Position numbers and translations under genes: made by a program | In this document: piece after piece, positions 1 to 64,000 of the stretch | Layout of the letters: every line of letters begins with the position of its first letter | Position numbering within the stretch: the first letter of the stretch is position 1 | Source of the DNA: Paludibacter sp. | GTDB lineage: Bacteria; Bacteroidota; Bacteroidia; Bacteroidales; Paludibacteraceae | DNA length: 64,000 nucleotides | Reading direction: 5' to 3' | NCBI GenBank assembly: GCA_034928015.1 | Contig: JAYFPF010000036.1 | Location: 15,669-79,668, forward strand | Notes under the pieces: generated by a model | The model's input: only the letters and a program-made list of their open reading frames with translations | Told to the model about the DNA's origin: nothing | Databases searched by the model: none

Positions 1-2
1 CA

Positions 3-368
3 AATCCGTATTTATATGATGCCAACTCGGGGGGAGACTTACATGGAAAATTGAACGGTATCAAAGTTGATTACTGGACAATTGAAAACCCCTCGACTAC
101 AAATCCACGACCCAGAGACGCAACAATCAGTTATTTTTCATCTTTGTCATATCAGGATGCTTCTTATATACGCCTCCGGAATATTTCACTGGGCTACAGT
201 TTCCCTGAGAAGATGATTGAACCCTTAGGAATTAATAAGGTAAAAGTCTATGTTACGGCTACAAATTTATGGACAATGACAGATTATCTCTCTTACAGTC
301 CGGAGGTAAGTGCCGGAAGCTATCCGGAACCAAAAACCATTGTTGCCGGTCTGAATGTTACATTTTAA
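3..368 (+). CDS. susC: SusC-like TonB-dependent transporter, C-terminal part (5' end outside window)
   Basis: Frame is open from position 3. DASYIRLRNISLGYSFP and a C-terminal GLNVTF are typical SusC ends; it directly precedes a SusD. Confidence 0.93.
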   Translation, partial: NPYLYDANSGGDLHGKLNGIKVDYWTIENPSTTNPRPRDATISYFSSLSYQDASYIRLRNISLGYSFPEKMIEPLGINKVKVYVTATNLWTMTDYLSYSPEVSAGSYPEPKTIVAGLNVTF

Positions 369-402
369 AGTTTCTTGATTAACTATTTCAATTTTGTGAA
401 GA

Positions 403-2013
403 ATGAACACCATGAAAAAGATTTTATATAGCGTAGTTTTAGTGATGGTACTTATACTGTTATCATCATGTGAAGACTTTCTTCAGGAAAAAGTATATAC
501 AAAAGTTACCAGTGATTATATTGTATCAACTCCTTCAGGGATGGCCAGTGCGGTATTGGCTATGTACTATAAAGACAGGGAGCTGTTCCGTAATAACAAT
601 GATACGGAGACCACTGTATGGCTCAATATGCTGATGGGAGATGATATAACAGTTCCACGCGCCGGAGAAGGAATTCCCCAGTTTGGAAGGCTTTTAAATT
701 TACAGGGCTCGACTACGACTGTAGGTAGGATATGGCGCCACATGTATGCTGTTATCGGGTATGCAAATCTGGTGGTTGAGGCTTCAAATAAGGTTGATAT
801 GACTGATCCGGTCGCAGTTCAGGCGCTTGCCGAAGCAAAGGTGTTCCGTGCACATGCTTATTTTTGGTTGTTGCGGAAATATGACAGAATTTATCTGAAC
901 ACAAGGGTGACAACACCTGAAAATGTAAATGATTCTATAGTTTATTCTCCCGCCGATCCTGCCGATGTATATGAGTTAATCAACAGTGATTTGGATTATG
1001 CCATTGAGAATTTATCATGGACAACCAACCAACCCGGACGTTTTACTCAGGGAGCCGCACGCCACATCAAGGCAAAAGTGGCTGCATGTCAGCAAAACTG
1101 GCAGGAAGTGGCTAATCAGGTAAATGCCATCGATAAAAGTGGGGTTTATAGTCTGGTTGCATTGGATAATGTTTTTAACGGTCCTGACCTGAATCACAGT
1201 GAAGCTATCCTGGTATCACAATGGAGCAAAGGGAACGGAGGATGGTACATTAGTCCTTCTACGGGAAGCACCTCCGGTCATCGTTTGGCACTGCATTTTA
1301 CACCGTTGTATAATCAGGAACAGGGAATGTTAATTGATTTTGCATCCGGAGGTTATCCCTGGGGACGTTTATTCCCTAATAATCATTTGTTGAGTAAATA
1401 TAATAAATCGAAGGATAAACGATACAATGCATATTATAAACACGCCTGGACTTACAATAACGCAGCGGGTGTCCCCAGAGGTAAAAAAGTAGGAGACACC
1501 ATCGTGGCAGCCAATCAGGCTCAATATCTGAATCTGCATCCGGCATGTACAAAGTATAATGATTCATATACCAGAATCAGCCCCCAGGAAACGCAGTCAT
1601 TTAAAGACATCATCATTTACCGGTTGGCTGAAACCTATCTGATGGGAGCAGAAGCATATTATCATTTGGGTAAGAGTGACAGCTTGTCCTATTACTATAA
1701 TAAGACATGGGAGCGGGCCGGAAATACCAAATTTACCGGAGCCATTACATTGGATATGATTATCGATGAACATGCACGTGAATTAGCAATGGAGGGCGAT
1801 CGCTGGTTTTTCCTGAAAAGAAACGGAATTCTGATTGACAGAATCAAGAAATATGGTGGAGAATACATTAAAACCACTGCTAATGTGGTACTGATGAATG
1901 ATACAACTATCAGAGACAATGTACAGCCACATCATGTAAGATTGCCTATTCCTCAGGCGCAAATCGACATAATGGGAAAAGAAAACTTTCCTCAGAATGA
2001 GGGGTATAATTAG
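403..2013 (+). CDS. susD: SusD/RagB glycan-binding lipoprotein (start may be ATG 412)
   Basis: Lipoprotein signal ending LLSSC-EDFL; motifs AEAKVFRAHAYFWL, IYRLAETYL, DEHARELAMEGDRWFFLKR, LPIPQAQID. Confidence 0.95.
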   Translation: MNTMKKILYSVVLVMVLILLSSCEDFLQEKVYTKVTSDYIVSTPSGMASAVLAMYYKDRELFRNNNDTETTVWLNMLMGDDITVPRAGEGIPQFGRLLNLQGSTTTVGRIWRHMYAVIGYANLVVEASNKVDMTDPVAVQALAEAKVFRAHAYFWLLRKYDRIYLNTRVTTPENVNDSIVYSPADPADVYELINSDLDYAIENLSWTTNQPGRFTQGAARHIKAKVAACQQNWQEVANQVNAIDKSGVYSLVALDNVFNGPDLNHSEAILVSQWSKGNGGWYISPSTGSTSGHRLALHFTPLYNQEQGMLIDFASGGYPWGRLFPNNHLLSKYNKSKDKRYNAYYKHAWTYNNAAGVPRGKKVGDTIVAANQAQYLNLHPACTKYNDSYTRISPQETQSFKDIIIYRLAETYLMGAEAYYHLGKSDSLSYYYNKTWERAGNTKFTGAITLDMIIDEHARELAMEGDRWFFLKRNGILIDRIKKYGGEYIKTTANVVLMNDTTIRDNVQPHHVRLPIPQAQIDIMGKENFPQNEGYN

Positions 2014-2048
2014 TAGAGCGAATAGCTAATAACGAATAACTAATAGTG
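2014..2048 (+). repeat. degenerate 7-nt tandem array right after the susD stop
   Basis: tagagcg-aatagct-aataacg-aataact-aatagtg; a similar array overlaps the acd stop on the minus strand (22890-22937). Confidence 0.55.
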
Positions 2049-2063
2049 GTACATTATCAACGT

Positions 2064-3470
2064 ATGAAAGTTTTAATATATATTTTGCTGATTTGTTATG
2101 GGGGTGTTGTCGCACCTGCATTTTCCAGAACCTATACTCCTATCCGGGTAGAAGCAAAAAAATGGGTGAAGGGAGATAATAACCAACCCTGGCAATTTTT
2201 TGACACCAGGATTATTAATAATCTGCAAGGGTTTAAAAATACGGGAAATGATGAAGTCAATAAATACGGCAGTACAATTAATAAGAAAATAGCCGGTACT
2301 GGTTTCTATCGTGTCGAAAAAACAGGTGGCCGCTGGTGGGTAATAGATCCTGAGGGATATTGCAATATTCAAACCGTGATAAATGGTTTCAGGCAAGGTA
2401 CATCTCAAAAAAATCAGAAAGCATTCAGACAATTGTATAAATCTGAAGAAGACTGGGCAAACAAATCTGCTAAAGCGTTCGAGGAATATGGACTTAATGG
2501 CATAGGTTCATGGAGTAATTATCCTGTCGTACAGTCTTATAACAACAAAAGTCAGAAACACAAGCTTTCATATTCGGTTAATCTGAGTATGATGGCATCT
2601 TACGGAAAGAAAAGGGGAGGTACATACCAGTTACCCGGTAATATCGGTTTCCCGAATCAAACCATCTTTGTTTTTGACTCTGAATTTCCGGCATTTTGTG
2701 ATTCTTTGGCTAAAGTACAGATTAGCGGCTGGAAAAATGATCCGGATGTTTTCGGATATTTTTCTGATAACGAATTGCCATTCGGGATTAAAAATCTGGA
2801 AGGATACCTGACGCTTAAAAATCCGAAGGATCCGGGAAGGATGGCTGCGGAAAAATGGTTGAAAGAAAAACGTCTGACAGTTGATAAGATCACCGACAAG
2901 GAAAGAAGTGAGTTTGCCGGTCTGGTTGCTGAAAGATACTTCCGCATTGTATCGGAAGCTATTCGCAAGGCAGACCCGAACCACATGTATCTCGGAAGCC
3001 GTTTACATGGCTCGGCTAAATTCGTTTCTGAAATAATGCATGCTGCCGGAAAATACTGCGATGTGGTGTCGGTAAATTATTATGGAGTATGGACTCCGGT
3101 TAAGGAACATCTCGACAATTGGGCTGCATGGTCGGGAAAGCCGTTTATTATCACCGAGTTTTATACAAAAGCGATGGATTCAGGTTTGGCAAATACAACA
3201 GGAGCCGGCTATACGGTACATACACAGCGAGACAGAGGATATGCATATCAGGATTTTTGTCTGGCTTTGCTGGAGTCTAAAAACTGTGTAGGCTGGCATT
3301 ATTTCAAATATCAGGATAATGACCCGACAGCCAAAGGGGTAGATCCGTCGAATATTGACTCGAACAAAGGAATCATAGACAATGATTACAGATTTTATGA
3401 AGATTTAATGAACTCAATGCAGCAACTTAACCGACAGGTTTATTCGCTCATAGACTATTTTGACAGGTAA
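2064..3470 (+). CDS. GH50-like (agarase-annotated) clan GH-A glycoside hydrolase with SPI signal, no T9SS CTD
   Basis: GRWWVIDPEG, GYFSDNELPF (putative acid/base Glu), FIITEFY (putative nucleophile Glu), CVGWHYFKYQD. ATG 2064 gives a clean signal peptide; the ORF track starts at GTG 2046. Confidence 0.72.
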   Translation: MKVLIYILLICYGGVVAPAFSRTYTPIRVEAKKWVKGDNNQPWQFFDTRIINNLQGFKNTGNDEVNKYGSTINKKIAGTGFYRVEKTGGRWWVIDPEGYCNIQTVINGFRQGTSQKNQKAFRQLYKSEEDWANKSAKAFEEYGLNGIGSWSNYPVVQSYNNKSQKHKLSYSVNLSMMASYGKKRGGTYQLPGNIGFPNQTIFVFDSEFPAFCDSLAKVQISGWKNDPDVFGYFSDNELPFGIKNLEGYLTLKNPKDPGRMAAEKWLKEKRLTVDKITDKERSEFAGLVAERYFRIVSEAIRKADPNHMYLGSRLHGSAKFVSEIMHAAGKYCDVVSVNYYGVWTPVKEHLDNWAAWSGKPFIITEFYTKAMDSGLANTTGAGYTVHTQRDRGYAYQDFCLALLESKNCVGWHYFKYQDNDPTAKGVDPSNIDSNKGIIDNDYRFYEDLMNSMQQLNRQVYSLIDYFDR

Positions 3471-3502
3471 TTTTTATATTCAACTTTTAAATTAGATAAG
3501 TT

Positions 3503-4630
3503 ATGAAAAACAAGATTTTTACTTTAATTTTTATGATTGGATTAGCTGGTATTGCTAATCTGCAGGCACAGTTACTGCTGGAAGAAAATTTTGATTATGA
3601 TGCCAATCGTGTGTTGATTCTGGATGCAATTGCCAATTCTGATAATTTTGATGGTGTAACGGGATGGTCTACTCAGAGTAACAGCGCATCCGGGACTAAT
3701 TGTTTTAATATTGAGGATGGAGCTTTAACTTATAACGGTTATGCCGGTTCAGGAATTGGTAACTCACTAAAGTATAATGGTGATGCTGGACAAGGTGTTT
3801 TTAAACTTTTTTCAAAAAATGTACGGAACGATTCGGTTGTCTATGTTTCGTTTCTGATAAATTTTCCAAACACCGCAGTGTCAGGTGGCGATTATTTTGT
3901 CGGAATTAAAATGGAGCCTTCAGCGACCAGTACAAATTGGGGTGGCAGGTTGTTTGCCTCAGTCGATCCAACTTATCCGGGTGAAGAGGTGAGCCTCGGA
4001 ATCAACAAGATGAGCGGAGGAGCCACAACATGGGTCAATGCAGTGACTGGGCCGTTTCTTGCCGCAAACACAACTCACCTGCTTGTTGTAAAATATCATG
4101 TGGGCGTATTAAATGGTACCAGTGCAGCAGAGGAGGCCGGCAAGTTTGATGATGTTATGTCGCTTTATGTTAACCCAGCCCTGAACGGAAGTGAGCCTGT
4201 AACTCCCGATCTGATTCATCAGGATGCTAATCAGAATGATTTATATCGCTATACCCAGAGCGGACTGGTCTTTGGGGGAGCAAGAGGCTTGTACCTGCGT
4301 GCTTCAGCAGCAGGAAATGCTCCGGCATATACTATCGATGGCATTCGGGTCGGACTTACCTGGGAAGAAGTGTTACCGGCTCCAAACGGATTGAAGAATG
4401 CATCGGCAACAAACTTCTCGTATCGTATGGATGATAAACATATTGTTGTTACAGCATCAAATTTCAATTACGACAGGTTTGAACTGAATAGTTTGTCCGG
4501 TCAGTGCGTTTTATCCGGGTCGTTGGTTGAGAAAAATGGAAGAATCGATGCTTCTTCGCTACATCCGGGCGTATATATCCTGAGTTTACAGGGGAATCAG
4601 CGGGCGTCAGCCAAGATTATTATCCGTTGA
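3503..4630 (+). CDS. T9SS-sorted protein with one uncharacterised beta-rich domain
   Basis: Signal NLQA|Q; type-A CTD-like end GVYILSL...KIIIR; the domain resembles the N-terminus of 11312-14005. Confidence 0.8.
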   Translation: MKNKIFTLIFMIGLAGIANLQAQLLLEENFDYDANRVLILDAIANSDNFDGVTGWSTQSNSASGTNCFNIEDGALTYNGYAGSGIGNSLKYNGDAGQGVFKLFSKNVRNDSVVYVSFLINFPNTAVSGGDYFVGIKMEPSATSTNWGGRLFASVDPTYPGEEVSLGINKMSGGATTWVNAVTGPFLAANTTHLLVVKYHVGVLNGTSAAEEAGKFDDVMSLYVNPALNGSEPVTPDLIHQDANQNDLYRYTQSGLVFGGARGLYLRASAAGNAPAYTIDGIRVGLTWEEVLPAPNGLKNASATNFSYRMDDKHIVVTASNFNYDRFELNSLSGQCVLSGSLVEKNGRIDASSLHPGVYILSLQGNQRASAKIIIR

Positions 4631-4671
4631 TATTGATAGATTCAAATGTATTGATACAGAAAAAAAACGGT

Positions 4672-6783
4672 ATGAATAAGTTTCTTACATTCGTTTTATT
4701 TCTTTTTCTGATTGTTCAGGGAATCGGGGCAGAAGAAGTTGAACACCGGCTGATCCCGGTTGATGATACTTATACGTACAGTGATAATACCATCCGCGGG
4801 ATGGAGGATTTGCTGAAAACGTATCACTCAACTGCAGGAGCGCAATTTCGTCGGATTACTTTTCTTAAATTTGATATATCATCCTTGTCGCCATTTGCTC
4901 AGTCGGTTAAACTCCGGCTTTATACAAACGGGTTTCAGGCAGGTGGCGATAATGCACATCAGTTCGATTTGTATCCGGTAAAAATCAATACATGGTCGGA
5001 GGATGATATTACTTTTCTGAATTTTACAGAAAAGGCAGGAACCGATATGACTTCACCGGTTCTTGCTTCTTATATCGTACCTGCCGGTCAGGCTCTACCT
5101 GCCCAATATATTGAATTTTCCGGAGCAAATCTGACCAGATACATAACAGATTCACTGGCTGCAGGTAAACAATATGTTTCCATTCGCCTGCGGGAAAAGA
5201 ATGTTGTAAAGAATGGCGCTGCCGGTGTTATTGTCGAATTTCATTCGAAGGAGAACGAAAGCGGCTTTACACCAGAACTGATTGTTGTTGAAAAAGATGT
5301 AGAACTGCTGAGAGCTTCTGATATACGGGTAGATGGAGTACGGATTGAAGGATTTTCGGAATCTGTTTACCGCTATGTGTGCCGGCTGCCATATAATACA
5401 ACGGTTATTCCGGATGTGTCGGCTACAGCCAAGTATGGGGATACTTCAGTCTCTGTGACACAGGCAGCCGGTCTGACCGGAACAGAAGCCAGCCGAACAG
5501 CAAAAATCAGGATAAGCAAAGGTGAGGACATGCTTACTTATTCGATCGTGTTTGAACTTCTGCCGCCACCCAATGATGCCCGTTTGTCTGACATGTTGAT
5601 TAATGGGAAATCACTTGAGTTTTTTGATAAGGAGAAAACCGCTTATGTTGTTTATTTGCCTTATAGTGCCGAAGAAGTTCCGGAGATTACTGTCGTACCG
5701 AATGAGCCCGGAGCCGTAACCCGGATTGAAAATGCACTTTCTGTGGATAGTTCATCTCCGGAGTCTGAGCGCACGACAAACCTGTATGTAACTTCAGGAG
5801 ACAAAACGGAAACGCGTATTTACCGTGTTGAGTTCCGGCGTTTGCCCAAACTGGATATTATATTGGGAATAGGTCAGTCGAATATGGCCGGCCGGGCTGA
5901 TTTCTCAGCTTATACCGGAGCAATGCAGGATGTGTTTTTGCTAACTCCTGCCGGAGAATTTGAGAATGCATCGAATCCAATGAATAAGTACTCGAATATC
6001 CGGAAAGATATCAGTCTGCAAAAATTGGGACCATCTTATTCCTGCGCCCTGAAATTACAGGAATACATGCACAAACCTGTGGCTTTTGTTGTGAACGCGC
6101 AGGGGGGATCTTCGATTACAACCTGGTACCAACCCGGTAAATCAAATTATGATGCATCTGTTGTCCGGGCAAAAGAAGCACAACGTTTCGGCAGGATTCG
6201 TGGGGTAATCTGGCACCAGGGCGAAAGTGACAGTGGAAATGCAGGGACTTATATGGAGAAGTTAAAAACGATGGTCGAAAATTTGCGTAAAGATCTGAAT
6301 GAACCTGATTTATATTTTGTTGCCGGTGAGCTTGCTTACTGGCGTGGAGGAGGAACAGGTTCGACAGCCTTCAATACGATGATTCGTACCATAGCAGCTA
6401 ATATACCTAATAGCGACTGGATTTCGGCTGAAGGCTGTACACCGTTGATAGACAATTCAGATCCTCATTTTGATGCGCCAAGCGCCATTCTGTTGGGAGA
6501 ACGGTATGCTGAAAAATTAATCGGAGCAGTTTTTAATACAACAGCAACAGATCAGCCTGAGCAAATTAAGCTTCCGCTGTTGAAGCATCATGCCGGAGGT
6601 CTAACTGTTGTCACTCATCAAGACCCTGTTTGGTTAAAAATAACTGACTTAACCGGCAGGAGCGTTTATCAACACCTGCTACAGGCTCATCAATCCGTCG
6701 ATCTTAAAGTTAACAAAGGAATATATCTGCTCTCGTTCAGACAAAACGAGCAGCATTATACAAGAAAAATTATGATTCAATAA
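4672..6783 (+). CDS. T9SS cargo: DNRLRE/CBM96-like module + 2 cadherin-like beta-sandwiches + SGNH (SASA/CE6-like) acetylesterase + CTD
   Basis: PVDDTY...RRITFLKFDIS...EFHSKE...PELIV; esterase blocks GQSNMAG, WHQGESD, DPHF; CTD GIYLLS...KIMIQ. ATG 4672 chosen over TTG 4627. Confidence 0.82.
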   Translation: MNKFLTFVLFLFLIVQGIGAEEVEHRLIPVDDTYTYSDNTIRGMEDLLKTYHSTAGAQFRRITFLKFDISSLSPFAQSVKLRLYTNGFQAGGDNAHQFDLYPVKINTWSEDDITFLNFTEKAGTDMTSPVLASYIVPAGQALPAQYIEFSGANLTRYITDSLAAGKQYVSIRLREKNVVKNGAAGVIVEFHSKENESGFTPELIVVEKDVELLRASDIRVDGVRIEGFSESVYRYVCRLPYNTTVIPDVSATAKYGDTSVSVTQAAGLTGTEASRTAKIRISKGEDMLTYSIVFELLPPPNDARLSDMLINGKSLEFFDKEKTAYVVYLPYSAEEVPEITVVPNEPGAVTRIENALSVDSSSPESERTTNLYVTSGDKTETRIYRVEFRRLPKLDIILGIGQSNMAGRADFSAYTGAMQDVFLLTPAGEFENASNPMNKYSNIRKDISLQKLGPSYSCALKLQEYMHKPVAFVVNAQGGSSITTWYQPGKSNYDASVVRAKEAQRFGRIRGVIWHQGESDSGNAGTYMEKLKTMVENLRKDLNEPDLYFVAGELAYWRGGGTGSTAFNTMIRTIAANIPNSDWISAEGCTPLIDNSDPHFDAPSAILLGERYAEKLIGAVFNTTATDQPEQIKLPLLKHHAGGLTVVTHQDPVWLKITDLTGRSVYQHLLQAHQSVDLKVNKGIYLLSFRQNEQHYTRKIMIQ

Positions 6784-6811
6784 AATTATTCACATTAAAA
6801 AAGGAAATATT

Positions 6812-7675
6812 ATGAAAACAAATTACACAAAAAATGAAGAGAAAAGATATCTTACTTCATTGTCATTAATGATTACTTTTGCATTGTTCTTTATTGTAGG
6901 AATATCCACACAAAATATAAATGCTCAATCGGGTGCGGTTATTTATCCTACTGATGACGCTTATCAAAGATACACTAACGGAACTACTGTTTACGGACAA
7001 CAAGAAAGTTTACTTATTCAATTTCATACTGATGGTCAATGGAGAAGAGAAGCTTGGTTGAAATTTGAGATTGCCGGACTTGATGCTGAGCACTTTGACT
7101 CGGCAACTGTAATCTTGTCCCCTTTAAGTACGAATGCGAATATAATTTCTCCAATGCACACAATAAGAGAGACAACCACAAATTGGAGTGAGTTAACACT
7201 TGTTTCTGCAAAAAAGCCAACTCTTATCGATGTAGTATTAGATAGTAAAGAATATACACCAGGTACTCCGATTAAATTGGATGTAACAAACATACTTAAA
7301 ACACGTCTTGCAGAAGAGAAGGACACTATAAGTTTTAATATCAGACCTTCAAGTGTTGCAGGAGCATTGTATTTTCATTCAAAAGAATCAAGTCAATCGG
7401 AATTATGGCCGGTTTTACTTTTAAAAGGTACTACCGTAGGTCTAATCCATCAAGGTGATGAGGGAATTAGGTTTAAAGTAGCAAACAATAAACTAATAGT
7501 TTCAGGTCGAGAAAGTATTAAAACAACTATTTTTGATGTTACAGGTAAAGTTATATTGTCAAAACAAGAAGCACAGAATTCGTATTCAATTAATATTTCT
7601 GATTTGATTTCTGGTATCTACATAGTATCATTACAATATGAAACAGGTAATAAAATTGTAAAAATTATGCTATGA
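6812..7675 (+). CDS. T9SS cargo consisting only of a DNRLRE/CBM96-like module and CTD
   Basis: Signal NINA|Q; PTDDAY...RREAWLKFEI...WSELTL...LDVTN...FHSKE...PVLLL; CTD GIYIVSL...KIML; no catalytic domain seen. Confidence 0.78.
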   Translation: MKTNYTKNEEKRYLTSLSLMITFALFFIVGISTQNINAQSGAVIYPTDDAYQRYTNGTTVYGQQESLLIQFHTDGQWRREAWLKFEIAGLDAEHFDSATVILSPLSTNANIISPMHTIRETTTNWSELTLVSAKKPTLIDVVLDSKEYTPGTPIKLDVTNILKTRLAEEKDTISFNIRPSSVAGALYFHSKESSQSELWPVLLLKGTTVGLIHQGDEGIRFKVANNKLIVSGRESIKTTIFDVTGKVILSKQEAQNSYSINISDLISGIYIVSLQYETGNKIVKIML

Positions 7676-7676
7676 T

Positions 7677-7725
7677 TAAAAAACAGAAATATTTTTAACT
7701 TGTGTTGAAAGTATTTCTGTTTTTA
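7677..7725 (+). terminator. long AU-rich hairpin, terminator or RNA-stabilising stem
   Basis: AAAAACAGAAATATTTTTAAC-ttgt-GTTGAAAGTATTTCTGTTTTT, immediately after the 7675 stop. Confidence 0.6.
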
Positions 7726-7730
7726 ATTAA

Positions 7731-8759
7731 CGTGAGTTCGATATAAGAAAAATTGAAAAAGGTTAGCATAATTCCGAGATAATTATTATCTTTATAGTAT
7801 TGAAATACAAATAAATAACTAAATTCATCACTATGCTAACCACTGACGAAATTACTGAAATTTTTTATTTATGCGATGATTTTTCAAAAGAATTTGACAA
7901 ATCATACAAAAAACATATTTTGGTTGCCGAGAGCGGCAAAAAGACCAGAAACAAGCCAAACAGGCTGTCAAACAGTGAAATAATGACGATTTTGATCACT
8001 TTCCATCTGGGAGGATTCAGAAATCTGAAACATTACTATGTGTTTTATGTAAAGCAACATCTCAATGGGGAGTTTCCACGTTTGGTTTCCTATAATCGAT
8101 TTGTTGAGTTACAACAGCAAGCTGTTTTTCCTCTGGTTATTTTTCTTAAATTGTGTAGGATGGGTCAATGTACCGGAATCAGTTTTGTTGACTCAACCAC
8201 CATTAAAGCGTGTCATATCAAGAGAGAGAAAATGAATAAGGTTTTCTCTGGAATTGCCACAAAGGGCAAGGGAACTCTTGGTTGGTTTTTTGGTTTTAAA
8301 CTACACCTGATTATTAATGACAAAGGAGAAATTCTTAGCTTTGTTATTACTCAGGGAAATGTTGATGACCGGGAACCACTTCAATATGAATCGTTTATTG
8401 AAAAAGTGTCTGGAAAATTATATGCCGATAGGCGTTATATTTCACAGGCACTACGAGATATATTGTTTGTTGATGGAATTCATTTTGTTACCAAAATGAG
8501 AAATAATATGAAAGGTGGCGAAATACCTTTGCAGGACAGAATTTATCTGCGTAAAAGAGCCATCATTGAGACAGTCAATGATGAACTCAAAAATATTTGC
8601 CAGATAGAACACACAAGGCATCGGTCTTTTACCAATTTCATTTCAAATCTTGTGGCTGCACTGCTCGCTTACAGTTTTATGCCTAAGAAACCATCAATTA
8701 AGGTTGAATTTGTGGATCAAGATCAACTCGTTTTATTTTAATTTTATATCGAACTCACG
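7731..8759 (+). mobile_element. IS982-family insertion sequence
   Basis: Perfect terminal IRs CGTGAGTTCGATATAA (7731-7746) and TTATATCGAACTCACG (8744-8759), flanked by TTAATTAA at 7723-7730 and 8760-8767. The boundary is ambiguous by 1 bp (6-bp TAATTA alternative). Confidence 0.92.
7833..8741 (+). CDS. IS982-family DDE transposase
   Basis: SFVDSTTIKAC, WFFGFKLHLIINDKGE, NVDDR, LYADRRYIS, KRAIIETVNDELKN, EHTRHRS. Confidence 0.92.
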   Translation: MLTTDEITEIFYLCDDFSKEFDKSYKKHILVAESGKKTRNKPNRLSNSEIMTILITFHLGGFRNLKHYYVFYVKQHLNGEFPRLVSYNRFVELQQQAVFPLVIFLKLCRMGQCTGISFVDSTTIKACHIKREKMNKVFSGIATKGKGTLGWFFGFKLHLIINDKGEILSFVITQGNVDDREPLQYESFIEKVSGKLYADRRYISQALRDILFVDGIHFVTKMRNNMKGGEIPLQDRIYLRKRAIIETVNDELKNICQIEHTRHRSFTNFISNLVAALLAYSFMPKKPSIKVEFVDQDQLVLF

Positions 8760-8807
8760 TTAATTAACAAATAAAAATAACAAATAAAAACTATCGATTA
8801 ATACATC

Positions 8808-11243
8808 ATGAAAAAAACAAATAAAGTTACATTTTTCTCTTTAATTTGTCTATTGTTTGTTGCCTCCCTGTCAGCCCAAAAAACACCCAAGCCGGTCGTC
8901 TTCTATCTCCAGAACCTCCCTCAGGAGCGAATAGGAACAGAAACCGACGCGGTTATCATTGATAGTCTGCAAAAACAGAACTTTTGGGTGATCCCTGTAG
9001 ATTGCAGTAGTTTTCCAAAAACCTCACCAGAACTGGAAGACTATCTGGTCACATTCCATAAAGCCAGTCCGGCATTGTTGGCAACCTATGCTACTGCAAC
9101 AGAGGAGGCTGATTTGGATAATATCTATTATGTTCCGGAGGGTCATATACTACAACATAAAATTCCAATCTGGAACATTCTCGATCATGGAGTCGACGGA
9201 CTGATAAACCGCATCATGGATACATGGAATAAAGAAATTGTGGAAACATTCGGAGTGCAACCTGTTACCAGTCCCGAACAAATGTATGATAAACATGGAA
9301 ACCCGATTGATTACAACATGTATATGGATTTGGTTTATCCGAGTGGATCGCCGCTGAAAGATGTGCCGTTAGTCATTAATTTTTCCTCGAATTCACCCCG
9401 GCAAAAACCATTTAACCCTACAGGAACCAATGAAGTAGTATACCGCAATATATACCCGTTTGGTTTTCTGACAACCGGTTATGCATGGGCCAATGTGGAT
9501 CATTGTTATAATCCGTTGGCCAGAGCAGATGTTTGGACATATTTCGACAGGTATACACTTGAAGATTGGGCGGGTCACGCATTGGTTACTGCTTATGTGC
9601 GTTATATCAATACCCATCTGAATGACTATAATCTGAACGGAAAAATAGGAACTATGGGTATTTCGAAAGCATCGTACAGTTCTGTCCGTATTGCCAATAC
9701 TAAGAATGCTGATGGCAGAGAACATTTCTTGTACGGAGGGGTAGAAAATACAAAACCACAGCCCTGGCCGGGTGTGCCAAGCACGGTTGATGTAGCTTAT
9801 GCTGCTGCCGGTAATGGTACACGTCGTGTAAATACCTATGTAGATAAGTTTACGGTGCCTATGATTACTTCTGCGGGATCAAAAGATCAGTATAATCAAT
9901 GGGATGTATATCCTGAAGTTGTGAAAAGATTTAATGAACTTGATAATAAACACCTGGCATTCTGGATGGAAGACCTTGGACATACTTATCCTGGCCTTGG
10001 AACAGATCTGGCAACCGGTGAAAATCGTTATAAATTATTCAAAACATACTTTGATAATTATCTCAAAGCATCTGTAACGGATCCGCTGAAAGTGTTTTAT
10101 ATTTATCCGAAAGAGAACGCAACTGAAGTTGATACGGATGGTTTAACGCGTATCCTTATTCATGACGGTGTTTTACCTGCTGCCATGCTTGGCTTGACTC
10201 CGTATGCTCCGATTACGGTAAGATTCCTGTCAGAAATTGATTCAGTAGCTTTTGTCCAGCATGTGAAAATATATCATAAAGCATCGAATGTTGAGGTCGC
10301 AGGTACGTGGAAACCCAAAACGGGTAATACAACTTATGAATTTACGCCGGCATCGGATATGATAAAAAATGAGGTATACAGAATTGTTGTTTCCGCAGAA
10401 CTGCAAAATATATCCGGACAAAAAATGGAGAATGAGGTTGTACGTGATTTTACAATAACCAAAGAAGGACAGGAAGATGTTGAAACCGAAAGTTTAGTGA
10501 TTGCTCCCACGGATGATACTTACCAGAAGACATCTCTGGGGACGACTGCCTATGGCGCTCAGAATACCATGCGTGTACGCTACAGTCCCTATGGCGATTG
10601 GCGTTTCGATGGTTATATCAAATTTAATATTGCCGGGCTTGATGCAAGTAAAATTAAGTCGGCAAAGTTGAAACTGTCTTCCTCAACAACGCTTACGGGA
10701 GAGCCGGTTTCTCTGACTGTCTTTAAAACAACCACCGAATGGACGGAGTCGACCTTATTGTCGGCAAACAAACCAACGATTGTGGGGAGTGGATTGGATG
10801 TGGTAAATTTTACAGGTACTGAATTATGGACCAGTTTTGATGTGACTAATCAGTTGAAATCCGATATTGTTGATTCACAGACTGAGATTAGTTTTCTGAT
10901 ACGCGCGGCAACAGGAGGAAGTACTGAAAATGTTTACTTTAACACCAAGGAAGCTGAAAATGAAGTACTCAGGCCGGTGCTGGTTGTGGAGGAAATTGTA
11001 CCTGCAACAGCTGTTCCGCAGCAAGTCCCGGATGAGTTATATGTCACAGTCATGAATGAGAAGTTATATGTAACCAACGCCGGAGAGGCTGTTGTGACTA
11101 TTTTCTCATTATCAGGTAAAGCATTACTTTCTGAAACACTGTCAGGCAAATTATATGTCGATCTTTCAAATATTCCGGATGGAGTGTATATTGTGTCGGT
11201 AGCTAATGCCGGGCAGCGAAAGATGTTGAAAATTGTCCGCTGA
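8808..11243 (+). CDS. T9SS cargo: putative alpha/beta-hydrolase (esterase) + Ig-like (Big_5-type) + DNRLRE/CBM96-like + CTD
   Basis: Signal SLSA|Q; nucleophile-elbow-like GTMGISKAS, then AGSKDQY and DLGHTYP; Ig-like YPKENATEV...FTPASDM...YRIVV; PTDDTY...YIKFNI...FNTKE...PVLVV; CTD GVYIVSV...KIVR. Confidence 0.68.
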   Translation: MKKTNKVTFFSLICLLFVASLSAQKTPKPVVFYLQNLPQERIGTETDAVIIDSLQKQNFWVIPVDCSSFPKTSPELEDYLVTFHKASPALLATYATATEEADLDNIYYVPEGHILQHKIPIWNILDHGVDGLINRIMDTWNKEIVETFGVQPVTSPEQMYDKHGNPIDYNMYMDLVYPSGSPLKDVPLVINFSSNSPRQKPFNPTGTNEVVYRNIYPFGFLTTGYAWANVDHCYNPLARADVWTYFDRYTLEDWAGHALVTAYVRYINTHLNDYNLNGKIGTMGISKASYSSVRIANTKNADGREHFLYGGVENTKPQPWPGVPSTVDVAYAAAGNGTRRVNTYVDKFTVPMITSAGSKDQYNQWDVYPEVVKRFNELDNKHLAFWMEDLGHTYPGLGTDLATGENRYKLFKTYFDNYLKASVTDPLKVFYIYPKENATEVDTDGLTRILIHDGVLPAAMLGLTPYAPITVRFLSEIDSVAFVQHVKIYHKASNVEVAGTWKPKTGNTTYEFTPASDMIKNEVYRIVVSAELQNISGQKMENEVVRDFTITKEGQEDVETESLVIAPTDDTYQKTSLGTTAYGAQNTMRVRYSPYGDWRFDGYIKFNIAGLDASKIKSAKLKLSSSTTLTGEPVSLTVFKTTTEWTESTLLSANKPTIVGSGLDVVNFTGTELWTSFDVTNQLKSDIVDSQTEISFLIRAATGGSTENVYFNTKEAENEVLRPVLVVEEIVPATAVPQQVPDELYVTVMNEKLYVTNAGEAVVTIFSLSGKALLSETLSGKLYVDLSNIPDGVYIVSVANAGQRKMLKIVR

Positions 11244-11311
11244 AACACAGGAGAGGATTCAGGTCTATTGTAGTGAATTCCGGTTCTGCCGGGTAATTTT
11301 TAAATTGTTGT

Positions 11312-14005
11312 ATGAAGGCATTTTTTTATTTCAAAATAAAATTATTATTGGTTGTTTGCTTGATCGGGATATCCAATAATTTTTATGCTCAATCCACAGC
11401 TTTGTTGTTGGATGATAATTTCGACTATGCTGAAGACTCCGATTTAGTGGGACAGAATGGTTGGGTTTTGGGAACAGCCGGCACAAACAAAGTTACCATA
11501 TCAACAATGGGCTTAAGTTATCCGGGATATCCGGACTCGGATACAGGTCTGGCTGCCGCTTTTAATCCGTTGAGCGACCGTGTTCAGAAGAGTTTTACAG
11601 GAACCCTCAATAACAGCTATTTTTACGCTTTTCTGATTCGTGTAAATTCAGTTGGTACAGGTGATTTTTTCGCTGGCTTTTTTAGCGGAAATGCTTTCAG
11701 AGGAAGGGTTTATTTAAAAGCTGACGGAAATGGATTTCAGTTTGGGTTGGTTAAAACTACAACCGGAACGGTTACTTACACTACGGGTGCTCCTTTTTCG
11801 TTCGGAACAACCTATTTAGTGGTAGTGAAATATGATTTTATCGCAGGCAGTGGAAATGATGAGGTAAGTTTATTTATCAATCCTGATTTAAATGCAAATA
11901 ATCCGGGAAGTCCGGTCATTGGTCCTTTAACAGATACCGGAAATGATGTCTCTGCGAATGTTTTTGCAATTCAGGGAAGGACTAATGCAGGAAGTTTCAG
12001 CTTGGACGGTTTGCGGATTGCTACAACTTGGAATGCAATCAAAGGAACCGATTTCGAAAATCATTACCTGGAATTACCCCGGTTTATTAGTTCGGATATG
12101 GTAATTCAGCGTGACACTCCATTAAAACTGAGAGGTTGGGCTGTTGCCGGAGACACGGTGTTGGTTGAGTTTATAAGACAAAATAGGGTAGTTAAAGATT
12201 CGGTTGAGGTTAATGCAGATGGCCGGTGGGAAGTTCAACTTCCCGCTCAGGCCGTTTCTGTTGAGCCGTGTCGCCTGAAATTCAGCCTTAAAGGTTATCC
12301 GGAAACGTTTCAGCAACTTGAAAATATCCTGATTGGCGATGTGTGGTTAGCAGGAGGTCAGTCGAATATGGAGAAGAAAGTCAACCATCTGCTGGAAGCT
12401 GAAGATTATATCAGGGAAGCTGATGATTTTCCGAATATACGTGCTTTCAGAGCCAGCTATAATGCATTGGCAGAACCTTCGGAAAAGGTGAATGCGGGTT
12501 CTGCACCCTGGATTGTTTGTAATAGCCTGAAAGTAGCCGACAATGTATCGGCGGTAGCATACGTATTTGCCCGGGAGATTTATGAAAAAACAGGTATTCC
12601 TGTCGGCATTATGCAGGCATACCGGGGAGGAACCGAACTGGAAACATGGTTAAGTCCCTGGAAACTTGCCGAACCTGAGTATTGTAAAATTGCAGGAAGA
12701 AATGATTTTCTGGATGCGGGAAACAGTGCAAACGCACATTCAGTTAATTTTAACGGACAGGTTAATCCTCTGAAAGGTTTTCCCCTGAAAGGCTTTATCT
12801 GGTACCAGGGAGAAAGCAATACAAAGCGACCGAATGAATATCGCTATATGATGAAAATGCTCATAGAGGATTGGCGGACTTTATGGAATCAGGGAGATCT
12901 ACCGTTTTATTACGTTCAGATGTTTAATGTATCGGCGCCTGCTGTTTACGAAGAGGCGACATGGGCTGATTTGCGGGAACAACAAAACTTTTTGTTGTAT
13001 GATAAAACAGTGCCGAATACCGGTATGGCTGTAATTATCGACACGAACGAAGAAGCGCTTAATCCGGATGATGATATCCGCATGCATCCCAGGAATAAAA
13101 AAGTGGTTGGAATCAGGTTGGCAAATATTGCATTGAAGGATACCTACGGCTTTGAATTGCTGGCAGAAGGACCAGTGCTGAACAGGTACAGGATATCGAA
13201 TGACTCGGTTTACTTGTATTTTAAAAATACAGGTGAAGGATTGAAAATAAAAACCGGAGATGCTGAATTACAGGGATTTGTTGTAAGCGGTACAGATAAA
13301 AAATTTAAACCGACAGAAGCTACTATATTGAATGATAGTACAGTCGCATTAAGAAGTACACAGGTTTCTCAACCTGTTGCCGTAAGGTATGGGTGGGCAC
13401 GTAATCCGGTTTGCAATTTGTATAATGCTGTGGATATTCCTGCTACTCCTTTCAGAACTGACGGATGGAAACTGAGTTCATATACAGAGCCGCAATCCTC
13501 CTGCCCGGCGCAAACAGGCAATTCGAAACTGGTGGCTGTAATAATTAATGGTATGCCTTTGCAGGATTTTAATCCAGAACAGTTCACTTATAACATAGCC
13601 TCCGGCATAACTGCGGATAAAGCAGATGTTTTAGCAATAGCCGACAGTCCGTTTGCAGAGGTGTCGGTTTCCGGTCCGGAACAAGAGAATACAATTCTGA
13701 TTACTGTTACTTCCGAAGATGCCTCCCGGAGTGTGTATGAACTGACTTTCGACAGAAATACAGGTTTTTATGAAAATACAAAAGGAAAATGGACAATAAT
13801 GATGAGTGAAGAAGGGATGATTGTAAAAAATAACTCAGGAGAAGCATTATCTTTGAAAATGTTTAATCCGGCCGGACAATGTTTGTCGGTTGACCGTTTA
13901 GAAGGAAATGGAGAAAAAAAATATAATCTGCCGAAAGGTGTTGTTTTTCTTGATATAACTGATTCTTCAGGTAGGCCTCAAACGATAAAATATTTAATTA
14001 AATAA
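11312..14005 (+). CDS. T9SS cargo: uncharacterised N-terminal domain + sialate-O-acetylesterase-like SGNH esterase + cadherin-like + CTD
   Basis: SDMVIQRD, GDVWLAGGQSNME, FIWYQGESN, MHPRNKK, AVRYGW...NLYN...PATPFRTD; CTD-like end. Confidence 0.85.
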   Translation: MKAFFYFKIKLLLVVCLIGISNNFYAQSTALLLDDNFDYAEDSDLVGQNGWVLGTAGTNKVTISTMGLSYPGYPDSDTGLAAAFNPLSDRVQKSFTGTLNNSYFYAFLIRVNSVGTGDFFAGFFSGNAFRGRVYLKADGNGFQFGLVKTTTGTVTYTTGAPFSFGTTYLVVVKYDFIAGSGNDEVSLFINPDLNANNPGSPVIGPLTDTGNDVSANVFAIQGRTNAGSFSLDGLRIATTWNAIKGTDFENHYLELPRFISSDMVIQRDTPLKLRGWAVAGDTVLVEFIRQNRVVKDSVEVNADGRWEVQLPAQAVSVEPCRLKFSLKGYPETFQQLENILIGDVWLAGGQSNMEKKVNHLLEAEDYIREADDFPNIRAFRASYNALAEPSEKVNAGSAPWIVCNSLKVADNVSAVAYVFAREIYEKTGIPVGIMQAYRGGTELETWLSPWKLAEPEYCKIAGRNDFLDAGNSANAHSVNFNGQVNPLKGFPLKGFIWYQGESNTKRPNEYRYMMKMLIEDWRTLWNQGDLPFYYVQMFNVSAPAVYEEATWADLREQQNFLLYDKTVPNTGMAVIIDTNEEALNPDDDIRMHPRNKKVVGIRLANIALKDTYGFELLAEGPVLNRYRISNDSVYLYFKNTGEGLKIKTGDAELQGFVVSGTDKKFKPTEATILNDSTVALRSTQVSQPVAVRYGWARNPVCNLYNAVDIPATPFRTDGWKLSSYTEPQSSCPAQTGNSKLVAVIINGMPLQDFNPEQFTYNIASGITADKADVLAIADSPFAEVSVSGPEQENTILITVTSEDASRSVYELTFDRNTGFYENTKGKWTIMMSEEGMIVKNNSGEALSLKMFNPAGQCLSVDRLEGNGEKKYNLPKGVVFLDITDSSGRPQTIKYLIK

Positions 14006-14007
14006 AA

Positions 14008-16155
14008 ATGAATTGTACAAAAAAGAATTTAGTTGTAGTAGTATTTGGCTTTTTGTTCCCGGTTTTGTTGTCGGCACAAAATGATTATCAAACCATTCAG
14101 ACGAAGAGTTCCTATTCCGGTAGCTGGACTACCCGTCAGGCTAAATTAGTCGGCCTGGTTCCCGGTTTCGAAAGCAAGGCGGATGGAGCGGATGATTTTA
14201 CCCGGTATGGTACTTACAAATATCTGAGAACAGACTCGACGGGATTTTTCTATGTAAAGAAAATTGACGGCAGATGGTGGATGGTTGATCCTGAAGGTTA
14301 TGCCGGTATCAACATGGCTGTGACGAGTTTTAGCTCAGCGAATATACAAAACGATTATGATATTACCAGACGTTTGGGATATAATGGCTCCGGAAATTTC
14401 TTAGCCAGCGAGAGTCAGACTAAGTCAGGTTACAACCTTCAGAATTATGCGAACTTTTCTTTTACACGGCGACTTAATTTTTTCCTCAGTTATAAAAATG
14501 TAAGAAAGAATTACTATACGACACCAACGTCTGTACAGGGCAGCCTGGATCATATTCTTGTACTTGATCCGCAGTTTGAGATATACTGCGATAATCTGGC
14601 CAATACCAATGTAACTCCCTTTGCAGAAGAAAGAGATTTGCTTGGATGGTTTACCGACAATGAAATTAACTTCAACCAGGACCAGTTGCGCAATCTGGTT
14701 AAAGATTTACCGGCTGGAGATCCAAGCAGGAATGCAACCTTAGCATGGGCAGCTCAAAAGGGCCTCAGCGAATCGGATTGTATCAATTATACATCGAAAG
14801 TGACCGAAGCGTTGAAACAGGAGTTTGCCGCTTATCTCGCAGAACATTATTTTAAAGTTGTTGCGGCCGCTATCCGGAAATATGACCCAAACCATCTGAT
14901 TCTCGGAAGTCGCTTTCATGGTCGTCCGAGGGCTATTCCGGCAGTAGTGGCAGCATCTCATAGATATATGGACGTTACTTCCGTTAACTTTTACGACCGG
15001 TGGTCGCCAAATGAACAGATCGCGGCAACTTCCTGGACTGAGGATAAACCCTGTTTAGTGGGAGAATTCTATATTAAAGATATAAATACACAGCCGGGTA
15101 CGCAGTCGGGCGCCGGTTGGTATGTCAACTCTCAGGTACACAGAGGGTATTTTTATCAGAATACTTGTATTGAGTTGCTGAAAAATAAGAATTATATAGG
15201 TTGGCACTATTTCCGTTTCAAGGATGATGATGACGGTTCGAATAAAGGCATTGTGAGCAACGCGCTGGTTGAATATACAGATATGACCGGCTACATGGAA
15301 GAACTGAACAAACAGGTGTACAGGCTTATTGATCATTTTGACGGGATAAATCGCAGACCTGATGTGGAGACCAGAGCTTATACTGTTGAAGCGGTGGCCG
15401 ATACTTATGTAATTCCCGGTACTACGAATACGGCTAACTTTGCATCTTCAACAGAATTGGAAATCCGCCATCACGCAACAGAAGCAAATCGCCGTGAAGC
15501 GTTTCTGAAATTTGATTTATCATTATTGAGATCAAAACTCCCGAAGTTGAAAAATGCCCTTTTGGAGGTTAGCTGTATCCAGACAGATGAGTCGGCAAGG
15601 GCGCTATTCGCATCCGGAATCAGTGATGTGTCATGGGAAGAGTCGACATTGACGGGGGCAGTGCGTCAGACCAATAACGACTGGCGCCTCGGTTACAACA
15701 GGTTGTCGTTTCTGAAAGGAATAGTTCCTCAGGAGAAACTTGTATTCGACGTAACAGGATGGATTTATGATCAGCCATATCAGGAAAATGTATCATTTAA
15801 AATTCATGATCTGAATGCTACGGGTTCAGCCCTGAAAATTGCTTCCCGGGAGCATGCTGACGTTAATTTACATCCGAAACTGATACTGACATTTTGGGAT
15901 GATTCAACCGATATTCCGACTTTTAATGAAAAAAATAATGCATTCAGTTTTTTTCCTAATCCGGTGCGTGATGAACTTTATATCAGAGGAGATGATTTTG
16001 CAAAAGCTGAATTGTTAACAATAAAGGGAGAAAAACTGTTGAGTACACATGAAAGCAGGATCAATGTCTCGGGATTTCAGAACGGGATTTATTTGTTGAG
16101 TGTATTATGCAATAACGGAAAAACGTCTTTCTATAAACTGAGTATTGTTAATTAA
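14008..16155 (+). CDS. T9SS cargo: GH50-like hydrolase + DNRLRE/CBM96-like + CTD
   Basis: GRWWMVDPEG, GWFTDNEINF, CLVGEFY, GWHYFRFKDD; VADTYV...RREAFLKFDLS...IASRE...PKLIL; CTD FPNPVRDELYI...GIYLL. Confidence 0.8.
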   Translation: MNCTKKNLVVVVFGFLFPVLLSAQNDYQTIQTKSSYSGSWTTRQAKLVGLVPGFESKADGADDFTRYGTYKYLRTDSTGFFYVKKIDGRWWMVDPEGYAGINMAVTSFSSANIQNDYDITRRLGYNGSGNFLASESQTKSGYNLQNYANFSFTRRLNFFLSYKNVRKNYYTTPTSVQGSLDHILVLDPQFEIYCDNLANTNVTPFAEERDLLGWFTDNEINFNQDQLRNLVKDLPAGDPSRNATLAWAAQKGLSESDCINYTSKVTEALKQEFAAYLAEHYFKVVAAAIRKYDPNHLILGSRFHGRPRAIPAVVAASHRYMDVTSVNFYDRWSPNEQIAATSWTEDKPCLVGEFYIKDINTQPGTQSGAGWYVNSQVHRGYFYQNTCIELLKNKNYIGWHYFRFKDDDDGSNKGIVSNALVEYTDMTGYMEELNKQVYRLIDHFDGINRRPDVETRAYTVEAVADTYVIPGTTNTANFASSTELEIRHHATEANRREAFLKFDLSLLRSKLPKLKNALLEVSCIQTDESARALFASGISDVSWEESTLTGAVRQTNNDWRLGYNRLSFLKGIVPQEKLVFDVTGWIYDQPYQENVSFKIHDLNATGSALKIASREHADVNLHPKLILTFWDDSTDIPTFNEKNNAFSFFPNPVRDELYIRGDDFAKAELLTIKGEKLLSTHESRINVSGFQNGIYLLSVLCNNGKTSFYKLSIVN

Positions 16156-16166
16156 ACACAAATAGC

Positions 16167-17372
16167 ATGAGAAACAGCATTATAAGCTTGTTGATTATAG
16201 TATGCTCCTCTGTTGTCTCAGGTCAGGACACATTGCAGCTTCCTCCGCTTTTGAGATTTAATGACGGCTCAGAAGTGAAATCTGTACGTGATTGGGAGAA
16301 ACGTAGAAAAGAAATTCGTTCCATCTTTGAGAATGAGGTGTATGGAACAGCTCCGGTTGTACCAAAGAATATTAAGTTCAGGATAGTGCAGGAGGATAAA
16401 AATGCGTTGAATGGAAAAGCAACCAGAAGATTAGTCAACCTTTATTTGAACAAACTGTCCAATCCGGTTGAACTCCTGATTTATTATCCGAATAAACCAG
16501 GCAGAGTGCCGGCGTTTTTAGGATATAACTTTTGGGGAAACTATACGATAACCAACGAAAAAGAAGTGCCCCTTACATCTCTATGGGTTCCAGACCGGGA
16601 AAAAGAAACAGATAACAGAGCAAAAGAAACAATGCGGGGAATCAGGACAAATCGCTGGCCTGTGGAAATGATTGTTGATGCCGGATATGCGCTGGTAACT
16701 CTTTATAGCGGGGATATAGACCCAGATTATGATGATGGTTTCGACAATGGTGTACATGCAATTTATAAAAAAGAAAAATATACATGGGGGACAATTGCAG
16801 CCTGGTCGTGGGGACTCCGTTGTGTGATGGGCTATCTCGAAAAAGATGATAAAATTAACAGTGAAAAGGTGGCGGTTATAGGTCATTCCCGGTTGGGGAA
16901 AGCTGCTTTGTGGGCAGGAGCGACAGATGAAAGATTTGCGCTCGTTATTTCGAATAATTCAGGTTGTGGTGGTGCTGCTTTGTCACGTAGAAAGCAGGGC
17001 GAAACTTTTACGGCGATTAATACACGTTTTCCATATTGGTTCTGCAACAATTTTAAAAAGTATAACGACAAAGAAGAACTACTCCCTGTTGATCAGCATC
17101 AACTCATTGCTTTGATGGCTCCCCGGCCGGTTTATGTCGCCAGTGCCGATAAGGATGCCTGGGCTGATCCTGAAGGAGAATTTATGAGCGCCCTGCTGGC
17201 AGGAGATGTTTATCGCTTGTACGGATTAAAAGATATTGGGCAGAAGACAATGCCCGAGGTGGAGGTCCCTTTGCAGAACGGACATGTAGCGTATCACATC
17301 CGTTCCGGAAAACATGATATTACCCGGTACGACTGGCAACAATATATATTGTTTGCAAATAAACGGTTATAG
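16167..17372 (+). CDS. CE15 family (glucuronoyl-esterase-like) carbohydrate esterase
   Basis: CE15 signature VIGHSRLGK; SNNSGCGGAAL, LPVDQHQLIALMAPRP, WADPEGEF. Confidence 0.85.
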   Translation: MRNSIISLLIIVCSSVVSGQDTLQLPPLLRFNDGSEVKSVRDWEKRRKEIRSIFENEVYGTAPVVPKNIKFRIVQEDKNALNGKATRRLVNLYLNKLSNPVELLIYYPNKPGRVPAFLGYNFWGNYTITNEKEVPLTSLWVPDREKETDNRAKETMRGIRTNRWPVEMIVDAGYALVTLYSGDIDPDYDDGFDNGVHAIYKKEKYTWGTIAAWSWGLRCVMGYLEKDDKINSEKVAVIGHSRLGKAALWAGATDERFALVISNNSGCGGAALSRRKQGETFTAINTRFPYWFCNNFKKYNDKEELLPVDQHQLIALMAPRPVYVASADKDAWADPEGEFMSALLAGDVYRLYGLKDIGQKTMPEVEVPLQNGHVAYHIRSGKHDITRYDWQQYILFANKRL

Positions 17373-17374
17373 TC

Positions 17375-19729
17375 TTATTTTCGCAACGCTTTATCAGCCT
17401 TTAACTGTTCTCCTTTCCATGCCTTCTTATTTGTCCAGTCGGCAGGTTTTGCAGTCCAGAACTCATCGTCAGCCGATAAACCCAAAGGAAGAAAAACGGC
17501 TGAACACAAATACAGACTTCCCGTGGAGATATAGGACTCGGCCAGTTCCGGCTGATGTCCGGCAAAACCCAGTGTCAGCCATCCATGTTTGTCAAAAGTG
17601 CCTTTCTGACTGATTTGCTGTTTGATAACGGAAGTCAGAGCTGAACGTATCTGTACGGGACTCAGGTGATCAGGCAGTTTTTTCAGTAAAGTTGCCTGTG
17701 AAAGTGCATGAAAACAACCGAACCTGTAAACGAGCGATCTACCTATGGCCGGATAGGTCCCTTCCGGAGAAATCAGTCTCTCGAGCTGATCAGCATGCCT
17801 GCTCAGGCGTGTTGACTGAAGGTTAAATCTGGATTTGTAATCAGGAGAAATGTCTTTGATAACCGCAAGTACATCATACAACATCGGATGTATGACCAGG
17901 CTGTTATAATAATCAAAATGAAATGCCGGTCCGTCGCCGTACCAGGCATCTCCTTTGTACCAGTTTTCTAACTTTTCCAAAGCATAATCAATGGCTTCGA
18001 AATTACATTTGCCGGTGAAACGGAAAAGAAACGCCTCTACAGTTGCTGAAAATAGTACCCAGTTGTTTTCCAGTGGTTTGAAAGTTCTGGTCGCTATCAT
18101 GGAGTTAATCATCAATTCCTGCGTTTTTTTGTCTAAACCACCCCAAAGATTTTCAGGTGCACGCAGAAAACCCTGAGCGAGGAAAGCCGCGTCAACAAGA
18201 TTCTGCCTGTCGTTATTGAATCTGATAAAGTCGGGAGAAGTTGAGTCAACCGCATTTTTTAATGCAGCAAGTGTCATTGACAGGTATCTGGTGCGTAGCT
18301 TACTTTCTTTGCTGTCATCACTATCCAGCTCCAGCCAGGGAGCAATACCACATATCGTTCTGCCCAGCGCTTCGAGATGGGAAACCTGTTCACGCCCCCG
18401 TTTACTTCCCGCTTTGGTTGTTTCCACGGGCATTTGTTGCCTTAGTGTGCTGTTACTTAAATTAGCAAGAACAGGTTCGGTGATTTTTATCATATTTTCA
18501 ACCCAATACCGGCGGTCGGGATGTGTTTTGCTTGCTCTCGCAGTCTCAATTTTTCTGATTCTGAGCATAGCTTCAATGAAATAATAATCTGCATAGGTCA
18601 GGGGAGCGTCAACCTCACTGTTTTTAGCCATAAAACCCACACTGTGTTTGAGAATGAAATGCCCGTTTTCATCTTTCTTAGCCATATATGCCGGCGATGC
18701 CAGCGAACGAACCATTTGTTTCCCCAGGGAATAGTATTTTTTCGCCAGCTTTTTGTCGGTGAAAGTGCTTAGTTCAACAAGGGCAGAAGCCATGATTGCT
18801 CCGGCAGAAGCATCTCTGAGCGCATTGGGTATGTCTGGAGCGTTGAAATCCCAATAAGGAATCTTATCCTTGGGAAGGTTCTTGTGCCCTGCAATGTAAT
18901 CTGCTATTTTGATGGCCTGGTCAAGATAAATTTTCTTCTTGGTTTCGCGATACATCATAACGTAACCGTATAAACCCCAGGCTTGCCCTCTTGCCCAGGC
19001 TGATTCATTGTTAACTCCCTGATGCGTTACCCGTTCGACAAACCCTCCGTTAATCGTGTCGTAGCTTATTAAATGATACGAACTTCCATCCTTCCGGAAA
19101 TGGTATTTCAGGGTAGTGTCGGCATGAGAAACCGCAATTTTATAAAAACTGCTGTCTCCCGATATTTTCGTAGCTTGCGTAAGTAATTCCAGATTCATCA
19201 TGTTGTCGATGATAACAGGATATTGCCATTGTTTACTATCCCACGATCTGATTACACCTGTGTTTTCTTTGTATCGCGTAGAAAGAGAGCGTGCAGCAGT
19301 AATGATTACATGTTCTGAATTTTTGTTACCCGTCAGCCTCAGGGCATTGCCAAAACTACAAAATATCATAAATCCAACGTCATGATCATTGGTGGTATAT
19401 TGTTGTTTCCTGACCCTCTCTGTCATTTCAAGTGCAGCTTTCCTGAATTCCTCATCACCTGTAAATTCGTATAAATACCATAAACTGCCGGCAAAAAAAC
19501 CGCTTGTCCACCATTTGTCAGGTGAAGTTATAAGCTTTCCATTCCGGTCGATTGTCCGAGGTAGTCTGCCCGGAATTCCGGCCATTTTTTTGTATAATCC
19601 CATCATTTGATGAGCGGAAACAGATAAGGTTTCTTCGGTTAGTTGCATGATTTCCTTTTTCTCCGTGATTGCAAAAACGAAACTGGAGAATCCCAGAAAA
19701 AGAAATAGCAGGATAGATTTAATTCTCAT
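17375..19729 (-). CDS. GH88 unsaturated glucuronyl hydrolase fused to DUF2264/GH154 glucuronidase-like domain
   Basis: N-half: WWTSGFFAGSLW, HDVGFM, VIIDNMMNLELL, SAWARGQAWGLYG. C-half: SHLEALGRTICGIAPWLEL, NNWVLFSA, WYKGDAWYGDG, FDYYNS, YISTGSLYLC. Confidence 0.88.
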   Translation of the reverse strand: MRIKSILLFLFLGFSSFVFAITEKKEIMQLTEETLSVSAHQMMGLYKKMAGIPGRLPRTIDRNGKLITSPDKWWTSGFFAGSLWYLYEFTGDEEFRKAALEMTERVRKQQYTTNDHDVGFMIFCSFGNALRLTGNKNSEHVIITAARSLSTRYKENTGVIRSWDSKQWQYPVIIDNMMNLELLTQATKISGDSSFYKIAVSHADTTLKYHFRKDGSSYHLISYDTINGGFVERVTHQGVNNESAWARGQAWGLYGYVMMYRETKKKIYLDQAIKIADYIAGHKNLPKDKIPYWDFNAPDIPNALRDASAGAIMASALVELSTFTDKKLAKKYYSLGKQMVRSLASPAYMAKKDENGHFILKHSVGFMAKNSEVDAPLTYADYYFIEAMLRIRKIETARASKTHPDRRYWVENMIKITEPVLANLSNSTLRQQMPVETTKAGSKRGREQVSHLEALGRTICGIAPWLELDSDDSKESKLRTRYLSMTLAALKNAVDSTSPDFIRFNNDRQNLVDAAFLAQGFLRAPENLWGGLDKKTQELMINSMIATRTFKPLENNWVLFSATVEAFLFRFTGKCNFEAIDYALEKLENWYKGDAWYGDGPAFHFDYYNSLVIHPMLYDVLAVIKDISPDYKSRFNLQSTRLSRHADQLERLISPEGTYPAIGRSLVYRFGCFHALSQATLLKKLPDHLSPVQIRSALTSVIKQQISQKGTFDKHGWLTLGFAGHQPELAESYISTGSLYLCSAVFLPLGLSADDEFWTAKPADWTNKKAWKGEQLKADKALRK

Positions 19730-20008
19730 GATTTGATGACTTGTTCTTGTTAATTAAGATGCTAGAGTATAATAACAATGCGAATATCACCTTTTGATCT
19801 GAAATATCATAACAATATTGTCCATTTAAGTAAAAACTTTGTTCAGAAAGTAAATGTAATCATCATTATAACATTAATTGGTTTGATTTTAAACATACAA
19901 TCATGTGTTAATTCCGGCAATCAATTGTGTTTTCTTTAAATGGATGATTTTATCATTTCGCTGTCGATTTCTGGACTATTATTCAACTCGTAATATCTTA
20001 ATCAGTCT

Positions 20009-20016
20009 ATTTTTGC
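20009..20016 (+). promoter_or_regulatory. Bacteroidetes sigma -7 box for the GH2 gene
   Basis: TATTTTTG matches TAnnTTTG, 30 nt upstream of ATG 20047. Confidence 0.55.
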
Positions 20017-20046
20017 AGAAAACTTCTGAATAATAATTTTAAAAGT

Positions 20047-22722
20047 ATGAGAAAGTATTTTTTGCTGTTCTGGATAGTGTTGTTGACCGGGAATCTGATT
20101 TCATCTCCCCGCCTGAAGTATTCTATTAATGAAAACTGGCAATTTATCCGTCAGGATATTGCTGAAGCAAAGGATGGTAAGTGCGACGATCAGCAATGGC
20201 AAACGGTGAATCTGCCGCATACATGGAACGTGTCGGATGTGATGGATGACGAGCCGGGTTATTACAGGAATATAGCCTGGTACCGACGTTCAGTACCGAT
20301 TCCGGCCGGATTTTCAGAAAAGCAGATAACCATATACTTTGAAGGGGCAAACCAGGAAGTAGAGTTGTTTGTGAACGGGAAGAGCGCCGGTACGCACGTG
20401 GGTGGTTATACCCGTTTTAGTTTCGATATTACCTCTCTGATTAAAACCGGGCAAGATAATCTCTTTGCAATCAAGGTAAACAACTGTTACAATGAAGATA
20501 TTCCCCCTTTGACTGCTGATTTTACATTCTTTGGTGGCATCTACAGGGATGTCTTTCTTATCATTACCGGAAAGCAACACGTGTCGACAACACATTATGC
20601 TTCTGAAGGTGTTTATTTGAATACACCTGTGGTCAGGGAAGAGATGGCAAAGATTGAAGTTAAAACTATGTTGACAAATACAAGTGCTGCCGACAGTCGT
20701 GTAAGAATAGAACATACAATTATCCATCCCGATAAAAGCGAAGTAATTAGAGTTTCCAAAAAAATAAAACTTGCAAAGCAAACTTATAACCAGCAGGACT
20801 TGCAACAAGTGGAACTTAAGGCTCCGGCTTTGTGGAGTCCGGAATCTCCTTCATTGTATACTGTTCGTACCCGTATCTACGATGAAAAGTCAAAAGTGTT
20901 GCTGGATGAGATTCTTCAGCCACTGGGACTGCGTTGGTTTGAATTTTCAGCAGAGAAAGGTTTTCATCTGAACGGTAAACCTTATAAATTAATTGGCACG
21001 AATCGCCATCAGTGTTTTGATGGCTTGGGAAATGCATTGTCTGATGAGTTTCATGTGCGTGATGTTCTCATGTTGAAGGAGATGGGAGGGAACTTCCTCC
21101 GGGTATCACATTATCCACAGGACCCGGTGGTGATGGAAATGTGCGATAAACTCGGAATAATAACATCGGTCGAAATTCCAATTGTAAATGCGATTACTGA
21201 GAGTGAAGGGTTTTTTAAAAATTCGATTGAAATGGCACGTGAGATGGTGTTTCAGGATTACAACCGTCCATCGGTTCTGATTTGGGCTTATATGAATGAA
21301 GTATTGCTCAGACCTCCTTTTCGCGATGAATCACAGCGCCATGAAAACTATCTGAAATCAGTCGAGACGCTGGCGAAAGCGATCGAGAAACAAATCAGGG
21401 AAGATGATCCGTATCGATATACACTGATACCTTTTCACGGCAGTTTTGACACATATCATAATGCCGGTTTAACAAAAATATCAAAATTAATCGGGTGGAA
21501 TTTATACCAGGGATGGTATGGCGGTGTATTCAATGGTTTTGGCAAGTTTTTAGATGAATCACAGGAAAAACTGAAAGGTATTCCGTTTATTATTACCGAA
21601 TACGGAGCAGATGCAGATCCCCGCCTGCATGCATTTGATCCGGTACGTTTCGATTATACCCAGGAATGGGCAAATCTTTATCATGAGAATTACATCAAAG
21701 CCATCATGGAGCGTCCGTATGTGGTTGGCGCCAATATATGGAATCTGAATGATTTTCATTCTGAAGAACGAGGAAATGCCGTGCCTCACATCAATAGCAA
21801 GGGAATTACATCGACAGACCGCCAGGTAAAAGACACTTATTTACAGTATCAGGCACTGTTCAGAAAAGAGCCGGTTGTTAATATCGGAGGCAGAAACTGG
21901 ACTGTGAGAGGAGGAAATGCAGATGAGCATTATACTTGTTTGCAACCTGTGAAGGTATATTCAAATCTTGGCGAAATTGAATTTTTCCTGAATGGAGTCT
22001 CGATTGGAAAGCAGCAAACCGCTGATGCCATGGCAGAATTCAATGTTCCGTTTGTGTCTGGTGTGAATGTGCTGGAAGCTGTCGGTTATGCAGAAGGAGG
22101 GCGTACGGTGCGTGATCAGATAAAGGTTGATTTCAGGCTGGTTGCAGCGAATCTGAAAGATGAAAGATTACCGTTCGAATCCATTAATGTGATGCTTGGT
22201 AGTAAGCGTTATTTTGAAGAAAAGGATAAAGCGGTTATATGGCTGCCGGAAAAGCCATATACCCCCGGAAGCTGGGGATATGTCGGAGGTAAAAATTATG
22301 TAAAACGCACCCGGCACGGGCAACAACCGGCTTCAGATTTAAATATTCTGAATACGAATATAGATCCTGTATTTCAGACTATGCGTCACGGAATAGAAAG
22401 TTTTAAATTAGATGTGCCGGATGGTGAATATACTGTCAGTCTGTATTTTGCTGAACTGATGTCGAAAACATCTAAAGTGTTGGTTTATAATTTGGGCGAT
22501 GATGCGATTGCCGATGATATGGACGAAAGAATATTCAGTGTGGATATCAATGGCAACAGAGTAATACATGATTTGAATATTGCCAAAGAATTTGGAGAAC
22601 TGAATGCAGTAACAAAGAAATTTATTGTCAACGTTCAAAACGGTAAAGGAATCAGCGTTGATTTTGTGCCGGTAAAAGATGAAGCCATTTTAAACGCCAT
22701 CAGGGTGTATCGGAATTATTAG
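20047..22722 (+). CDS. GH2 beta-glycosidase (galactosidase/glucuronidase) with C-terminal malectin-like domain
   Basis: VNLPHTWN, IYFEGAN, GGIYRDV, GTNRHQ, RVSHYPQ, WAYMNE, ITEYGAD; malectin-like end YTVSLYFAEL...FSVDING. Confidence 0.92.
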   Translation: MRKYFLLFWIVLLTGNLISSPRLKYSINENWQFIRQDIAEAKDGKCDDQQWQTVNLPHTWNVSDVMDDEPGYYRNIAWYRRSVPIPAGFSEKQITIYFEGANQEVELFVNGKSAGTHVGGYTRFSFDITSLIKTGQDNLFAIKVNNCYNEDIPPLTADFTFFGGIYRDVFLIITGKQHVSTTHYASEGVYLNTPVVREEMAKIEVKTMLTNTSAADSRVRIEHTIIHPDKSEVIRVSKKIKLAKQTYNQQDLQQVELKAPALWSPESPSLYTVRTRIYDEKSKVLLDEILQPLGLRWFEFSAEKGFHLNGKPYKLIGTNRHQCFDGLGNALSDEFHVRDVLMLKEMGGNFLRVSHYPQDPVVMEMCDKLGIITSVEIPIVNAITESEGFFKNSIEMAREMVFQDYNRPSVLIWAYMNEVLLRPPFRDESQRHENYLKSVETLAKAIEKQIREDDPYRYTLIPFHGSFDTYHNAGLTKISKLIGWNLYQGWYGGVFNGFGKFLDESQEKLKGIPFIITEYGADADPRLHAFDPVRFDYTQEWANLYHENYIKAIMERPYVVGANIWNLNDFHSEERGNAVPHINSKGITSTDRQVKDTYLQYQALFRKEPVVNIGGRNWTVRGGNADEHYTCLQPVKVYSNLGEIEFFLNGVSIGKQQTADAMAEFNVPFVSGVNVLEAVGYAEGGRTVRDQIKVDFRLVAANLKDERLPFESINVMLGSKRYFEEKDKAVIWLPEKPYTPGSWGYVGGKNYVKRTRHGQQPASDLNILNTNIDPVFQTMRHGIESFKLDVPDGEYTVSLYFAELMSKTSKVLVYNLGDDAIADDMDERIFSVDINGNRVIHDLNIAKEFGELNAVTKKFIVNVQNGKGISVDFVPVKDEAILNAIRVYRNY

Positions 22723-22745
22723 AATAATACTTGTCATTTAACAAG

Positions 22746-22806
22746 AACCGTCAGAAACTCGTGTCGAAATCGTCTTGCGATTAAAACCACTTGTTTTCTG
22801 ACGGTT
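22746..22806. terminator. hairpin between the convergent GH2 and acd genes
   Basis: AACCGTCAGAAA (22746-22757) / TTTCTGACGGTT (22795-22806), with a 37-nt structured loop. Confidence 0.45.
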
Positions 22807-22927
22807 GTTGTGTTTATTTTAAAATTCAGCGGAAGCAGCACCAGTTTGAGTATTACCTGAATTTGTGCCTAACAAAACTATTTGTTTGTGTCTTTAGCTA
22901 TTCGCTTTTAGTTTTTCGCTCGCCGCT

Positions 22928-24634
22928 TTACGCTATCTTATACTTATCCACTTGCTCCACATCGAAATTCTTGATGAAAGTAGCATGTTTTCTGACTTCC
23001 ACTTCTGCATAACGTTGGTAAACCTCTGCTGATTTGCGGAACATGTCATCGCGGCTTGCATCGATGATGAGCAGGTAGGTCATGATGATGTGACCGGCCA
23101 TTTCAACCAAACGGCGCGCCTGAAAGTCGATATATTCCGGATTTTTTGTTTCTGTAACACGGTTTGTGGAATTCTCCAGCAAAGTAGTCATAGTAATCAG
23201 CTTCTTACGCAAAGAATGAAATTCCGGATTAATCGGTTGAGCCTCGTAATACCTGATTTGTTTGAGGTAATTGCCGGTGGTGACGTGGCGGATGGCCGCA
23301 ACAGTCTGCAACTGGGAAGTTCCCTCGTAAATTGTCAGGATACGGGCATCGCGATAGATGCGTTCGCAGGCATAGTCTTTCATGAAACCCGAACCTCCGT
23401 GTACCTGGATGCTGTCGTAGGCATTCTGGTTGGCAAATTCACTGGAGAACATTTTCAGAATCGGTGTAAAGGCATCGGCCAGTTTCTGATATTCTTTATA
23501 ATCAGCACGTTCTTCCGGTGTCAGCTTGCGTGTTGCTTCGATGGCTTCGTATGCTTTGTACACATCGACGAAACGGGTGGTTTCGTACAACAAGGCACGC
23601 GTAGCATCCAGTTTGGCCTTCATCAGAGAAATCATTTCATACACAGCCGGGAATTCGATGATGGCTTTCCCGAATTGTTTGCGTTCGCGGGCATACGCGA
23701 TGGCTTCGTCGTAAGCAGCCTGAGAAACACCAACCGATTGTGCGCCAACACCTAAACGGGCGCCGTTCATCAGCGACATCACATATTTAATCAGACCCAT
23801 GCGGCGGGTTCCTACCAATTTGGCCGGTGTGTTGGTAAATACCAGCTCGCAGGTTGGCGAACCTTTGATACCTAATTTATTTTCAATACGACGCACTTTA
23901 ATCGTGTGGTCAAAATTATTGTCCGCCACGAAATACGATAAACCACGTCCGTCAGTAGAACCTTCTTCCGAGCGGGCCAGTACCAGTTTGATTTGTGCAT
24001 CGCCGTTGGTAATGAAGCGTTTTACACCATTCAGGTACCATACTCCATCGTGCTCATTGTATGTAGCTTTGAGTTGTACAGCCTGTAAATCGGAGCCTGC
24101 ATCCGGCTCGGTCAGGTCCATTGAACAGGTTTCGCCCTGGCAAACACGAGGCAGGAATTCAGCTTTGATGCTTTCGTCCGCAAATTCAGCAATGGTTTCG
24201 GCGCAGTCCTGCAAGCCCCAGATATTGGCAAAACCCGCATCGGCGCGCGACACCATTTCACCACCCATGATGTAAGGAATCATGGAGAAATTAAGACCTC
24301 CATACTGACGTGGCAGCGACATACCGTATAGGCCTGCCTGAGCAAGCGCATCGTGGTTTTCCTGGGTGCCGCGGGCGTATTTTACACGGTTGTTGATTAC
24401 CTGCGGACCTTCATGATCCACGCTTTCAGCATTCGGAGCTATGATTTCGGCGCAAATTTCACCGATAATTTCTAATACTCTTTCGTAGTTGTCGATAGCA
24501 TCTTCAAAATCACGCGGTGCGTAATCATATTGATCCTTCTCAACAAAATTCTGCTCCTTAAGAGCAACAATCTTTTGCATCAACGGATGCGAAAGCTGGA
24601 ATCTTAATGCCGGATTATTATTGTAGTAGTTCAT
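22928..24634 (-). CDS. acyl-CoA dehydrogenase (Bacteroidales ETF-linked type)
   Basis: SMDLTEPDAGSDL, YLNGVKRFITNG, KLGIKGSPTCEL, IQVHGGSGF, RDARILTIYEGTSQLQ. Confidence 0.93.
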   Translation of the reverse strand: MNYYNNNPALRFQLSHPLMQKIVALKEQNFVEKDQYDYAPRDFEDAIDNYERVLEIIGEICAEIIAPNAESVDHEGPQVINNRVKYARGTQENHDALAQAGLYGMSLPRQYGGLNFSMIPYIMGGEMVSRADAGFANIWGLQDCAETIAEFADESIKAEFLPRVCQGETCSMDLTEPDAGSDLQAVQLKATYNEHDGVWYLNGVKRFITNGDAQIKLVLARSEEGSTDGRGLSYFVADNNFDHTIKVRRIENKLGIKGSPTCELVFTNTPAKLVGTRRMGLIKYVMSLMNGARLGVGAQSVGVSQAAYDEAIAYARERKQFGKAIIEFPAVYEMISLMKAKLDATRALLYETTRFVDVYKAYEAIEATRKLTPEERADYKEYQKLADAFTPILKMFSSEFANQNAYDSIQVHGGSGFMKDYACERIYRDARILTIYEGTSQLQTVAAIRHVTTGNYLKQIRYYEAQPINPEFHSLRKKLITMTTLLENSTNRVTETKNPEYIDFQARRLVEMAGHIIMTYLLIIDASRDDMFRKSAEVYQRYAEVEVRKHATFIKNFDVEQVDKYKIA

Positions 24635-24635
24635 C

Positions 24636-25655
24636 TTATTTGCTGTTTTTCTTGTAGTACTTAATCATTTTGGGGACAACTTCTTCCACGTTACCCGTAA
24701 TCACATAATCGGCTATGGCGTTAATGGGCGCATCCGGATCATTATTGATGGCGATGATCATGGCGCTTTCCTGCATCCCGGCAATGTGCTGGATCTGTCC
24801 GGAAATACCACAAGCGATATAGAGTTTCGGACGAACCGTGGTGCCGGTCTGACCGATTTGTCTTTCGTGTTCAGCCATTCCTGAGTCAACTGCTGCACGT
24901 GAAGCGCCTACTTCACCTCCCAGTACAGCTGCCAGATCATACAGCATTTTGAAGTTTTCTGCACTTCCCATACCGTAACCTCCGGCCACAATGATAGGAG
25001 CAGCTTTCAGGTTTACTTTCGATTTTTCCATGTGACGCTCAATAACCTCAATCACGAAATCGGTGTCGGAAACATATTTTGAAACGTCTAATTTTACTGT
25101 TTTGCCTACATGTTTCGCATTGCGGATTTCTTTCTTCATAACACCTTCGCGCACGGTTGCCATTTGCGGACGGCAATCCGGATTCACAATGGTAGCCACG
25201 ATATTGCCTCCGAAAGCCGGACGAATCTGATATAACAGATCGTTATAAACTTTACCTGCTTTCTTATCTTCATAAGTTCCGATTTCAAGGGCGGTACAGT
25301 CAGCAGTCAAACCACTGAACAAGGCTGATGAAACCCTCGGACCCAAATCACGTCCGATTGAAGTCGCACCCATCAGGGCAATCTGAGGTTTTTCTTCTTT
25401 GAAAAGATTTACCAAAATTGAAGTATGAGGCAATGTCGTATAAGGCGACAAGCGTTTGTCGTCGGCCAGATACAAAGTATCAACGCCATAAGGGAAAACC
25501 TGCTCTCCGATTTTATCCAGCTGATAACCTGCTGCAACAGCTTCCAGTTTGCATTGCTGCTTATCGGCCAGTGTGCGTCCTTTGGTCAGCAGCTCCAGAC
25601 TAACATCTGCTACGATGCCGTCTTCAATTTCTAAATATACAAATATGTTATTCAT
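24636..25655 (-). CDS. etfA: electron transfer flavoprotein alpha subunit
   Basis: IIVAGGYG, GASRAAVD, QIGQTGTTVRPKLYIACGISGQIQH. Confidence 0.95.
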   Translation of the reverse strand: MNNIFVYLEIEDGIVADVSLELLTKGRTLADKQQCKLEAVAAGYQLDKIGEQVFPYGVDTLYLADDKRLSPYTTLPHTSILVNLFKEEKPQIALMGATSIGRDLGPRVSSALFSGLTADCTALEIGTYEDKKAGKVYNDLLYQIRPAFGGNIVATIVNPDCRPQMATVREGVMKKEIRNAKHVGKTVKLDVSKYVSDTDFVIEVIERHMEKSKVNLKAAPIIVAGGYGMGSAENFKMLYDLAAVLGGEVGASRAAVDSGMAEHERQIGQTGTTVRPKLYIACGISGQIQHIAGMQESAMIIAINNDPDAPINAIADYVITGNVEEVVPKMIKYYKKNSK

Positions 25656-25666
25656 TTTTTTTTGAT

Positions 25667-25751
25667 GTCTGCGGTCTATAGTATCCAGTCTACGGTCTTG
25701 TTGTGCAGTACAGATCTTATGACTATTGACTGCCGACAGTAGACTGTTGAC
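25667..25751. repeat. inverted pair of 7-nt periodic arrays between etfB and etfA
   Basis: gtctgcg-gtctata-gtatcca-gtctacg-gtcttgt, 19-nt spacer, then gactatt-gactgcc-gacagta-gactgtt-gac. Confidence 0.72.
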
Positions 25752-25755
25752 TTAA

Positions 25756-26628
25756 TTAACCGATTGTGTGGTTAGCAATTAGTTCTTTGATTAACTCTTC
25801 GATTTCACCATCAGCAGGCGTTAGGCGCTTGCTTTCTTTGGCGGTAAACACAACACTTTCGATTTGTTTAACTTTGGTGGGCGAACCGGAAAGTCCGAGC
25901 CACTGTGGTTCGTGTTCAATATCGGAAGCCCCCCATTCAGCAATGTTGAGGTAGGGATGTGTTTCATACAAATCAGTATAATCGGTAGAAGAAGCCTGAC
26001 GCTCACTAACCGTTTTGGCATTTTTGTATTTCAGGGTGAGTTTGGCGTGACGAGGACGACAATTGGCAGCAGAACCATTTACGGTAATAACTGTGGGCAG
26101 AGCGCCTTTAACTACCTCAACTCCTCTTTCCAGACGACGTTTAACGGTAATTTTTCCTTTCGACAAGTCAAGAATTTCTTCCGCGTAGGTAATTTGTGAG
26201 AGTCCCAGTTTCTCTGCAACCTGCGGACCAACCTGAGCGGTATCACCATCGATCGCCTGACGACCGCAAATGATTACGTCCACTTTGCCGATTTTACGAA
26301 TGGCGGCGGCAAGGGCATAAGAAGTAGCGAGGGTATCCGAACCGGCAAACTCACGTCCGCTCAACAGATAGCCTCCATCGGCTCCACGATACATACTTTC
26401 ACGGATGATTTCGGCAGCACGGGCGGGTCCCATTGTCAGTACATGAACCTGTGCGCCTTCAACTTTAGATTTTAAACGAAGTGCCTGTTCGAGTGCGTTG
26501 AGATCCTCCGGATTATAGATGGCAGGAAGCGCGGCGCGGTTAACCGTTCCGTCGGCTTTCATGGCATCTTTCCCAACATTACGCGTATCGGGCACTTGTT
26601 TTGCAAGCACAACAATATTAAAACTCAT
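25756..26628 (-). CDS. etfB: electron transfer flavoprotein beta subunit
   Basis: VLAKQVPDT, YNPEDLNALEQA, GSDTLATS, GRQAIDGDTAQVGP. Confidence 0.95.
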   Translation of the reverse strand: MSFNIVVLAKQVPDTRNVGKDAMKADGTVNRAALPAIYNPEDLNALEQALRLKSKVEGAQVHVLTMGPARAAEIIRESMYRGADGGYLLSGREFAGSDTLATSYALAAAIRKIGKVDVIICGRQAIDGDTAQVGPQVAEKLGLSQITYAEEILDLSKGKITVKRRLERGVEVVKGALPTVITVNGSAANCRPRHAKLTLKYKNAKTVSERQASSTDYTDLYETHPYLNIAEWGASDIEHEPQWLGLSGSPTKVKQIESVVFTAKESKRLTPADGEIEELIKELIANHTIG

Positions 26629-26731
26629 TTTGCGTATTATTATGGTTAATAAATAAATTTATTTCATTTCAATGAACAGGCTCCGATTTCGCTCAAAAGG
26701 AGAGTGTTTACCGGCTTATAAAAAACCCGTA

Positions 26732-26768
26732 CAAAAATAGCAGTTTTTGTTGAACATGCAACAAAAAC
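26732..26768 (-). promoter_or_regulatory. etfB operon promoter with overlapping palindromic candidate operator
   Basis: Minus-strand -7 box TATTTTTG (26732-26739); palindrome GTTTTTGTTG-AACATG-CAACAAAAAC (26743-26768). Confidence 0.55.
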
Positions 26769-26964
26769 CTGCACAAAATTTTAATAATGTGCAGAAAAAG
26801 GGTGCTGTTACCACCAGAACCGCCGCTTCAGAATAAAAGATGTTTGTGAAAAAGATAGTCCGGCGGAATTGCTTCTTCTTGTATATAATTATGTCGTTCC
26901 GAGCGAGCGCAGAGAGGAATCTGGAGTGCAGTTGCAGTGAGTGATTAATAATTTCTATCAGCAG

Positions 26965-27002
26965 AAAAACAACGCGGGACTTTTCACAAAGTCCCGCGTT
27001 GT
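26965..27002 (-). terminator. intrinsic terminator
   Basis: ACAACGCGGGACTTT-tcac-AAAGTCCCGCGTTGT; U-tract on the minus strand. Confidence 0.85.
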
Positions 27003-27054
27003 AAATAGGTATTAGTTTTTTTAAGGTATAAAAAAGATTGTGTTGTTTAGTTAA
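26965..27054 (-). ncRNA. candidate ~90-nt intergenic sRNA
   Basis: Minus-strand promoter TTTG (27089-27092)-N20-TTTCTTTG (27061-27068), an ATG-free body, then a perfect 15-bp terminator stem and U-tract. Confidence 0.5.
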
Positions 27055-27191
27055 CGCTTGCAAAGAAAAGCTGAATTTTGTTTCAAAACAAATGAAAAAA
27101 CATGTTTTACAACCTGTTTTTTGCGTTTTATGCTCAAAAACATACTTTTTTTGATAAAAAACACTAAATATATATTTTTATAAAAAAGCTG

Positions 27192-27199
27192 TATCTTTG
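27192..27199 (+). promoter_or_regulatory. -7 box upstream of the glutaminyl cyclase gene
   Basis: TATCTTTG, 20 nt before ATG 27220. Confidence 0.6.
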
Positions 27200-27219
27200 T
27201 TCGTCAAAATGAATATGCA

Positions 27220-28191
27220 ATGATAAGAAAAATTTATGTATTACTGATAATCGCGTCGTTTTTTTCTTGTAAACAACAGGCAAAGCCGCTTGCTTCAAAT
27301 GAAAATGCAGTTAATATCCCGGTCTTTTCTGCTGATTCGGCATATCAATATATACAAAAACAGGTTGATTTTGGTCCGAGAGTTCCAAATGCGCCTGCGC
27401 ACAAGGCGTGTGCAGGGTATTTGGCCGCATCGCTCCGCAGTTTTGGGGCGGAAGTAACAGAGCAAAAGATAAAACTGACTGCTTTCAACGGCGATGTGCT
27501 GGATGCTGTTAATATTATAGGATCTTTCAATCCCGGCTCCTCACAGCGGATTTTACTTTTTGCGCACTGGGATAGTCGACCTTGGTCGGATCATGACCCC
27601 GACCCGAAAAATTATACCAAACCTGTGTCGGGAGCTAATGATGGGGCAAGTGGAGTAGGCGTGTTACTTGAAATAGCCAGACAAATGGGTTTGCAATCGC
27701 CCCGTTTAGGTGTGGATATAATATTTTTCGATGCGGAAGATTACGGAGCTCCTGAAAATTACAGGGGTGATGCGGTCGATTCATGGTGTCTGGGTTCACA
27801 GTACTGGGCGAAAAATCCGCATGTACAAGGTTATCGGGCTAAATTTGGAATTTTACTGGATATGGTAGGTGCAAGAGATGCCAAGTTTTATCGGGAACAT
27901 ATTTCTGATTATTACGCACGCAATGTAGTGGATAAAATCTGGAATACAGCTGCAAATCTGGGCTTTGATAAGTATTTTATCAATAAGTCAGGAGGCTCTG
28001 TAACAGATGACCATTTGTATGTGAATCAGATTGCCGGAATTCCCAGCGCTAATATTATACAGTATGACCCACTGAGTGAAAAAGGTTTTGGTGATTACTG
28101 GCATACGGTAAACGACAATATGAGCAATATTGATAAGGAAACTTTGTTTGCCGTTGGTACAACTGTGCTGCATGTGGTTTATAATGAATGA
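27220..28191 (+). CDS. M28-family glutaminyl cyclase lipoprotein (Bacteroidetes Q-rule enzyme)
   Basis: Lipobox FFSC; FGPRVPN, AHWDSRP, GANDGASGVGVLLE, FFDAEDYG, LLDMVG, DDH, YWHT. Confidence 0.85.
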   Translation: MIRKIYVLLIIASFFSCKQQAKPLASNENAVNIPVFSADSAYQYIQKQVDFGPRVPNAPAHKACAGYLAASLRSFGAEVTEQKIKLTAFNGDVLDAVNIIGSFNPGSSQRILLFAHWDSRPWSDHDPDPKNYTKPVSGANDGASGVGVLLEIARQMGLQSPRLGVDIIFFDAEDYGAPENYRGDAVDSWCLGSQYWAKNPHVQGYRAKFGILLDMVGARDAKFYREHISDYYARNVVDKIWNTAANLGFDKYFINKSGGSVTDDHLYVNQIAGIPSANIIQYDPLSEKGFGDYWHTVNDNMSNIDKETLFAVGTTVLHVVYNE

Positions 28192-28200
28192 TAATTTTTA

Positions 28201-28506
28201 ACCATATAAGTCAATTAAGTTACATATAAGCTTTTTATATAAATTATCACTATTGTCCGGAAAAAAATATTAGATTCTTCGCTATGCTCAGAATGACAGT
28301 TCTTTATATTGATTTATGCAAGAGAGGGATTAGCTGGAGGCAAAGCTGTCAGCTAACCCTCTCTAAAAGATAAATTCTCGATTGTCATTTCGACCGAAGG
28401 GAGAAATCTATGTTGTAAAATATTTACCGGACAACAATGAAAAATTATAAGGTGATAAGCAAAAACGCAATAATAACTTATATGTAACTTAATTGACTTA
28501 TATGGT
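28201..28506. repeat. palindromic element with perfect 30-bp inverted arms, interrupted by a MITE
   Basis: ACCATATAAGTCAATTAAGTTACATATAAG (28201-28230) is the exact reverse complement of 28477-28506. Confidence 0.9.
28248..28439. mobile_element. 192-bp MITE with ends of the IS4 element at 46514-47946
   Basis: Right end TTTACCGGACAACAATG is identical to the IS4 IRR; left end CACTATTGTCCGGAAAA matches its reverse complement at 14/17. Flanks ATAAATTAT / AAAAATTAT form an 8/9 target duplication. Confidence 0.82.
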
Positions 28507-28516
28507 ATATTTAAAT

Positions 28517-29593
28517 ATGAAATACAAAAAGATAGCAGTAAAGATAGGAAGCAATGTCCTGACCAGACCGGATGGAACACTGGATATCACCCGGATGTCG
28601 GCGTTGGTGGATCAGGTGGCTGCATTGCACAAAAAGGGAGTTGAAATCGTGTTGGTTTCATCCGGTGCTGTAGCTTCGGGGAGGAGTATTATGGGAGTGT
28701 CGAAGAAAATGGACGTGGTAGATCAACGTCAGCTTTTTTCGGCAGTAGGTCAGGCTAAACTGATTAACCATTACTGGGATTTGTTTCGGGAGCATGGGAT
28801 TACGGTAGGGCAGGTACTCACCATGAAAGAGAATTTCAGCAGCCGCCGGCATTATCTCAATCAGCGGAATTGCATGCAGGTGATGCTTGATAACAAAGTT
28901 ATTCCCGTTGTAAATGAGAATGATACTGTCTCTGTTTCGGAGCTGATGTTTACTGATAACGACGAATTGTCCGGACTGATTGCCTCGATGATGGATATGG
29001 AAGCATTGATTATCCTGAGCAATATTGACGGTATTTTCAATGGATCACCCGATGATCCCAATTCAAAGGTGATACGGGAAATCAGAAAAGGCGAAGATGT
29101 GTCTGATTTTATTCAATCTTCGAAATCATCTTTCGGGAGAGGAGGTATGGCAACCAAGACATCTATAGCGCGTAAAATTGCTGATGAAGGAATAGAAGTC
29201 TACATTGCCAACGGAAAGAAGGAAAGTATACTGATTCGGTTGTTGGATAAAAAATCGGACGTGGTATGCACACATTTCGTAGCGTCCTCGGATACCGTAT
29301 CTTCTGTAAAGAAGTGGATAGCCCATAGTGAGGGTTTTGCCAAAGGTGAGATACATGTGAATGAAAATGCCGCGAAAGCGCTGACAGGAGAAAAAGCAGT
29401 CAGTTTGCTTCCCATTGGAGTTACGGCAATCTCAGGAGAATTTGAAAAAGATGATATAGTAAAAATTATAGATGAAAGCGGGAAATTTCTGGGTGTTGGT
29501 AAAGTCCAGTACGACAGCGAAAAAGCCCGCGAACTAATCGGGAAAAAAAATCAAAAACCGATAGTACATTGTGATTATCTATATTTAGAATAA
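28517..29593 (+). CDS. proB: glutamate 5-kinase
   Basis: IAVKIGSNVL, LVSSGAVA, SAVGQ, NENDTVS, FTDNDELS, GRGGMATK, C-terminal PUA domain. ATG 28517 preferred over TTG 28493, which lies inside the repeat. Confidence 0.95.
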   Translation: MKYKKIAVKIGSNVLTRPDGTLDITRMSALVDQVAALHKKGVEIVLVSSGAVASGRSIMGVSKKMDVVDQRQLFSAVGQAKLINHYWDLFREHGITVGQVLTMKENFSSRRHYLNQRNCMQVMLDNKVIPVVNENDTVSVSELMFTDNDELSGLIASMMDMEALIILSNIDGIFNGSPDDPNSKVIREIRKGEDVSDFIQSSKSSFGRGGMATKTSIARKIADEGIEVYIANGKKESILIRLLDKKSDVVCTHFVASSDTVSSVKKWIAHSEGFAKGEIHVNENAAKALTGEKAVSLLPIGVTAISGEFEKDDIVKIIDESGKFLGVGKVQYDSEKARELIGKKNQKPIVHCDYLYLE

Positions 29594-29596
29594 ACT

Positions 29597-29624
29597 AATA
29601 TGTTACTTATATGACTTATATGGT
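29597..29624. repeat. solo right arm of the ACCATATAAG element
   Basis: aatatgttacttatatgacttatatggt between proB and proA. Confidence 0.75.
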
Positions 29625-29638
29625 TTAAATAAAGTATT

Positions 29639-30871
29639 ATGAACTGGAAACAAAACTCCCTCAACGCTTCGCGTACATTAAATTTAGTAACTGACGACAC
29701 CATTAATCAGGTATTACTGGATCTGGCTGATGCTGCCGTTGCCAATACTGGTCGTATCCTGACTGAAAACGTAAAGGATTTAGCCATGATGGATAAATCG
29801 AACCCGATGTACGATCGTTTGTTGTTAAGCAAAGAACGCATCGAAGGTATTGCTGCCGATATTCGCAATGTGGCGAGTCTGCCTTCTCCGATCGGTAGGG
29901 TGAAAATGGAAACTGATCGTCCTAATGGAATGAGAATTACGAAAGTTAGTGTGCCTTTCGGGGTGATTGGAATTATATATGAAGCCCGTCCGAATGTCAG
30001 TTTTGATGTATTTTCGCTTTGTCTCAAATCCGGGAATGCCTGTGTGCTAAAGGGTGGAACAGATGCTTATAACTCAAACAGAGCTATTGTGGGTCTGATT
30101 CAGGAAGTGTTGGTGAAGCATGGCCTGGATAAAAATATCGTGACCCTGCTTCCTGCCGGAAGAGAAGCCACAGCCGAATTGATGAACGCAGTGGGTTATG
30201 TGGATTTGATTATTCCGCGGGGAGGAAAAGGACTGATTGAATTTGTGCGAGATAACTCCCGAATCCCTGTGATTGAAACAGGTGCAGGCATTTGTCATAC
30301 TTATTTTGATGAATTCGGGGATATGGAAAAAGGTAAATCTATCATTTTTAATGCTAAAACCCGCCGGGTAAGTGTTTGTAATGCATTGGACTGTTTGGTG
30401 ATACATACATCCAGACTGAAGGATCTACCAGCTTTATGTGCAAAATTAGCAGAAAAAAAGGTGATTATTTATGCAGATGAACCTTCTTATGCTGTTTTAA
30501 AAGATAATTATCCATTTTTAGAGCATGCTGTTGCGGAAAGTTTCGGAACCGAGTTTTTAGACTATAAAATGTCGATTAAAACCATTTCGTCCGTTACCGA
30601 AGCTGTTGACCACATTTCAGTTAACAGTTCCAAACATAGCGAATGTATCATCAGTGAAAACGAACGAAATATTCGGTATTTTGAAAAAATGGTCGATGCA
30701 GCCTGCGTTTACACCAATGTTTCGACTGCTTTTACCGATGGTGCACAGTTTGGTCTCGGTGCTGAAATCGGCATCAGCACACAGAAAATGCATGCACGTG
30801 GCCCCATGGCATTAGAAGAGCTTTGCTCCTATAAATGGATTATAAAAGGTGACGGGCAAACGCGTTCTTAA
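29639..30871 (+). CDS. proA: gamma-glutamyl phosphate reductase
   Basis: [61 protein letters not shown]. Confidence 0.96.
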
Positions 30872-30922
30872 ATCCTTAAATATAACATTCACAGCTTTGT
30901 AATTAAAATATTTTTCGATTTT

Positions 30923-30954
30923 TTTGCATATTCGAAAATATTTGTTTTCCTTTG
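30923..30954 (+). promoter_or_regulatory. promoter for the RRM gene, implying a ~130-nt 5' UTR
   Basis: TTTG (30923-30926)-N20-TTCCTTTG (30947-30954). Confidence 0.55.
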
Positions 30955-31090
30955 TCGCTGAGAATGATGCGTAATATATCGCAAGGTTATTTCCGACTCT
31001 TACCTAAGGGCAGGTTTTGTTTTAACCAGAACGTTTGTTTATGCTGTTCTTAAAAGGTTTATTTTATTCATTTTATTTTTTTATTTTTTT

Positions 31091-31333
31091 ATGAACATTT
31101 ATGTAGGTAACTTAAGTTACAGAGTCCGTGAAAATGACCTGCAAGGGGTTATGGCCGAATACGGTCAGGTACAATCATGCAAAATCATCAAAGACCGTGA
31201 AACAAACAAATCAAAAGGTTTTGCTTTCGTAGAAATGGATGATGCAGGTGGCGAAAAAGCTATTGCAGAACTGAACGGAGCTGACCTGGACGGTCGTACC
31301 ATGGTAGTTAAAGAAGCCAGACCAAAAGCTTAA
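31091..31333 (+). CDS. RRM (RNP-1) RNA-binding protein
   Basis: RNP2 IYVGNL, RNP1 KGFAFVEM, LNG...GRTMVVKEARP. Confidence 0.93.
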   Translation: MNIYVGNLSYRVRENDLQGVMAEYGQVQSCKIIKDRETNKSKGFAFVEMDDAGGEKAIAELNGADLDGRTMVVKEARPKA

Positions 31334-31355
31334 CAAACTTTCTGATTCAGGAATT

Positions 31356-31392
31356 AAACTTCTGTTGTCCCAGGTGATAGCAGGAGTTTTTT
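31356..31392 (+). terminator. intrinsic terminator after the RRM gene
   Basis: aaacttctgttgtc-ccaggt-gatagcaggagttt followed by a T-run. Confidence 0.7.
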
Positions 31393-31463
31393 AGTTTTAT
31401 ATATATCAGGGTTTATATCGATTAATTATTTAATCACATAAGTAACAATAGTTAACATGATTT

Positions 31464-32339
31464 ATGAAGATTAAAGGCATTTTCGGCCATTCCGGCTTAG
31501 GTTCGAGAGTTCTCCAACTGGTAGGAGTTTCGTTGTTTTTTATGTTGTTGTTTTCTCTGATTTCGCTTTGGATAACAAACGGAAATCTGTCGGACATCAG
31601 TTCAATTAAGCTGGCTCAGTTTATGCAGTCAATGGGTTTGTTTGTCATCCCGCCATTTTTATTGGCTTACTTGTGGAGTGAAAAACCGCTTGAGTATCTT
31701 CAGGTCGATCGTAAACCTTCATCAAAGGACGTACTGGTGGCTATAATCATCATGCTTTCTGCTGTGCCGGCTATTAACTTGCTGGGAGAAATAAACCACG
31801 CTATTCATTTTCCGGATTCTTTGTCATGGCTTGAAAATCAACTGGTTGATATGGAGGAAAAAGCGGAGGACCTTACACTCAGGATGCTGGATGTCGATAC
31901 CCTGACCGGTTTACTGATTAACCTTGGGCTGATAGCCATTATTCCCGCTGTCGGCGAAGAACTTTTTTTCAGGGGAATCCTGCAGCAAATATTGCAAAAC
32001 AAATTCAAAACTCATGCTGCGGTATGGATTACCGCCATCATTTTCAGTGCCATTCACTTTCAGTTTTTTGGCTTTATTCCCCGTATGTTGATGGGAGCCT
32101 TGCTTGGGTATATGTTCCTCTGGACAGGTAATATCTGGGTGCCGGTGGCAGCACATTTTACCAACAATGCTGCTGCGGTATTGTATTATTACTTCAAAGG
32201 TGATGGCGCTCAACAAGCCATGGACCTCGAAAATATCGGGAAGTCGGAAACGTATTTTGCCGGAATTATCAGTATGATGTTGGTTTCGTTGCTGATTTAT
32301 TATTTCAGAAAGCACACAAAACGCTCTTCTGCAGTTTAG
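31464..32339 (+). CDS. CPBP/Abi (CAAX-type) intramembrane metalloprotease
   Basis: PAVGEELFFRG, FSAIHF, AHFTNN; multiple transmembrane segments. Confidence 0.92.
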   Translation: MKIKGIFGHSGLGSRVLQLVGVSLFFMLLFSLISLWITNGNLSDISSIKLAQFMQSMGLFVIPPFLLAYLWSEKPLEYLQVDRKPSSKDVLVAIIIMLSAVPAINLLGEINHAIHFPDSLSWLENQLVDMEEKAEDLTLRMLDVDTLTGLLINLGLIAIIPAVGEELFFRGILQQILQNKFKTHAAVWITAIIFSAIHFQFFGFIPRMLMGALLGYMFLWTGNIWVPVAAHFTNNAAAVLYYYFKGDGAQQAMDLENIGKSETYFAGIISMMLVSLLIYYFRKHTKRSSAV

Positions 32340-32342
32340 CGA

Positions 32343-32741
32343 TCAGACTTTAACTGTTCTTCTTTCCCTGACAATCATCAACGCTTCTTCTTTGATGTCT
32401 TCGGGAAGTTCTATTTTCCGGAGCTGCAAACTGCGCAGCCATCCGGCAACATCACTTTCTTTCAGGGTGTAAAAAACATCTGCAAGCTGATTCTTTTGAT
32501 TGTCCGTAAAAGAGGATGGGCTTACTCCGGATAGTTCATCCAGTTCCTCATCATCATAATACACGATGTCGCAATCCGGATTTAAAAGAGAGTCTTTATC
32601 GCATACCTCATGTGCGCCGCAACATTCTTCATCCATTTCGAATTTTATCTCAACCTCCTCTGTTTTCTTTTTCCGGTTAAGATAGGTGAACAGCATTAAC
32701 AGCCCTGCTCCGGCAACTAAAACTATGATAAGTACCCACAT
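32343..32741 (-). CDS. conserved Bacteroidales hypothetical membrane protein
   Basis: N-terminal TM helix, ECCGAHEVC, YYDDEELD, WLRSLQLR. Confidence 0.75.
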   Translation of the reverse strand: MWVLIIVLVAGAGLLMLFTYLNRKKKTEEVEIKFEMDEECCGAHEVCDKDSLLNPDCDIVYYDDEELDELSGVSPSSFTDNQKNQLADVFYTLKESDVAGWLRSLQLRKIELPEDIKEEALMIVRERRTVKV

Positions 32742-32756
32742 TTTTATAGATTCTTA

Positions 32757-32867
32757 AACCACAAAAGGAAATTCAAGAAGCAAATAACGAATAGTGAAAA
32801 TGTAAGTTAGCATAACATTTCCTTACAATCATTAATTTAAAATTTTTCTTTTGTGCCTTTTGTGGTT
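32757..32867. repeat. short inverted repeat pair (repeat-element remnant)
   Basis: AACCACAAAAGG (32757-32768) / CCTTTTGTGGTT (32856-32867). Confidence 0.5.
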
Positions 32868-32887
32868 ATATTAAATTAAATTCACCG

Positions 32888-32925
32888 CAAAATTACGCAA
32901 TTGTAGTTGAAATTAGCTATTTTTG
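32888..32925. promoter_or_regulatory. back-to-back -7 boxes of divergent promoters
   Basis: CAAAATTA (minus-strand TAATTTTG, 32888-32895) and TATTTTTG (32918-32925). The ORF-track TTG start at 32923 lies in the box, so it is probably not the real start. Confidence 0.6.
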
Positions 32926-33012
32926 TACGTTAAAAATACAATAGAAAAGCTATTTTTCAGTTTTAGAAGCATGTTAAACCAGGTTCCTGAAATTGGTAAA
33001 ATCAACTCAATT

Positions 33013-35805
33013 TTGAAGCAAAAACACCTGCATATTTACTGCATGCTGGCATTACTGCTCGTAATGTCGGGATGTTCCATGAATAAGAACACCTGGACCG
33101 CCCGGACTGTTCAGTCGGTGAATACACGCTTCAATGTTCATTTCAATGGAAAAGTTAGCTATGATGATGCTATCAAAGCCATTCGTGAAGCCAATAAAGA
33201 TGATTTCGGTCAGGTTATTCCGATGTATCCCATTAGTAATCATGAAAATGCAACTGCAGGAACCAGTCAGCTGAACAGAACCATTGAAAAATGCCGCAAA
33301 GCGATTAAGACCCGTTCAATTAAAGTTAAACCGGAATACAATCGTCGCAAAGCAGGTAAAAAAGGTTACAGAGAATTCATGAACAAGGAAGAATATAATC
33401 CCTTTATGCATGAAGTTTGGTTGTTGTTGGCAAAGGCCGAATTTCACAAAGCTGATTTTCTCGGTGCCGTGGGTACTTTCAATTACATTGCCCGTCATTT
33501 TAAAGAAAATGAAAATCTTGGGGTGACTTGTCAGTTGTGGGTAGTCCGTTCTTATGCTGAAATGGGATGGATATATGAAGCTGAAGATTTGTTGAGTAAG
33601 CTGAATCAAAAAAACTTAAGAGGCGATAATGTTGGGCTTTATGCGTCTGTATATGCCGATTTGTTGTTGAAAAAAACACAATACAGAGAAGCTATTCCAT
33701 TCCTGGAAATGGCCTTGGCGAGAGAAAAGGATAAAGCGCTGAAAACGCGGTTTTCTTATTTGCTCGCGCAGTTGTATGAACAAACCGGAGATAAAAGAAA
33801 AGCGCATGATGCTTATTCTGCACTGATAAAGAAAAATCCTCCTTATGAAATGGCTTTTAACGCGACCATCAGTAGAGCCGGATTATTCCTGGATAATATG
33901 CAGAACATTCGCCGAGATTTGTTGAAAATGACCAGGAATTTCAATAACAGGGATTACCTGGATCAACTGTATTACACAATCGGGAAGTCGTACCTGCATG
34001 AAAAAGATACGGTAAAAGCATTGGAGTATTTTCATGAAGCAGTTGAGAGCAGTACGCGTAATGGGATCGACAAGGCGGTTGCTTTGATATTGATGGGTGA
34101 CCTGTACTATGCAAAGAAAGAGTATGTGAAAGCGCAACCAAGTTATGATGAAGCTTCGAAAATAATTAGCCTCGATCATCCGGATTACCCCCGTGTATTC
34201 AAAAGGGCGGAAGTCCTTTCGGAGTTGGTTGTTCAGTATGATATCGTGGTGTTGCAGGACAGTTTGCAAAGACTTTCAGCCATGTCGGAAACAGACAGGC
34301 TGAAGAGTATCAATGCCTATATTGCCAGACTGGAACAGGAAGAAAAACTGGCTGCTGAAAAAGAGGAAAAAATGAGGCAATTGCAGGAGACAAATCAGGA
34401 GCGTGCCAGTCAGGTAGCTGCTATGCCCATGTTAGGTGGTGGAAATTTGCAGGGGGAATGGTATTTTTACAATCCGAATCTGATTCGCAGTGGACAAACG
34501 GAATTTCAGTCCCGTTGGGGAAGACGTAAACTGGAAGACAACTGGCGCCGCATCAATAAGTCTGCCGTGTTGTTTGGTGATGAGCCTGTCAATGGGCAAC
34601 CGGCAACCGGCGCTTTGCTTAACGATTCAATCCCTGTGGCTGATAGTGGAGAATTAGCTGAAGGCGATCCCCAACAGCAGGGTGAAGCACTTGCTGATAA
34701 TAAAAACCCGGCGTACTACCTCCGGCAGATACCGGTAACCCAAGAGCAGCTTGCCCGTTCGAGTCAGCTGTGGGCTGAAGCTTTGTTCAACATGGGAATG
34801 ATTTACAAAGATAAACTGGAAGATTTGCCATTGTCGATTGCCACTTTCAGGGAATATATGAACCGTTTCGGTGAATATGAGTTGGTTCCGGATGCATTGT
34901 ATCAGTCGTATCTGATGCACACCCGGTTGTTTCAGGTTACAGAAGCTGAATCTGTAAGAGAAAAGCTGATAGCAGATTATCCCGACAACCGGTATGCACA
35001 GTTGCTTGCGAATCCGAATTACATTGAAACGAAACAGCAAATGTTTGCCGAGCAGGATTCTATCTACCGGATTGCTTACGAAGCGTTCAATAAAAATGAT
35101 TTTGAAAAGGTCTTTGGTCAGGTTCAGTATGTGGAAGAAAAATACCCGATGAGTACCTTGATGCCTAAATTCCTTTTTCTGAGAGCGCTAAGTGTTGGTA
35201 AAACACAGCAGCCGGAACGATTTGAAAAAGCGCTTACTGAATTGCTGGATGCCTATCCAACCAGTGATGTGAGTTCTATTTCAAAGGATATGCTCGCTTT
35301 GATAAAGCAGGGCAGAGAGGCACAACAAGGTACAACCCACGGTACCATCCTGGCTCGCCGGGAAGTACAGGTGAAAGTAGAGAACGGAGATACCGTTACC
35401 AGGGCTTTCAGTCCGGATAAAGAAACTATGCACCGGGTTATGCTGATATCGTCGGAGCCTGAAGAGTCATTATATGCACTTCAGTTTCAACTGGCTGTGT
35501 TCAATTTTTCACGTTTTTTACTGAATGATTTTGAATTGAATATCAGTAAGGTTGATGTGTCGAGAAATGTGTTGTCGGTTTTCAATTTCGACAATTATGC
35601 TGATGCGGCGTGGTATTTGGAAGCCATCGCCGAGGATGCTGAAATTGTGAAGCTGATGAAGGATCTGAAAACATTTCCACTGGTAATTTCCGACCATAAT
35701 TATGCGCTGACAAAATCCGGATTTACATTGGATGACTACCTGACGTACCGGTCGTCTTTGGAATCTGCAAAAGAATCAAATAAAGAAAAAACAGATATAA
35801 GATGA
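33013..35805 (+). CDS. porW: T9SS TPR lipoprotein PorW/SprE
   Basis: TTG 33013 gives MKQKHLHIYCMLALLLVMSG-C; CSMNKNT...NTRFNVHFNG, many TPRs, WYFYN...WGRRKLEDNWRR; overlaps porX. Confidence 0.72.
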   Translation: MKQKHLHIYCMLALLLVMSGCSMNKNTWTARTVQSVNTRFNVHFNGKVSYDDAIKAIREANKDDFGQVIPMYPISNHENATAGTSQLNRTIEKCRKAIKTRSIKVKPEYNRRKAGKKGYREFMNKEEYNPFMHEVWLLLAKAEFHKADFLGAVGTFNYIARHFKENENLGVTCQLWVVRSYAEMGWIYEAEDLLSKLNQKNLRGDNVGLYASVYADLLLKKTQYREAIPFLEMALAREKDKALKTRFSYLLAQLYEQTGDKRKAHDAYSALIKKNPPYEMAFNATISRAGLFLDNMQNIRRDLLKMTRNFNNRDYLDQLYYTIGKSYLHEKDTVKALEYFHEAVESSTRNGIDKAVALILMGDLYYAKKEYVKAQPSYDEASKIISLDHPDYPRVFKRAEVLSELVVQYDIVVLQDSLQRLSAMSETDRLKSINAYIARLEQEEKLAAEKEEKMRQLQETNQERASQVAAMPMLGGGNLQGEWYFYNPNLIRSGQTEFQSRWGRRKLEDNWRRINKSAVLFGDEPVNGQPATGALLNDSIPVADSGELAEGDPQQQGEALADNKNPAYYLRQIPVTQEQLARSSQLWAEALFNMGMIYKDKLEDLPLSIATFREYMNRFGEYELVPDALYQSYLMHTRLFQVTEAESVREKLIADYPDNRYAQLLANPNYIETKQQMFAEQDSIYRIAYEAFNKNDFEKVFGQVQYVEEKYPMSTLMPKFLFLRALSVGKTQQPERFEKALTELLDAYPTSDVSSISKDMLALIKQGREAQQGTTHGTILARREVQVKVENGDTVTRAFSPDKETMHRVMLISSEPEESLYALQFQLAVFNFSRFLLNDFELNISKVDVSRNVLSVFNFDNYADAAWYLEAIAEDAEIVKLMKDLKTFPLVISDHNYALTKSGFTLDDYLTYRSSLESAKESNKEKTDIR

Positions 35806-37349
35806 AGAAAGACAGAATTTTATGGGCTGATGATGAAATTGACTTGCTGAAAGTCTATGTGCTTTTTCTGGAAGAAAAAGGATATGAGGTGGTTACGGCA
35901 TCCAATGGCAAAGATGCGGTGGATTTGTGTAAAAAAGAAAGTTTTGACATCATCTTCCTGGATGAAAACATGCCGGGTTTGAGCGGATTGGAAACCATTC
36001 CGCTGATTAAGGAAATTCATCCGAATGTGCCCCTGGTCATGATTACGAAAAGTGAGGAGGAAAATCTCATGAATATGGCTATTGGCAGCAAAATTGCCGA
36101 TTATCTCACCAAACCGGTAAATCCCAGTCAGATTTTGCTGACTTTGAAGAAAAATATTCATAAAAAAGAAATCCAGACTGAACATACCACTTCAACCTAT
36201 CGCTCTGAGTTCGGACGAATCGGGATGCAAATCAATGATTCATTAACTTATGATGATTGGGTGGAAGTGTATAAGAAGTTGGTTTACTGGGAATTGGAGT
36301 TGTCGGAAACAGACAGTGGCATGGACGAAATGCTGCGCATGCAGAAAACGGAAGCCAACAGTACTTTTAATAAATTCATCAAAAAGAATTATATCGACTG
36401 GTTTAAAAATCAGGCTAACAGACCCTTGTTAAGTCCGGATATTTTTAAAACCAAGGTTTTCCCTCTGTTGGATGAAGGTGAAAAAGTGTTCTTTGTGCTG
36501 ATTGATAACTTCCGTTTTGACCAATGGAAAATAATCCGTGAAATGTTGAATGAATATTACAATTTCACGGAAGAAGGACTGTATTCGAGTATTTTACCAA
36601 CTGCTACGCAGTATGCACGAAATGCAATTTTCTCAGGTCTGATGCCTGTTCAGATTCAGCAGATGTTCCCGGATTTATGGGTGGATGAAGAGGAAGAGGA
36701 AGGGAAAAATCTGAATGAGAAAGATTTGATTCAAACTCAATTGCAACGTTTCAGAAAAAATTATGCTTTTTCATACAATAAGGTAAATGAATCGTCTTAT
36801 TGTGAAAAATTGATCGAAAGATTGCCACAGCTGGAAAATAACCAATTGAATGTTTGTGTGTTAAATTTCATAGATATGCTTTCCCATTCACGTACGGAAT
36901 CCAAAATGATGCGTGAACTAGCCAACGATGAAAACGCCTATCGCTCATTGACAGTGTCGTGGTTCAGACATTCGGGTACACTTGAATTGCTGAAAGCCAT
37001 TGCCCGCAGAGGGTACAAAGTTATTCTGACTACCGACCACGGAACTATTCAGGTGAAAAATCCGATCAAGGTCATAGGAGATAAAAATACCAATGTGAAT
37101 TTGCGGTATAAAGTAGGTAAAAACCTGAGTTATAACCGGAAAGAAGTTTATGAGATATCCGATCCCAAACAAATCGGGTTGCCCAGTCCGAATGTAAGTT
37201 CAACCTATATTTTTGCCGGCAATGAAGATTTTTTTGCTTATCCGAATAATTACAATCATTACGTGAGTTATTATAAAAATACATTCCAGCATGGTGGCAT
37301 TTCGTTGGAAGAAATGTTGATTCCGCTGATTGTGATGCAACCGAAATAA
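35802..37349 (+). CDS. porX: T9SS response regulator PorX (receiver + PglZ domain)
   Basis: ILWADDEIDLL, FLDENMPG, IDNFRFDQW, SILPTATQYARNAIF, TTDHGTI, FQHGGISLEEM. Confidence 0.93.
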   Translation: MKKDRILWADDEIDLLKVYVLFLEEKGYEVVTASNGKDAVDLCKKESFDIIFLDENMPGLSGLETIPLIKEIHPNVPLVMITKSEEENLMNMAIGSKIADYLTKPVNPSQILLTLKKNIHKKEIQTEHTTSTYRSEFGRIGMQINDSLTYDDWVEVYKKLVYWELELSETDSGMDEMLRMQKTEANSTFNKFIKKNYIDWFKNQANRPLLSPDIFKTKVFPLLDEGEKVFFVLIDNFRFDQWKIIREMLNEYYNFTEEGLYSSILPTATQYARNAIFSGLMPVQIQQMFPDLWVDEEEEEGKNLNEKDLIQTQLQRFRKNYAFSYNKVNESSYCEKLIERLPQLENNQLNVCVLNFIDMLSHSRTESKMMRELANDENAYRSLTVSWFRHSGTLELLKAIARRGYKVILTTDHGTIQVKNPIKVIGDKNTNVNLRYKVGKNLSYNRKEVYEISDPKQIGLPSPNVSSTYIFAGNEDFFAYPNNYNHYVSYYKNTFQHGGISLEEMLIPLIVMQPK

Positions 37350-37357
37350 AGACAAAT

Positions 37358-37446
37358 GTCAAATTAAAGTCTAAAGTTTAAAGTTTAACGACAGTATTTA
37401 TCATTTATAACATCTGAAATCATACATTTGACTATAGACTTTAGAC
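37358..37446. repeat. inverted 7-nt periodic arrays between porX and argF'
   Basis: gtctaaa-gtttaaa-gtttaac ... atttgac-tatagac-tttagac. Confidence 0.65.
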
Positions 37447-37458
37447 CCCAAGTAGAAT

Positions 37459-38415
37459 ATGAAAACATACACCAACGTTAAAGACCTCGGCAATTTGCAA
37501 GATGCAATTAAAGAGGCATTGGAAATCAAGCAAAACCGTTACGCTTACAAGCACATCGGAGAAAATAAAACCCTGTTGATGGTATTCTTCAACTCGAGTT
37601 TACGTACGCGCCTGAGTACGCAGAAGGCCGGAATGAATCTGGGCATGAACACCATGGTGCTCGACATTAATCAGGGCGCCTGGAAACTGGAAACGGAGCG
37701 GGGAGTAGTGATGGATGGCGATAAACCGGAACACATTCTCGAAGCGATTCCGGTCATGGGCGCCTATTGTGATGTAATCGGAGTGAGAGCTTTCGCGCAA
37801 TTCGAAGACAAAGCTTTCGATTACAGTGAAACCATCATCAACCAGTTTATCAAATACTCAGGTAAACCTGTTTTCAGTATGGAAGCAGCAACAGCACATC
37901 CTTTGCAAGCTTTTGCCGATCTGATTACCATTGAAGAGTATAAAAAAACAGCTCGCCCGAAGGTCGTGCTGACCTGGGCGCCGCATCCGAGAGCATTGCC
38001 ACAAGCGGTGCCCAACTCTTTCGCCGATTTTATGAACGAAGCGGAGGTGGATTTTGTAATTACTCATCCTGAAGGATATGAACTGGCAGAGGAATTTGTA
38101 CGGGGTGCGAAGGTGGAATATAACCAGATGAAGGCTTTCGAAGGTGCTGATTTTATTTATGCTAAAAACTGGGCAGCTTATCAGGATCCCAATTATGGTA
38201 AGATATTGAGCACCGACCGTAACTGGACGGTAAGTGAGCGTCAGATGGCGGTTACCAATAATGCATATTTCATGCATTGCCTGCCGGTACGTCGTAATAT
38301 GATTGTGACCGATGATGTGATTGAGAGTCCGCAATCCATCGTGATACCCGAAGCCGCCAACCGTGAAATTTCAGCACAGGTTGTTATCAAAAGACTATTA
38401 GAGAATAGACTGTAA
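37459..38415 (+). CDS. argF: N-succinylornithine carbamoyltransferase (ArgF' type)
   Basis: FFNSSLRTRLS, DGDKPEH (Pro typical of the succinyl-specific enzyme), HPLQ, TWAPHP, HCLPVRRN. Confidence 0.9.
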   Translation: MKTYTNVKDLGNLQDAIKEALEIKQNRYAYKHIGENKTLLMVFFNSSLRTRLSTQKAGMNLGMNTMVLDINQGAWKLETERGVVMDGDKPEHILEAIPVMGAYCDVIGVRAFAQFEDKAFDYSETIINQFIKYSGKPVFSMEAATAHPLQAFADLITIEEYKKTARPKVVLTWAPHPRALPQAVPNSFADFMNEAEVDFVITHPEGYELAEEFVRGAKVEYNQMKAFEGADFIYAKNWAAYQDPNYGKILSTDRNWTVSERQMAVTNNAYFMHCLPVRRNMIVTDDVIESPQSIVIPEAANREISAQVVIKRLLENRL

Positions 38416-38438
38416 CAAACTAAAAATATTAAAATATA

Positions 38439-38537
38439 ACCATATAAGTCATATAAGCGACATATAAGTTGTATTTACTTTATTACAATTTACAATTTTA
38501 TTAAGAGCTTATATGTCGCTTATATGACTTATATGGT
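38439..38537. repeat. intact ACCATATAAG palindromic element
   Basis: Perfect 30-bp arms ACCATATAAGTCATATAAGCGACATATAAG (38439-38468) and its reverse complement (38508-38537), 39-bp spacer. Confidence 0.92.
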
Positions 38538-38551
38538 AAAAAAACAAAATT

Positions 38552-39076
38552 ATGAATATAGAAAAAGTTATTGCATCTATCAGAAATGTACCCGACTTCC
38601 CCAAACCGGGAATTTTATTTAAAGATATTACCACAGCAATGAAAGATCCGGAGGTTCTGCGTTTCATAGTGGATGAATTGTACGAGTACTACAAGGATAA
38701 AGGGATCACGAAGGTTGTAGGCGTGGAAAGCCGTGGTTTTGTGCTGGGAAGTATTCTGGCTTACAAGCTCGGTGCCGGTTTTGTGTTGTTGCGTAAGCCA
38801 GGAAAATTACCTGCCGATACATATAGATTGGCTTATGATCTGGAATACGGTCAGGATGCACTGGAAATTCACAAAGATGCGATTGAGCCAGGTGATGTTG
38901 TGTTATTGCATGACGATTTGCTGGCAACCGGCGGTAGTGCCGGAGCGGCATTAAAATTACTTGCCAATTTTGATATGAAAGCAGTTTATGTAAGTTTTCT
39001 GATCGAACTTGAATTCCTGAAGGGAAAAGAAAAACTCGAAAATGCTACGGACATTCATTCAATGATTCAATTCTGA
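38552..39076 (+). CDS. apt: adenine phosphoribosyltransferase
   Basis: VPDFPKPGILFKDIT, GVESRGF, LRKPGKLP, YDLEYG, DDLLATGG. Confidence 0.95.
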   Translation: MNIEKVIASIRNVPDFPKPGILFKDITTAMKDPEVLRFIVDELYEYYKDKGITKVVGVESRGFVLGSILAYKLGAGFVLLRKPGKLPADTYRLAYDLEYGQDALEIHKDAIEPGDVVLLHDDLLATGGSAGAALKLLANFDMKAVYVSFLIELEFLKGKEKLENATDIHSMIQF

Positions 39077-39849
39077 TGGAGAAGCTGACACTGATTAAAG
39101 TCGGAGGTAAAATTGTTGAAGAACCGGCTTCTTTACAACAACTCCTGACTGATTTCGCGAAGATAGAGGGGCATAAAGTGCTCGTGCATGGTGGCGGTCG
39201 CTCAGCTACAGCTATGGCTGCCCGGCTCGGAATCGAAAGTAAGATGGTGAATGGGCGCCGCATTACTGACGAGGAGACGCTGAAAGTGGTTACGATGGTT
39301 TATGGCGGATTGGTGAACAAACAAATTGTGGCTGGTTTGCAGGCGCTTGGTGTCAATGCTCTGGGGTTAACCGGTGCCGACCTGAATTACATGCGTTCTG
39401 AAAAACGTCCTGTAAAAGATGTAGATTATGGATTTGTAGGCGATGTGAAAGAAGTAAATGCTCCTATTTTGGCTGATCTGATTGCAAAGGATGTGGTTCC
39501 GGTGCTGGCGCCGCTTACCCATGATAAATCCGGCAATTTATTGAATACTAATGCGGATACCATAGCGGGTGAAGCTGCTAAAGCACTTGCGGCTTATTTT
39601 GATATAACGTTGATGTACTGTTTTGAGAAAAAAGGTGTGCTGAAAGATGAGAATGATGATGATAGTGTGATTGCAGAACTGACTCCTGCGCTCTTTGAAA
39701 GCTATGTTCAATCAGGTGTGATTCAGGGCGGGATGATACCAAAGCTCGAAAATGCCTTTGAGGCCTTGCAGGCCGGTGTGAAGAAAGTGGTAATTACCCG
39801 TGCTGATTTAATTGATAAAGAGGGCGGAACAATTATAATAAATCTGTAG
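39076..39849 (+). CDS. argB: acetylglutamate kinase
   Basis: IKVGG, VHGGG, NGRRITD, NTNADTIA, GGMIPKL. Confidence 0.93.
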   Translation: MEKLTLIKVGGKIVEEPASLQQLLTDFAKIEGHKVLVHGGGRSATAMAARLGIESKMVNGRRITDEETLKVVTMVYGGLVNKQIVAGLQALGVNALGLTGADLNYMRSEKRPVKDVDYGFVGDVKEVNAPILADLIAKDVVPVLAPLTHDKSGNLLNTNADTIAGEAAKALAAYFDITLMYCFEKKGVLKDENDDDSVIAELTPALFESYVQSGVIQGGMIPKLENAFEALQAGVKKVVITRADLIDKEGGTIIINL

Positions 39850-39874
39850 AGGCATTGTGTGCAATGTTTCTACA
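39845..39874. repeat. GTAG-type REP palindrome that supplies the argB stop codon
   Basis: tGTAGAGGCATTGTGTGCAATGTTTCTACa; the TAG at 39847-39849 ends argB. Confidence 0.78.
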
Positions 39875-39928
39875 AAAAACATCACAAAAAATATTATAAA
39901 ACGTCCCGAAAAAATAAATTATAATCGT

Positions 39929-40792
39929 ATGAAAACATCAACATTATTATTGACATTTATTTTCATGATGAATATTGTATATGCACAGGAAAAAATTCTG
40001 TTATATCCCGATGGAGCTGCAGAGTCAAACGGAATTACCGAAGAAGAGCAGTTTCTTCGGAAAGATTTTATGGTAAAGATATCAGAACCGCGGATGTATG
40101 TGTATCCGGCTCCTGCTGAGGTGAACACAGGAACAGCAGTACTAATTTGTCCGGGTGGCGGCTATACCGGTGTCTCTGTTATCAAGGAGGGGGAGGAAAT
40201 TGCGCAATGGTTTAATAAACTGGGCATAACTGCCTTTGTGCTTTATTATCGTATGCCGAACGGTCATCATGAGATTCCATTGAAAGATGCGAAAACGGCA
40301 CTTGAAATCATCCACAAACGTGCCAAAGAATGGAAAATTGACAAAACCAAGATCGGTATCATGGGTTTTTCGGCTGGGGGACATTTGGCTTCTACCGCAG
40401 GAACTCATCTGACTGCTAAAAATAGCCGTCCCGATTTCATGATCCTGGCTTATCCCGTGATCTCGATGCAGCCGGAAATTACACATCGAGGCTCGAAACA
40501 GAATTTGATAGGAAAAACACCTGATGAAGGCCTGGTGAAGTTGTATTCCAATGAATTGCAGGTGACGACAAAAACACCACCGACTTTCCTGTTTCATGCA
40601 GAAGACGATAAGTCAGTTCCTATTCAGAATACTTATTTATTTGCAGAAGCCTTGAAATTGAAAAAAGTACCGGTTGAAGTTTACACGTTTCCTGAGGGTG
40701 GTCACGGTATTGGTATGCGTCCTACAAATCCCGAAGCCGACAAATGGCCGGTGATGTTGGAAAATTGGATGAAAAAACAAAAATTGATTTAA
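39929..40792 (+). CDS. secreted alpha/beta hydrolase (BD-FAE/esterase-like)
   Basis: ATG 39929 gives signal IVYA|Q; ICPGGGY, GFSAGGHLA, HAEDD, GGHG. Confidence 0.87.
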   Translation: MKTSTLLLTFIFMMNIVYAQEKILLYPDGAAESNGITEEEQFLRKDFMVKISEPRMYVYPAPAEVNTGTAVLICPGGGYTGVSVIKEGEEIAQWFNKLGITAFVLYYRMPNGHHEIPLKDAKTALEIIHKRAKEWKIDKTKIGIMGFSAGGHLASTAGTHLTAKNSRPDFMILAYPVISMQPEITHRGSKQNLIGKTPDEGLVKLYSNELQVTTKTPPTFLFHAEDDKSVPIQNTYLFAEALKLKKVPVEVYTFPEGGHGIGMRPTNPEADKWPVMLENWMKKQKLI

Positions 40793-40800
40793 TGATAATC

Positions 40801-40828
40801 GTAGAGACATTGCATGCAATGTCTCTAT
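40801..40828. repeat. GTAG-type REP palindrome
   Basis: GTAGAGACATTGCATGCAATGTCTCTAT; same family as 39845-39874. Confidence 0.82.
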
Positions 40829-40875
40829 ATATTATAATTCATGCAATTTTTTTAGAAAAAACGAATTAAGAAATT

Positions 40876-41934
40876 ATGTATCAGGAATACACACAAGAAG
40901 CAACCATCTTGCTGAAAAATATCATCGCTATCCCTTCTTTCAGTAAGGAAGAGAGAAAAGTGGCAGATTTACTGGAGCGTTACATTGAGCTGCAGGGTTA
41001 CGCTGTGTCCCGCAAGGATAACAATATTTGGTTGATGAGTCCGGGTTTTGATCCTGCGCGACCGACCTTGCTGTTGTGTTCGCATATTGATACGGTTAAA
41101 CCGGTTGCAGGGTGGACACATGATCCTTTCCTGCCGGTGGTGGAAAATGGAAAATTGTTTGGTTTGGGCAGCAATGACGCGGGTGCTTCGGTAGTGACTC
41201 TATTGCAGGTTTTCTTTATTTTATCACAAAAAAAGCAAAACTACAACCTGATTTATGCTGCAGTGGCCGAGGAGGAAATCTCCGGAGAAAAAGGTGTCAG
41301 CAGCTTGTTGCAGGAACTTCCGCATATAGACTTTGCAGTTGTCGGCGAACCGACCGGTATGCATCTGGCTGTTGCTGAAAAAGGACTGATGGTTTTAGAT
41401 TGTGTAGCGTATGGTAAGTCAGGTCATGCCGCTCGCAATGAGGGAGATAACGCTATCTATAAAGCGTTGGAAGATATAATCTGGTTCAAAGAATTTATTT
41501 TCCCAGAGCAGACAGCGTTTCTGGGTCCGGTAAAAATGACTGTAACCCAGATTAATGCCGGCACACAGCACAATGTAGTGCCAGATCTGTGTTCTTTTGT
41601 GGTCGATGTTCGTTCCAATGAGATGTACAACAACCAGGAACTGCTCGAAATTATCATGCAAAAGGTAAATTGCACGGTTACCGCCCGTTCAACCCGCCTC
41701 AGCTCTACGGCTACACCGCTTGATCATCCCATTGTCGGACAGGGGAAAGTGCTGGGACGTAAATTGTTTGGCTCGCCTACTTTGTCCGATCAGGCGCTCC
41801 TTCCTTTTCCAAGCGTAAAAATTGGTCCGGGAGATTCTTCCCGTTCCCATACAGCTAATGAATATGTACTGCTGAAAGAAATTGAAGAGGCGATAGAAGT
41901 GTATGTGGAAATACTTGATGGTGTTCAAATGTGA
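40876..41934 (+). CDS. argE: M20 metallohydrolase, ArgE-like (acyl-ornithine/citrulline deacylase)
   Basis: SHIDTV, GSNDAGAS, EEE, GEPT, GHAA, HTANE; lies in an arg gene cluster. Confidence 0.75.
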   Translation: MYQEYTQEATILLKNIIAIPSFSKEERKVADLLERYIELQGYAVSRKDNNIWLMSPGFDPARPTLLLCSHIDTVKPVAGWTHDPFLPVVENGKLFGLGSNDAGASVVTLLQVFFILSQKKQNYNLIYAAVAEEEISGEKGVSSLLQELPHIDFAVVGEPTGMHLAVAEKGLMVLDCVAYGKSGHAARNEGDNAIYKALEDIIWFKEFIFPEQTAFLGPVKMTVTQINAGTQHNVVPDLCSFVVDVRSNEMYNNQELLEIIMQKVNCTVTARSTRLSSTATPLDHPIVGQGKVLGRKLFGSPTLSDQALLPFPSVKIGPGDSSRSHTANEYVLLKEIEEAIEVYVEILDGVQM

Positions 41935-41961
41935 AAATTTTCTATTCCCGTCGTAATTTTG

Positions 41962-41969
41962 TATTTTTG
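41962..41969 (+). promoter_or_regulatory. -7 box upstream of ruvB
   Basis: TATTTTTG. Confidence 0.55.
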
Positions 41970-42036
41970 CAATTAAGACAATCGAAAGACAATCCATTTA
42001 TCTGAACTGCCTCTGGAAAGCATTATACATTATATT

Positions 42037-43053
42037 ATGCAGGAAAATTTTGACATAAGAAACAATCGCAACGGAGAAAAAGAGTTTGAAAATTCTCTCC
42101 GGCCATTGACGTTTTCTGATTTCAGAGGACAAAGCAAGATTGTGGATAACCTGAAAATTTTTGTCCAGGCTGCCCGGATGCGCACGGAATCGCTGGATCA
42201 TGTGTTGTTGCATGGCCCTCCGGGACTAGGCAAAACGACCTTGTCGAATATTATTGCCAACGAGTTGAATGTCGGATTTAAAATAACTTCCGGACCGGTG
42301 CTTGATAAACCCGGTGATTTAGCCGGATTGCTAACAAGCCTGGAAACCAACGATGTACTCTTTATTGATGAGATACACCGACTTAGTCCGATTGTAGAGG
42401 AATACCTCTATTCGGCTATGGAAGATTACCGCATTGACATCATGATTGATAAAGGTCCGTCTGCACGCTCCATTCAACTCGAACTAAATCCGTTTACACT
42501 GATTGGAGCTACTACCCGGAGTGGGTTGTTGACAGCTCCTCTGCGTGCACGATTTGGTATCAATTGTCATTTCGAGTATTACGATATTGATGTGATTACC
42601 CATATTATCAAACGTTCAGCAGGTCTGTTACAGGTGCCTATTAAAGAAAACGCTGCCCGCGAAATCGGAGGAAGAAGTCGTGGTACGCCCCGTATTGCCA
42701 ACGCGCTGCTGCGTCGTGTACGTGATTTCGCGCAAGTCAAAGGATCTGGAGAAATAGACCTTGAAATTGCCCGTTATGCACTTGAAGCGCTGAATATTGA
42801 TAAATACGGTTTGGACGAAATAGATAATAAGATCCTGACCACTATCATCGATAAATTCAGTGGAGGACCCGTTGGATTGAATACCATAGCAACCGCTTTG
42901 GGCGAAGATCCTGGGACAATCGAAGAAGTCTATGAGCCTTTCCTCATCAAAGAAGGCTTTATGAAACGAACACCCCGGGGAAGGGAAGTCACAGATTTGG
43001 CATATAAACATTTAGGGAAAATTAAATTCGGAGAAACAGGAACATTGTTTTAA
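42037..43053 (+). CDS. ruvB: Holliday junction branch-migration helicase RuvB
   Basis: [49 protein letters not shown]. Confidence 0.98.
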
Positions 43054-43059
43054 ATCCTT

Positions 43060-44526
43060 ATGGAACATACATTATATATATACAACACATTAACCCGTAA
43101 AAAGGAGCAGTTTATCCCTATTCACGAACCCAATGTAGGACTTTATGTCTGCGGTCCGACTGTTTATGGCGATCCGCATCTGGGACATGCCCGTCCGGCA
43201 ATTACCTTCGATATCCTTTTCAGGTATCTCAAGCATCTGGGATATAAAGTTCGCTATGTCAGAAACATCACGGATGTAGGTCACCTCGAAAATGATGCTG
43301 ATGAAGGGGAAGATAAAGTTGCCAAAAAAGCCCGCCTCGACCAGTTGGAACCAATGGAAGTTGTGCAGTATTATCTGAATCGCTATCACAAAGCAATGGA
43401 AGCCCTGAATGTGTTGCCTCCCAGTATCGAACCGCATGCATCAGGACATATCATGGAGCAGATTGAGTTTACACAGAAAATTCTGGATGCAGGCTATGCT
43501 TATGAAAGTGAAGGTTCTGTTTATTTTGATGTGGAGAAGTATAACCGTGATTATCGATATGGAAAATTATCCGGCAGGAATATTGACGAAATGCTTGAAA
43601 CTACCCGTGATTTAGACGGACAGGGCGAAAAACGCCGCAGTGTAGATTTTGCTTTGTGGAAAAAAGCTTCTCCGGAACATATCATGCGCTGGAAAGCCCC
43701 CTGGAGTGAAGGTTTCCCAGGATGGCATATGGAGTGTTCTGCTATGGGAACGAAATACCTGGGAGAAGAATTCGATATTCATGGAGGTGGAATGGACCTG
43801 ATGTTCCCGCATCACGAATGTGAGATTGCCCAATCGTGTGCTGCTCTTGGTAAGGATTCGGTCAAATATTGGATGCATAACAACATGATTACCATCAACG
43901 GACAGAAAATGGGCAAGTCACTGGGGAATTTTATCACGCTTGAAGAATTCTTCACCGGCAATCATGCCCTGCTAACAAAGGCTTTTAGTCCGATGACCAT
44001 CCGGTTTTTTATCCTGCAGGCGCACTATCGTAGTACGGTCGATTTCAGCAGTGAAGCGCTTGAAGCTTCTGAAAAAGGGTTTGAAAGACTTATAGAAGGA
44101 TATGTGCGATTGCAAAAATTACAGGCATCAGCAACTTCTTCAGTAAATATCTCCGAAGTAAGAAGAAAATGTGAAGATGCCATGGCAGACGATCTGAATA
44201 CGCCGATGGTTATATCAGCCTTGTTCGATGCTTTGCGTTCCGTTAATCTGGTACATGATGGCAAAGAAACAATTAGTCAGGCTGACTTATTTGAATTGCA
44301 GTCTGTTTTCAAACTTTATATCGAAGATTTACTTGGATTGCAGTCAGAGTCGGCATCGGCAAACGGTACAGAAGCTTATCAAAAAGCGGTTGATTTATTA
44401 TTGAATATCCGCCTGGAAGCGAAAAAGAACAAAGATTGGGCAACCAGTGACAAAATACGAAATGAGTTAACCGCCATGGGCTTTGAAATCAAAGATACCA
44501 AAGATGGCTTTGAATGGAAGTTGTAA
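43060..44526 (+). CDS. cysS: cysteinyl-tRNA synthetase
   Basis: [12 protein letters not shown] (HIGH), PGWHMEC, HGGG.DL.FPHHECE, KMGKS. Confidence 0.98.
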
Positions 44527-44536
44527 TCTTACCGAT

Positions 44537-44573
44537 GAAAAAGCAATTTGCATTTTTTGCAAATTGCTTTTTC
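44537..44573. terminator. hairpin after cysS
   Basis: GAAAAAGCAATTTGCA-ttttt-TGCAAATTGCTTTTTC. Confidence 0.7.
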
Positions 44574-44619
44574 TGATAGTCAAGATATGTCAAGAAGATG
44601 TTTGAGGAACAGGAACTTA

Positions 44620-44858
44620 ACGGAAATTATACAAGCGCTATTTCAGATTCATTCAGGTTGGATATCGAAAAACACAATGCCCAATACGAGCTGGTTGAAG
44701 TGTGTGTATTTAAAGAATCACATGACAGATTTTTAATTATAGATCAGGATGTGGTATATCATATAGGCGCCTCGTTGAAAGACCTGGCGAAGAAATGGTT
44801 TGCATTTTCAAAAATGAAGTTAAATGCAAGCGAACTAATCAGTAAAATAAACAAATAA
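44620..44858 (+). pseudogene. C-terminal remnant of an ORF6N/RhuM-type DNA-binding protein
   Basis: LDIEKHNAQY...SHDRFLIID...YHIGASLKDLAKKWFAFSKM resembles the C-terminal domain of those families; no N-terminal domain is present. Confidence 0.6.
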
Positions 44859-44860
44859 AA

Positions 44861-45226
44861 ATGGAATCGAAAAGACAAGAGAAAATAGCCCGGATGCTTC
44901 AAAAGGAGTTGGGCGAAATTTTTATGCTTTATGCAAAAAAGTTACATGGAACGCTTATCAGTGTTACCAGGGTAAAGGTGAGTCCGGATTTGAGTGTAAC
45001 TCACATCAGTCTGAGTATATTTCCGGGTGATAAAACTTCAGAGGTTCTGGAACAGGTGAAACAGGATACTAAATCGATTCGTTTCGAACTGGGAAAAAGA
45101 GTTAGTAATCTGAGGATTATACCGGAGTTGAATTTCCACTTGGATGATTCTCTGGATTATCTGGAGAATATCGACCGGTTGTTAAAGAGTGATCCGCCGT
45201 CTCCAGTATCAGAAAAAGAAAATTGA
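44861..45226 (+). CDS. rbfA: ribosome-binding factor A
   Basis: RQEKI...VKVSPDLS...IRFELGKR...IPELNFHLDDSLDY. Confidence 0.95.
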   Translation: MESKRQEKIARMLQKELGEIFMLYAKKLHGTLISVTRVKVSPDLSVTHISLSIFPGDKTSEVLEQVKQDTKSIRFELGKRVSNLRIIPELNFHLDDSLDYLENIDRLLKSDPPSPVSEKEN

Positions 45227-46485
45227 AAGAAAAAACTAATATAGCAGTTCACGCAGGCCGATTGAAATTCGCGTTCAATATGGCCGGCCGTTATCTTTTT
45301 TCGAAGAAATCCCATAATGCCATTAATGTAATTTCCGGAATTTCTTCGGTGGGCGTGGCTGTTGGAACTATGGCGCTGGTTTTTGTCCTATCCATTTTCA
45401 ATGGCTTCGAATTGCTTTTTTCTGATTTATTTTCCGCATTCGACCCGGAACTGAAGATTACACTGAATGAAGGAAAACAATTCAAAGCAGATTCACCGGA
45501 ATTTGAGGCTGTCAGAAAACATCAGGCAGTAGCGGTTTTTACTGAAGTAATAGAGGAAAACGCTTTGTTGAGATTCAAAGAAAAGCAAATGCCTGCCATG
45601 ATTAAAGGGGTTTCTGAAGATTTCAAACAAATGACCCGTATCGACAGCATCATGTTCGATGGCGAATTTATACTGTTTGATGGAGCCTTTGAACGATCGG
45701 TGGCAGGAGCAGGAATTGCAGTAACGCTAGGATTAGGCGCACATTTCATAGATCCTTTGTATATTTATGCTCCAAAGCGGACATCCCGTATTAATCTGTT
45801 GCGGCCGGAACAAAGTTTTAATCAGTCGGCAACTTTTCTTTCCGGCGTGTTTTCCGTACAACAAAGTGAATACGATAATCAATATGTGTTGGTCTCGCTG
45901 AATCTGGCGCGGGAGCTTTTTGAATATGAGGATGCAGAAGTGACGGCTGTTGAATTGAAATTGACTCCTCAGGCCGATGGAAAGAAGATTCAGAAGGAAA
46001 TAAAACAAATATTGGGAGATGATTTCTCGGTGAAAAACAGGTATGAACAGCAGGAAAGCTATTTTAAAATCATGAAGATTGAGAAATGGATTACCTTTCT
46101 AATCCTGAGTTTTATCTTGTTAATAGCCAGTTTCAATATTATAGGTTCTCTATCGATGCTGATAATAGATAAAAAAGAAGACATCAACACATTACGTAAT
46201 TTGGGGGCGGATAACCGCCTTATTAAACAAATTTTTTTACTGGAAGGTTGGATGATCTCGTTGGTGGGAGCGGTTGCCGGAGTTATTATTGGTACAAGTT
46301 TTTCGCTTTTACAGGAAAAAATAGGTTTTATCAAACTGGGTGCCGGTTTTATTGTTGAGAATTATCCTTCGGTAACACAATTTTCCGATGTTTTTTTAGT
46401 TTTAATAACCGTACTGGTGATTGGTTTTATTGCCGCCTGGTACCCGGTCAGATACATCAAAACCGATATCAATAAAACAGCATAA
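45223..46485 (+). CDS. FtsX/LolC-E-like ABC permease (start may be ATG 45280)
   Basis: RYLFSKKSHNAINVIS, LSIFNGF, IASFNIIGSLSML...KKEDI..L..LGA, IFLLEG. Confidence 0.9.
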   Translation: MKEKTNIAVHAGRLKFAFNMAGRYLFSKKSHNAINVISGISSVGVAVGTMALVFVLSIFNGFELLFSDLFSAFDPELKITLNEGKQFKADSPEFEAVRKHQAVAVFTEVIEENALLRFKEKQMPAMIKGVSEDFKQMTRIDSIMFDGEFILFDGAFERSVAGAGIAVTLGLGAHFIDPLYIYAPKRTSRINLLRPEQSFNQSATFLSGVFSVQQSEYDNQYVLVSLNLARELFEYEDAEVTAVELKLTPQADGKKIQKEIKQILGDDFSVKNRYEQQESYFKIMKIEKWITFLILSFILLIASFNIIGSLSMLIIDKKEDINTLRNLGADNRLIKQIFLLEGWMISLVGAVAGVIIGTSFSLLQEKIGFIKLGAGFIVENYPSVTQFSDVFLVLITVLVIGFIAAWYPVRYIKTDINKTA

Positions 46486-46513
46486 TGCAGAAACAGTTTT
46501 ATGTATATTTTTT

Positions 46514-47946
46514 CATTAGTGTCCGGTAAAGATAAAAAGAAATAGCAAAAAAAAGAGGGAACCTCCGAAGAAATCCCCTCTGATGTTTTAATTTTGTTTT
46601 GCAACTCAAAATTAAACATCATGGGCAAAGATACAAATTTTATCGGACAGCCGATCTTGGGACAGTTATTAAGTTTTTTGGATAAAGGAAAAATAAGGAA
46701 AGCCTCCAAGGCGTTGAAGGCAGACAGATATGTAAAGCGATTTGATAGCTATACGCATGTAGTTGTGATGTTGTTTGCTGTTTTCGAGGGATACCATTCC
46801 ATACGCGACACAGTGTTGGGCTTGTTATCTAATACAGTAAAGCTGCAACATTTAGGGCTGGATTATGTTGTTCGTCGTTCAACCTTCTCAGATGCCAATC
46901 ATCGTCGGCCTCATAAGCTGTTTGAACAAGTGTATTATCAAACATACGATGCACATAAGCATGTTTTATCGGACAGCCAACTGAGCAAAAAGGATATGAG
47001 GCGTTTGTATATCATGGATTCAACCACCATTACCCTGTTCAAGGATATTCTTAAGGGTGTTGGACGGAATCCTGAGAACGGGAAGAAAAAGGGTGGTATC
47101 AAGGCACATACGATCATTAATTCACAGGACAGTATGCCGTGTTTTGTCCGTTATACCGAATCAGCCCGGCATGACCATGTATTATTGAAGGATGTAGATT
47201 TGCCTGAGCATTCGTTCATCTGCTTTGATAAGGGTTATGTTGACTATGCACAGTATGATGTGTTCACATCGCGAAAGATATGGTATGTAACCCGTTTGAA
47301 GGATAATGCACTTTATCAGGCAAAACAAGAATTTGACATTCCCGATGATGTCCACGCGGGTGTATTAAAAGATGAAGAGATAGAGTTGTTTTATGGTGAG
47401 AACAAGCAACAGATACACAGAGCCAGAAGAATTGCATTTTGGGATGATGAAAATAATCGGGTATTTGAGTTTATCACCAATAATTTTGAATTGTCAGCCG
47501 ATGAGATAGCGCTGATCTACAAGAAAAGATGGCAAATTGAACTTCTGTTTAAACAATTAAAGCAGAACTTTCCGTTGAAATATTTTTTCGGTGACAATGA
47601 AAATGCGATTATCATACAAATATGGTCGGCTATGATTGCCAATCTGCTGCTAACCATATTACGAAGTAAAATAAAGAAAAAATGGGCGTTTTCAAACATG
47701 ATGTCTATCGTAAGATATCAACTGATGAGTTATATTAACGTATATGCTTTCTTTGAAGATCCGGAAAAAGCCTGGAGAAAGAAAATTGCTGAAGAAAAGG
47801 AACGTGAGAAATACAGGCAGGCTGATCCACAGCAATCTCTTTTCCCTTTACAGGGGGCTTGCTTTTGAAAATTAAAGAAAAACGGGCATCAATTGCCCTG
47901 TTTATGTTAGAATAAAAATAAATACCGGTTTTACCGGACAACAATG
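46514..47946 (+). mobile_element. IS4-family insertion sequence with no target duplication
   Basis: IRL CATTAGTGTCCGGTAAA (46514-46530), IRR TTTACCGGACAACAATG (47930-47946), 15/17 match. Flanks ATATTTTTT and AAAAATAAT are not direct repeats. Confidence 0.92.
46621..47868 (+). CDS. IS4-family transposase (DUF4372 + DDE)
   Basis: MDSTTI, FDKGY, YKKRWQIELLFKQLKQ. ATG 46621 follows the hairpin GATGTTTTAATTTTG...CAAAATTAAACATC. Confidence 0.93.
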   Translation: MGKDTNFIGQPILGQLLSFLDKGKIRKASKALKADRYVKRFDSYTHVVVMLFAVFEGYHSIRDTVLGLLSNTVKLQHLGLDYVVRRSTFSDANHRRPHKLFEQVYYQTYDAHKHVLSDSQLSKKDMRRLYIMDSTTITLFKDILKGVGRNPENGKKKGGIKAHTIINSQDSMPCFVRYTESARHDHVLLKDVDLPEHSFICFDKGYVDYAQYDVFTSRKIWYVTRLKDNALYQAKQEFDIPDDVHAGVLKDEEIELFYGENKQQIHRARRIAFWDDENNRVFEFITNNFELSADEIALIYKKRWQIELLFKQLKQNFPLKYFFGDNENAIIIQIWSAMIANLLLTILRSKIKKKWAFSNMMSIVRYQLMSYINVYAFFEDPEKAWRKKIAEEKEREKYRQADPQQSLFPLQGACF

Positions 47947-48903
47947 AAAAATAATAAAAACATTTCTAATTTTCATCCAAACATTTCCTTGGCTACCGCC
48001 TAAAGGGATATACAGATAATCTCTAAACCATGTAGAAAGAGATATATGCCATCGTCTCCAGAATTCAGCAATATCTCTTGAGAAATAAGGAAAGTTAAAG
48101 TTCCTCATCAAATTAAATCCAAATAATCTAGCTGTCCCGATCGCAATATCTGAATAGCCCGAGAAATCTCCATATATCTGAAATGTAAAAAACAAAGCTC
48201 CTAATATTAACGTGCTTGAAGAATATGTGGAGGAATTATTAAATATTTGATTTGCATATTCAGCACAATTATCTGCAATTACAATCTTTTTAAATAGTCC
48301 CCACAATATTTGTCTTAAACCATTTACAGCTGATAAATAATTAAATTCCCTTTTATTTGCGAACTGCGGTAGAAGTAAGGTTGCTCTTTCAATTGGTCCG
48401 GCTACTAATTGCGGAAAGAAACTAACAAATGCAGCAAAAGAGATGAAATCTCTTGTGGGAGTCATTCTTTTTTTATAAACATCAATTGTATAACTTAAAG
48501 TCTGAAAGGTGTAAAAACTTATCCCAACAGGTAGAATTATATTCAACGAACTAGCCTTTATGTTTAATCCAAAAAATGTGAATGCTGTGATAAAATTTTC
48601 GAGAAAGAAATTATAATATTTAAATAGTCCTAGCAACCCCAAATTAACAATAACACTTGTATATAGGAGTAAAGTTCTTTTTCTTTTATTACTTTCTTTC
48701 CCTAAAAAAAAACCTATAGTGTAATCTATTATAGTACTAAAAAAAATAAGAGACAAAAACCTCCAGTCCCACCAACCATAAAACACATAGCTTGCAATTA
48801 CAATCAGATGATTTTGTAGTTTTATGTTGTTTTTAAATAAAAACCAATAAAGAAAAAACACAATGGGCAGAAATATCCCAAACTCTAAGGAATTAAATAA
48901 CAT
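47947..48903 (-). pseudogene. MBOAT polysaccharide O-acyltransferase (AlgI/DltB family), 3'-truncated by IS4
   Basis: LPVGISFYTFQ, FFPQLVAGPI, FSGYSDIA, EFWRRWHISLS...YIPLGGS. After NVFIIF the frame runs into the IS end (HCCPVK), so the usual catalytic WHG segment is absent. Confidence 0.9.
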
Positions 48904-48930
48904 AGTATTATTTACGTTTCAAGAATGACA

Positions 48931-50019
48931 CTAATGTTTAAATTGTATAAATAGCTCAAAGTACTTCTCAGACATTTTCTGTAGGGAAAAGTCTTTTCTT
49001 ACAATTTCACTTGCGTTATTACCAAGCCTTTCTCTGACATTCGTATTACTTAATAATTCAATAATTCTTGTTTTAAGTTGATCCACATTCTTATGCTCTA
49101 CAAGAAATCCGGTCTCAAGATCATTAACAATCTCAGGCGTCCCTCCTGTGTTCGTAGCAATAACAGGTTTAGCAAGTGCCATAGATTCTAATATAAAGTT
49201 TGATATTCCTTCTGACTCACTACATAACACACAAATATCAGACATCAGAATTATTTCTTCAACATTCTGTTTACAACCAATAAACTTAATAAATTGAGAA
49301 TCTTCAATTGACAATTGTGATTTATAGTAACTAATCATTGGGCCATCTCCAACGGCTAAAAATGTCACATCCTGCCTTTCTTTTAACACAAGTTTGGCAG
49401 CGTCAACAAAGGTTTGATAGTCTTTTGCTAGAGTAACTCTAGCTACCATAGTTATTATGAATCTTGTTTCAATGCCCATATCAGATTTGATAATTTCTTT
49501 TGCTCTCAGATTATGTAATCTATTAAAATCAAATCCATTATATATCAAGATAGATTTATCCTTAGGAATTCTATATGCTTCAAGTCCAACATTGGAATTA
49601 CCAATAATATAACTTGATGTAGTAAAGGACATTAATCTTGCTATATTCCCAATCGAAAAGAACTTTGGTCTATTTGTATTTGCAACATAGGCACTAAGGT
49701 AATTAAATTTCACAAACATTCTAATGAAATTCAGCCAAAAACTACTCATTAAAGACCAAGACAAGACTATATCAGGCTTAGTTTCTACCAATATTCTCAA
49801 CAGGCGCGTGAATACTTTAAAATCTTTGCGGTGCTTTCTATTTAGTTTGTGAAGAGTTATTTCTAAGTTAAAAAACTCAGGATATTCAATAATATCCTCA
49901 AAAATAACTACATGTATATTAAATTCGGCTAAAGAACCAAGACCTTTTATCAACTGAAGACATCTCCTCTCTTTTCCTCCTATCCCTAAAGAATCAATTA
50001 CAAATAACAGTTTCATCAA
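48931..50019 (-). CDS. GT4 glycosyltransferase
   Basis: GGKERR, IYNGFD, SEGISNFILESMALAKPVIATNTGGTPE. Confidence 0.9.
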   Translation of the reverse strand: MMKLLFVIDSLGIGGKERRCLQLIKGLGSLAEFNIHVVIFEDIIEYPEFFNLEITLHKLNRKHRKDFKVFTRLLRILVETKPDIVLSWSLMSSFWLNFIRMFVKFNYLSAYVANTNRPKFFSIGNIARLMSFTTSSYIIGNSNVGLEAYRIPKDKSILIYNGFDFNRLHNLRAKEIIKSDMGIETRFIITMVARVTLAKDYQTFVDAAKLVLKERQDVTFLAVGDGPMISYYKSQLSIEDSQFIKFIGCKQNVEEIILMSDICVLCSESEGISNFILESMALAKPVIATNTGGTPEIVNDLETGFLVEHKNVDQLKTRIIELLSNTNVRERLGNNASEIVRKDFSLQKMSEKYFELFIQFKH

Positions 50020-50051
50020 AATCTACTAATTTAACTAATCACACATCTGCT

Positions 50052-51308
50052 CTACTCTATTCTCTTAAGTTTACTTTTCGTCCTTACACCCTGAATATAA
50101 AAAAACGGGAGCAAATAAAAAGTGAAAAATATTGGTGATATAACGATTGAAAATCCAATAGATATTGAGACAATAATCATTAACCAGACTATAGACGTTT
50201 TCGTAAATTTGTATCTGTTTTTAAAAAAGAGCGAGGACTTCCTTACTCCTATAAACCATAAAATAAATCCAAAAAGGCCATATTGAGCTAACAAATTTCC
50301 AACCCCTGACACTGGACGAATATCTGCTCCAAACTGATTCGTCCATCTCAAATCAGCATTTGCGCCATAACCCAGCAAAGGTCTTTTAATAAAGTCCATA
50401 TATGTGATCTTAAACGATGCAAAACGTCCTGGTGCGTATGAACCGCGAGACTGAATTGACAGGTCAACAAGTTCATCAATTTCATCAGATTGATTTATGT
50501 CCTCAATTATTTTAGTTCTGAGAAAACTAACATTTATAAATAAAAATACAACCAACGCTACAAAAAAAGGAAGCGTTATCAATAAAGCTTTCTTTGCAAT
50601 TGGATTATTCAACATTATCCATACTAATACAAAGAAAAAAGCTATAACAGCAGTTGTTGATTGTGTAGAAATTAGACCCAGTAATAAAACAAAAAAGACA
50701 TAATTATTTCTTAACCTAAACTGCGTCCGTAACATGTTAAAAAATATTGCTACGACAATAAATGATCCAAAAGGTCCTGGCTCCCATGTAAAACCGCAAT
50801 TTCTTGGAATACCCCAAGAATCCATATGATTTACACTATAAATACCAATACTATATCTAATTCGGCTTCCCACATTTATGTCATTGTATTTATTTATATT
50901 AAATATATCCATAAAACGATAAAATGAGCTTACATCAAATATATGCCATAACATAAAGATAAAACTAATCAATGTTAAGTAATATATAATTTTCTCATAC
51001 TTAATAAAGATATCAATTCCATAAATTTTAATTGCTACATAAGCAGCAAAAAACATGATGGGGTAATAGAAAAATAATGATGGGTAAAACGAGGATATAG
51101 CTATAGTGTTTAAAAAGGCATATACAATCCAAATAAAAACTAAAGTAAAAAATGTTTTTGAGATATAAACTTTGTAAACACGAAAGTAAATTAAAGAAAT
51201 TATTAACACAAGAATCGAAGAATCTGAATTTCTAAAGGCAAAGATACCTAAACCAGAAAAGATTATTAAAAAGAAGATGTAGAAATTCTTTACGTAATTT
51301 TTCATCAA
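50052..51308 (-). CDS. wzy: Wzy-like polysaccharide polymerase
   Basis: Multiple TM segments; RNCGFTWEPG, STQSTTA, RFAS...PLLGYG. Confidence 0.7.
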   Translation of the reverse strand: MMKNYVKNFYIFFLIIFSGLGIFAFRNSDSSILVLIISLIYFRVYKVYISKTFFTLVFIWIVYAFLNTIAISSFYPSLFFYYPIMFFAAYVAIKIYGIDIFIKYEKIIYYLTLISFIFMLWHIFDVSSFYRFMDIFNINKYNDINVGSRIRYSIGIYSVNHMDSWGIPRNCGFTWEPGPFGSFIVVAIFFNMLRTQFRLRNNYVFFVLLLGLISTQSTTAVIAFFFVLVWIMLNNPIAKKALLITLPFFVALVVFLFINVSFLRTKIIEDINQSDEIDELVDLSIQSRGSYAPGRFASFKITYMDFIKRPLLGYGANADLRWTNQFGADIRPVSGVGNLLAQYGLFGFILWFIGVRKSSLFFKNRYKFTKTSIVWLMIIVSISIGFSIVISPIFFTFYLLPFFYIQGVRTKSKLKRIE

Positions 51309-51314
51309 TTGATT

Positions 51315-52559
51315 TCAATTAACTAAATCATTTAGTCTTTGTTTATTTATATATTTTATGTAACAAATATACATATAGCCAAAATAGGTTACTGATGTTA
51401 TTATCTTTGTCCCAATTGCACCATAGATACCCCATAAATATACTAAAACAACATTTCCTATCACTAATACTCCACCTGAAACAAAGGCACTATTTCTTAG
51501 CATTTTACCCTGCCCTTTTGCAGCAAGAAATCTGTTAATCATATCACCAAATCCGTGAAAAGCCATTCCTATAGCCAGAACTGAGGCATACTTTGCAACA
51601 ACAAAATATTCTCTGCTATATAAAATACTTACCAATGGTTCGATTAAAACAATAAAAGCGAAAAGGCTTATCAAGGTCATAACGAATGTCCCATAAAAAA
51701 TTTTTTTATCAATTTTTTTATCTAAAGCAAATCTTTTATAATAGGTCGTCCCTATAATAGTTGGGAGAATTGCCAATGGCATTGAGATGGTCAGTGCTAA
51801 TGTATAAAACCCGACGAGTGTATTATCTGTGTTAAAAAGTCCCAAGGTTATTCCTGCAAGATAATTTAAAGATACACCAGCTAAAGATCCCAAATAAACA
51901 TGTAAACCATATTTTTTATTCTCTCTTTTCAAATCGCCATATGACTCTTTCAGATTTGAAAACATAGGCTTACTAAGTGCTATAATTATTCCCAGCATAA
52001 TTAGACTTATACCATTCTGAAGCATAATTACTCTTTCTGATGTCGCCCCAAAGTATCGATATATATAATATCCTATAATTAAATAGACAAGTGATGGAAG
52101 TAATCTTGCCATTGATATGCTGAATATCTTATTGTCTCCCTGAGCTGTGGTGTTAATATAATTTAGCAACAATGGAGATGCACTTACAAATGCTCCCAAA
52201 ACAAACAGATTAGATATTTCACTCTTCAAAAAACTTTTATGTATTAAAGACGAGAATTGCATGAAAAGGAACATCAACAGAATAGACACGATCAAAATCA
52301 GTATCATGACTCCTTTATATTTTGCTGTTTTTTGCGGGCTATCTGACACTGCCATCAACCTACAACCAGAAACAAAAAATCCAAATGTAAGCAAGCCGGA
52401 AAGAAATAACATAATATTACTTACGTATTTCACATCTCCATAATCTGAAGGCGATAAGCTTCGGGTATTCAATACTGAGACCAAAATACCTAAGACAAGC
52501 CCTATTACAGTAGAACTATATAGTAATAAAACCTGTTTATGTTGTTTATCAACTCTCAT
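51315..52559 (-). CDS. wzx: Wzx-like flippase
   Basis: About 12 TM segments; TRSLSPSDYG, VGFYTLAL, WGIYGA. Confidence 0.8.
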   Translation of the reverse strand: MRVDKQHKQVLLLYSSTVIGLVLGILVSVLNTRSLSPSDYGDVKYVSNIMLFLSGLLTFGFFVSGCRLMAVSDSPQKTAKYKGVMILILIVSILLMFLFMQFSSLIHKSFLKSEISNLFVLGAFVSASPLLLNYINTTAQGDNKIFSISMARLLPSLVYLIIGYYIYRYFGATSERVIMLQNGISLIMLGIIIALSKPMFSNLKESYGDLKRENKKYGLHVYLGSLAGVSLNYLAGITLGLFNTDNTLVGFYTLALTISMPLAILPTIIGTTYYKRFALDKKIDKKIFYGTFVMTLISLFAFIVLIEPLVSILYSREYFVVAKYASVLAIGMAFHGFGDMINRFLAAKGQGKMLRNSAFVSGGVLVIGNVVLVYLWGIYGAIGTKIITSVTYFGYMYICYIKYINKQRLNDLVN

Positions 52560-52701
52560 TTAATATGTAAAATATCTTCACTATGTGTCACTTTCAAATC
52601 TGCTTTTATCTAAATAAACAAAATCCAAATTGTTTTTTTGTGACCATTCAAGTAATTTCAGGGCAAATCATTGATTCTCTTGAACATGGTCATTGACTCT
52701 C

Positions 52702-53901
52702 TTATTGAAGAAAATGATTTAATTTGTCCGAATAATTTAAGTAATTAAAATGTTCAACTGCTGTTTGATATGCGTTTTCAGAAATTTTCCTATAATGATC
52801 TTCGCTTTGATTAATGATAAATAGTAATTTGTTAAAAAAATCATCACTTGTATATCCATCAACCATATAGCAATTGTAATTATCCTTGAAATAATCACCC
52901 ACAACTCCTGTATTTGTCATCAAAATAGGAGTTCCTGAAACGGCATACTCCGCAAGTTTTGTTGAAAAACCATAATAATTCTGAAGGGTGTTTTTTCGGG
53001 GTAGTACCAACAAAGTTGCTTTGCGCTGTAGTTCTACAACTTCTTTATTTGTCAATTCACCCAAATAAGTGACACGTAAGTTTAAATTATTTTCATTTAT
53101 AAATTCTTCAACAATCAACTTATCATACAATTCTACTTTACCACACAAAATAAACTCCCAATCAAGTTTCGTTTCTGTATTCAATCTTTGTAAAGCTCTT
53201 AAAAAAACATCGATATTTTCTTTTCTAACACTAATATATCCAGAATATAGAATTGTAAATTTGCTGTTGTGTTTAGGGGTGAAAGTAAAAGTCTTATTTA
53301 CTTCAGATAAGATGGGAATGACTATAATATTGTTATTTATTTTCTTCACATACGTGGCAATATTTTGTGATATACAAATTAAACCCTGTGAATAGGCCCA
53401 AATACTTTCATATACATGGATTTTTATTTTAATGTAATGATGTAAAATAAATCCCTTTATTGATACAATCGGTTTATCCAAGAGATACCTTCTTATTTCA
53501 TTTACTTCAAAAAACAATTTGTTATATCTCTTAATTTTCAGAAGCAAAAAAACAATGAAAGTAAAGCTTAAACTAAGAGAAGGATATATAAGGAATACTT
53601 TATATGCATTATGACTTGTGATTGTTTTTTCGAATTGTATTGCAAACTTTATATTCCCAATAATCCTTTTAACATTACCTTTATATCCTTTTGAATTTAC
53701 CTCATTAGCATGAGTATAGATGTTTTTTTCAACTTCTACAAATTCTTTTCTTATATGGTAATTCTGAACTGAAACCAAATACACCCTAACATCATCACCC
53801 CCACTAACCAATGCTTTTGAGTAAAGATTCATTCTACTTACAGCAGCAGTATTACCGTACCAAAGATTGTGATCAGATATAATATAAAGATTTCTTTGCA
53901 T
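52702..53901 (-). CDS. GT4 glycosyltransferase
   Basis: ILYSGY...KENID, YLG, GFSTKLAEYAVSGTPIL. Confidence 0.85.
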   Translation of the reverse strand: MQRNLYIISDHNLWYGNTAAVSRMNLYSKALVSGGDDVRVYLVSVQNYHIRKEFVEVEKNIYTHANEVNSKGYKGNVKRIIGNIKFAIQFEKTITSHNAYKVFLIYPSLSLSFTFIVFLLLKIKRYNKLFFEVNEIRRYLLDKPIVSIKGFILHHYIKIKIHVYESIWAYSQGLICISQNIATYVKKINNNIIVIPILSEVNKTFTFTPKHNSKFTILYSGYISVRKENIDVFLRALQRLNTETKLDWEFILCGKVELYDKLIVEEFINENNLNLRVTYLGELTNKEVVELQRKATLLVLPRKNTLQNYYGFSTKLAEYAVSGTPILMTNTGVVGDYFKDNYNCYMVDGYTSDDFFNKLLFIINQSEDHYRKISENAYQTAVEHFNYLNYSDKLNHFLQ

Positions 53902-53921
53902 GAACTTTTAAATAGAAGTCA

Positions 53922-55190
53922 TCACAACCTTCCATCAATCAAACCTAAACTCAGCATCCCCTTCACATCAAACACCACCTTTTCCCCATTTATCACCGGA
54001 CTTAAATCAAGCTGTTTAAACTCATCATGTGCCACTGCCAGCACCACCCCATCAAATTTCTTCCCGGGTAATTCATTCAACACCTTCACACCATACTCAT
54101 GCATCACTTCATCAGGATTTGCCCAGGGATCATAGATGGTTACCTGCACATCATAGTCCTGCAACTCTTTCACGATATCGATTACCTTGGTGTTGCGCAC
54201 ATCCGGACAGTTTTCCTTGAACGTAAATCCGAGGACAAGTACTTCGGAATCGAGTACCTGAATGCCTTTTTTCAACATCAGTTTAACAACCTGGTTCGCG
54301 ACATAAGCTCCCATGCCATCATTCATCCGGCGGCCGGCCAGGATGATTTCGGGGTTGTAGCCATAACGCTGAGCTGCCTGCGCCAAATAATAAGGGTCAA
54401 CACCAATGCAATGTCCACCTACCAGCCCGGGTTTAAATGGCAGGAAATTCCATTTGGTTCCGGCTGCTGCCAGTACATCCTGGGTATCGATACCCATTTT
54501 ATTGAATATTTTGGATAATTCGTTTACGAAAGCAATGTTGATATCGCGCTGCGCATTCTCGATAACCTTTGCAGCTTCAGCCACTTTCATGGTTGGAGCT
54601 AAATGGGTACCCGCGGTAATTACAGAAGCATAAACTTCATTCACTTTTTGAGCAACTTCAGGCGTAGAACCGGAAGTAACTTTCTTTATTTTCTCAACGG
54701 TATGCAGTTTGTCGCCGGGGTTAATACGCTCCGGGCTATAGCCAGCAAAGAAATCCACATTAAATTTCAATCCGGATATTTTTTCCACCACAGGCAGACA
54801 TTCATCTTCTGTAACACCCGGGTAAACGGTAGATTCATATACCACAACATCACCTTTCCCGATAACCTTTCCAACCGTCTCACTGGCTTTGTATAAAGGG
54901 GTCAGATCCGGATTGTTATTTTTATCCACCGGAGTAGGTACTGTGACCACATAAAAATTGCAGTCGCGTATCTTTTCCAATTCACTGGTACAAATAAAGC
55001 CATTCCGGATGGCTTCCTGTAACAATGTATCTTCTACTTCCAGTGTGGCATCACGCCCCGACATCAATTCGTCCACACGTTTCTGGTTTATATCGAAACC
55101 AATAGTTTTGTATTTTGTTGAAAATAAACGGGCTAAAGGTAATCCTACATAACCTAAGCCGATAACGGCAATTTTTGTTTCGTTTTGCAT
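53922..55190 (-). CDS. UDP-N-acetylhexosamine 6-dehydrogenase (TviB/WbpO-like)
   Basis: IAVIGLGYVGLPLA, VVYESTVYPG, SPERINPGD, GLVGGHCIGVDPYYL, GFTFKENCPD. Confidence 0.92.
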   Translation of the reverse strand: MQNETKIAVIGLGYVGLPLARLFSTKYKTIGFDINQKRVDELMSGRDATLEVEDTLLQEAIRNGFICTSELEKIRDCNFYVVTVPTPVDKNNNPDLTPLYKASETVGKVIGKGDVVVYESTVYPGVTEDECLPVVEKISGLKFNVDFFAGYSPERINPGDKLHTVEKIKKVTSGSTPEVAQKVNEVYASVITAGTHLAPTMKVAEAAKVIENAQRDINIAFVNELSKIFNKMGIDTQDVLAAAGTKWNFLPFKPGLVGGHCIGVDPYYLAQAAQRYGYNPEIILAGRRMNDGMGAYVANQVVKLMLKKGIQVLDSEVLVLGFTFKENCPDVRNTKVIDIVKELQDYDVQVTIYDPWANPDEVMHEYGVKVLNELPGKKFDGVVLAVAHDEFKQLDLSPVINGEKVVFDVKGMLSLGLIDGRL

Positions 55191-55240
55191 TTTATATTAT
55201 GTCTAAAGTCTAAAGTCGTTTGGTATAATTTTTATAATGT

Positions 55241-55257
55241 GTCGTCCCTACGAGACT
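55241..55257. repeat. short REP-like palindrome
   Basis: GTCGTCCCTACGAGACT (AGTCTCGTAGGGACGAC on the minus strand). Confidence 0.45.
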
Positions 55258-55282
55258 ATTTACATGATTAATCATTTCAGTT

Positions 55283-56030
55283 TCATTTTATCAGCCAATA
55301 ACCACCAGTTTTGAATGCTCCCTTAAATACTATTTTCTGTTCATCTCTCAAATATTTCAGCCATCTTTCTACGGTTCTTTGAGATACATTTAATTTTTCT
55401 CTCAATTCTGCAGACTTAATGCCCGGGTAATCTTCTACAAGCTTCAATAAGGTGTTTACTCCGACATTTACTCCGACATTTACTCCGACATTTTCAGTAA
55501 CATGATCAGTTGGTTTGGTTGAAATCTTTTGTTTTTCATATTGAAGTTCTACAAGAAAGCCACTCCCTACTTCTTTGTATTTCATTGTCATTGTGGGATA
55601 TGACAGAATTTCCTTTCTTATTCGGATATAACCACTGCCGTACTTTTCAATGTCTTTGGTAAGATAAAAAGCCTCTGCAATTAATTTGTTTCGCATATGC
55701 GATTGATATGTATCAGTACTAAGCTCTTCAATGGTAAGATTGCCAAAAAGTTTACCAGGGTTGAAAAAACTGATACTTTGATCAAATATCTTTATTTGAA
55801 TATCAACAGGACTTGTATAATCCCGGTGAATGATGGCACATAGTTTCCTGCCCAACTGTTACACCGACAAATTTACCGTTGTCGTCAATGCCAATAAATA
55901 CAGAACCTCCTGAAGTGTTTGAAAACGCAACAACAGTTTCGATGGCTTCGTCATTGAAACTAAGTTTAAACTCAATTGTATCCGATTCTCCGGCTTGAAT
56001 GAGTTTTTGTATGTTTGTTCCGCTTCCCAT
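55283..56030 (-). pseudogene. AlbA_2/Schlafen + HATPase-like + HTH protein with internal deletion and frameshift
   Basis: N-terminal frame GESDTIEFK...VAFSNTSGG...IGIDD joins the C-terminal frame AIIHRDY...RNKLIA...EKYGSG near 55841. A 12-bp unit TTTACTCCGACA x3 (55455-55490) lies in the C-terminal part. Confidence 0.8.
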
Positions 56031-56040
56031 TTTCGGTTCT

Positions 56041-57015
56041 TTACAGATTTTCCCAGTACCACTTCACGGCTTCTTTCAATCCATCACGCAATGAATATAG
56101 GGGATGATAACCCAGTAATTCCTTTGCTTTGTCGATTGAGGCTAGTGAATGAGGAATGTCACCGATCCGGTTTGGACCATGTTTTATTTCAATACTATTG
56201 ATTTCCGGATCAAATTCCGATAAAAACTCTTTCAGATAACCTGTTAGTTGAATCAGGGTGTTTCGTTCTCCATAAGCCGTATTATAAACTGTGTTTACCG
56301 CCTCAGGATTAGTGGTGGAGATAGCTAATAGATTCATCTGAATCACGTTGTCAACATAGGTAAAGTCACGGGAGTATTCACCATCACCATTGATTACCGG
56401 AGACTCATGTTGCATCAGTTTCTTCACGAAGAGAGGAATTACAGCAGCATAAGCGCCATGCGGATCCTGTCTGCGTCCGAACACATTAAAATAACGTAAA
56501 CCTATGCATTCCATTCCGTAGGTTTTGGAAAAAACATCCGCGTATAATTCATTTACATACTTGGTGATGGCATAAGGAGAAAGAGGTTTCCCAATCACAT
56601 CTTCCACTTTCGGTAAAGATGCTGAGTCGCCATAAGTTGAAGAACTGGCGGCATAAATGAAACGTTTTACACCTGCATCGCGTGCAGCTACCAACATATT
56701 AAGGAAACCCGACACATTCACCTCGTTGGAGGTAATGGGGTCATTAATGGAACGAGGAACAGAACCTAAAGCTGCTTCATGCAACACGTAATCAATACCA
56801 TCGACCGCTTTACGGCAAGTTTCCATATCTCTGATGTCACCTTCTATCAGGCTAAAATTATCATTTAATAGAAATTTATCTATGTTTTTGCGGTGCCCCG
56901 TTGAAAAATTATCAAGGCAAACTACTTTATGCCCCAGATTCAACAAGGTTTCACACAAATTTGAACCTATAAAACCGGCTCCTCCTGTTACAAGTATATT
57001 AAAATTCTTTATCAT
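56041..57015 (-). CDS. UDP-HexNAc(A) 4-epimerase (WbpP/TviC-like SDR)
   Basis: LVTGGAGFIGSNL, HEAALGSVPRS, AASSSTYG, SPYAITK, LRYFNVFG. Confidence 0.92.
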   Translation of the reverse strand: MIKNFNILVTGGAGFIGSNLCETLLNLGHKVVCLDNFSTGHRKNIDKFLLNDNFSLIEGDIRDMETCRKAVDGIDYVLHEAALGSVPRSINDPITSNEVNVSGFLNMLVAARDAGVKRFIYAASSSTYGDSASLPKVEDVIGKPLSPYAITKYVNELYADVFSKTYGMECIGLRYFNVFGRRQDPHGAYAAVIPLFVKKLMQHESPVINGDGEYSRDFTYVDNVIQMNLLAISTTNPEAVNTVYNTAYGERNTLIQLTGYLKEFLSEFDPEINSIEIKHGPNRIGDIPHSLASIDKAKELLGYHPLYSLRDGLKEAVKWYWENL

Positions 57016-57191
57016 TTTATAATTGTCTAACGACGAATGTCTAACGTCCTTTTTTTGTTATTTTATTACGCCCTTGGGGGGCTGACTGGTGACCGGCGAC
57101 TGGTGACATTTTCCACGGCAAAGCCCCGCCAGTCCCGTCTCGAACCAACTAATCCACTCATATACAACAACTCTCCTTTAATTCAGGAGAG

Positions 57192-57707
57192 TCACAATTT
57201 CTTCACTACGGCATCCAATGCCACCTGCACTTGCAAGCCTAACTTGTCGAGCAGTAACACGGCATATTTCTTTCCGATTTTAATCACCCTGCCTCCTGCA
57301 TCTTTCATCGGTCCAACTGCAACCCTTACTTCATCATCCAACTCTAAACTGCAGGATTTACCATTGGCACATTCCAAAAATTGCCGGATAGCCCTGATTT
57401 CCTGTGGTCGTACCACTGCCGGTTCTCCTTCAAAATAAACAATCCGCACCAAACCGGGAACACGAACCAAATCATACAAATCCGATTTCCGGGTTAAAAC
57501 AAAGAGATAAGACGGAAACAAGGGCATTTCTACCATTTTTATCCGGTCCGACCATTTACGGGGTGTCAAATGCAAAGGAAGAAAAACCTCGAACCCCTGA
57601 TTTATCAAACGTTGCTCTACCTGCTTTTCGGCTTTTGGAGCCGTATATACAACATACCATGCATGGCTTTGTTCAACAGTTTTTATATCTTTCGTTATCT
57701 CCCCCAT
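57192..57707 (-). CDS. upxY: UpxY/NusG-like transcription antiterminator
   Basis: WYVVYTAPKAEKQV, FLPL....RKWSDR....PLFPSYLFV, KOW-like GPMKDAGG. Confidence 0.9.
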   Translation of the reverse strand: MGEITKDIKTVEQSHAWYVVYTAPKAEKQVEQRLINQGFEVFLPLHLTPRKWSDRIKMVEMPLFPSYLFVLTRKSDLYDLVRVPGLVRIVYFEGEPAVVRPQEIRAIRQFLECANGKSCSLELDDEVRVAVGPMKDAGGRVIKIGKKYAVLLLDKLGLQVQVALDAVVKKL

Positions 57708-57819
57708 TAGTATTTAATCATCCTCAAATTTATCGTCCACAAATTTCGGTTATTGAACCGGATAAAACAAATTTTTTTATACTAAATAATCGTTTATTGA
57801 GCGAAACAATGTAACAAAC

Positions 57820-57847
57820 CGTCATTGCGAACGAAGCGAAGCAATCC
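57820..57847. repeat. CGTC-type REP
   Basis: CGTCATTGCGAACGAAGCGAAGCAATCC. Confidence 0.8.
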
Positions 57848-57868
57848 CCTCGCACCCGCACTTAGTTA

Positions 57869-58939
57869 TTACCCTTCCATAAACTCTTCCACCTGCCCTA
57901 AACTAAATCGCTGCATATTTGCACCCCGCTCCCTTGCCTGATACCACTCGATGGTCTTCCTGAGCGCCATTTCCGCATCCCACCGGGGCGTCCAGCCGAC
58001 AACAGGCACGTAACCCGCTGTCGTATCTCCGGCATAAGAAACTTCGCCGTTCAATTGCTTCTGTTCTGTTTTCAGGGCAGTTCCGGGGGTACCCCACAGT
58101 TCGCGAAAAGTTTGAGCTACCCATTTCTCATCTTTAAAAAACGATCCCTCCGGATAGATTCTGCTATCGCAAACAGAATCGGACATCTCACCAAGGTAAA
58201 AATTCCGGGTAGCTGTCAACACACCCGTAAGCATATCCAACACATGCAACATGAATCGAATATTATCGGGACGAACTTTAATTTGCTTCTGGTTAGACAA
58301 CATCGCCTGAACATATTCCTGTATCAGGTTATTTTTCGACCAGTCACCACCGCCAACAGGAGGAAATGTTTTAATATTAGCTACACTTTTAGGGAATGCC
58401 GGAGAATTGTTCGCATGAAAATATGCATTGCGGTATCCGGTAGTTAAAAATTCGGTCGATCTGAAGCTTCCGGTCACCAAATCCAATTCTCCCTGATTAT
58501 TCTTACCACAACTTTTCAGCATCATCGTACCCGAATAGTCCGGGACTAAATTAACGAAAACTCTTGTGTGAGCCGATTGCCGACACACTTCAAGTGCGTT
58601 TAATGAGCCCAGCAGGTTGATGGTATACAACTCTTTCGGCTCAACACTATCGATATAGCCACAAACAGAAGAAAGATGGATGACAATCTCAGGTTGCTGA
58701 AGTTGGTTAATGGTGTTGAAACGTTCGAAGTCCCGCACATCACCAATATACGAATGAATCAATTCATGTAAATCGGTTTCCTCATAAAAATTCGGATATA
58801 CGGGAGGTTTAATGGAAAATCCGCTGAGTTTCGCACCATAACTATGCAGCAAAAGCGTTAGCCATGATCCTATAAATGTGGTATGACCAATAATAAGTAT
58901 TTTCTTATCGTTGTAAAATTTTATCAAATCAGTTTGCAT
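57869..58939 (-). CDS. full-length RfbG (CDP-glucose 4,6-dehydratase) homolog with degenerate active site
   Basis: Collinear with RfbG (GSWL, GDVRD, GGGDW, HVL, GWTPRW). GHTGFKG has become GHTTFIG, TSDK has become VPDY, and YxxxK has become VTGSF. Confidence 0.78.
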   Translation of the reverse strand: MQTDLIKFYNDKKILIIGHTTFIGSWLTLLLHSYGAKLSGFSIKPPVYPNFYEETDLHELIHSYIGDVRDFERFNTINQLQQPEIVIHLSSVCGYIDSVEPKELYTINLLGSLNALEVCRQSAHTRVFVNLVPDYSGTMMLKSCGKNNQGELDLVTGSFRSTEFLTTGYRNAYFHANNSPAFPKSVANIKTFPPVGGGDWSKNNLIQEYVQAMLSNQKQIKVRPDNIRFMLHVLDMLTGVLTATRNFYLGEMSDSVCDSRIYPEGSFFKDEKWVAQTFRELWGTPGTALKTEQKQLNGEVSYAGDTTAGYVPVVGWTPRWDAEMALRKTIEWYQARERGANMQRFSLGQVEEFMEG

Positions 58940-58983
58940 GCATTCATCAAGGGGTTAAAGAATCTGGTATTTTCTGAGTTCGT

Positions 58984-61347
58984 CTATTTGCGTTTTTTCT
59001 TCCCGTAACCGTACCCATAACCATAAGCATATTTTCCTCCATACTTTTTGGACTCAATATCAACATCATTCACAATCAGATAAATTTGCTTGAGAGAATT
59101 CTCCTTGTGAATACGTTCTATAAATTCTAGATTACGTTTGTCGGAGAAATTAGCCCGGCAGACATAGAGTGTCAGATTAGACACACGATTAATCAGGAAC
59201 GTATCCGACACAGCTCCCACCGGAGCGGAGTCTATCAGAATATAGTCATACTGTTCGCGTAGCTCCGAAATAAGCTGATCAAAACGCTCACTGAGGATCA
59301 ATTCATTCGGGTTTGGGGGTATGATTCCTCCCGGCAATATATACAAATTCGGAAATTCTGATGAATGATGAATGAGTTTACGGTAATCATTCTCCATTCC
59401 CGACAAATAAGATGAAATACCTTCCTGCTCGACAATCCCGAAATGATTAGCCAGCATAGGTTTGCGCAGGTCCATCCCGATTAACAACACTTTCTTTCCG
59501 GTCAGTGAAATCGAAACTGCTAAGTTGATACTGACAAAAGTTTTTCCTTCACCCGACTCCGTCGATGTAATCAACAACAACCTGTCTTTGGGCCGGTTCA
59601 TGATAAACTGGAGTTTGCTTCGCAACAAGCGGAGCAGTTCCGCGTTGGCGCTGGCATTAGTGCCATGATCAATTACAACATCCGGACTGTTTTGGTGTGC
59701 AAGTTCAGCAATAATAGGGACACTTGTCAGACTTTCCACCTCTTTTCGATCGTTGAAGGTTGTAGTGAAAGTAAATTTGAGATACAGGAATCCAACCGGC
59801 AATAATAACCCGAGTAACAAAGAAGCAGCCAGGGTCATCGGAAGTTTGGGAGCTGTTTTATCTGCTGTATCAGCCGCATCGAGCAAACGTGCTTTCGGAA
59901 TGGTTACAGCCATACTTAAGGAAGCTTCTTCCCTTTTTTGCAACAGGAACATATACAGAGATGCCTTGATTTCCTGCTGTCTCTTTATTTCCAGGAATTC
60001 CCGTTCTTGTTGGGGAATCTTTTTTAACTGGGATGTCAGGAAAGCATTTTGGTTTTCCAACTCCCGAATGCTGATTTGCAATCCTTTTCGTGAGGTGGCA
60101 ATGCTGTTTTGAATTGACATCCGGCTCGATTGAATCTGCAATTCAAGACTTTGCAAGGTAGGATTGTTGCTTGATGAGCCACTCGCTACCCGATCACGGG
60201 ATACAAGCAATTTATTGTATTCCTGAATCACGGCAACCAATCCCACATCAGTTAAACCCAAATTAGGAATCAACGCGTATTTGTTGACAGGGTCTTTCAG
60301 AAACTCTTCGATATATTTTATCAATTGCAACTGAATCTCAGATTCGTTCATTTTCTGATCATATAAATTGCTTCTTTGCAGGTATATTTCTGCATCTGCA
60401 TCTATATTGGTAAGTTTATTGGTTTGTTTGTATTTTTGCAGATTTTGCTCTACATCCGTAAGTTCATCGGTCAACAAGTCCAAGCGACTGTCGATAAACA
60501 AGGCTGTAAAATTGGCCGATTTATTGATCTGATCGATGGCATCCTGGTTATACAAATCAATGAGCTTCTGAAGAAAGTCCTTCCCTTTTTGAATGTTTCT
60601 TTCTCTGAATGTGATGTTAACGAGATCTCCATCTTTGGGTACCTCTGTTGACAAAGCCGACTCCTGATAAGATTTAACGACAGAAAGCGGATTATGTATC
60701 TTAACATAAATTTTATCCTCGGGAACTGATTTCGGATCTTTCAACAAGACATGTATCTTACCGGCGGTTGTTTCAATAGTCGCAGGAAGTTGTGTCAATT
60801 TATACTCAAACTTATCGGTTTGAAAAGCTTTTTTATATTTTCCCGAAATTCGGTAAAGACCATCTGTGTCATATTCAACAGAAAATTCAAGTTTCCCGGC
60901 TATACGCAACAGATCTTCGTAACCCATATCAACTTCTATCGGACTGCTCGTATAAAGTTCGACGGGTTTCAGAAAAGATATTTTGGTGTAAACAGCATAC
61001 AATTTCAGGTCATTCACCACCTTTTTGATTAGTTCTTTCGAATGAACTACTTGTTTTTCATTGTAAATATTCGATGACCCGGTCGACATCCCGAAAGCAT
61101 CCAACTGCTTCAGTATGGACATCTGACTCACCTGCCCTGAAGAATTATCGGCAATGAGCAGGGTGGATTTAAACTGATACTGGTCCGGCTGAACCCGGTA
61201 ATAAACCAGTCCGGCAAGAAGCACGACTATAACAGAAAACAGTATCCATTTCCAGTACGCCAGGTATTTTTCAATCAACTCCCTCCAGTCGATAGGCTTC
61301 TCGACCATCAGTTGCTCTAATTCATCTACGTTTATATTCTTGTTCAT
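58984..61347 (-). CDS. wzc: Wzc/GumC tyrosine kinase chain-length regulator
   Basis: Two TMs, Walker A TSTESGEGKT, DLRKP, DSAPVG, C-terminal Tyr cluster KYAYGYGYGYG. Confidence 0.95.
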   Translation of the reverse strand: MNKNINVDELEQLMVEKPIDWRELIEKYLAYWKWILFSVIVVLLAGLVYYRVQPDQYQFKSTLLIADNSSGQVSQMSILKQLDAFGMSTGSSNIYNEKQVVHSKELIKKVVNDLKLYAVYTKISFLKPVELYTSSPIEVDMGYEDLLRIAGKLEFSVEYDTDGLYRISGKYKKAFQTDKFEYKLTQLPATIETTAGKIHVLLKDPKSVPEDKIYVKIHNPLSVVKSYQESALSTEVPKDGDLVNITFRERNIQKGKDFLQKLIDLYNQDAIDQINKSANFTALFIDSRLDLLTDELTDVEQNLQKYKQTNKLTNIDADAEIYLQRSNLYDQKMNESEIQLQLIKYIEEFLKDPVNKYALIPNLGLTDVGLVAVIQEYNKLLVSRDRVASGSSSNNPTLQSLELQIQSSRMSIQNSIATSRKGLQISIRELENQNAFLTSQLKKIPQQEREFLEIKRQQEIKASLYMFLLQKREEASLSMAVTIPKARLLDAADTADKTAPKLPMTLAASLLLGLLLPVGFLYLKFTFTTTFNDRKEVESLTSVPIIAELAHQNSPDVVIDHGTNASANAELLRLLRSKLQFIMNRPKDRLLLITSTESGEGKTFVSINLAVSISLTGKKVLLIGMDLRKPMLANHFGIVEQEGISSYLSGMENDYRKLIHHSSEFPNLYILPGGIIPPNPNELILSERFDQLISELREQYDYILIDSAPVGAVSDTFLINRVSNLTLYVCRANFSDKRNLEFIERIHKENSLKQIYLIVNDVDIESKKYGGKYAYGYGYGYGKKKRK

Positions 61348-61357
61348 CCGAATTAAT

Positions 61358-62167
61358 TTATCTTAATATATTAATAATCAATGTTGCAATCGAGATTAAA
61401 GTCCCTACGACCGATATAGAAAGTGATTCAGCCGTACTGATAGCCGAAGCACGTGCTCTGGAGTCGTTGGGTTCAACGTAAAGCACATCATTCTGTTGCA
61501 AATAGAAGTAGGGGGAGTTAACCAAGTTCTTATCCCGGATATCAATACGCACTGTTTCGCGATTTCCGTTATTTTCCCGTACCAACAACACACTTTCCCT
61601 GCGACCGTAAATGGTCATATCGCCTGCCATGGCCAGAGCTTCCAGAATAGATACTTTCTCATTATCAATCAGAAAAGATCCCGGTCGCATCACTTCACCC
61701 AAAACAGATACTTTAAAATTGGCATAACGAATCAGGATGATAGGCTCTTCTGTAATATACTGTGGATATATGGTTTTCTTTATTTGCTCGGCAAGGGCAG
61801 CTTTTGTCATACCAGCAACCCGCATTTTTCCGATGACCGGAAAAACTAAATTACCTTCCATATCTACCAGATAATTTTGCATACTCAATCCATATGAAAT
61901 ATAACTCCCGTTTCCGCCGCTATAACTCCTTGAAGACTCTCCGGCCGGGATTAAAGGAAGATTAAATGGCATTGCTGCTTCCGGAGTGTTTGTGTTAACC
62001 GTTATCATCAACACATCTCCAACTTTAATGACCGGATCCGGAACCGGAGTCTGAACAGAATCAGACAAGATTGCTTGTGTTCCTGCCTGTTGAAGATAAG
62101 CTACTTTCTGGTAGGCATTACAACCTGTCAACAGCGCTATAAACAACAGAAAAACTATTTTTCTCAT
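61358..62167 (-). CDS. wza: Wza-like polysaccharide export lipoprotein
   Basis: ATG 62167 gives lipobox LLTGC; IKVGDVL, VLGEVMRPG, LEALAMAGD, LQQNDVLYVEPN. Confidence 0.92.
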   Translation of the reverse strand: MRKIVFLLFIALLTGCNAYQKVAYLQQAGTQAILSDSVQTPVPDPVIKVGDVLMITVNTNTPEAAMPFNLPLIPAGESSRSYSGGNGSYISYGLSMQNYLVDMEGNLVFPVIGKMRVAGMTKAALAEQIKKTIYPQYITEEPIILIRYANFKVSVLGEVMRPGSFLIDNEKVSILEALAMAGDMTIYGRRESVLLVRENNGNRETVRIDIRDKNLVNSPYFYLQQNDVLYVEPNDSRARASAISTAESLSISVVGTLISIATLIINILR

Positions 62168-62239
62168 TACTCGAATCATATATTACAATTAAATATTTTT
62201 ATCCAAATTACCAACGAATTTTATTTGTCTTTATTGCCC

Positions 62240-62267
62240 CGTCATTGCGAGCGAAGCGAAGCAACCC
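62240..62267. repeat. CGTC-type REP
   Basis: CGTCATTGCGAGCGAAGCGAAGCAACCC. Confidence 0.8.
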
Positions 62268-62284
62268 CCTGCACCAAACAGTTA

Positions 62285-63670
62285 CTATCTCGCATTCATA
62301 AAGGCCTTTAAATCAAATATCGTTTTCCACACAATCACGATATCCCAATCCAATGACCAGTTATTAATATACTCCTTGTCCATTTCCACCCGTTTTTCCA
62401 TCTTCCACAACTGGTCCGTTTCACCACGGAAACCATTGATTTGCGCCCAACCGGTTATTCCCGGTTTCACATAATGCCGCACCAGATAATCATTAACCAG
62501 CGCCGAATATTTTTCGGTATGTGCCAGCATGTGTGGTCGCGGTCCCACTACCGACATATCTCCTTTAAATACATTAAAGAATTGCGGCAGTTCATCCAGG
62601 TTCGTGCGACGAATAAACTTACCGATTTTGGTTATACGCGGATCATCCTCGGTAGCCTGTTTGAAATCGGCCTCGGCATTCATTCGCATACTGCGGAATT
62701 TGTAGCAGTTAAAGGTAATCTTATTGATGCCTGTACGTTGCTGAGTGAACAAGACCGGCCCCTTAGAACTCAACTTGATTAGCATTGCCAGAATCGGGTA
62801 CAACCACGATAGCAAAAAGAGTATCACCATGCCCGAGAAAACCAGATCGAAAATTCTCTTCTTGATTTGATTTTCAATATGATCCATCGGTATCTTTTGC
62901 GGATTAATAACAGTAATACCATTCAGCTGGTCGGTATCATAATGCTTGGTTTCTATTTTTTCATTCACAGGTACAAAAAACAAACGCACACCCAACTGGT
63001 TACAGGTATGCAGCAAATCTTTGTTGATATCGCAATATGGTATGAGTTCCTGCTGACTCGTGATGGCAACAAATACCACATGAATCTGATGTTCTTCCAC
63101 TATTTTCCTGAGCTCATCGCGGGTTCCCAGCACGTGTTTACCCGGAGTATCGTCGAGATACCCGACAAACATATATTTCAGTATGGGGTTAACCTTAATG
63201 ATACGTTTCACTTTGTGCATGGTCTCGTTTTTACCCACGAGCAACACCCTTTTTACCCGACTGCTTTTCAAGTGATAATACTTAACAAGCCTGTAATATA
63301 AGTAATTGGCCAGCAACTTACCGAACACAAAGAAGATACTGGTAACAAGAATATACAGCCATAAGTATTCAATTATAGAAATAAAAGGCAGAAAAAAAAG
63401 GCCTTCTAACAGCAAGAAGACAATCGCTCGCCTGGTCATCCTGAAAAAACGAGTTCGGAATCCCTTTTTAACATACAACATGCGCTTCCTGACAAAGATG
63501 AAAGCCATCACCCAGGAAAAATTAGCCAGCAACAGACATAAATATATGTCCATGCTATGTTCAAAATGAAAACGATAAAGGATAAAAGCAAAAAACAAAA
63601 AGGAAAGATTCAGCAACAGCAAATCTAACACAACAGAAATAAATTGCAATTCATTTTCACGGGTTTTCAT
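62285..63670 (-). CDS. undecaprenyl-phosphate sugar-1-phosphate transferase (WcaJ-like)
   Basis: KRIFDLVFS, FNCYKFRSM, RRTNLDELPQFFNV, SVVGPRP, KPGITGWAQ. ATG 63670 preferred because TTG 63736 falls in the promoter. Confidence 0.93.
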   Translation of the reverse strand: MKTRENELQFISVVLDLLLLNLSFLFFAFILYRFHFEHSMDIYLCLLLANFSWVMAFIFVRKRMLYVKKGFRTRFFRMTRRAIVFLLLEGLFFLPFISIIEYLWLYILVTSIFFVFGKLLANYLYYRLVKYYHLKSSRVKRVLLVGKNETMHKVKRIIKVNPILKYMFVGYLDDTPGKHVLGTRDELRKIVEEHQIHVVFVAITSQQELIPYCDINKDLLHTCNQLGVRLFFVPVNEKIETKHYDTDQLNGITVINPQKIPMDHIENQIKKRIFDLVFSGMVILFLLSWLYPILAMLIKLSSKGPVLFTQQRTGINKITFNCYKFRSMRMNAEADFKQATEDDPRITKIGKFIRRTNLDELPQFFNVFKGDMSVVGPRPHMLAHTEKYSALVNDYLVRHYVKPGITGWAQINGFRGETDQLWKMEKRVEMDKEYINNWSLDWDIVIVWKTIFDLKAFMNAR

Positions 63671-63733
63671 ACAAGCAATCAGTAGGTATATGTTGTTAAA
63701 CCTGTGTAGTCTAACTTTTTTATTTAAACCGTG

Positions 63734-63741
63734 CAAAGTTA
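63734..63741 (-). promoter_or_regulatory. -7 box of the polysaccharide locus promoter
   Basis: Minus-strand TAACTTTG. Confidence 0.6.
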
Positions 63742-63858
63742 AGATTTTTTTGGAATGTTTACAATGTTATTGATAATTTAATGGTTAAAATTGAAAGTTT
63801 TTGTTATTTTTGTCACGTCGCTACGCTACAGTCTAACTTCATTGGTCGTTTCGCTCCC

Positions 63859-63930
63859 GTCTAAAGCCTAAAGACTGCAGACACTGGACTAAAGCCGTTG
63901 ACCACTAGTTTTTTACATTTGACATTTGAC
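63859..63930. repeat. 7-nt periodic arrays upstream of a gene starting at the window edge
   Basis: gtctaaa-gcctaaa-gactgca-gacactg-gactaaa ... atttgac-atttgac; an open frame MKTTAIYHNLSFAEAKT starts at 63950. Confidence 0.55.
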
Positions 63931-64000
63931 ATAAAAAAGAGATGAAAATATGAAAACAACTGCAATTTATCACAACCTCAGCTTCGCAGAAGCTAAAACT

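Follow-up and report, generated by a model that had tools for sequence, protein, structure and literature searches.

Heptamer-repeat arrays at operon junctions of a Paludibacter genome and their probable kinship with four-helix-bundle gene cassettes

The window, a 64,000-nt stretch of a Paludibacter sp. contig, carries tandem 7-nt repeat arrays whose neighbours are protein-coding genes and not a 23S rRNA helix (Table 1). A sequence-only reading had placed four GTC/GAC arrays 9-12 nt before start codons, and all four lie where it put them, with spacings of 11, 12, 10 and 9 nt ahead of etfA, argF', ugd and the epimerase gene. The AGC-type arrays that it had noticed at the susD and acd stops were located as well; both begin directly at or 3' of the stop codon.

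Table 1. Repeat features of the 64,000-nt window, in window coordinates
Feature	Position	Strand	Units and layout	Basis
Complete etfB-etfA spacer module	25656..25755	-	sense: stop-(GTCnnnn)x5-loop-(GACnnnn)x5-ATCAAAAAAAA-ATG; ATG 11 nt past the last GAC	sequence, RNA fold, relatives compared
etfB-etfA 5' arm	plus-strand 25721-25751		sense: GTCAACA GTCTACT GTCGGCA GTCAATA GTC; preceded by stop TAA, ttaa
etfB-etfA 3' arm	plus-strand 25664-25700		sense: GACCGTA GACTGGA TACTATA GACCGCA GACATC; then A8 leader, etfA ATG
Complete PglZ-argF' spacer module	37350..37458	+	GACTATAGACTTTAGAC + 12 nt + ATG	sequence, fold, relatives compared
PglZ-argF' 5' arm	37358-37393		degenerate GTCTAAA/GTTTAAA array; loop follows
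PglZ-argF' 3' arm	37430-37446		GACTATA GACTTTA GAC; then 12-nt leader CCCAAGTAGAAT, ATG
Solitary array 5' of UDP-glucose dehydrogenase gene (ugd)	55191..55217	-	sense: GACTTTA GACTTTA GAC + 10-nt leader ATAATATAAA, ATG; junction GACTTTAGACTTTAGAC + 10 nt + ATG	sequence, Pfam
Array 5' of epimerase gene	57016..57048	-	sense: GACGTTA GACATTC GTCGTTA GAC + 9-nt leader AATTATAAA, ATG; junction GACGTTAGACATTCGTCGTTAGAC + 9 nt + ATG	sequence, Pfam
Second array of UpxY-epimerase gap, other GC-rich unit type	57085..57108	-	sense: GTCACCA GTCGCCG GTCACCA GTC	sequence; new relative to the sequence-only reading
TAG-type array at susD-like gene stop	2014..2046	+	TAGAGCG AATAGCT AATAACG AATAACT AATAG
TAG/AGC-type array at acd stop	22880..22927	-	sense: AGCGGCG AGCGAAA AACTAAA AGCGAAT AGCTAAA GAC
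Array before ATG at 63943/63950	63911..63942	+	sense: (TACATTT) GACATTT GACATAA + A-rich leader; degenerate GTC/GAC units upstream, 63820-63890	new relative to the sequence-only reading
Longer-period module, same architecture	38439..38537	+	CATATAAG arm (period 10-11), loop, CTTATATG arm, 14-nt A-rich leader, ATG at 38552	new relative to the sequence-only reading
CATATAAG-related single arms, period 9-11	29605-29622, 28477-28506			new relative to the sequence-only reading

RNA folding agrees with the earlier view that the two longest arrays are inverted pairs. The etfB-etfA hairpin reaches -24.3 kcal/mol (z = -3.25) and leaves the final 24 nt unpaired, and the PglZ-argF' hairpin reaches -18.2 kcal/mol (z = -2.94). 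A significant hairpin is absent from both the ugd array (z = -0.13) and the epimerase array (z = -1.19). Inverted arms fill the entire stop-to-start spacer at etfB-etfA and PglZ-argF', as they would in a cassette, and do not do so at the two short arrays. For the second array of the UpxY-epimerase gap, the pairing partner is a degenerate upstream segment, GACGGGA CTGGCGG. Intrinsic terminators were considered and set aside, as the hairpins run into A-rich tails and no terminator-like site was found at the arrays. The entire window gave no Rfam 15 match at the gathering score. Mismatches in the stems were G:U on the sense strand in 24 cases and A:C in 31 in one comparison and 79 and 103 in another, a crude alignment that makes this a weak negative; the lack of a sense-strand G:U bias argues against selection on the RNA stem.

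The same repeats pervade the genome. About 200 heptamer arrays were counted, and 198 of 217 are intergenic although 89% of the genome is coding. The 7-nt period is far above chance: GTC and GAC recurring at least four times at an exact lag were found 28 and 29 times at lag 7 versus 0-1 times at the other lags from 4 to 12, and an anchor-free autocorrelation scan of the whole genome found 132 regions at lag 7 versus 1-7 at each of the other lags from 4 to 13. Unit sequence varies both within and between arrays. The same unit families (AGTGGTT, CGCTATT, CCGCTTT, GACTGTA, GACTTTA and GACATTA) recur at dozens of loci. They are deployed as arm-loop-arm hairpins, compound arrays or single arms, most being solitary and unpaired.

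Position relative to genes follows a strict stop-side and start-side grammar, and both ends of the spacer are provided by the module itself. In 28 of 53 co-directional gaps the last unit of a sense GAC array lies 8-18 nt ahead of an ATG, and no array comes closer than 8 nt; 42 arrays lie nearer the start and 10 nearer the stop (p = 9e-6), an enrichment near ATG that the sequence-only reading had anticipated. The spacer between array and ATG is 70% A versus 45% for all genes, and a GAC-A(A)TAAA tail is common to the arrays. TAG-type arrays, in turn, overlap or adjoin the upstream stop and often provide its codon; genome-wide they lie -3 to 15 nt from it. Orientation is equally regular. Solitary GAC arrays number 27 in sense and 6 in antisense, at least eight pairs run GTC to GAC versus one in the opposite order, and compound arrays place the TAG-type array first and the GAC array second. 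Stop codons in three frames occur on the sense strand in 76 of 146 arrays, versus 57 of 146 for the comparison (p = 0.03); with so weak an enrichment, a three-frame stop insulator was rejected as the main principle.

Comparison with relatives shows that the modules replace the entire stop-to-start spacer of co-directional gene pairs. Orthologous spacers measure 3-32 nt or are filled with unrelated repeat inserts. The etfB-etfA gap is 4-13 nt long in nine relatives (TTTAAC, for example), and the PglZ-argF' gap is 24-32 nt long in six congeners and is occupied elsewhere by other repeats. Upstream of ugd, the array is absent from 17 congeners, in which ugd is not syntenic. Turnover is fast: a strain with 96.8% nucleotide identity and a fully identical EtfA (100%) has a different etfB-etfA array, and a metagenome relative at 83% identity retains a homologous PglZ-argF' 3' arm and leader next to a 5' part that has turned over. 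The arrays are lineage-specific, with unit content that changes much faster than the flanking genes.

A possible source of such modules had been suggested in the sequence-only reading, namely genes for four-helix-bundle proteins (PF05635/TIGR02436) flanked by arrays of this kind. The suggested association proved sound. Two copies reside in the Paludibacter genome (contig C94 and the C15/C47 junction), both between complementary arrays, with arm units GGTTAGT, GCGGAAA and GCGAATA and with GTC/GAC arms on neither copy. Complementary arms enclose nearly all of the 1-14 copies carried by each of 36 relatives out of 41, and of 24 copies that were inspected about 20 have complementary tandem-repeat arms around them. 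The cassette arms start at the upstream stop and finish a few nucleotides before the next ATG. In 10 of 21 cassettes the best pairing partner of the 5' flank is its own 3' flank, which ranks among the top three in 16 of 21. Cassettes at the same site encode proteins that are 60-83% identical and have arm units that differ; in G001 and G006, for instance, the MFS genes are near-identical, the four-helix-bundle proteins are 62% identical and the arms differ. Cassettes at one fixed junction are exchanged between near-identical hosts, and their arms stay complementary while the unit sequence changes. Free arrays, for their part, have unit families that match the arms of four-helix-bundle genes in the same genome or its congeners. 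In G010, 13 of 28 free arrays match arms of resident genes and no more than 2 of 28 match foreign arms, and congener G005 holds a decaying pseudogene between GTC and GAC arms (GTCTAAA/TTTAGAC). In the literature searched, from which most subscription journals fell outside and in which absence is therefore no proof, neither a link of PF05635 genes to tandem-repeat arms nor a mention of TIGR02436 was found.

The further proposal that the window's arrays are scars of a cassette targeting inter-cistronic gaps held only in part. Cassettes do occupy such gaps in relatives, lying between etfA and acd in two congeners and between LacI and MFS genes in seven, and the G005 pseudogene fits the same picture. 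For the arrays of the window itself, derivation from such scars was not supported. No four-helix-bundle reading frame or remnant was found in any gap of the window, and no cargo gene was found at the orthologous gaps of etfB-etfA (32 relatives), PglZ-argF' (20 relatives and two metagenome contigs) or ugd (17 congeners, not syntenic), where the sequence-only reading had proposed to look for a TIGR02436-type gene. Array density is unrelated to four-helix-bundle copy number in 100 kb from each of 11 relatives, small samples that make this indicative only: G002 and G006 combine 8-9 genes with a density of 0 arrays per 100 kb, and G000 combines two genes with 6.3 arrays per 100 kb. At LacI-MFS, the gaps are short and empty in the tree neighbours of the Paludibacter genome, a pattern that speaks for independent gain rather than a scar.

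In our reading, to which we assign a probability of roughly 0.55, the arrays belong to a class of heptamer-armed hairpin elements related to the STRR and TAACTGA repeats and represent its cargo-less form. Members of the class that do carry cargo, a PF05635/TIGR02436 four-helix-bundle gene between their arms, occur in Paludibacter and in many other Bacteroidales. Several observations weigh against this assignment. Neither a cargo gene nor a remnant of one was found in relatives at the gaps that bear arrays in the window, the genome has only two four-helix-bundle genes, without GTC/GAC arms, for some 217 arrays, and array density is decoupled from gene copy number, with most arrays solitary. A selfish palindrome acting purely at the DNA level would not be expected to give solitary arrays their strong polarity relative to gene orientation. 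Searches for a mobilising enzyme, target-site duplications or a conserved loop in the arrays found none, and the stop-codon bias is weak (p = 0.03).

A simpler origin would be slippage alone. Here the arrays would be heptanucleotide simple-sequence repeats (LSSR/STRR) drifting neutrally in tolerated intergenic DNA, neither scars nor cassette derivatives, and the four-helix-bundle genes would land or survive in palindromic arrays that already existed. According to the account of Mrazek 2007 given in PMC4679880, heptanucleotides outnumber other long simple repeats in many bacteria, and the independence of array density from gene copy number, the solitary majority, the loops that differ between copies, the unbiased stems and the seemingly independent gains at LacI-MFS are all in keeping with such an origin. 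Yet slippage alone could not build a two-armed module of 100 nt from an orthologous gap of 4-13 nt such as TTTAAC, and the recurrence of unit families at dozens of loci, along with their match to cassette arms, also tells against this account. A modular unit is likewise indicated by the shared tail and by a fixed order and polarity, with TAG-type arrays at stops, GAC-type arrays at starts and GTC ahead of GAC, and we regard the slippage account as doubtful.

Rather improbable, in our estimation, is a functional role as cis-elements of polycistronic mRNA, either as repeats bound just upstream of the start by a translational regulator or by ribosomal protein S1, or as RNase III or stability hairpins that uncouple cistrons. 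Tight anchoring to the start, fixed sense orientation, a stretch of at least 8 nt kept clear before the ATG and the A-rich tail are what such elements would display, and both long arrays fold significantly with the leader left free. TAACTGA repeats behave likewise in Beggiatoaceae and Flexibacter litoralis (PMC4679880), and RNase III cuts the homologous IVS stem in Coxiella (PMC4990558). The orthologous junctions of close relatives work nonetheless with 4-13-nt gaps or unrelated inserts, unit sequence is conserved neither within nor between arrays, G:U pairs do not exceed A:C mismatches, the Rfam search gave no match, and the downstream genes (etfA, argF', ugd, epimerase, MFS transporter) have no common theme. 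That the arrays are REP/REPIN-like or MITE-like elements moved by a transposase encoded elsewhere is very improbable, since, dispersed, intergenic and often palindromic as they are in a genome with two Y1 (RAYT-like) transposases, each Y1_Tnp gene (C70, C51) is flanked by its own, different inverted repeats and not by heptamer arrays, the arrays have no full-length consensus, no conserved core with terminal inverted repeats and no target duplications, and their loops vary. MITE copy-and-paste was also rejected on an all-against-all BLAST of array-bearing gaps, in which similarity came from unit identity alone (77-83%) and loops were unique.

As cargo-less hairpin elements, the arrays would lengthen and shorten through replication slippage, their arms would be kept similar by a hairpin or template-switch process at the DNA level, and they would spread by a trans-acting or recombinational route. 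Their persistence at operon junctions would come from tolerance there. Initiation in Bacteroidota, which is independent of Shine-Dalgarno sequences, needs an unstructured A-rich landing pad. The arrays tend to bear sense-strand stops and would leave such a pad, which may be why they are tolerated at operon junctions, and the constant 9-12-nt distance to the start would follow from this constraint rather than from a dedicated regulatory role. A bolder version is possible, though we hold it unlikely. The PF05635 proteins and the tandem-heptamer hairpins might form one self-propagating system like RAYT/REP, in which a small number of protein-coding master copies would maintain, copy or exchange numerous non-coding arm modules in trans. 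The modules would be portable inter-cistronic junctions, each combining a stop in several frames with a hairpin and an A-rich leader for translation, and the system would include the 23S rRNA IVS, the STRRs of cyanobacteria and the TAACTGA repeats as special cases.

Heptanucleotide STRRs of cyanobacteria were reportedly described by Mazel in 1990. Like the Paludibacter arrays, the STRRs and heptanucleotide LSSRs are dispersed intergenic heptamer arrays with several unit families per genome and lineage-specific blooms; phylum and units differ. We know of no description of the polar stop/start grammar and A-rich tail for STRRs. TAACTGA repeats are reported in some Bacteroidetes, including Paludibacter propionicigenes, and have been proposed to be bound upstream of the start by a translational regulator or by ribosomal protein S1 (MacGregor 2015, PMC4679880). 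They share with the Paludibacter arrays tandem 7-nt units at many intergenic loci and a mostly forward placement a few to about 40 nt upstream of starts (the BOGUAY and F. litoralis pattern), and they are mixed with other heptamer families, with strains differing in unit steps (PMC4679880). Unlike them, Paludibacter has units GACnnTA/GTCTAnn, GGTTAGT, GCGAATA and GCGGAAA (TAACTGA is not among its unit families, and a TAACTAA variant was seen once), many of its arrays form inverted pairs, and stop-proximal and start-proximal families are distinct. The description of TAACTGA repeats in PMC4679880 contains no PF05635 link. The cargo-bearing cassettes resemble the 23S rRNA IVS of Coxiella burnetii (S23p, PMC4990558) and Leptospira in having a PF05635 protein inside a long stem of complementary flanks in a transcribed region, and in both the cargo reading frame tends to decay (PMC4990558). 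The IVS sits in helix 45, whereas the Paludibacter elements lie in mRNA spacers at operon junctions; cassette arms, unlike those of the IVS, are tandem 7-9-nt repeats, and the window's elements are without a reading frame. REP/REPIN-RAYT systems (PMC3116915) are alike in their short, dispersed, intergenic palindromic repeats and possibly in having such repeats on both sides of a single-copy protein gene. They differ in that the heptamer arrays have no fixed REP consensus, the RAYT-like genes here are flanked by other repeats, and the four-helix-bundle protein, unlike RAYT, has no known catalytic activity.

Catalogues of intergenic heptamer repeats (STRR, TAACTGA, LSSR) go back more than 30 years, with no origin or function generally accepted, and the widespread PF05635 "IVS protein" family is likewise without an explanation. 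The Paludibacter genome links the two within one genus, through unit families common to free arrays and cassette arms, swaps at fixed operon junctions and a decaying GTC/GAC-armed cassette, with free arrays that bloom independently of gene copy number. This provides a testable lead on bacterial heptamer repeats. The arrays may influence expression of the downstream cistron in Bacteroidota, which do without Shine-Dalgarno sequences. They also break assemblies, differ between strains and could become typing markers. The indels that separate the window from L004 measure 6+3 and 1 nt, and stepwise 7-nt differences between strains are not claimed.

The heptamer arrays are real and are a feature of the whole present genome (G000). 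When exact recurrences of GTC and GAC were counted at lags from 4 to 12, lag 7 gave 28 and 29 cases of at least 4 recurrences versus 0-1 at each other lag, and 53 and 48 cases of at least 3 recurrences versus 11 or fewer. The 7-nt periodicity described by the sequence-only reading was borne out by an anchor-free autocorrelation scan of the genome, which returned 132 regions at lag 7 versus 1-7 at other lags (lag 14 being the harmonic), and it is far beyond chance. A looser threshold gave 217 arrays, 198 of them intergenic in a genome that a crude gene caller rates as 89% coding. The GTC/GAC units (GACTGTA, GACTTTA, GACATTA, and others) form one superfamily of about 55 arrays among several, which include GGTTAGT (50 arrays), GCGAATA (20), and GCGGAAA (18). 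Pfam upheld the gene identities at the four window sites, where the spacings to the start codon reported earlier agree with the sequence as read here, and the arrays reported at the stops of a susD-like gene and acd are present.

Repeat arrays, cassette genes, and related features (C numbers are contigs of the present genome; positions without a contig are window positions)
Feature	Position	Sequence, sense strand of downstream gene for the four array sites	Distance to start (nt)
Window (assembly 3.42 Mb, 98 contigs, 40% GC)	C84:15669-79668		
etfB-etfA array		TAA-ttaa-GTCAACA GTCTACT GTCGGCA GTCAATA GTC-loop-GACCGTA GACTGGA TACTATA GACCGCA GAC-ATCAAAAAAAA-ATG	11
PglZ-argF' array		...GACTATA GACTTTA GAC-CCCAAGTAGAAT-ATG	12
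ugd array		GACTTTA GACTTTA GAC-ATAATATAAA-ATG	10
Epimerase array		GACGTTA GACATTC GTCGTTA GAC-AATTATAAA-ATG	9
Period 9-11 array	38439-38537		
Period 9-11 array	29605-29622		
Period 9-11 pair	28201-28230 and 28477-28506		
Segment in UpxY-epimerase gap	57049-57075	agccccccaaggg	
LacI-MFS array	C60:64720-64812		
Four-helix-bundle gene	C94:27805-28150		
Four-helix-bundle gene, split over contig ends	C15:25314-25523 and C47:1-219		
Y1_Tnp (RAYT-like) gene, outside window	C70:600-1440		
Y1_Tnp (RAYT-like) gene, outside window	C51:14500-15000		
Copies of Y1_Tnp-type repeats, just past window end	C84:80574-80924		

The placement of the arrays follows a polar grammar. Co-directional gaps hold about 85% of arrays versus a 75% baseline, and divergent promoter gaps are avoided (4% versus 14%). 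Solitary (GACnnnn)n arrays are sense in 27 cases and antisense in 6, inverted pairs run GTC...GAC in at least 8 cases versus 1 reversed, and TAG-type pairs run GGTTAGT...ACTAACC in 12 cases versus about 0. TAG-type arrays begin between -3 and +15 nt relative to the upstream stop, which they often supply themselves, and a compound order of stop, TAG-type array, GAC-type array, leader, and ATG recurs. The closeness to start codons that had been noted in the window extends to the genome as an enrichment: across 53 co-directional gaps, the sense GAC array is closer to the start in 42 and to the stop in 10 (binomial p = 9e-6), with the array end 8-18 nt upstream of ATG in 28 of the 53 and closer than 8 nt in none. 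The spacer between array and ATG, usually reading GAC-A(A)TAAA..., is 70% A, versus 45% in the 12 nt upstream of all genes. Stops in all three sense-strand frames are weakly enriched (p = 0.03).

Genes for four-helix-bundle (4HB; TIGR02436/PF05635) proteins between such arrays, which the sequence-only reading had mentioned, were found here. The present genome has only two, both of which lie between heptamer arrays. The arrays belong to the GGTTAGT and GCGGAAA/GCGAATA families, the three commonest among free arrays. Among about 40 relatives, 36 carry 1-14 copies each, and about 20 of 24 inspectable loci have the arm-4HB-arm layout of a cassette, in which the upstream array begins from the preceding stop and the downstream array, made of reverse-complement units, ends shortly before the next ATG. 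Arm units vary from cassette to cassette (AGAGCCA, GTGACAA, CAGTTGT, CGGGTTT, GTTCCGT, and, at period 8-9, GAAGATTT and GGAAGTTAA). For 10 of 21 cassettes the best-pairing partner of the 5' flank is the 3' flank of the same cassette, and for 16 of 21 that flank is among the top 3. In the congener G005, a 4HB pseudogene with an internal stop lies between GTCTAAA/TTTAGAC arms, and a leader and ATG come after its 3' arm exactly as in the array-filled stop-to-start spacers, or modules, of the window. Two congeners (loci L099 and L105) carry a cassette in the etfA-acd gap, which adjoins the etfB-etfA module of the window. The unit families of free arrays recur in the arms of 4HB genes of the same genome; in the relative G010, 13 of 28 free arrays match its own arms, and foreign arms match no more than 2 of 28.

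Our preferred reading, with a probability of roughly 0.55, is that the arrays are cargo-less members of a class of heptamer-armed hairpin elements whose cargo-bearing form encloses a PF05635 gene. Slippage would add and remove units, hairpin or template-switch repair would homogenise the arms at the DNA level, and modules may spread among junctions in trans via the 4HB protein or by recombination. Operon junctions would tolerate modules because these put an end to stray translation and bring along an A-rich leader free of structure. Initiation without a Shine-Dalgarno sequence in Bacteroidota requires such a leader, and this constraint may explain why the distance to the start codon stays at 9-12 nt. 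The link between arrays and cassettes is testable, and the function of the arrays is putative.

Comparison with relatives shows what the modules replace. Nine relatives have 4-13 nt between etfB and etfA (TAA-TTTAAC-ATG, for instance), and in others this gap holds different inverted-arm inserts of 70-165 nt, among them GTC/GAC heptamers (L004, L006), period-8 TGCCAATN arrays (L009, L022), GTTTGAA arrays (L010), and a GGGGG-ended palindrome type (L008, L013, L021). L004 is 96.8% identical to the window over 2.9 kb of DNA and 100% in EtfA, but its array is made of different unit sequences and is of a different length. Between PglZ and argF', six congeners have 24-32 nt, and elsewhere the gap holds other lineage-specific arrays; a metagenome contig with 83% identity to the window keeps the homologous 3' arm and leader (GACTTTAGACCCAAAATAGAAT-ATG), and the 5' part of the module has turned over. 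Upstream of ugd, where context is not syntenic, 0 of 17 congeners has an array. Since orthologous gaps are short or hold other inserts, the modules must have taken the place of short spacers in particular lineages; they can last some time, and they change much faster than their flanks. No cargo gene was found at the orthologous etfB-etfA, PglZ-argF', and ugd gaps. Of the earlier proposal of cassette scars, the connection to 4HB genes is supported, and a literal scar origin for the window's arrays is not. A further small palindromic insert with G/C-run ends, AGCCCCCTAAATCCCC...GGGGGCT, occurs at the same junctions in other Paludibacter genomes (L008, L013, and L021 in the etfB-etfA gap; L119, L125, and L257 in the PglZ-argF' gap), and the UpxY-epimerase gap of the window has a segment resembling it.

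The junction between a LacI-family gene and an MFS gene carries a 4HB cassette in 7 genomes, a gap of 3-18 nt without insert in 4, and arrays without a 4HB gene in 2 (G000 and G002). The cassette proteins are 60-83% identical, and their arm units differ, with each pair still complementary. MFS genes are nearly the same in G001 and G006, but the 4HB proteins have just 62% identity and the arms are different; therefore, cassettes have been exchanged at a fixed site. In G000 the heptamer array overwrote the native stop of the LacI-family gene, extending the ORF 7 codons into the array (…TTKQLTTNN*) to a TAA inside a TAACTAA unit. The MFS tree, in which the neighbours of G000 have short empty gaps, favours independent gain in G000. 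At the same hot spot, L204 (G014) has a 496-nt gap without a detectable 4HB gene.

In 100-kb samples of relatives, array density shows no relation to the number of 4HB copies: the counts of lag-7 arrays per 100 kb and of 4HB genes are 11 and 4 in G010, 6.3 and 2 in G000, 3 and 14 in G005, 0 and 9 in G002, 0 and 8 in G006, and 0 and 0 in both G026 and G030. Such counts would suit plain slippage repeats unrelated to cassettes, an explanation that we consider unlikely given the unit families common to free arrays and resident arms. That the arrays are true translational or processing elements is distinctly doubtful. Their placement before ATG is consistent with such a role, and the two long modules of the window form hairpins (z = -3.25 and -2.94) with the last 12-24 nt unpaired; the fold of the two short arrays is not significant, and neither an Rfam family nor a terminator-like site was found at the window array positions. 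Stems show no sense-strand excess of G:U over A:C mismatches (79 versus 103 in cassettes, 24 versus 31 in empty pairs); these counts do not support selection on an RNA stem, and they fit a DNA-level process that would make arms complementary. REP/MITE-type mobilisation is very improbable, as hairpin-family copies have unit identity alone in common and their loops are unique. Many arms meet at a TTAATTAA centre.

A link to Y1 (RAYT-like) transposases was rejected because both genes are flanked by their own, different inverted REP-like repeats (aaccttatt...ctaaacaaccttagtag and cttctcactgaagtt...aatcaagttg); both belong to REP/RAYT-type systems that are distinct from the heptamer arrays.

Of the phenomena described so far, the TAACTGA heptamer repeats come closest: they mostly run forward and sit shortly before start codons in Beggiatoaceae, cyanobacteria, and five Bacteroidetes, among them Paludibacter propionicigenes (PMC4679880). 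Cyanobacterial STRRs are a second precedent. The cargo-bearing relatives are similar to the 23S rRNA IVS that encodes S23p and that RNase III cuts out in Coxiella (PMC4990558). No paper linking PF05635 genes to tandem-repeat arms was found in the literature searched. The present analysis contributes the polar grammar that sets stop-side arrays apart from start-side ones, figures for the A-rich tail, evidence that cassettes are exchanged at a fixed junction, and two negatives: no proportionality between arrays and gene copy number, and no G:U bias.

A second family, CATATAAG/CTTATATG, whose period is 9-11, shows the succession of arm, loop, inverse arm, A-rich leader, and ATG that the heptamer modules have. 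In the window its arrays end 10-16 nt before gene starts at 38552, 29639, and 28502, and the pair at 28201-28230 and 28477-28506 encloses a 246-nt insert; at other loci of the genome (C56, C78, C89) its units adjoin GTC arrays. The G010 sample (L181-L185) has, besides period 7, blooms of period 9 (16 per 100 kb) and period 11 (13 per 100 kb), so that a unit of 7 nt is not a strict requirement of the machinery. Finally, the ends of C15 and C47 overlap inside one 4HB gene; the two contigs are therefore adjacent, and array-flanked cassettes appear to break the assembly.

Follow-up and report, generated by a model that had tools for sequence, protein, structure and literature searches.

A conserved pseudoenzyme related to CDP-glucose 4,6-dehydratase is encoded next to wzc in a narrow Bacteroidales lineage

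Layout of the locus and assignment of rfbG*

The window, i.e. the whole stretch of 64,000 nucleotides of Paludibacter sp. DNA that was analyzed, contains a four-gene module on the minus strand. Its first gene (62285 to 63736) encodes a wcaJ/wbaP-type initiating polyprenyl-phosphate hexose-1-phosphate transferase. It is followed by wza (61358 to 62179), coding for a short 273-aa OPX protein with Poly_export and SLBB domains, and by wzc (58984 to 61347), coding for a 787-aa BY-kinase/PCP-2a protein with Wzz, GNVR and P-loop kinase domains. The C-terminus of Wzc carries a tyrosine cluster, YAYGYGYGYG, and a KKKRK tail. The fourth gene, which we call rfbG* (sequence P0001), lies 44 nt downstream of wzc and encodes a catalytically dead paralogue of CDP-glucose 4,6-dehydratase; its 356-aa ORF fills positions 57869 to 58939 of the minus strand exactly.

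The gene downstream of rfbG* is upxY (57192 to 57707, minus strand), which encodes a NusG-family antiterminator. An earlier reading made from the sequence alone had placed upxY beside rfbG*, and this holds in the window, where upxY lies on the same strand and scores 114 bits with NF033644 (cut-off 100). The variable glycan-synthesis genes are headed by upxY, whose position downstream of rfbG* is particular to the close Paludibacter group. In the window these are, in minus-strand order, genes for a TviC-like epimerase, a 190-aa gene fragment, ugd, GT1, wzx, wzy, GT4 and an MBOAT gene, the last of which abuts an IS transposase gene.

The gap between rfbG* and upxY contains a conserved element of about 55 nt (57729 to 57787, minus strand) with a promoter-like layout, consisting of TTTG (57771-57768), a 20-nt spacer and GAAATTTG (57747-57740). 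This arrangement resembles that of a Bacteroidetes promoter. The element is common to six loci that cannot otherwise be aligned on either side of it. Its presence suggests a separate transcription unit for upxY, driven from this conserved putative promoter. In a scan of positions 57100-59100 for sigma-70 promoters and terminators, no signal exceeded the shuffled expectation, and rfbG* was not followed by a terminator.

The sequence-only reading had described an uninterrupted 356-aa ORF collinear with RfbG up to the C-terminus. Profile comparison agrees with this description and adds the minus strand: rfbG* matches TIGR02622, the CDP-glucose 4,6-dehydratase equivalog model, along all 352 positions of the model (1-352). 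Its 186.5 bits fall short of the curated cut-off of 278.45 bits, whereas the true enzymes of related genomes reach 504 bits. Two PDB entries of this enzyme align with residues 7-354, namely 1wvg (E 6e-44) and 1rkx (E 8e-39). PF01370 (Epimerase) covers the N-terminal Rossmann part only (residues 14-129; 46.8 bits, cut-off 20.9). Since homologues exist and synonymous changes in this frame far exceed non-synonymous ones, rfbG* is a real gene and no chance frame. The public annotations of members of its family read 'CDP-glucose 4,6-dehydratase' or 'GDP-mannose 4,6-dehydratase', i.e. active enzymes.

We built an AlphaFold2 model of the protein on 26 relatives (pLDDT 82.4, pTM 0.88). Its closest folds in the PDB are again 1wvg and 1rkx, with a TM-score of about 0.80; further epimerases and dehydratases of the extended-SDR type come next, at TM 0.6-0.7. 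Low confidence is confined to residues 138-145 and 295-306, where the true enzymes have substrate loops. The PF01370 match and the whole-chain similarity to 1wvg and 1rkx place rfbG* among the extended SDRs. As predicted by the model, the two-domain extended-SDR fold is retained and rfbG* is a full-length folded homologue of RfbG.

Loss of catalytic residues and of the CDP-sugar pathway

Three motifs of the dehydratase are altered to different extents. In the glycine motif, GHTGFKG of the true enzymes reads GHTTFIG in rfbG*, so that the middle Gly (G21T) and the Lys (K23I) are gone and the first and third Gly are present. The TTDKCYEN segment reads VPDY---S: the Thr has become V132 and the Ser P133, the Asp is retained, the Lys of TDK is deleted, and three residues are missing after the TDK position. 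YsnSK reads VtgSF, with V155 at the catalytic Tyr and F159 at the catalytic Lys. The claim that all three motifs are substituted is thus correct for the TDK segment and for YxxxK, and only partly so for the glycine motif.

We compared these positions between 212 true enzymes, in which both [ST]DK and YxxxK are present, and 28 members of the variant clade. The positions replaced in the TDK segment and in YxxxK are 98-100% conserved in the true enzymes and 0% in the variants; the catalytic Thr, the TDK Lys, the Tyr and the Lys are replaced in all 28. The two glycine-motif positions lost in rfbG* are also highly conserved in the true enzymes (middle Gly 100%, Lys 94%). What stands in for the middle Gly is conserved in turn: it is Thr in 89% of the clade. 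NAD binding by rfbG* is doubtful, judging from its damaged glycine motif.

The losses extend to the substrate site. Among 76 columns that are at least 90% conserved in the true enzymes, 26 are kept in the variant clade, 14 are partly kept and 36 are lost. The lost columns include R190 and N193 (RAGN), R204, R222, the R228-P-W-Q segment, N260 (NFGP) and E292, which belong to the NDP-sugar site by homology with RmlB-type dehydratases. Most NDP-sugar-binding positions are thereby lost in rfbG*. The phosphate-binding Arg of IRPWQH varies within the clade, and the adenine-binding Asp of GDVRD is lost in one subclade (P0021-P0027).

The clade has also acquired conserved features of its own. Two clade-specific motifs occupy residues 157-174 (GSFRSTEFLTTGYRNAYF) and 329-346 (TIEWxQARERGANMQRFS), and GGGDWSKNN is another clade motif that has no counterpart in the true enzymes. 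New invariant positions include S90, G94, P133, G157, F159, G168, E271, R336, R338, A340, Q343 and R344. The scaffold residues G18, H19, G24, W26, N108, D134, S158, E163, GGGDW and W332 are common to rfbG* and true RfbG. The former active-site positions are mostly conserved as hydrophobic or small residues (P133, L154, V/I/M155, G157, F159), which points to a cleft that has been filled and less to a new catalytic center.

The pathway that would supply a substrate is missing as well. As had been read from the sequence, no rfbF- or rfbH-type gene is present at the locus. Our search of the own genome, which is 96.6% complete, found no rfbF (best TIGR02623 match 21 bits, cut-off 300) and no true rfbG; its next-best TIGR02622 match is an ordinary, motif-intact dTDP-glucose 4,6-dehydratase. 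Four other carriers of the variant (G086, G124, G131 and G138) likewise have neither an rfbF above the cut-off nor a true rfbG. The two genes stand side by side in a congener, G062, where an intact rfbF (405 bits) directly precedes an rfbG of the true kind (504 bits), whose GHTGFKG, TTDKCYEN and YSNSK motifs are all in place; the G062 match was considered as a further variant and rejected, being a true enzyme. By gene content, none of the five carrier genomes is able to make CDP-glucose.

Compared with CDP-D-glucose 4,6-dehydratase (RfbG/DdhB/Eod; 1wvg, 1rkx), rfbG* therefore has the same length, a collinear sequence and the same extended-SDR fold (TM 0.80), but departs from it in family score, catalytic residues, cofactor motif and pathway partner. 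It is also encoded after wzc, not after rfbF.

Origin, selection and linkage to wzc

The variant family comprises about 28 sequence clusters at 32-97% identity, all intact and all with the shared substitutions. A large protein search yielded 27 clusters at 42-97% identity (P0002-P0028), after which identity drops abruptly, ordinary RfbG enzymes reaching no more than 34%; two divergent members at 32-34% (P0122 and P0123) came from an exhaustive search of representatives. The start of P0028 had been called too short, and its frame runs on upstream and encodes GHTTFRG. A maximum-likelihood tree built from 240 sequences shows its 28 variants as monophyletic, with support 1.0. The nearest true sequences are Bacteroidales RfbG. 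The stem of the variants is the longest internal branch (0.61 substitutions per site, median 0.07), and the median depth from the clade root is 0.95 substitutions per site. The monophyly, the long stem and the depth of the clade together indicate a single origin, a burst of change and long persistence.

The family has a narrow distribution. Among GTDB representatives, the variant was found only in the own genome and G086 within the family (121 genomes) and only in the own genome within the order (401 genomes), with none outside the own genus in either set. Two order-wide matches from other families, at 256-265 bits, were considered as variants and rejected, since they are true RfbG enzymes. 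The rfbG* family is confined to a narrow Bacteroidales lineage, whose hosts are Paludibacter-like environmental anaerobes, and it is sporadic even within the genus.

All 14 distinct DNA loci examined carry an intact orthologue with the same substitutions, no stop and no frameshift. We calculated dN/dS by the Nei-Gojobori method for pairs with unsaturated dS. In the close group (dS 0.2-0.64) the values were 0.090 for the window and L011, 0.079 for the window and L012, 0.084 for L011 and L012, and 0.153 for L013 and L014, i.e. 0.079-0.153; in the divergent group they were 0.25-0.26 (0.259 for L018 and L009, 0.248 for L017 and L009). The neighboring genes gave similar values, 0.035-0.136 for wzc and about 0.08-0.14 for wza and upxY. 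Within rfbG*, the Rossmann half (residues 1-135) is the most constrained region, with dN/dS of 0.02-0.06 in the close group. The substrate domain (residues 250-315) is the most variable, at 0.10-0.35, and the C-terminal motif region gave 0.07-0.23, so that no region comes near a dN/dS of 1. Breakpoints of recombination lie within rfbG* or next to it, which places the gene at the edge of a conserved module.

The orthologues are therefore neither catalytically intact nor frameshifted with dN/dS near 1; all 14 loci are intact, with dN/dS between 0.08 and 0.26. The earlier proposal that the gene is retained despite the loss of catalysis, and is not simply decaying, is borne out by the intact orthologues, the shared substitutions and the low dN/dS. 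What we find is an enzyme homologue that has lost its catalytic residues, remains intact and is under purifying selection across species, as in the operational definition of a pseudoenzyme.

In 15 of the 15 loci with upstream sequence, wzc lies immediately upstream of rfbG* on the same strand, with gaps of about 20-120 nt. This linkage includes P0028 and extends to P0123, at 32% identity. Loci with sufficient upstream sequence all show the order wcaJ-wza-wzc-rfbG*, with rfbG* as the last of the four. Downstream, upxY comes next in about 8 of 16 loci, namely the window and seven others of the close Paludibacter group. In the remaining cases rfbG* is followed by a flippase gene (L007, L040), an epimerase gene (L016), a gene for a GFO/IDH/MocA oxidoreductase (L039), or a gene for a conserved 750-aa protein without assigned family (L006, L017, L018). 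Where upxY is present, the glycan genes past it differ from locus to locus. The strict linkage to wzc together with the varied downstream genes indicates that rfbG* belongs to the initiation/export module and not to upxY or the serotype-specific genes.

We further compared Wzc across 31 genomes of the same genus. Orthologues with at least 73% identity have rfbG* directly downstream (L028, L029); those at about 50% identity lack it in 9 of 9 cases, and in the 3 of these loci that could be checked, no wcaJ lies directly upstream of wza. C-terminal tyrosine clusters are present in both groups of Wzc. Given the sporadic occurrence of rfbG* within the genus, the module evidently works without it in relatives. 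At loci with enough downstream sequence, we also noticed that several of the wzc genes at about 50% identity are followed by one or two small signal-peptide ORFs that are beta-barrel-like.

Proposed role of rfbG* and alternative explanations

Taken together, rfbG* is a pseudoenzyme: its catalytic and substrate residues are lost, and the fold is kept, with a single origin, purifying selection and linkage to wzc. In our view it probably assists the machinery for capsule initiation and export in a non-catalytic way, acting most likely on Wzc, a reading to which we give somewhat better than even chances. rfbG* descends from a Bacteroidales CDP-glucose 4,6-dehydratase, with a single origin. A burst of change stripped the residues for hydride transfer and dehydration and most NDP-sugar contacts while the extended-SDR fold stayed, and purifying selection has acted on the gene since then. 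The wcaJ-wza-wzc-rfbG* module provides initiation, chain-length control and export for whichever variable glycan genes adjoin it. Within this module, the most likely role of rfbG* is that of a cytoplasmic, non-catalytic accessory subunit, which would most probably dock on or modulate the cytoplasmic kinase domain of Wzc or, alternatively, WcaJ. Candidate contact surfaces, invariant in a clade-specific manner, are the long helices 101-121 and 146-173, which make up the dimer bundle in SDRs, and the Arg-rich C-terminal ARERGANMQR turn.

Of the three roles raised by the sequence-only reading, namely a Wzc partner, an UpxY partner and a nucleotide-sugar sensor, the Wzc partner fits best on genomic grounds, by virtue of the 15/15 linkage. 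Gene adjacency and co-occurrence would be explained just as well if the partner were WcaJ or Wza, or if the role were unrelated to either. The recombination breakpoints in or near rfbG* and its sporadic presence within the genus also count against the helper role. Three further candidates for what rfbG* does were rejected. The 750-aa protein encoded after rfbG* in the divergent subclade, considered as a partner, has its homologue in the own genome of the window on another contig, the downstream TviC-like epimerase gene is absent from most loci and so cannot provide a heteromer partner as a general explanation, and a phosphatase substituting for Wzb is inconsistent with the absence of a conserved Cys and of any phosphatase family match.

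With its Rossmann half so tightly constrained and a conserved Thr standing where the middle Gly was, rfbG* may bind some nucleotide or carry out new chemistry, and for this reason we kept two rivals to the helper role. One is that rfbG* is a neo-functionalized enzyme, which has kept the Rossmann fold and uses a different active site or nucleotide for a reaction needed by the module. The N-terminal half is indeed the tightest part of the protein, its first and third Gly, H19 and W26 are retained, and a set of polar residues (D134, E151, D153, S158, R160, E163, H232, D235, E271) is invariant. However, the old active-site positions now look like a filled pocket, no Lys is left to anchor the nicotinamide ribose, a whole subclade lacks the adenine-binding Asp, the substrate domain is the most variable region, and the glycan genes downstream vary by locus with no common substrate evident. 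We regard this explanation as unlikely, though it is the strongest of the rivals. Less probable again is a non-catalytic ligand sensor that binds a nucleotide-sugar or NAD(H) and signals metabolic state to Wzc, WcaJ or transcription. The retained GGGDW loop, the remaining parts of the Rossmann motif and the strong N-terminal constraint would suit it, and atypical SDRs such as NmrA are a precedent. Nevertheless, the NDP-sugar contacts of the 212 true enzymes are lost, the IRPWQH Arg varies within the clade, and the middle Gly, K23 and the YxxxK Lys are missing. A nucleotide-sugar sensor, as had been suggested, is thus a poor fit: its ligand positions are gone, the C-terminal substrate domain varies most, and the five carriers have no source of CDP-glucose. 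The lack of an NmrA family match (PF05368 gave no hit to rfbG* at E up to 1 in a Pfam profile search) also counts against a sensor.

A partner or regulator of the UpxY antiterminator, which heads the downstream glycan operon, is considerably less probable than either. It would account for upxY being the next same-strand gene both here and at seven other close loci, yet seven loci (L006, L007, L016, L017, L018, L039, L040) have other genes there and no upxY, and a conserved promoter-like element stands between the two genes; the suggestion of an UpxY partner therefore fits poorly, upxY being next in only about half of the loci. Simple decay, by which a dying rfbG would be left over after loss of the CDP-sugar pathway, is hardly credible. 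Absent catalytic residues and pathway partners are what decay would leave behind, but the gene is free of stops and frameshifts in 14 loci spanning 32-97% identity, every region has dN/dS well below 1, new invariant motifs have arisen, and the clade is old, with its median root path of 0.95 substitutions per site.

Known systems offer partial parallels to the helper role on Wzc. NmrA and HSCARG/NMRAL1 are Rossmann-fold SDR relatives without the catalytic Tyr that act through protein-protein contacts, and they share with rfbG* the idea of a retained non-catalytic SDR. However, rfbG* lies outside the NmrA family, and its ancestry is that of an extended-SDR sugar dehydratase, whereas NmrA is NmrA/isoflavone-reductase-like; NmrA has an intact glycine motif and binds NAD(P), whereas the motif of rfbG* is damaged. 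The comparison with NmrA-like regulatory SDRs made from the sequence therefore stands as an analogy only, with no family match and with NAD binding, which NmrA has kept, doubtful in rfbG*. Accessories of Wzc systems, such as the Wzb phosphatase and the SDR-fold kinase substrates Ugd/CapO, resemble rfbG* in gene position, next to wzc within an export module of the Wzx/Wzy type. Rossmann-fold enzymes of sugar-nucleotide metabolism are known targets of BY-kinases. rfbG* is not homologous to LMW-PTP or PHP phosphatases and, unlike Ugd, would have no catalytic activity to regulate, as far as its residues tell. A review of BY-kinases cites Ugd activation and mentions no SDR-like Wzc partner (PMC9800525), and our full-text literature search turned up neither an inactive RfbG nor such a partner.

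A more specific form of the helper role can be put forward tentatively, and we think it rather less likely to be right than the helper role as such. rfbG* would be a dedicated regulatory subunit of capsule assembly, an accessory factor of a type not yet described, serving BY-kinases like Wzc or initiating transferases like WcaJ. Its Rossmann half would read a (di)nucleotide and its Arg-rich turn would dock on the Wzc kinase domain or the phosphorylated tyrosine cluster, coupling metabolic state to initiation and export.

On the evidence of sequence and gene order, rfbG* and its relatives form a genuine, conserved family of pseudoenzymes whose genomic association is clear and whose taxonomic range is narrow. 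One practical consequence is that annotating clade members as active dehydratases leads to wrong predictions of 3,6-dideoxyhexose or 6-deoxyhexose synthesis. The conserved parts of Wzx/Wzy-dependent capsule systems that are not glycan-specific are generally taken to be just Wza, Wzc and, in some lineages, a phosphatase. If the proposed role is true, rfbG* would be a clean natural case of a sugar-nucleotide dehydratase turned pseudoenzyme, and a fourth conserved cytoplasmic part without an enzymatic role would imply an unrecognized layer of control over the activity of the BY-kinase or the initiating transferase.

Recombination breakpoints around rfbG*

Comparison with related loci indicates that recombination breakpoints cluster in or beside rfbG*, the gene for the catalytically dead RfbG paralogue, at the edge of the conserved wcaJ-wza-wzc-rfbG* module. 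This is because a segment of about 1 kb (58753-59752), comprising the 3' end of wzc and the 5' third of rfbG*, displays 99-100% identity to the MAG locus L011, against 60-90% in its flanks; because wcaJ-wza-wzc are identical between loci L018 and L009, with divergence beginning inside rfbG*; and because P0004, a protein cluster of the rfbG* clade, is chimeric, its N-terminal 250 residues being similar to P0001 (the protein of the window's own rfbG*) and its C-terminal part to cluster P0006.

Between rfbG* and upxY, we found a conserved intergenic element on the minus strand (57729-57787), consisting of TTTG, 20 nt and GAAATTTG, that is common to six loci. The upxY operon probably has its promoter here, in which case the 5' leader would be just ~30 nt. 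Directly past the rfbG* stop codon, also on the minus strand, lies a GC-rich segment (57800-57860) with repeated TTCGC/GCAATGAC units (GATTGCTTCGCTTCGTTCGCAATGAC), which may be a REP-like palindrome. A segment of this type is present in L011 too, where it is duplicated.

Genes following rfbG* and upxY

A 190-aa ORF (55283-55855, minus strand) with HATPase_c_4 and HTH_11 domains seems to be what is left, at the C-terminal end, of an AlbA_2/HATPase_c_4/HTH protein of 464 aa, which is intact between upxY and ugd in loci L001-L003. The capsule locus has at its distal end (46594-48903) an MBOAT O-acyltransferase gene, which adjoins an oppositely oriented IS (DDE_Tnp_1) transposase gene.

In the divergent subclade, where upxY does not follow rfbG*, a conserved protein of ~750 aa is encoded directly after rfbG* (L018, 9204-11447; L006, 4314-6581). 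No Pfam family was found for this protein. Its homologue in the window's own genome, with 56% identity, is located on a contig other than that of the window (C46, 25173-27329), and therefore its linkage to rfbG* is not general.

The genuine CDP-glucose pathway and congeneric loci without rfbG*

Four loci from the same genus (L031, L032, L034 and L037), whose wzc has ~50% identity, lack rfbG*; in its place downstream of wzc are one or two ORFs (160-260 aa), which carry signal peptides, are rich in Gly and aromatic residues, and look like small outer-membrane beta-barrels. These putative barrel ORFs together with the short 273-aa Wza are reminiscent of the described OPX-plus-beta-barrel export systems (PMC9601211). 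The rfbG* loci, in contrast, showed no barrel gene.

Another genome of the genus, G062, has an intact rfbF-rfbG pair (contig C23, 9159-10996). Thus, the genuine CDP-glucose pathway is present in the genus, and this pair constitutes a natural positive control for assays.
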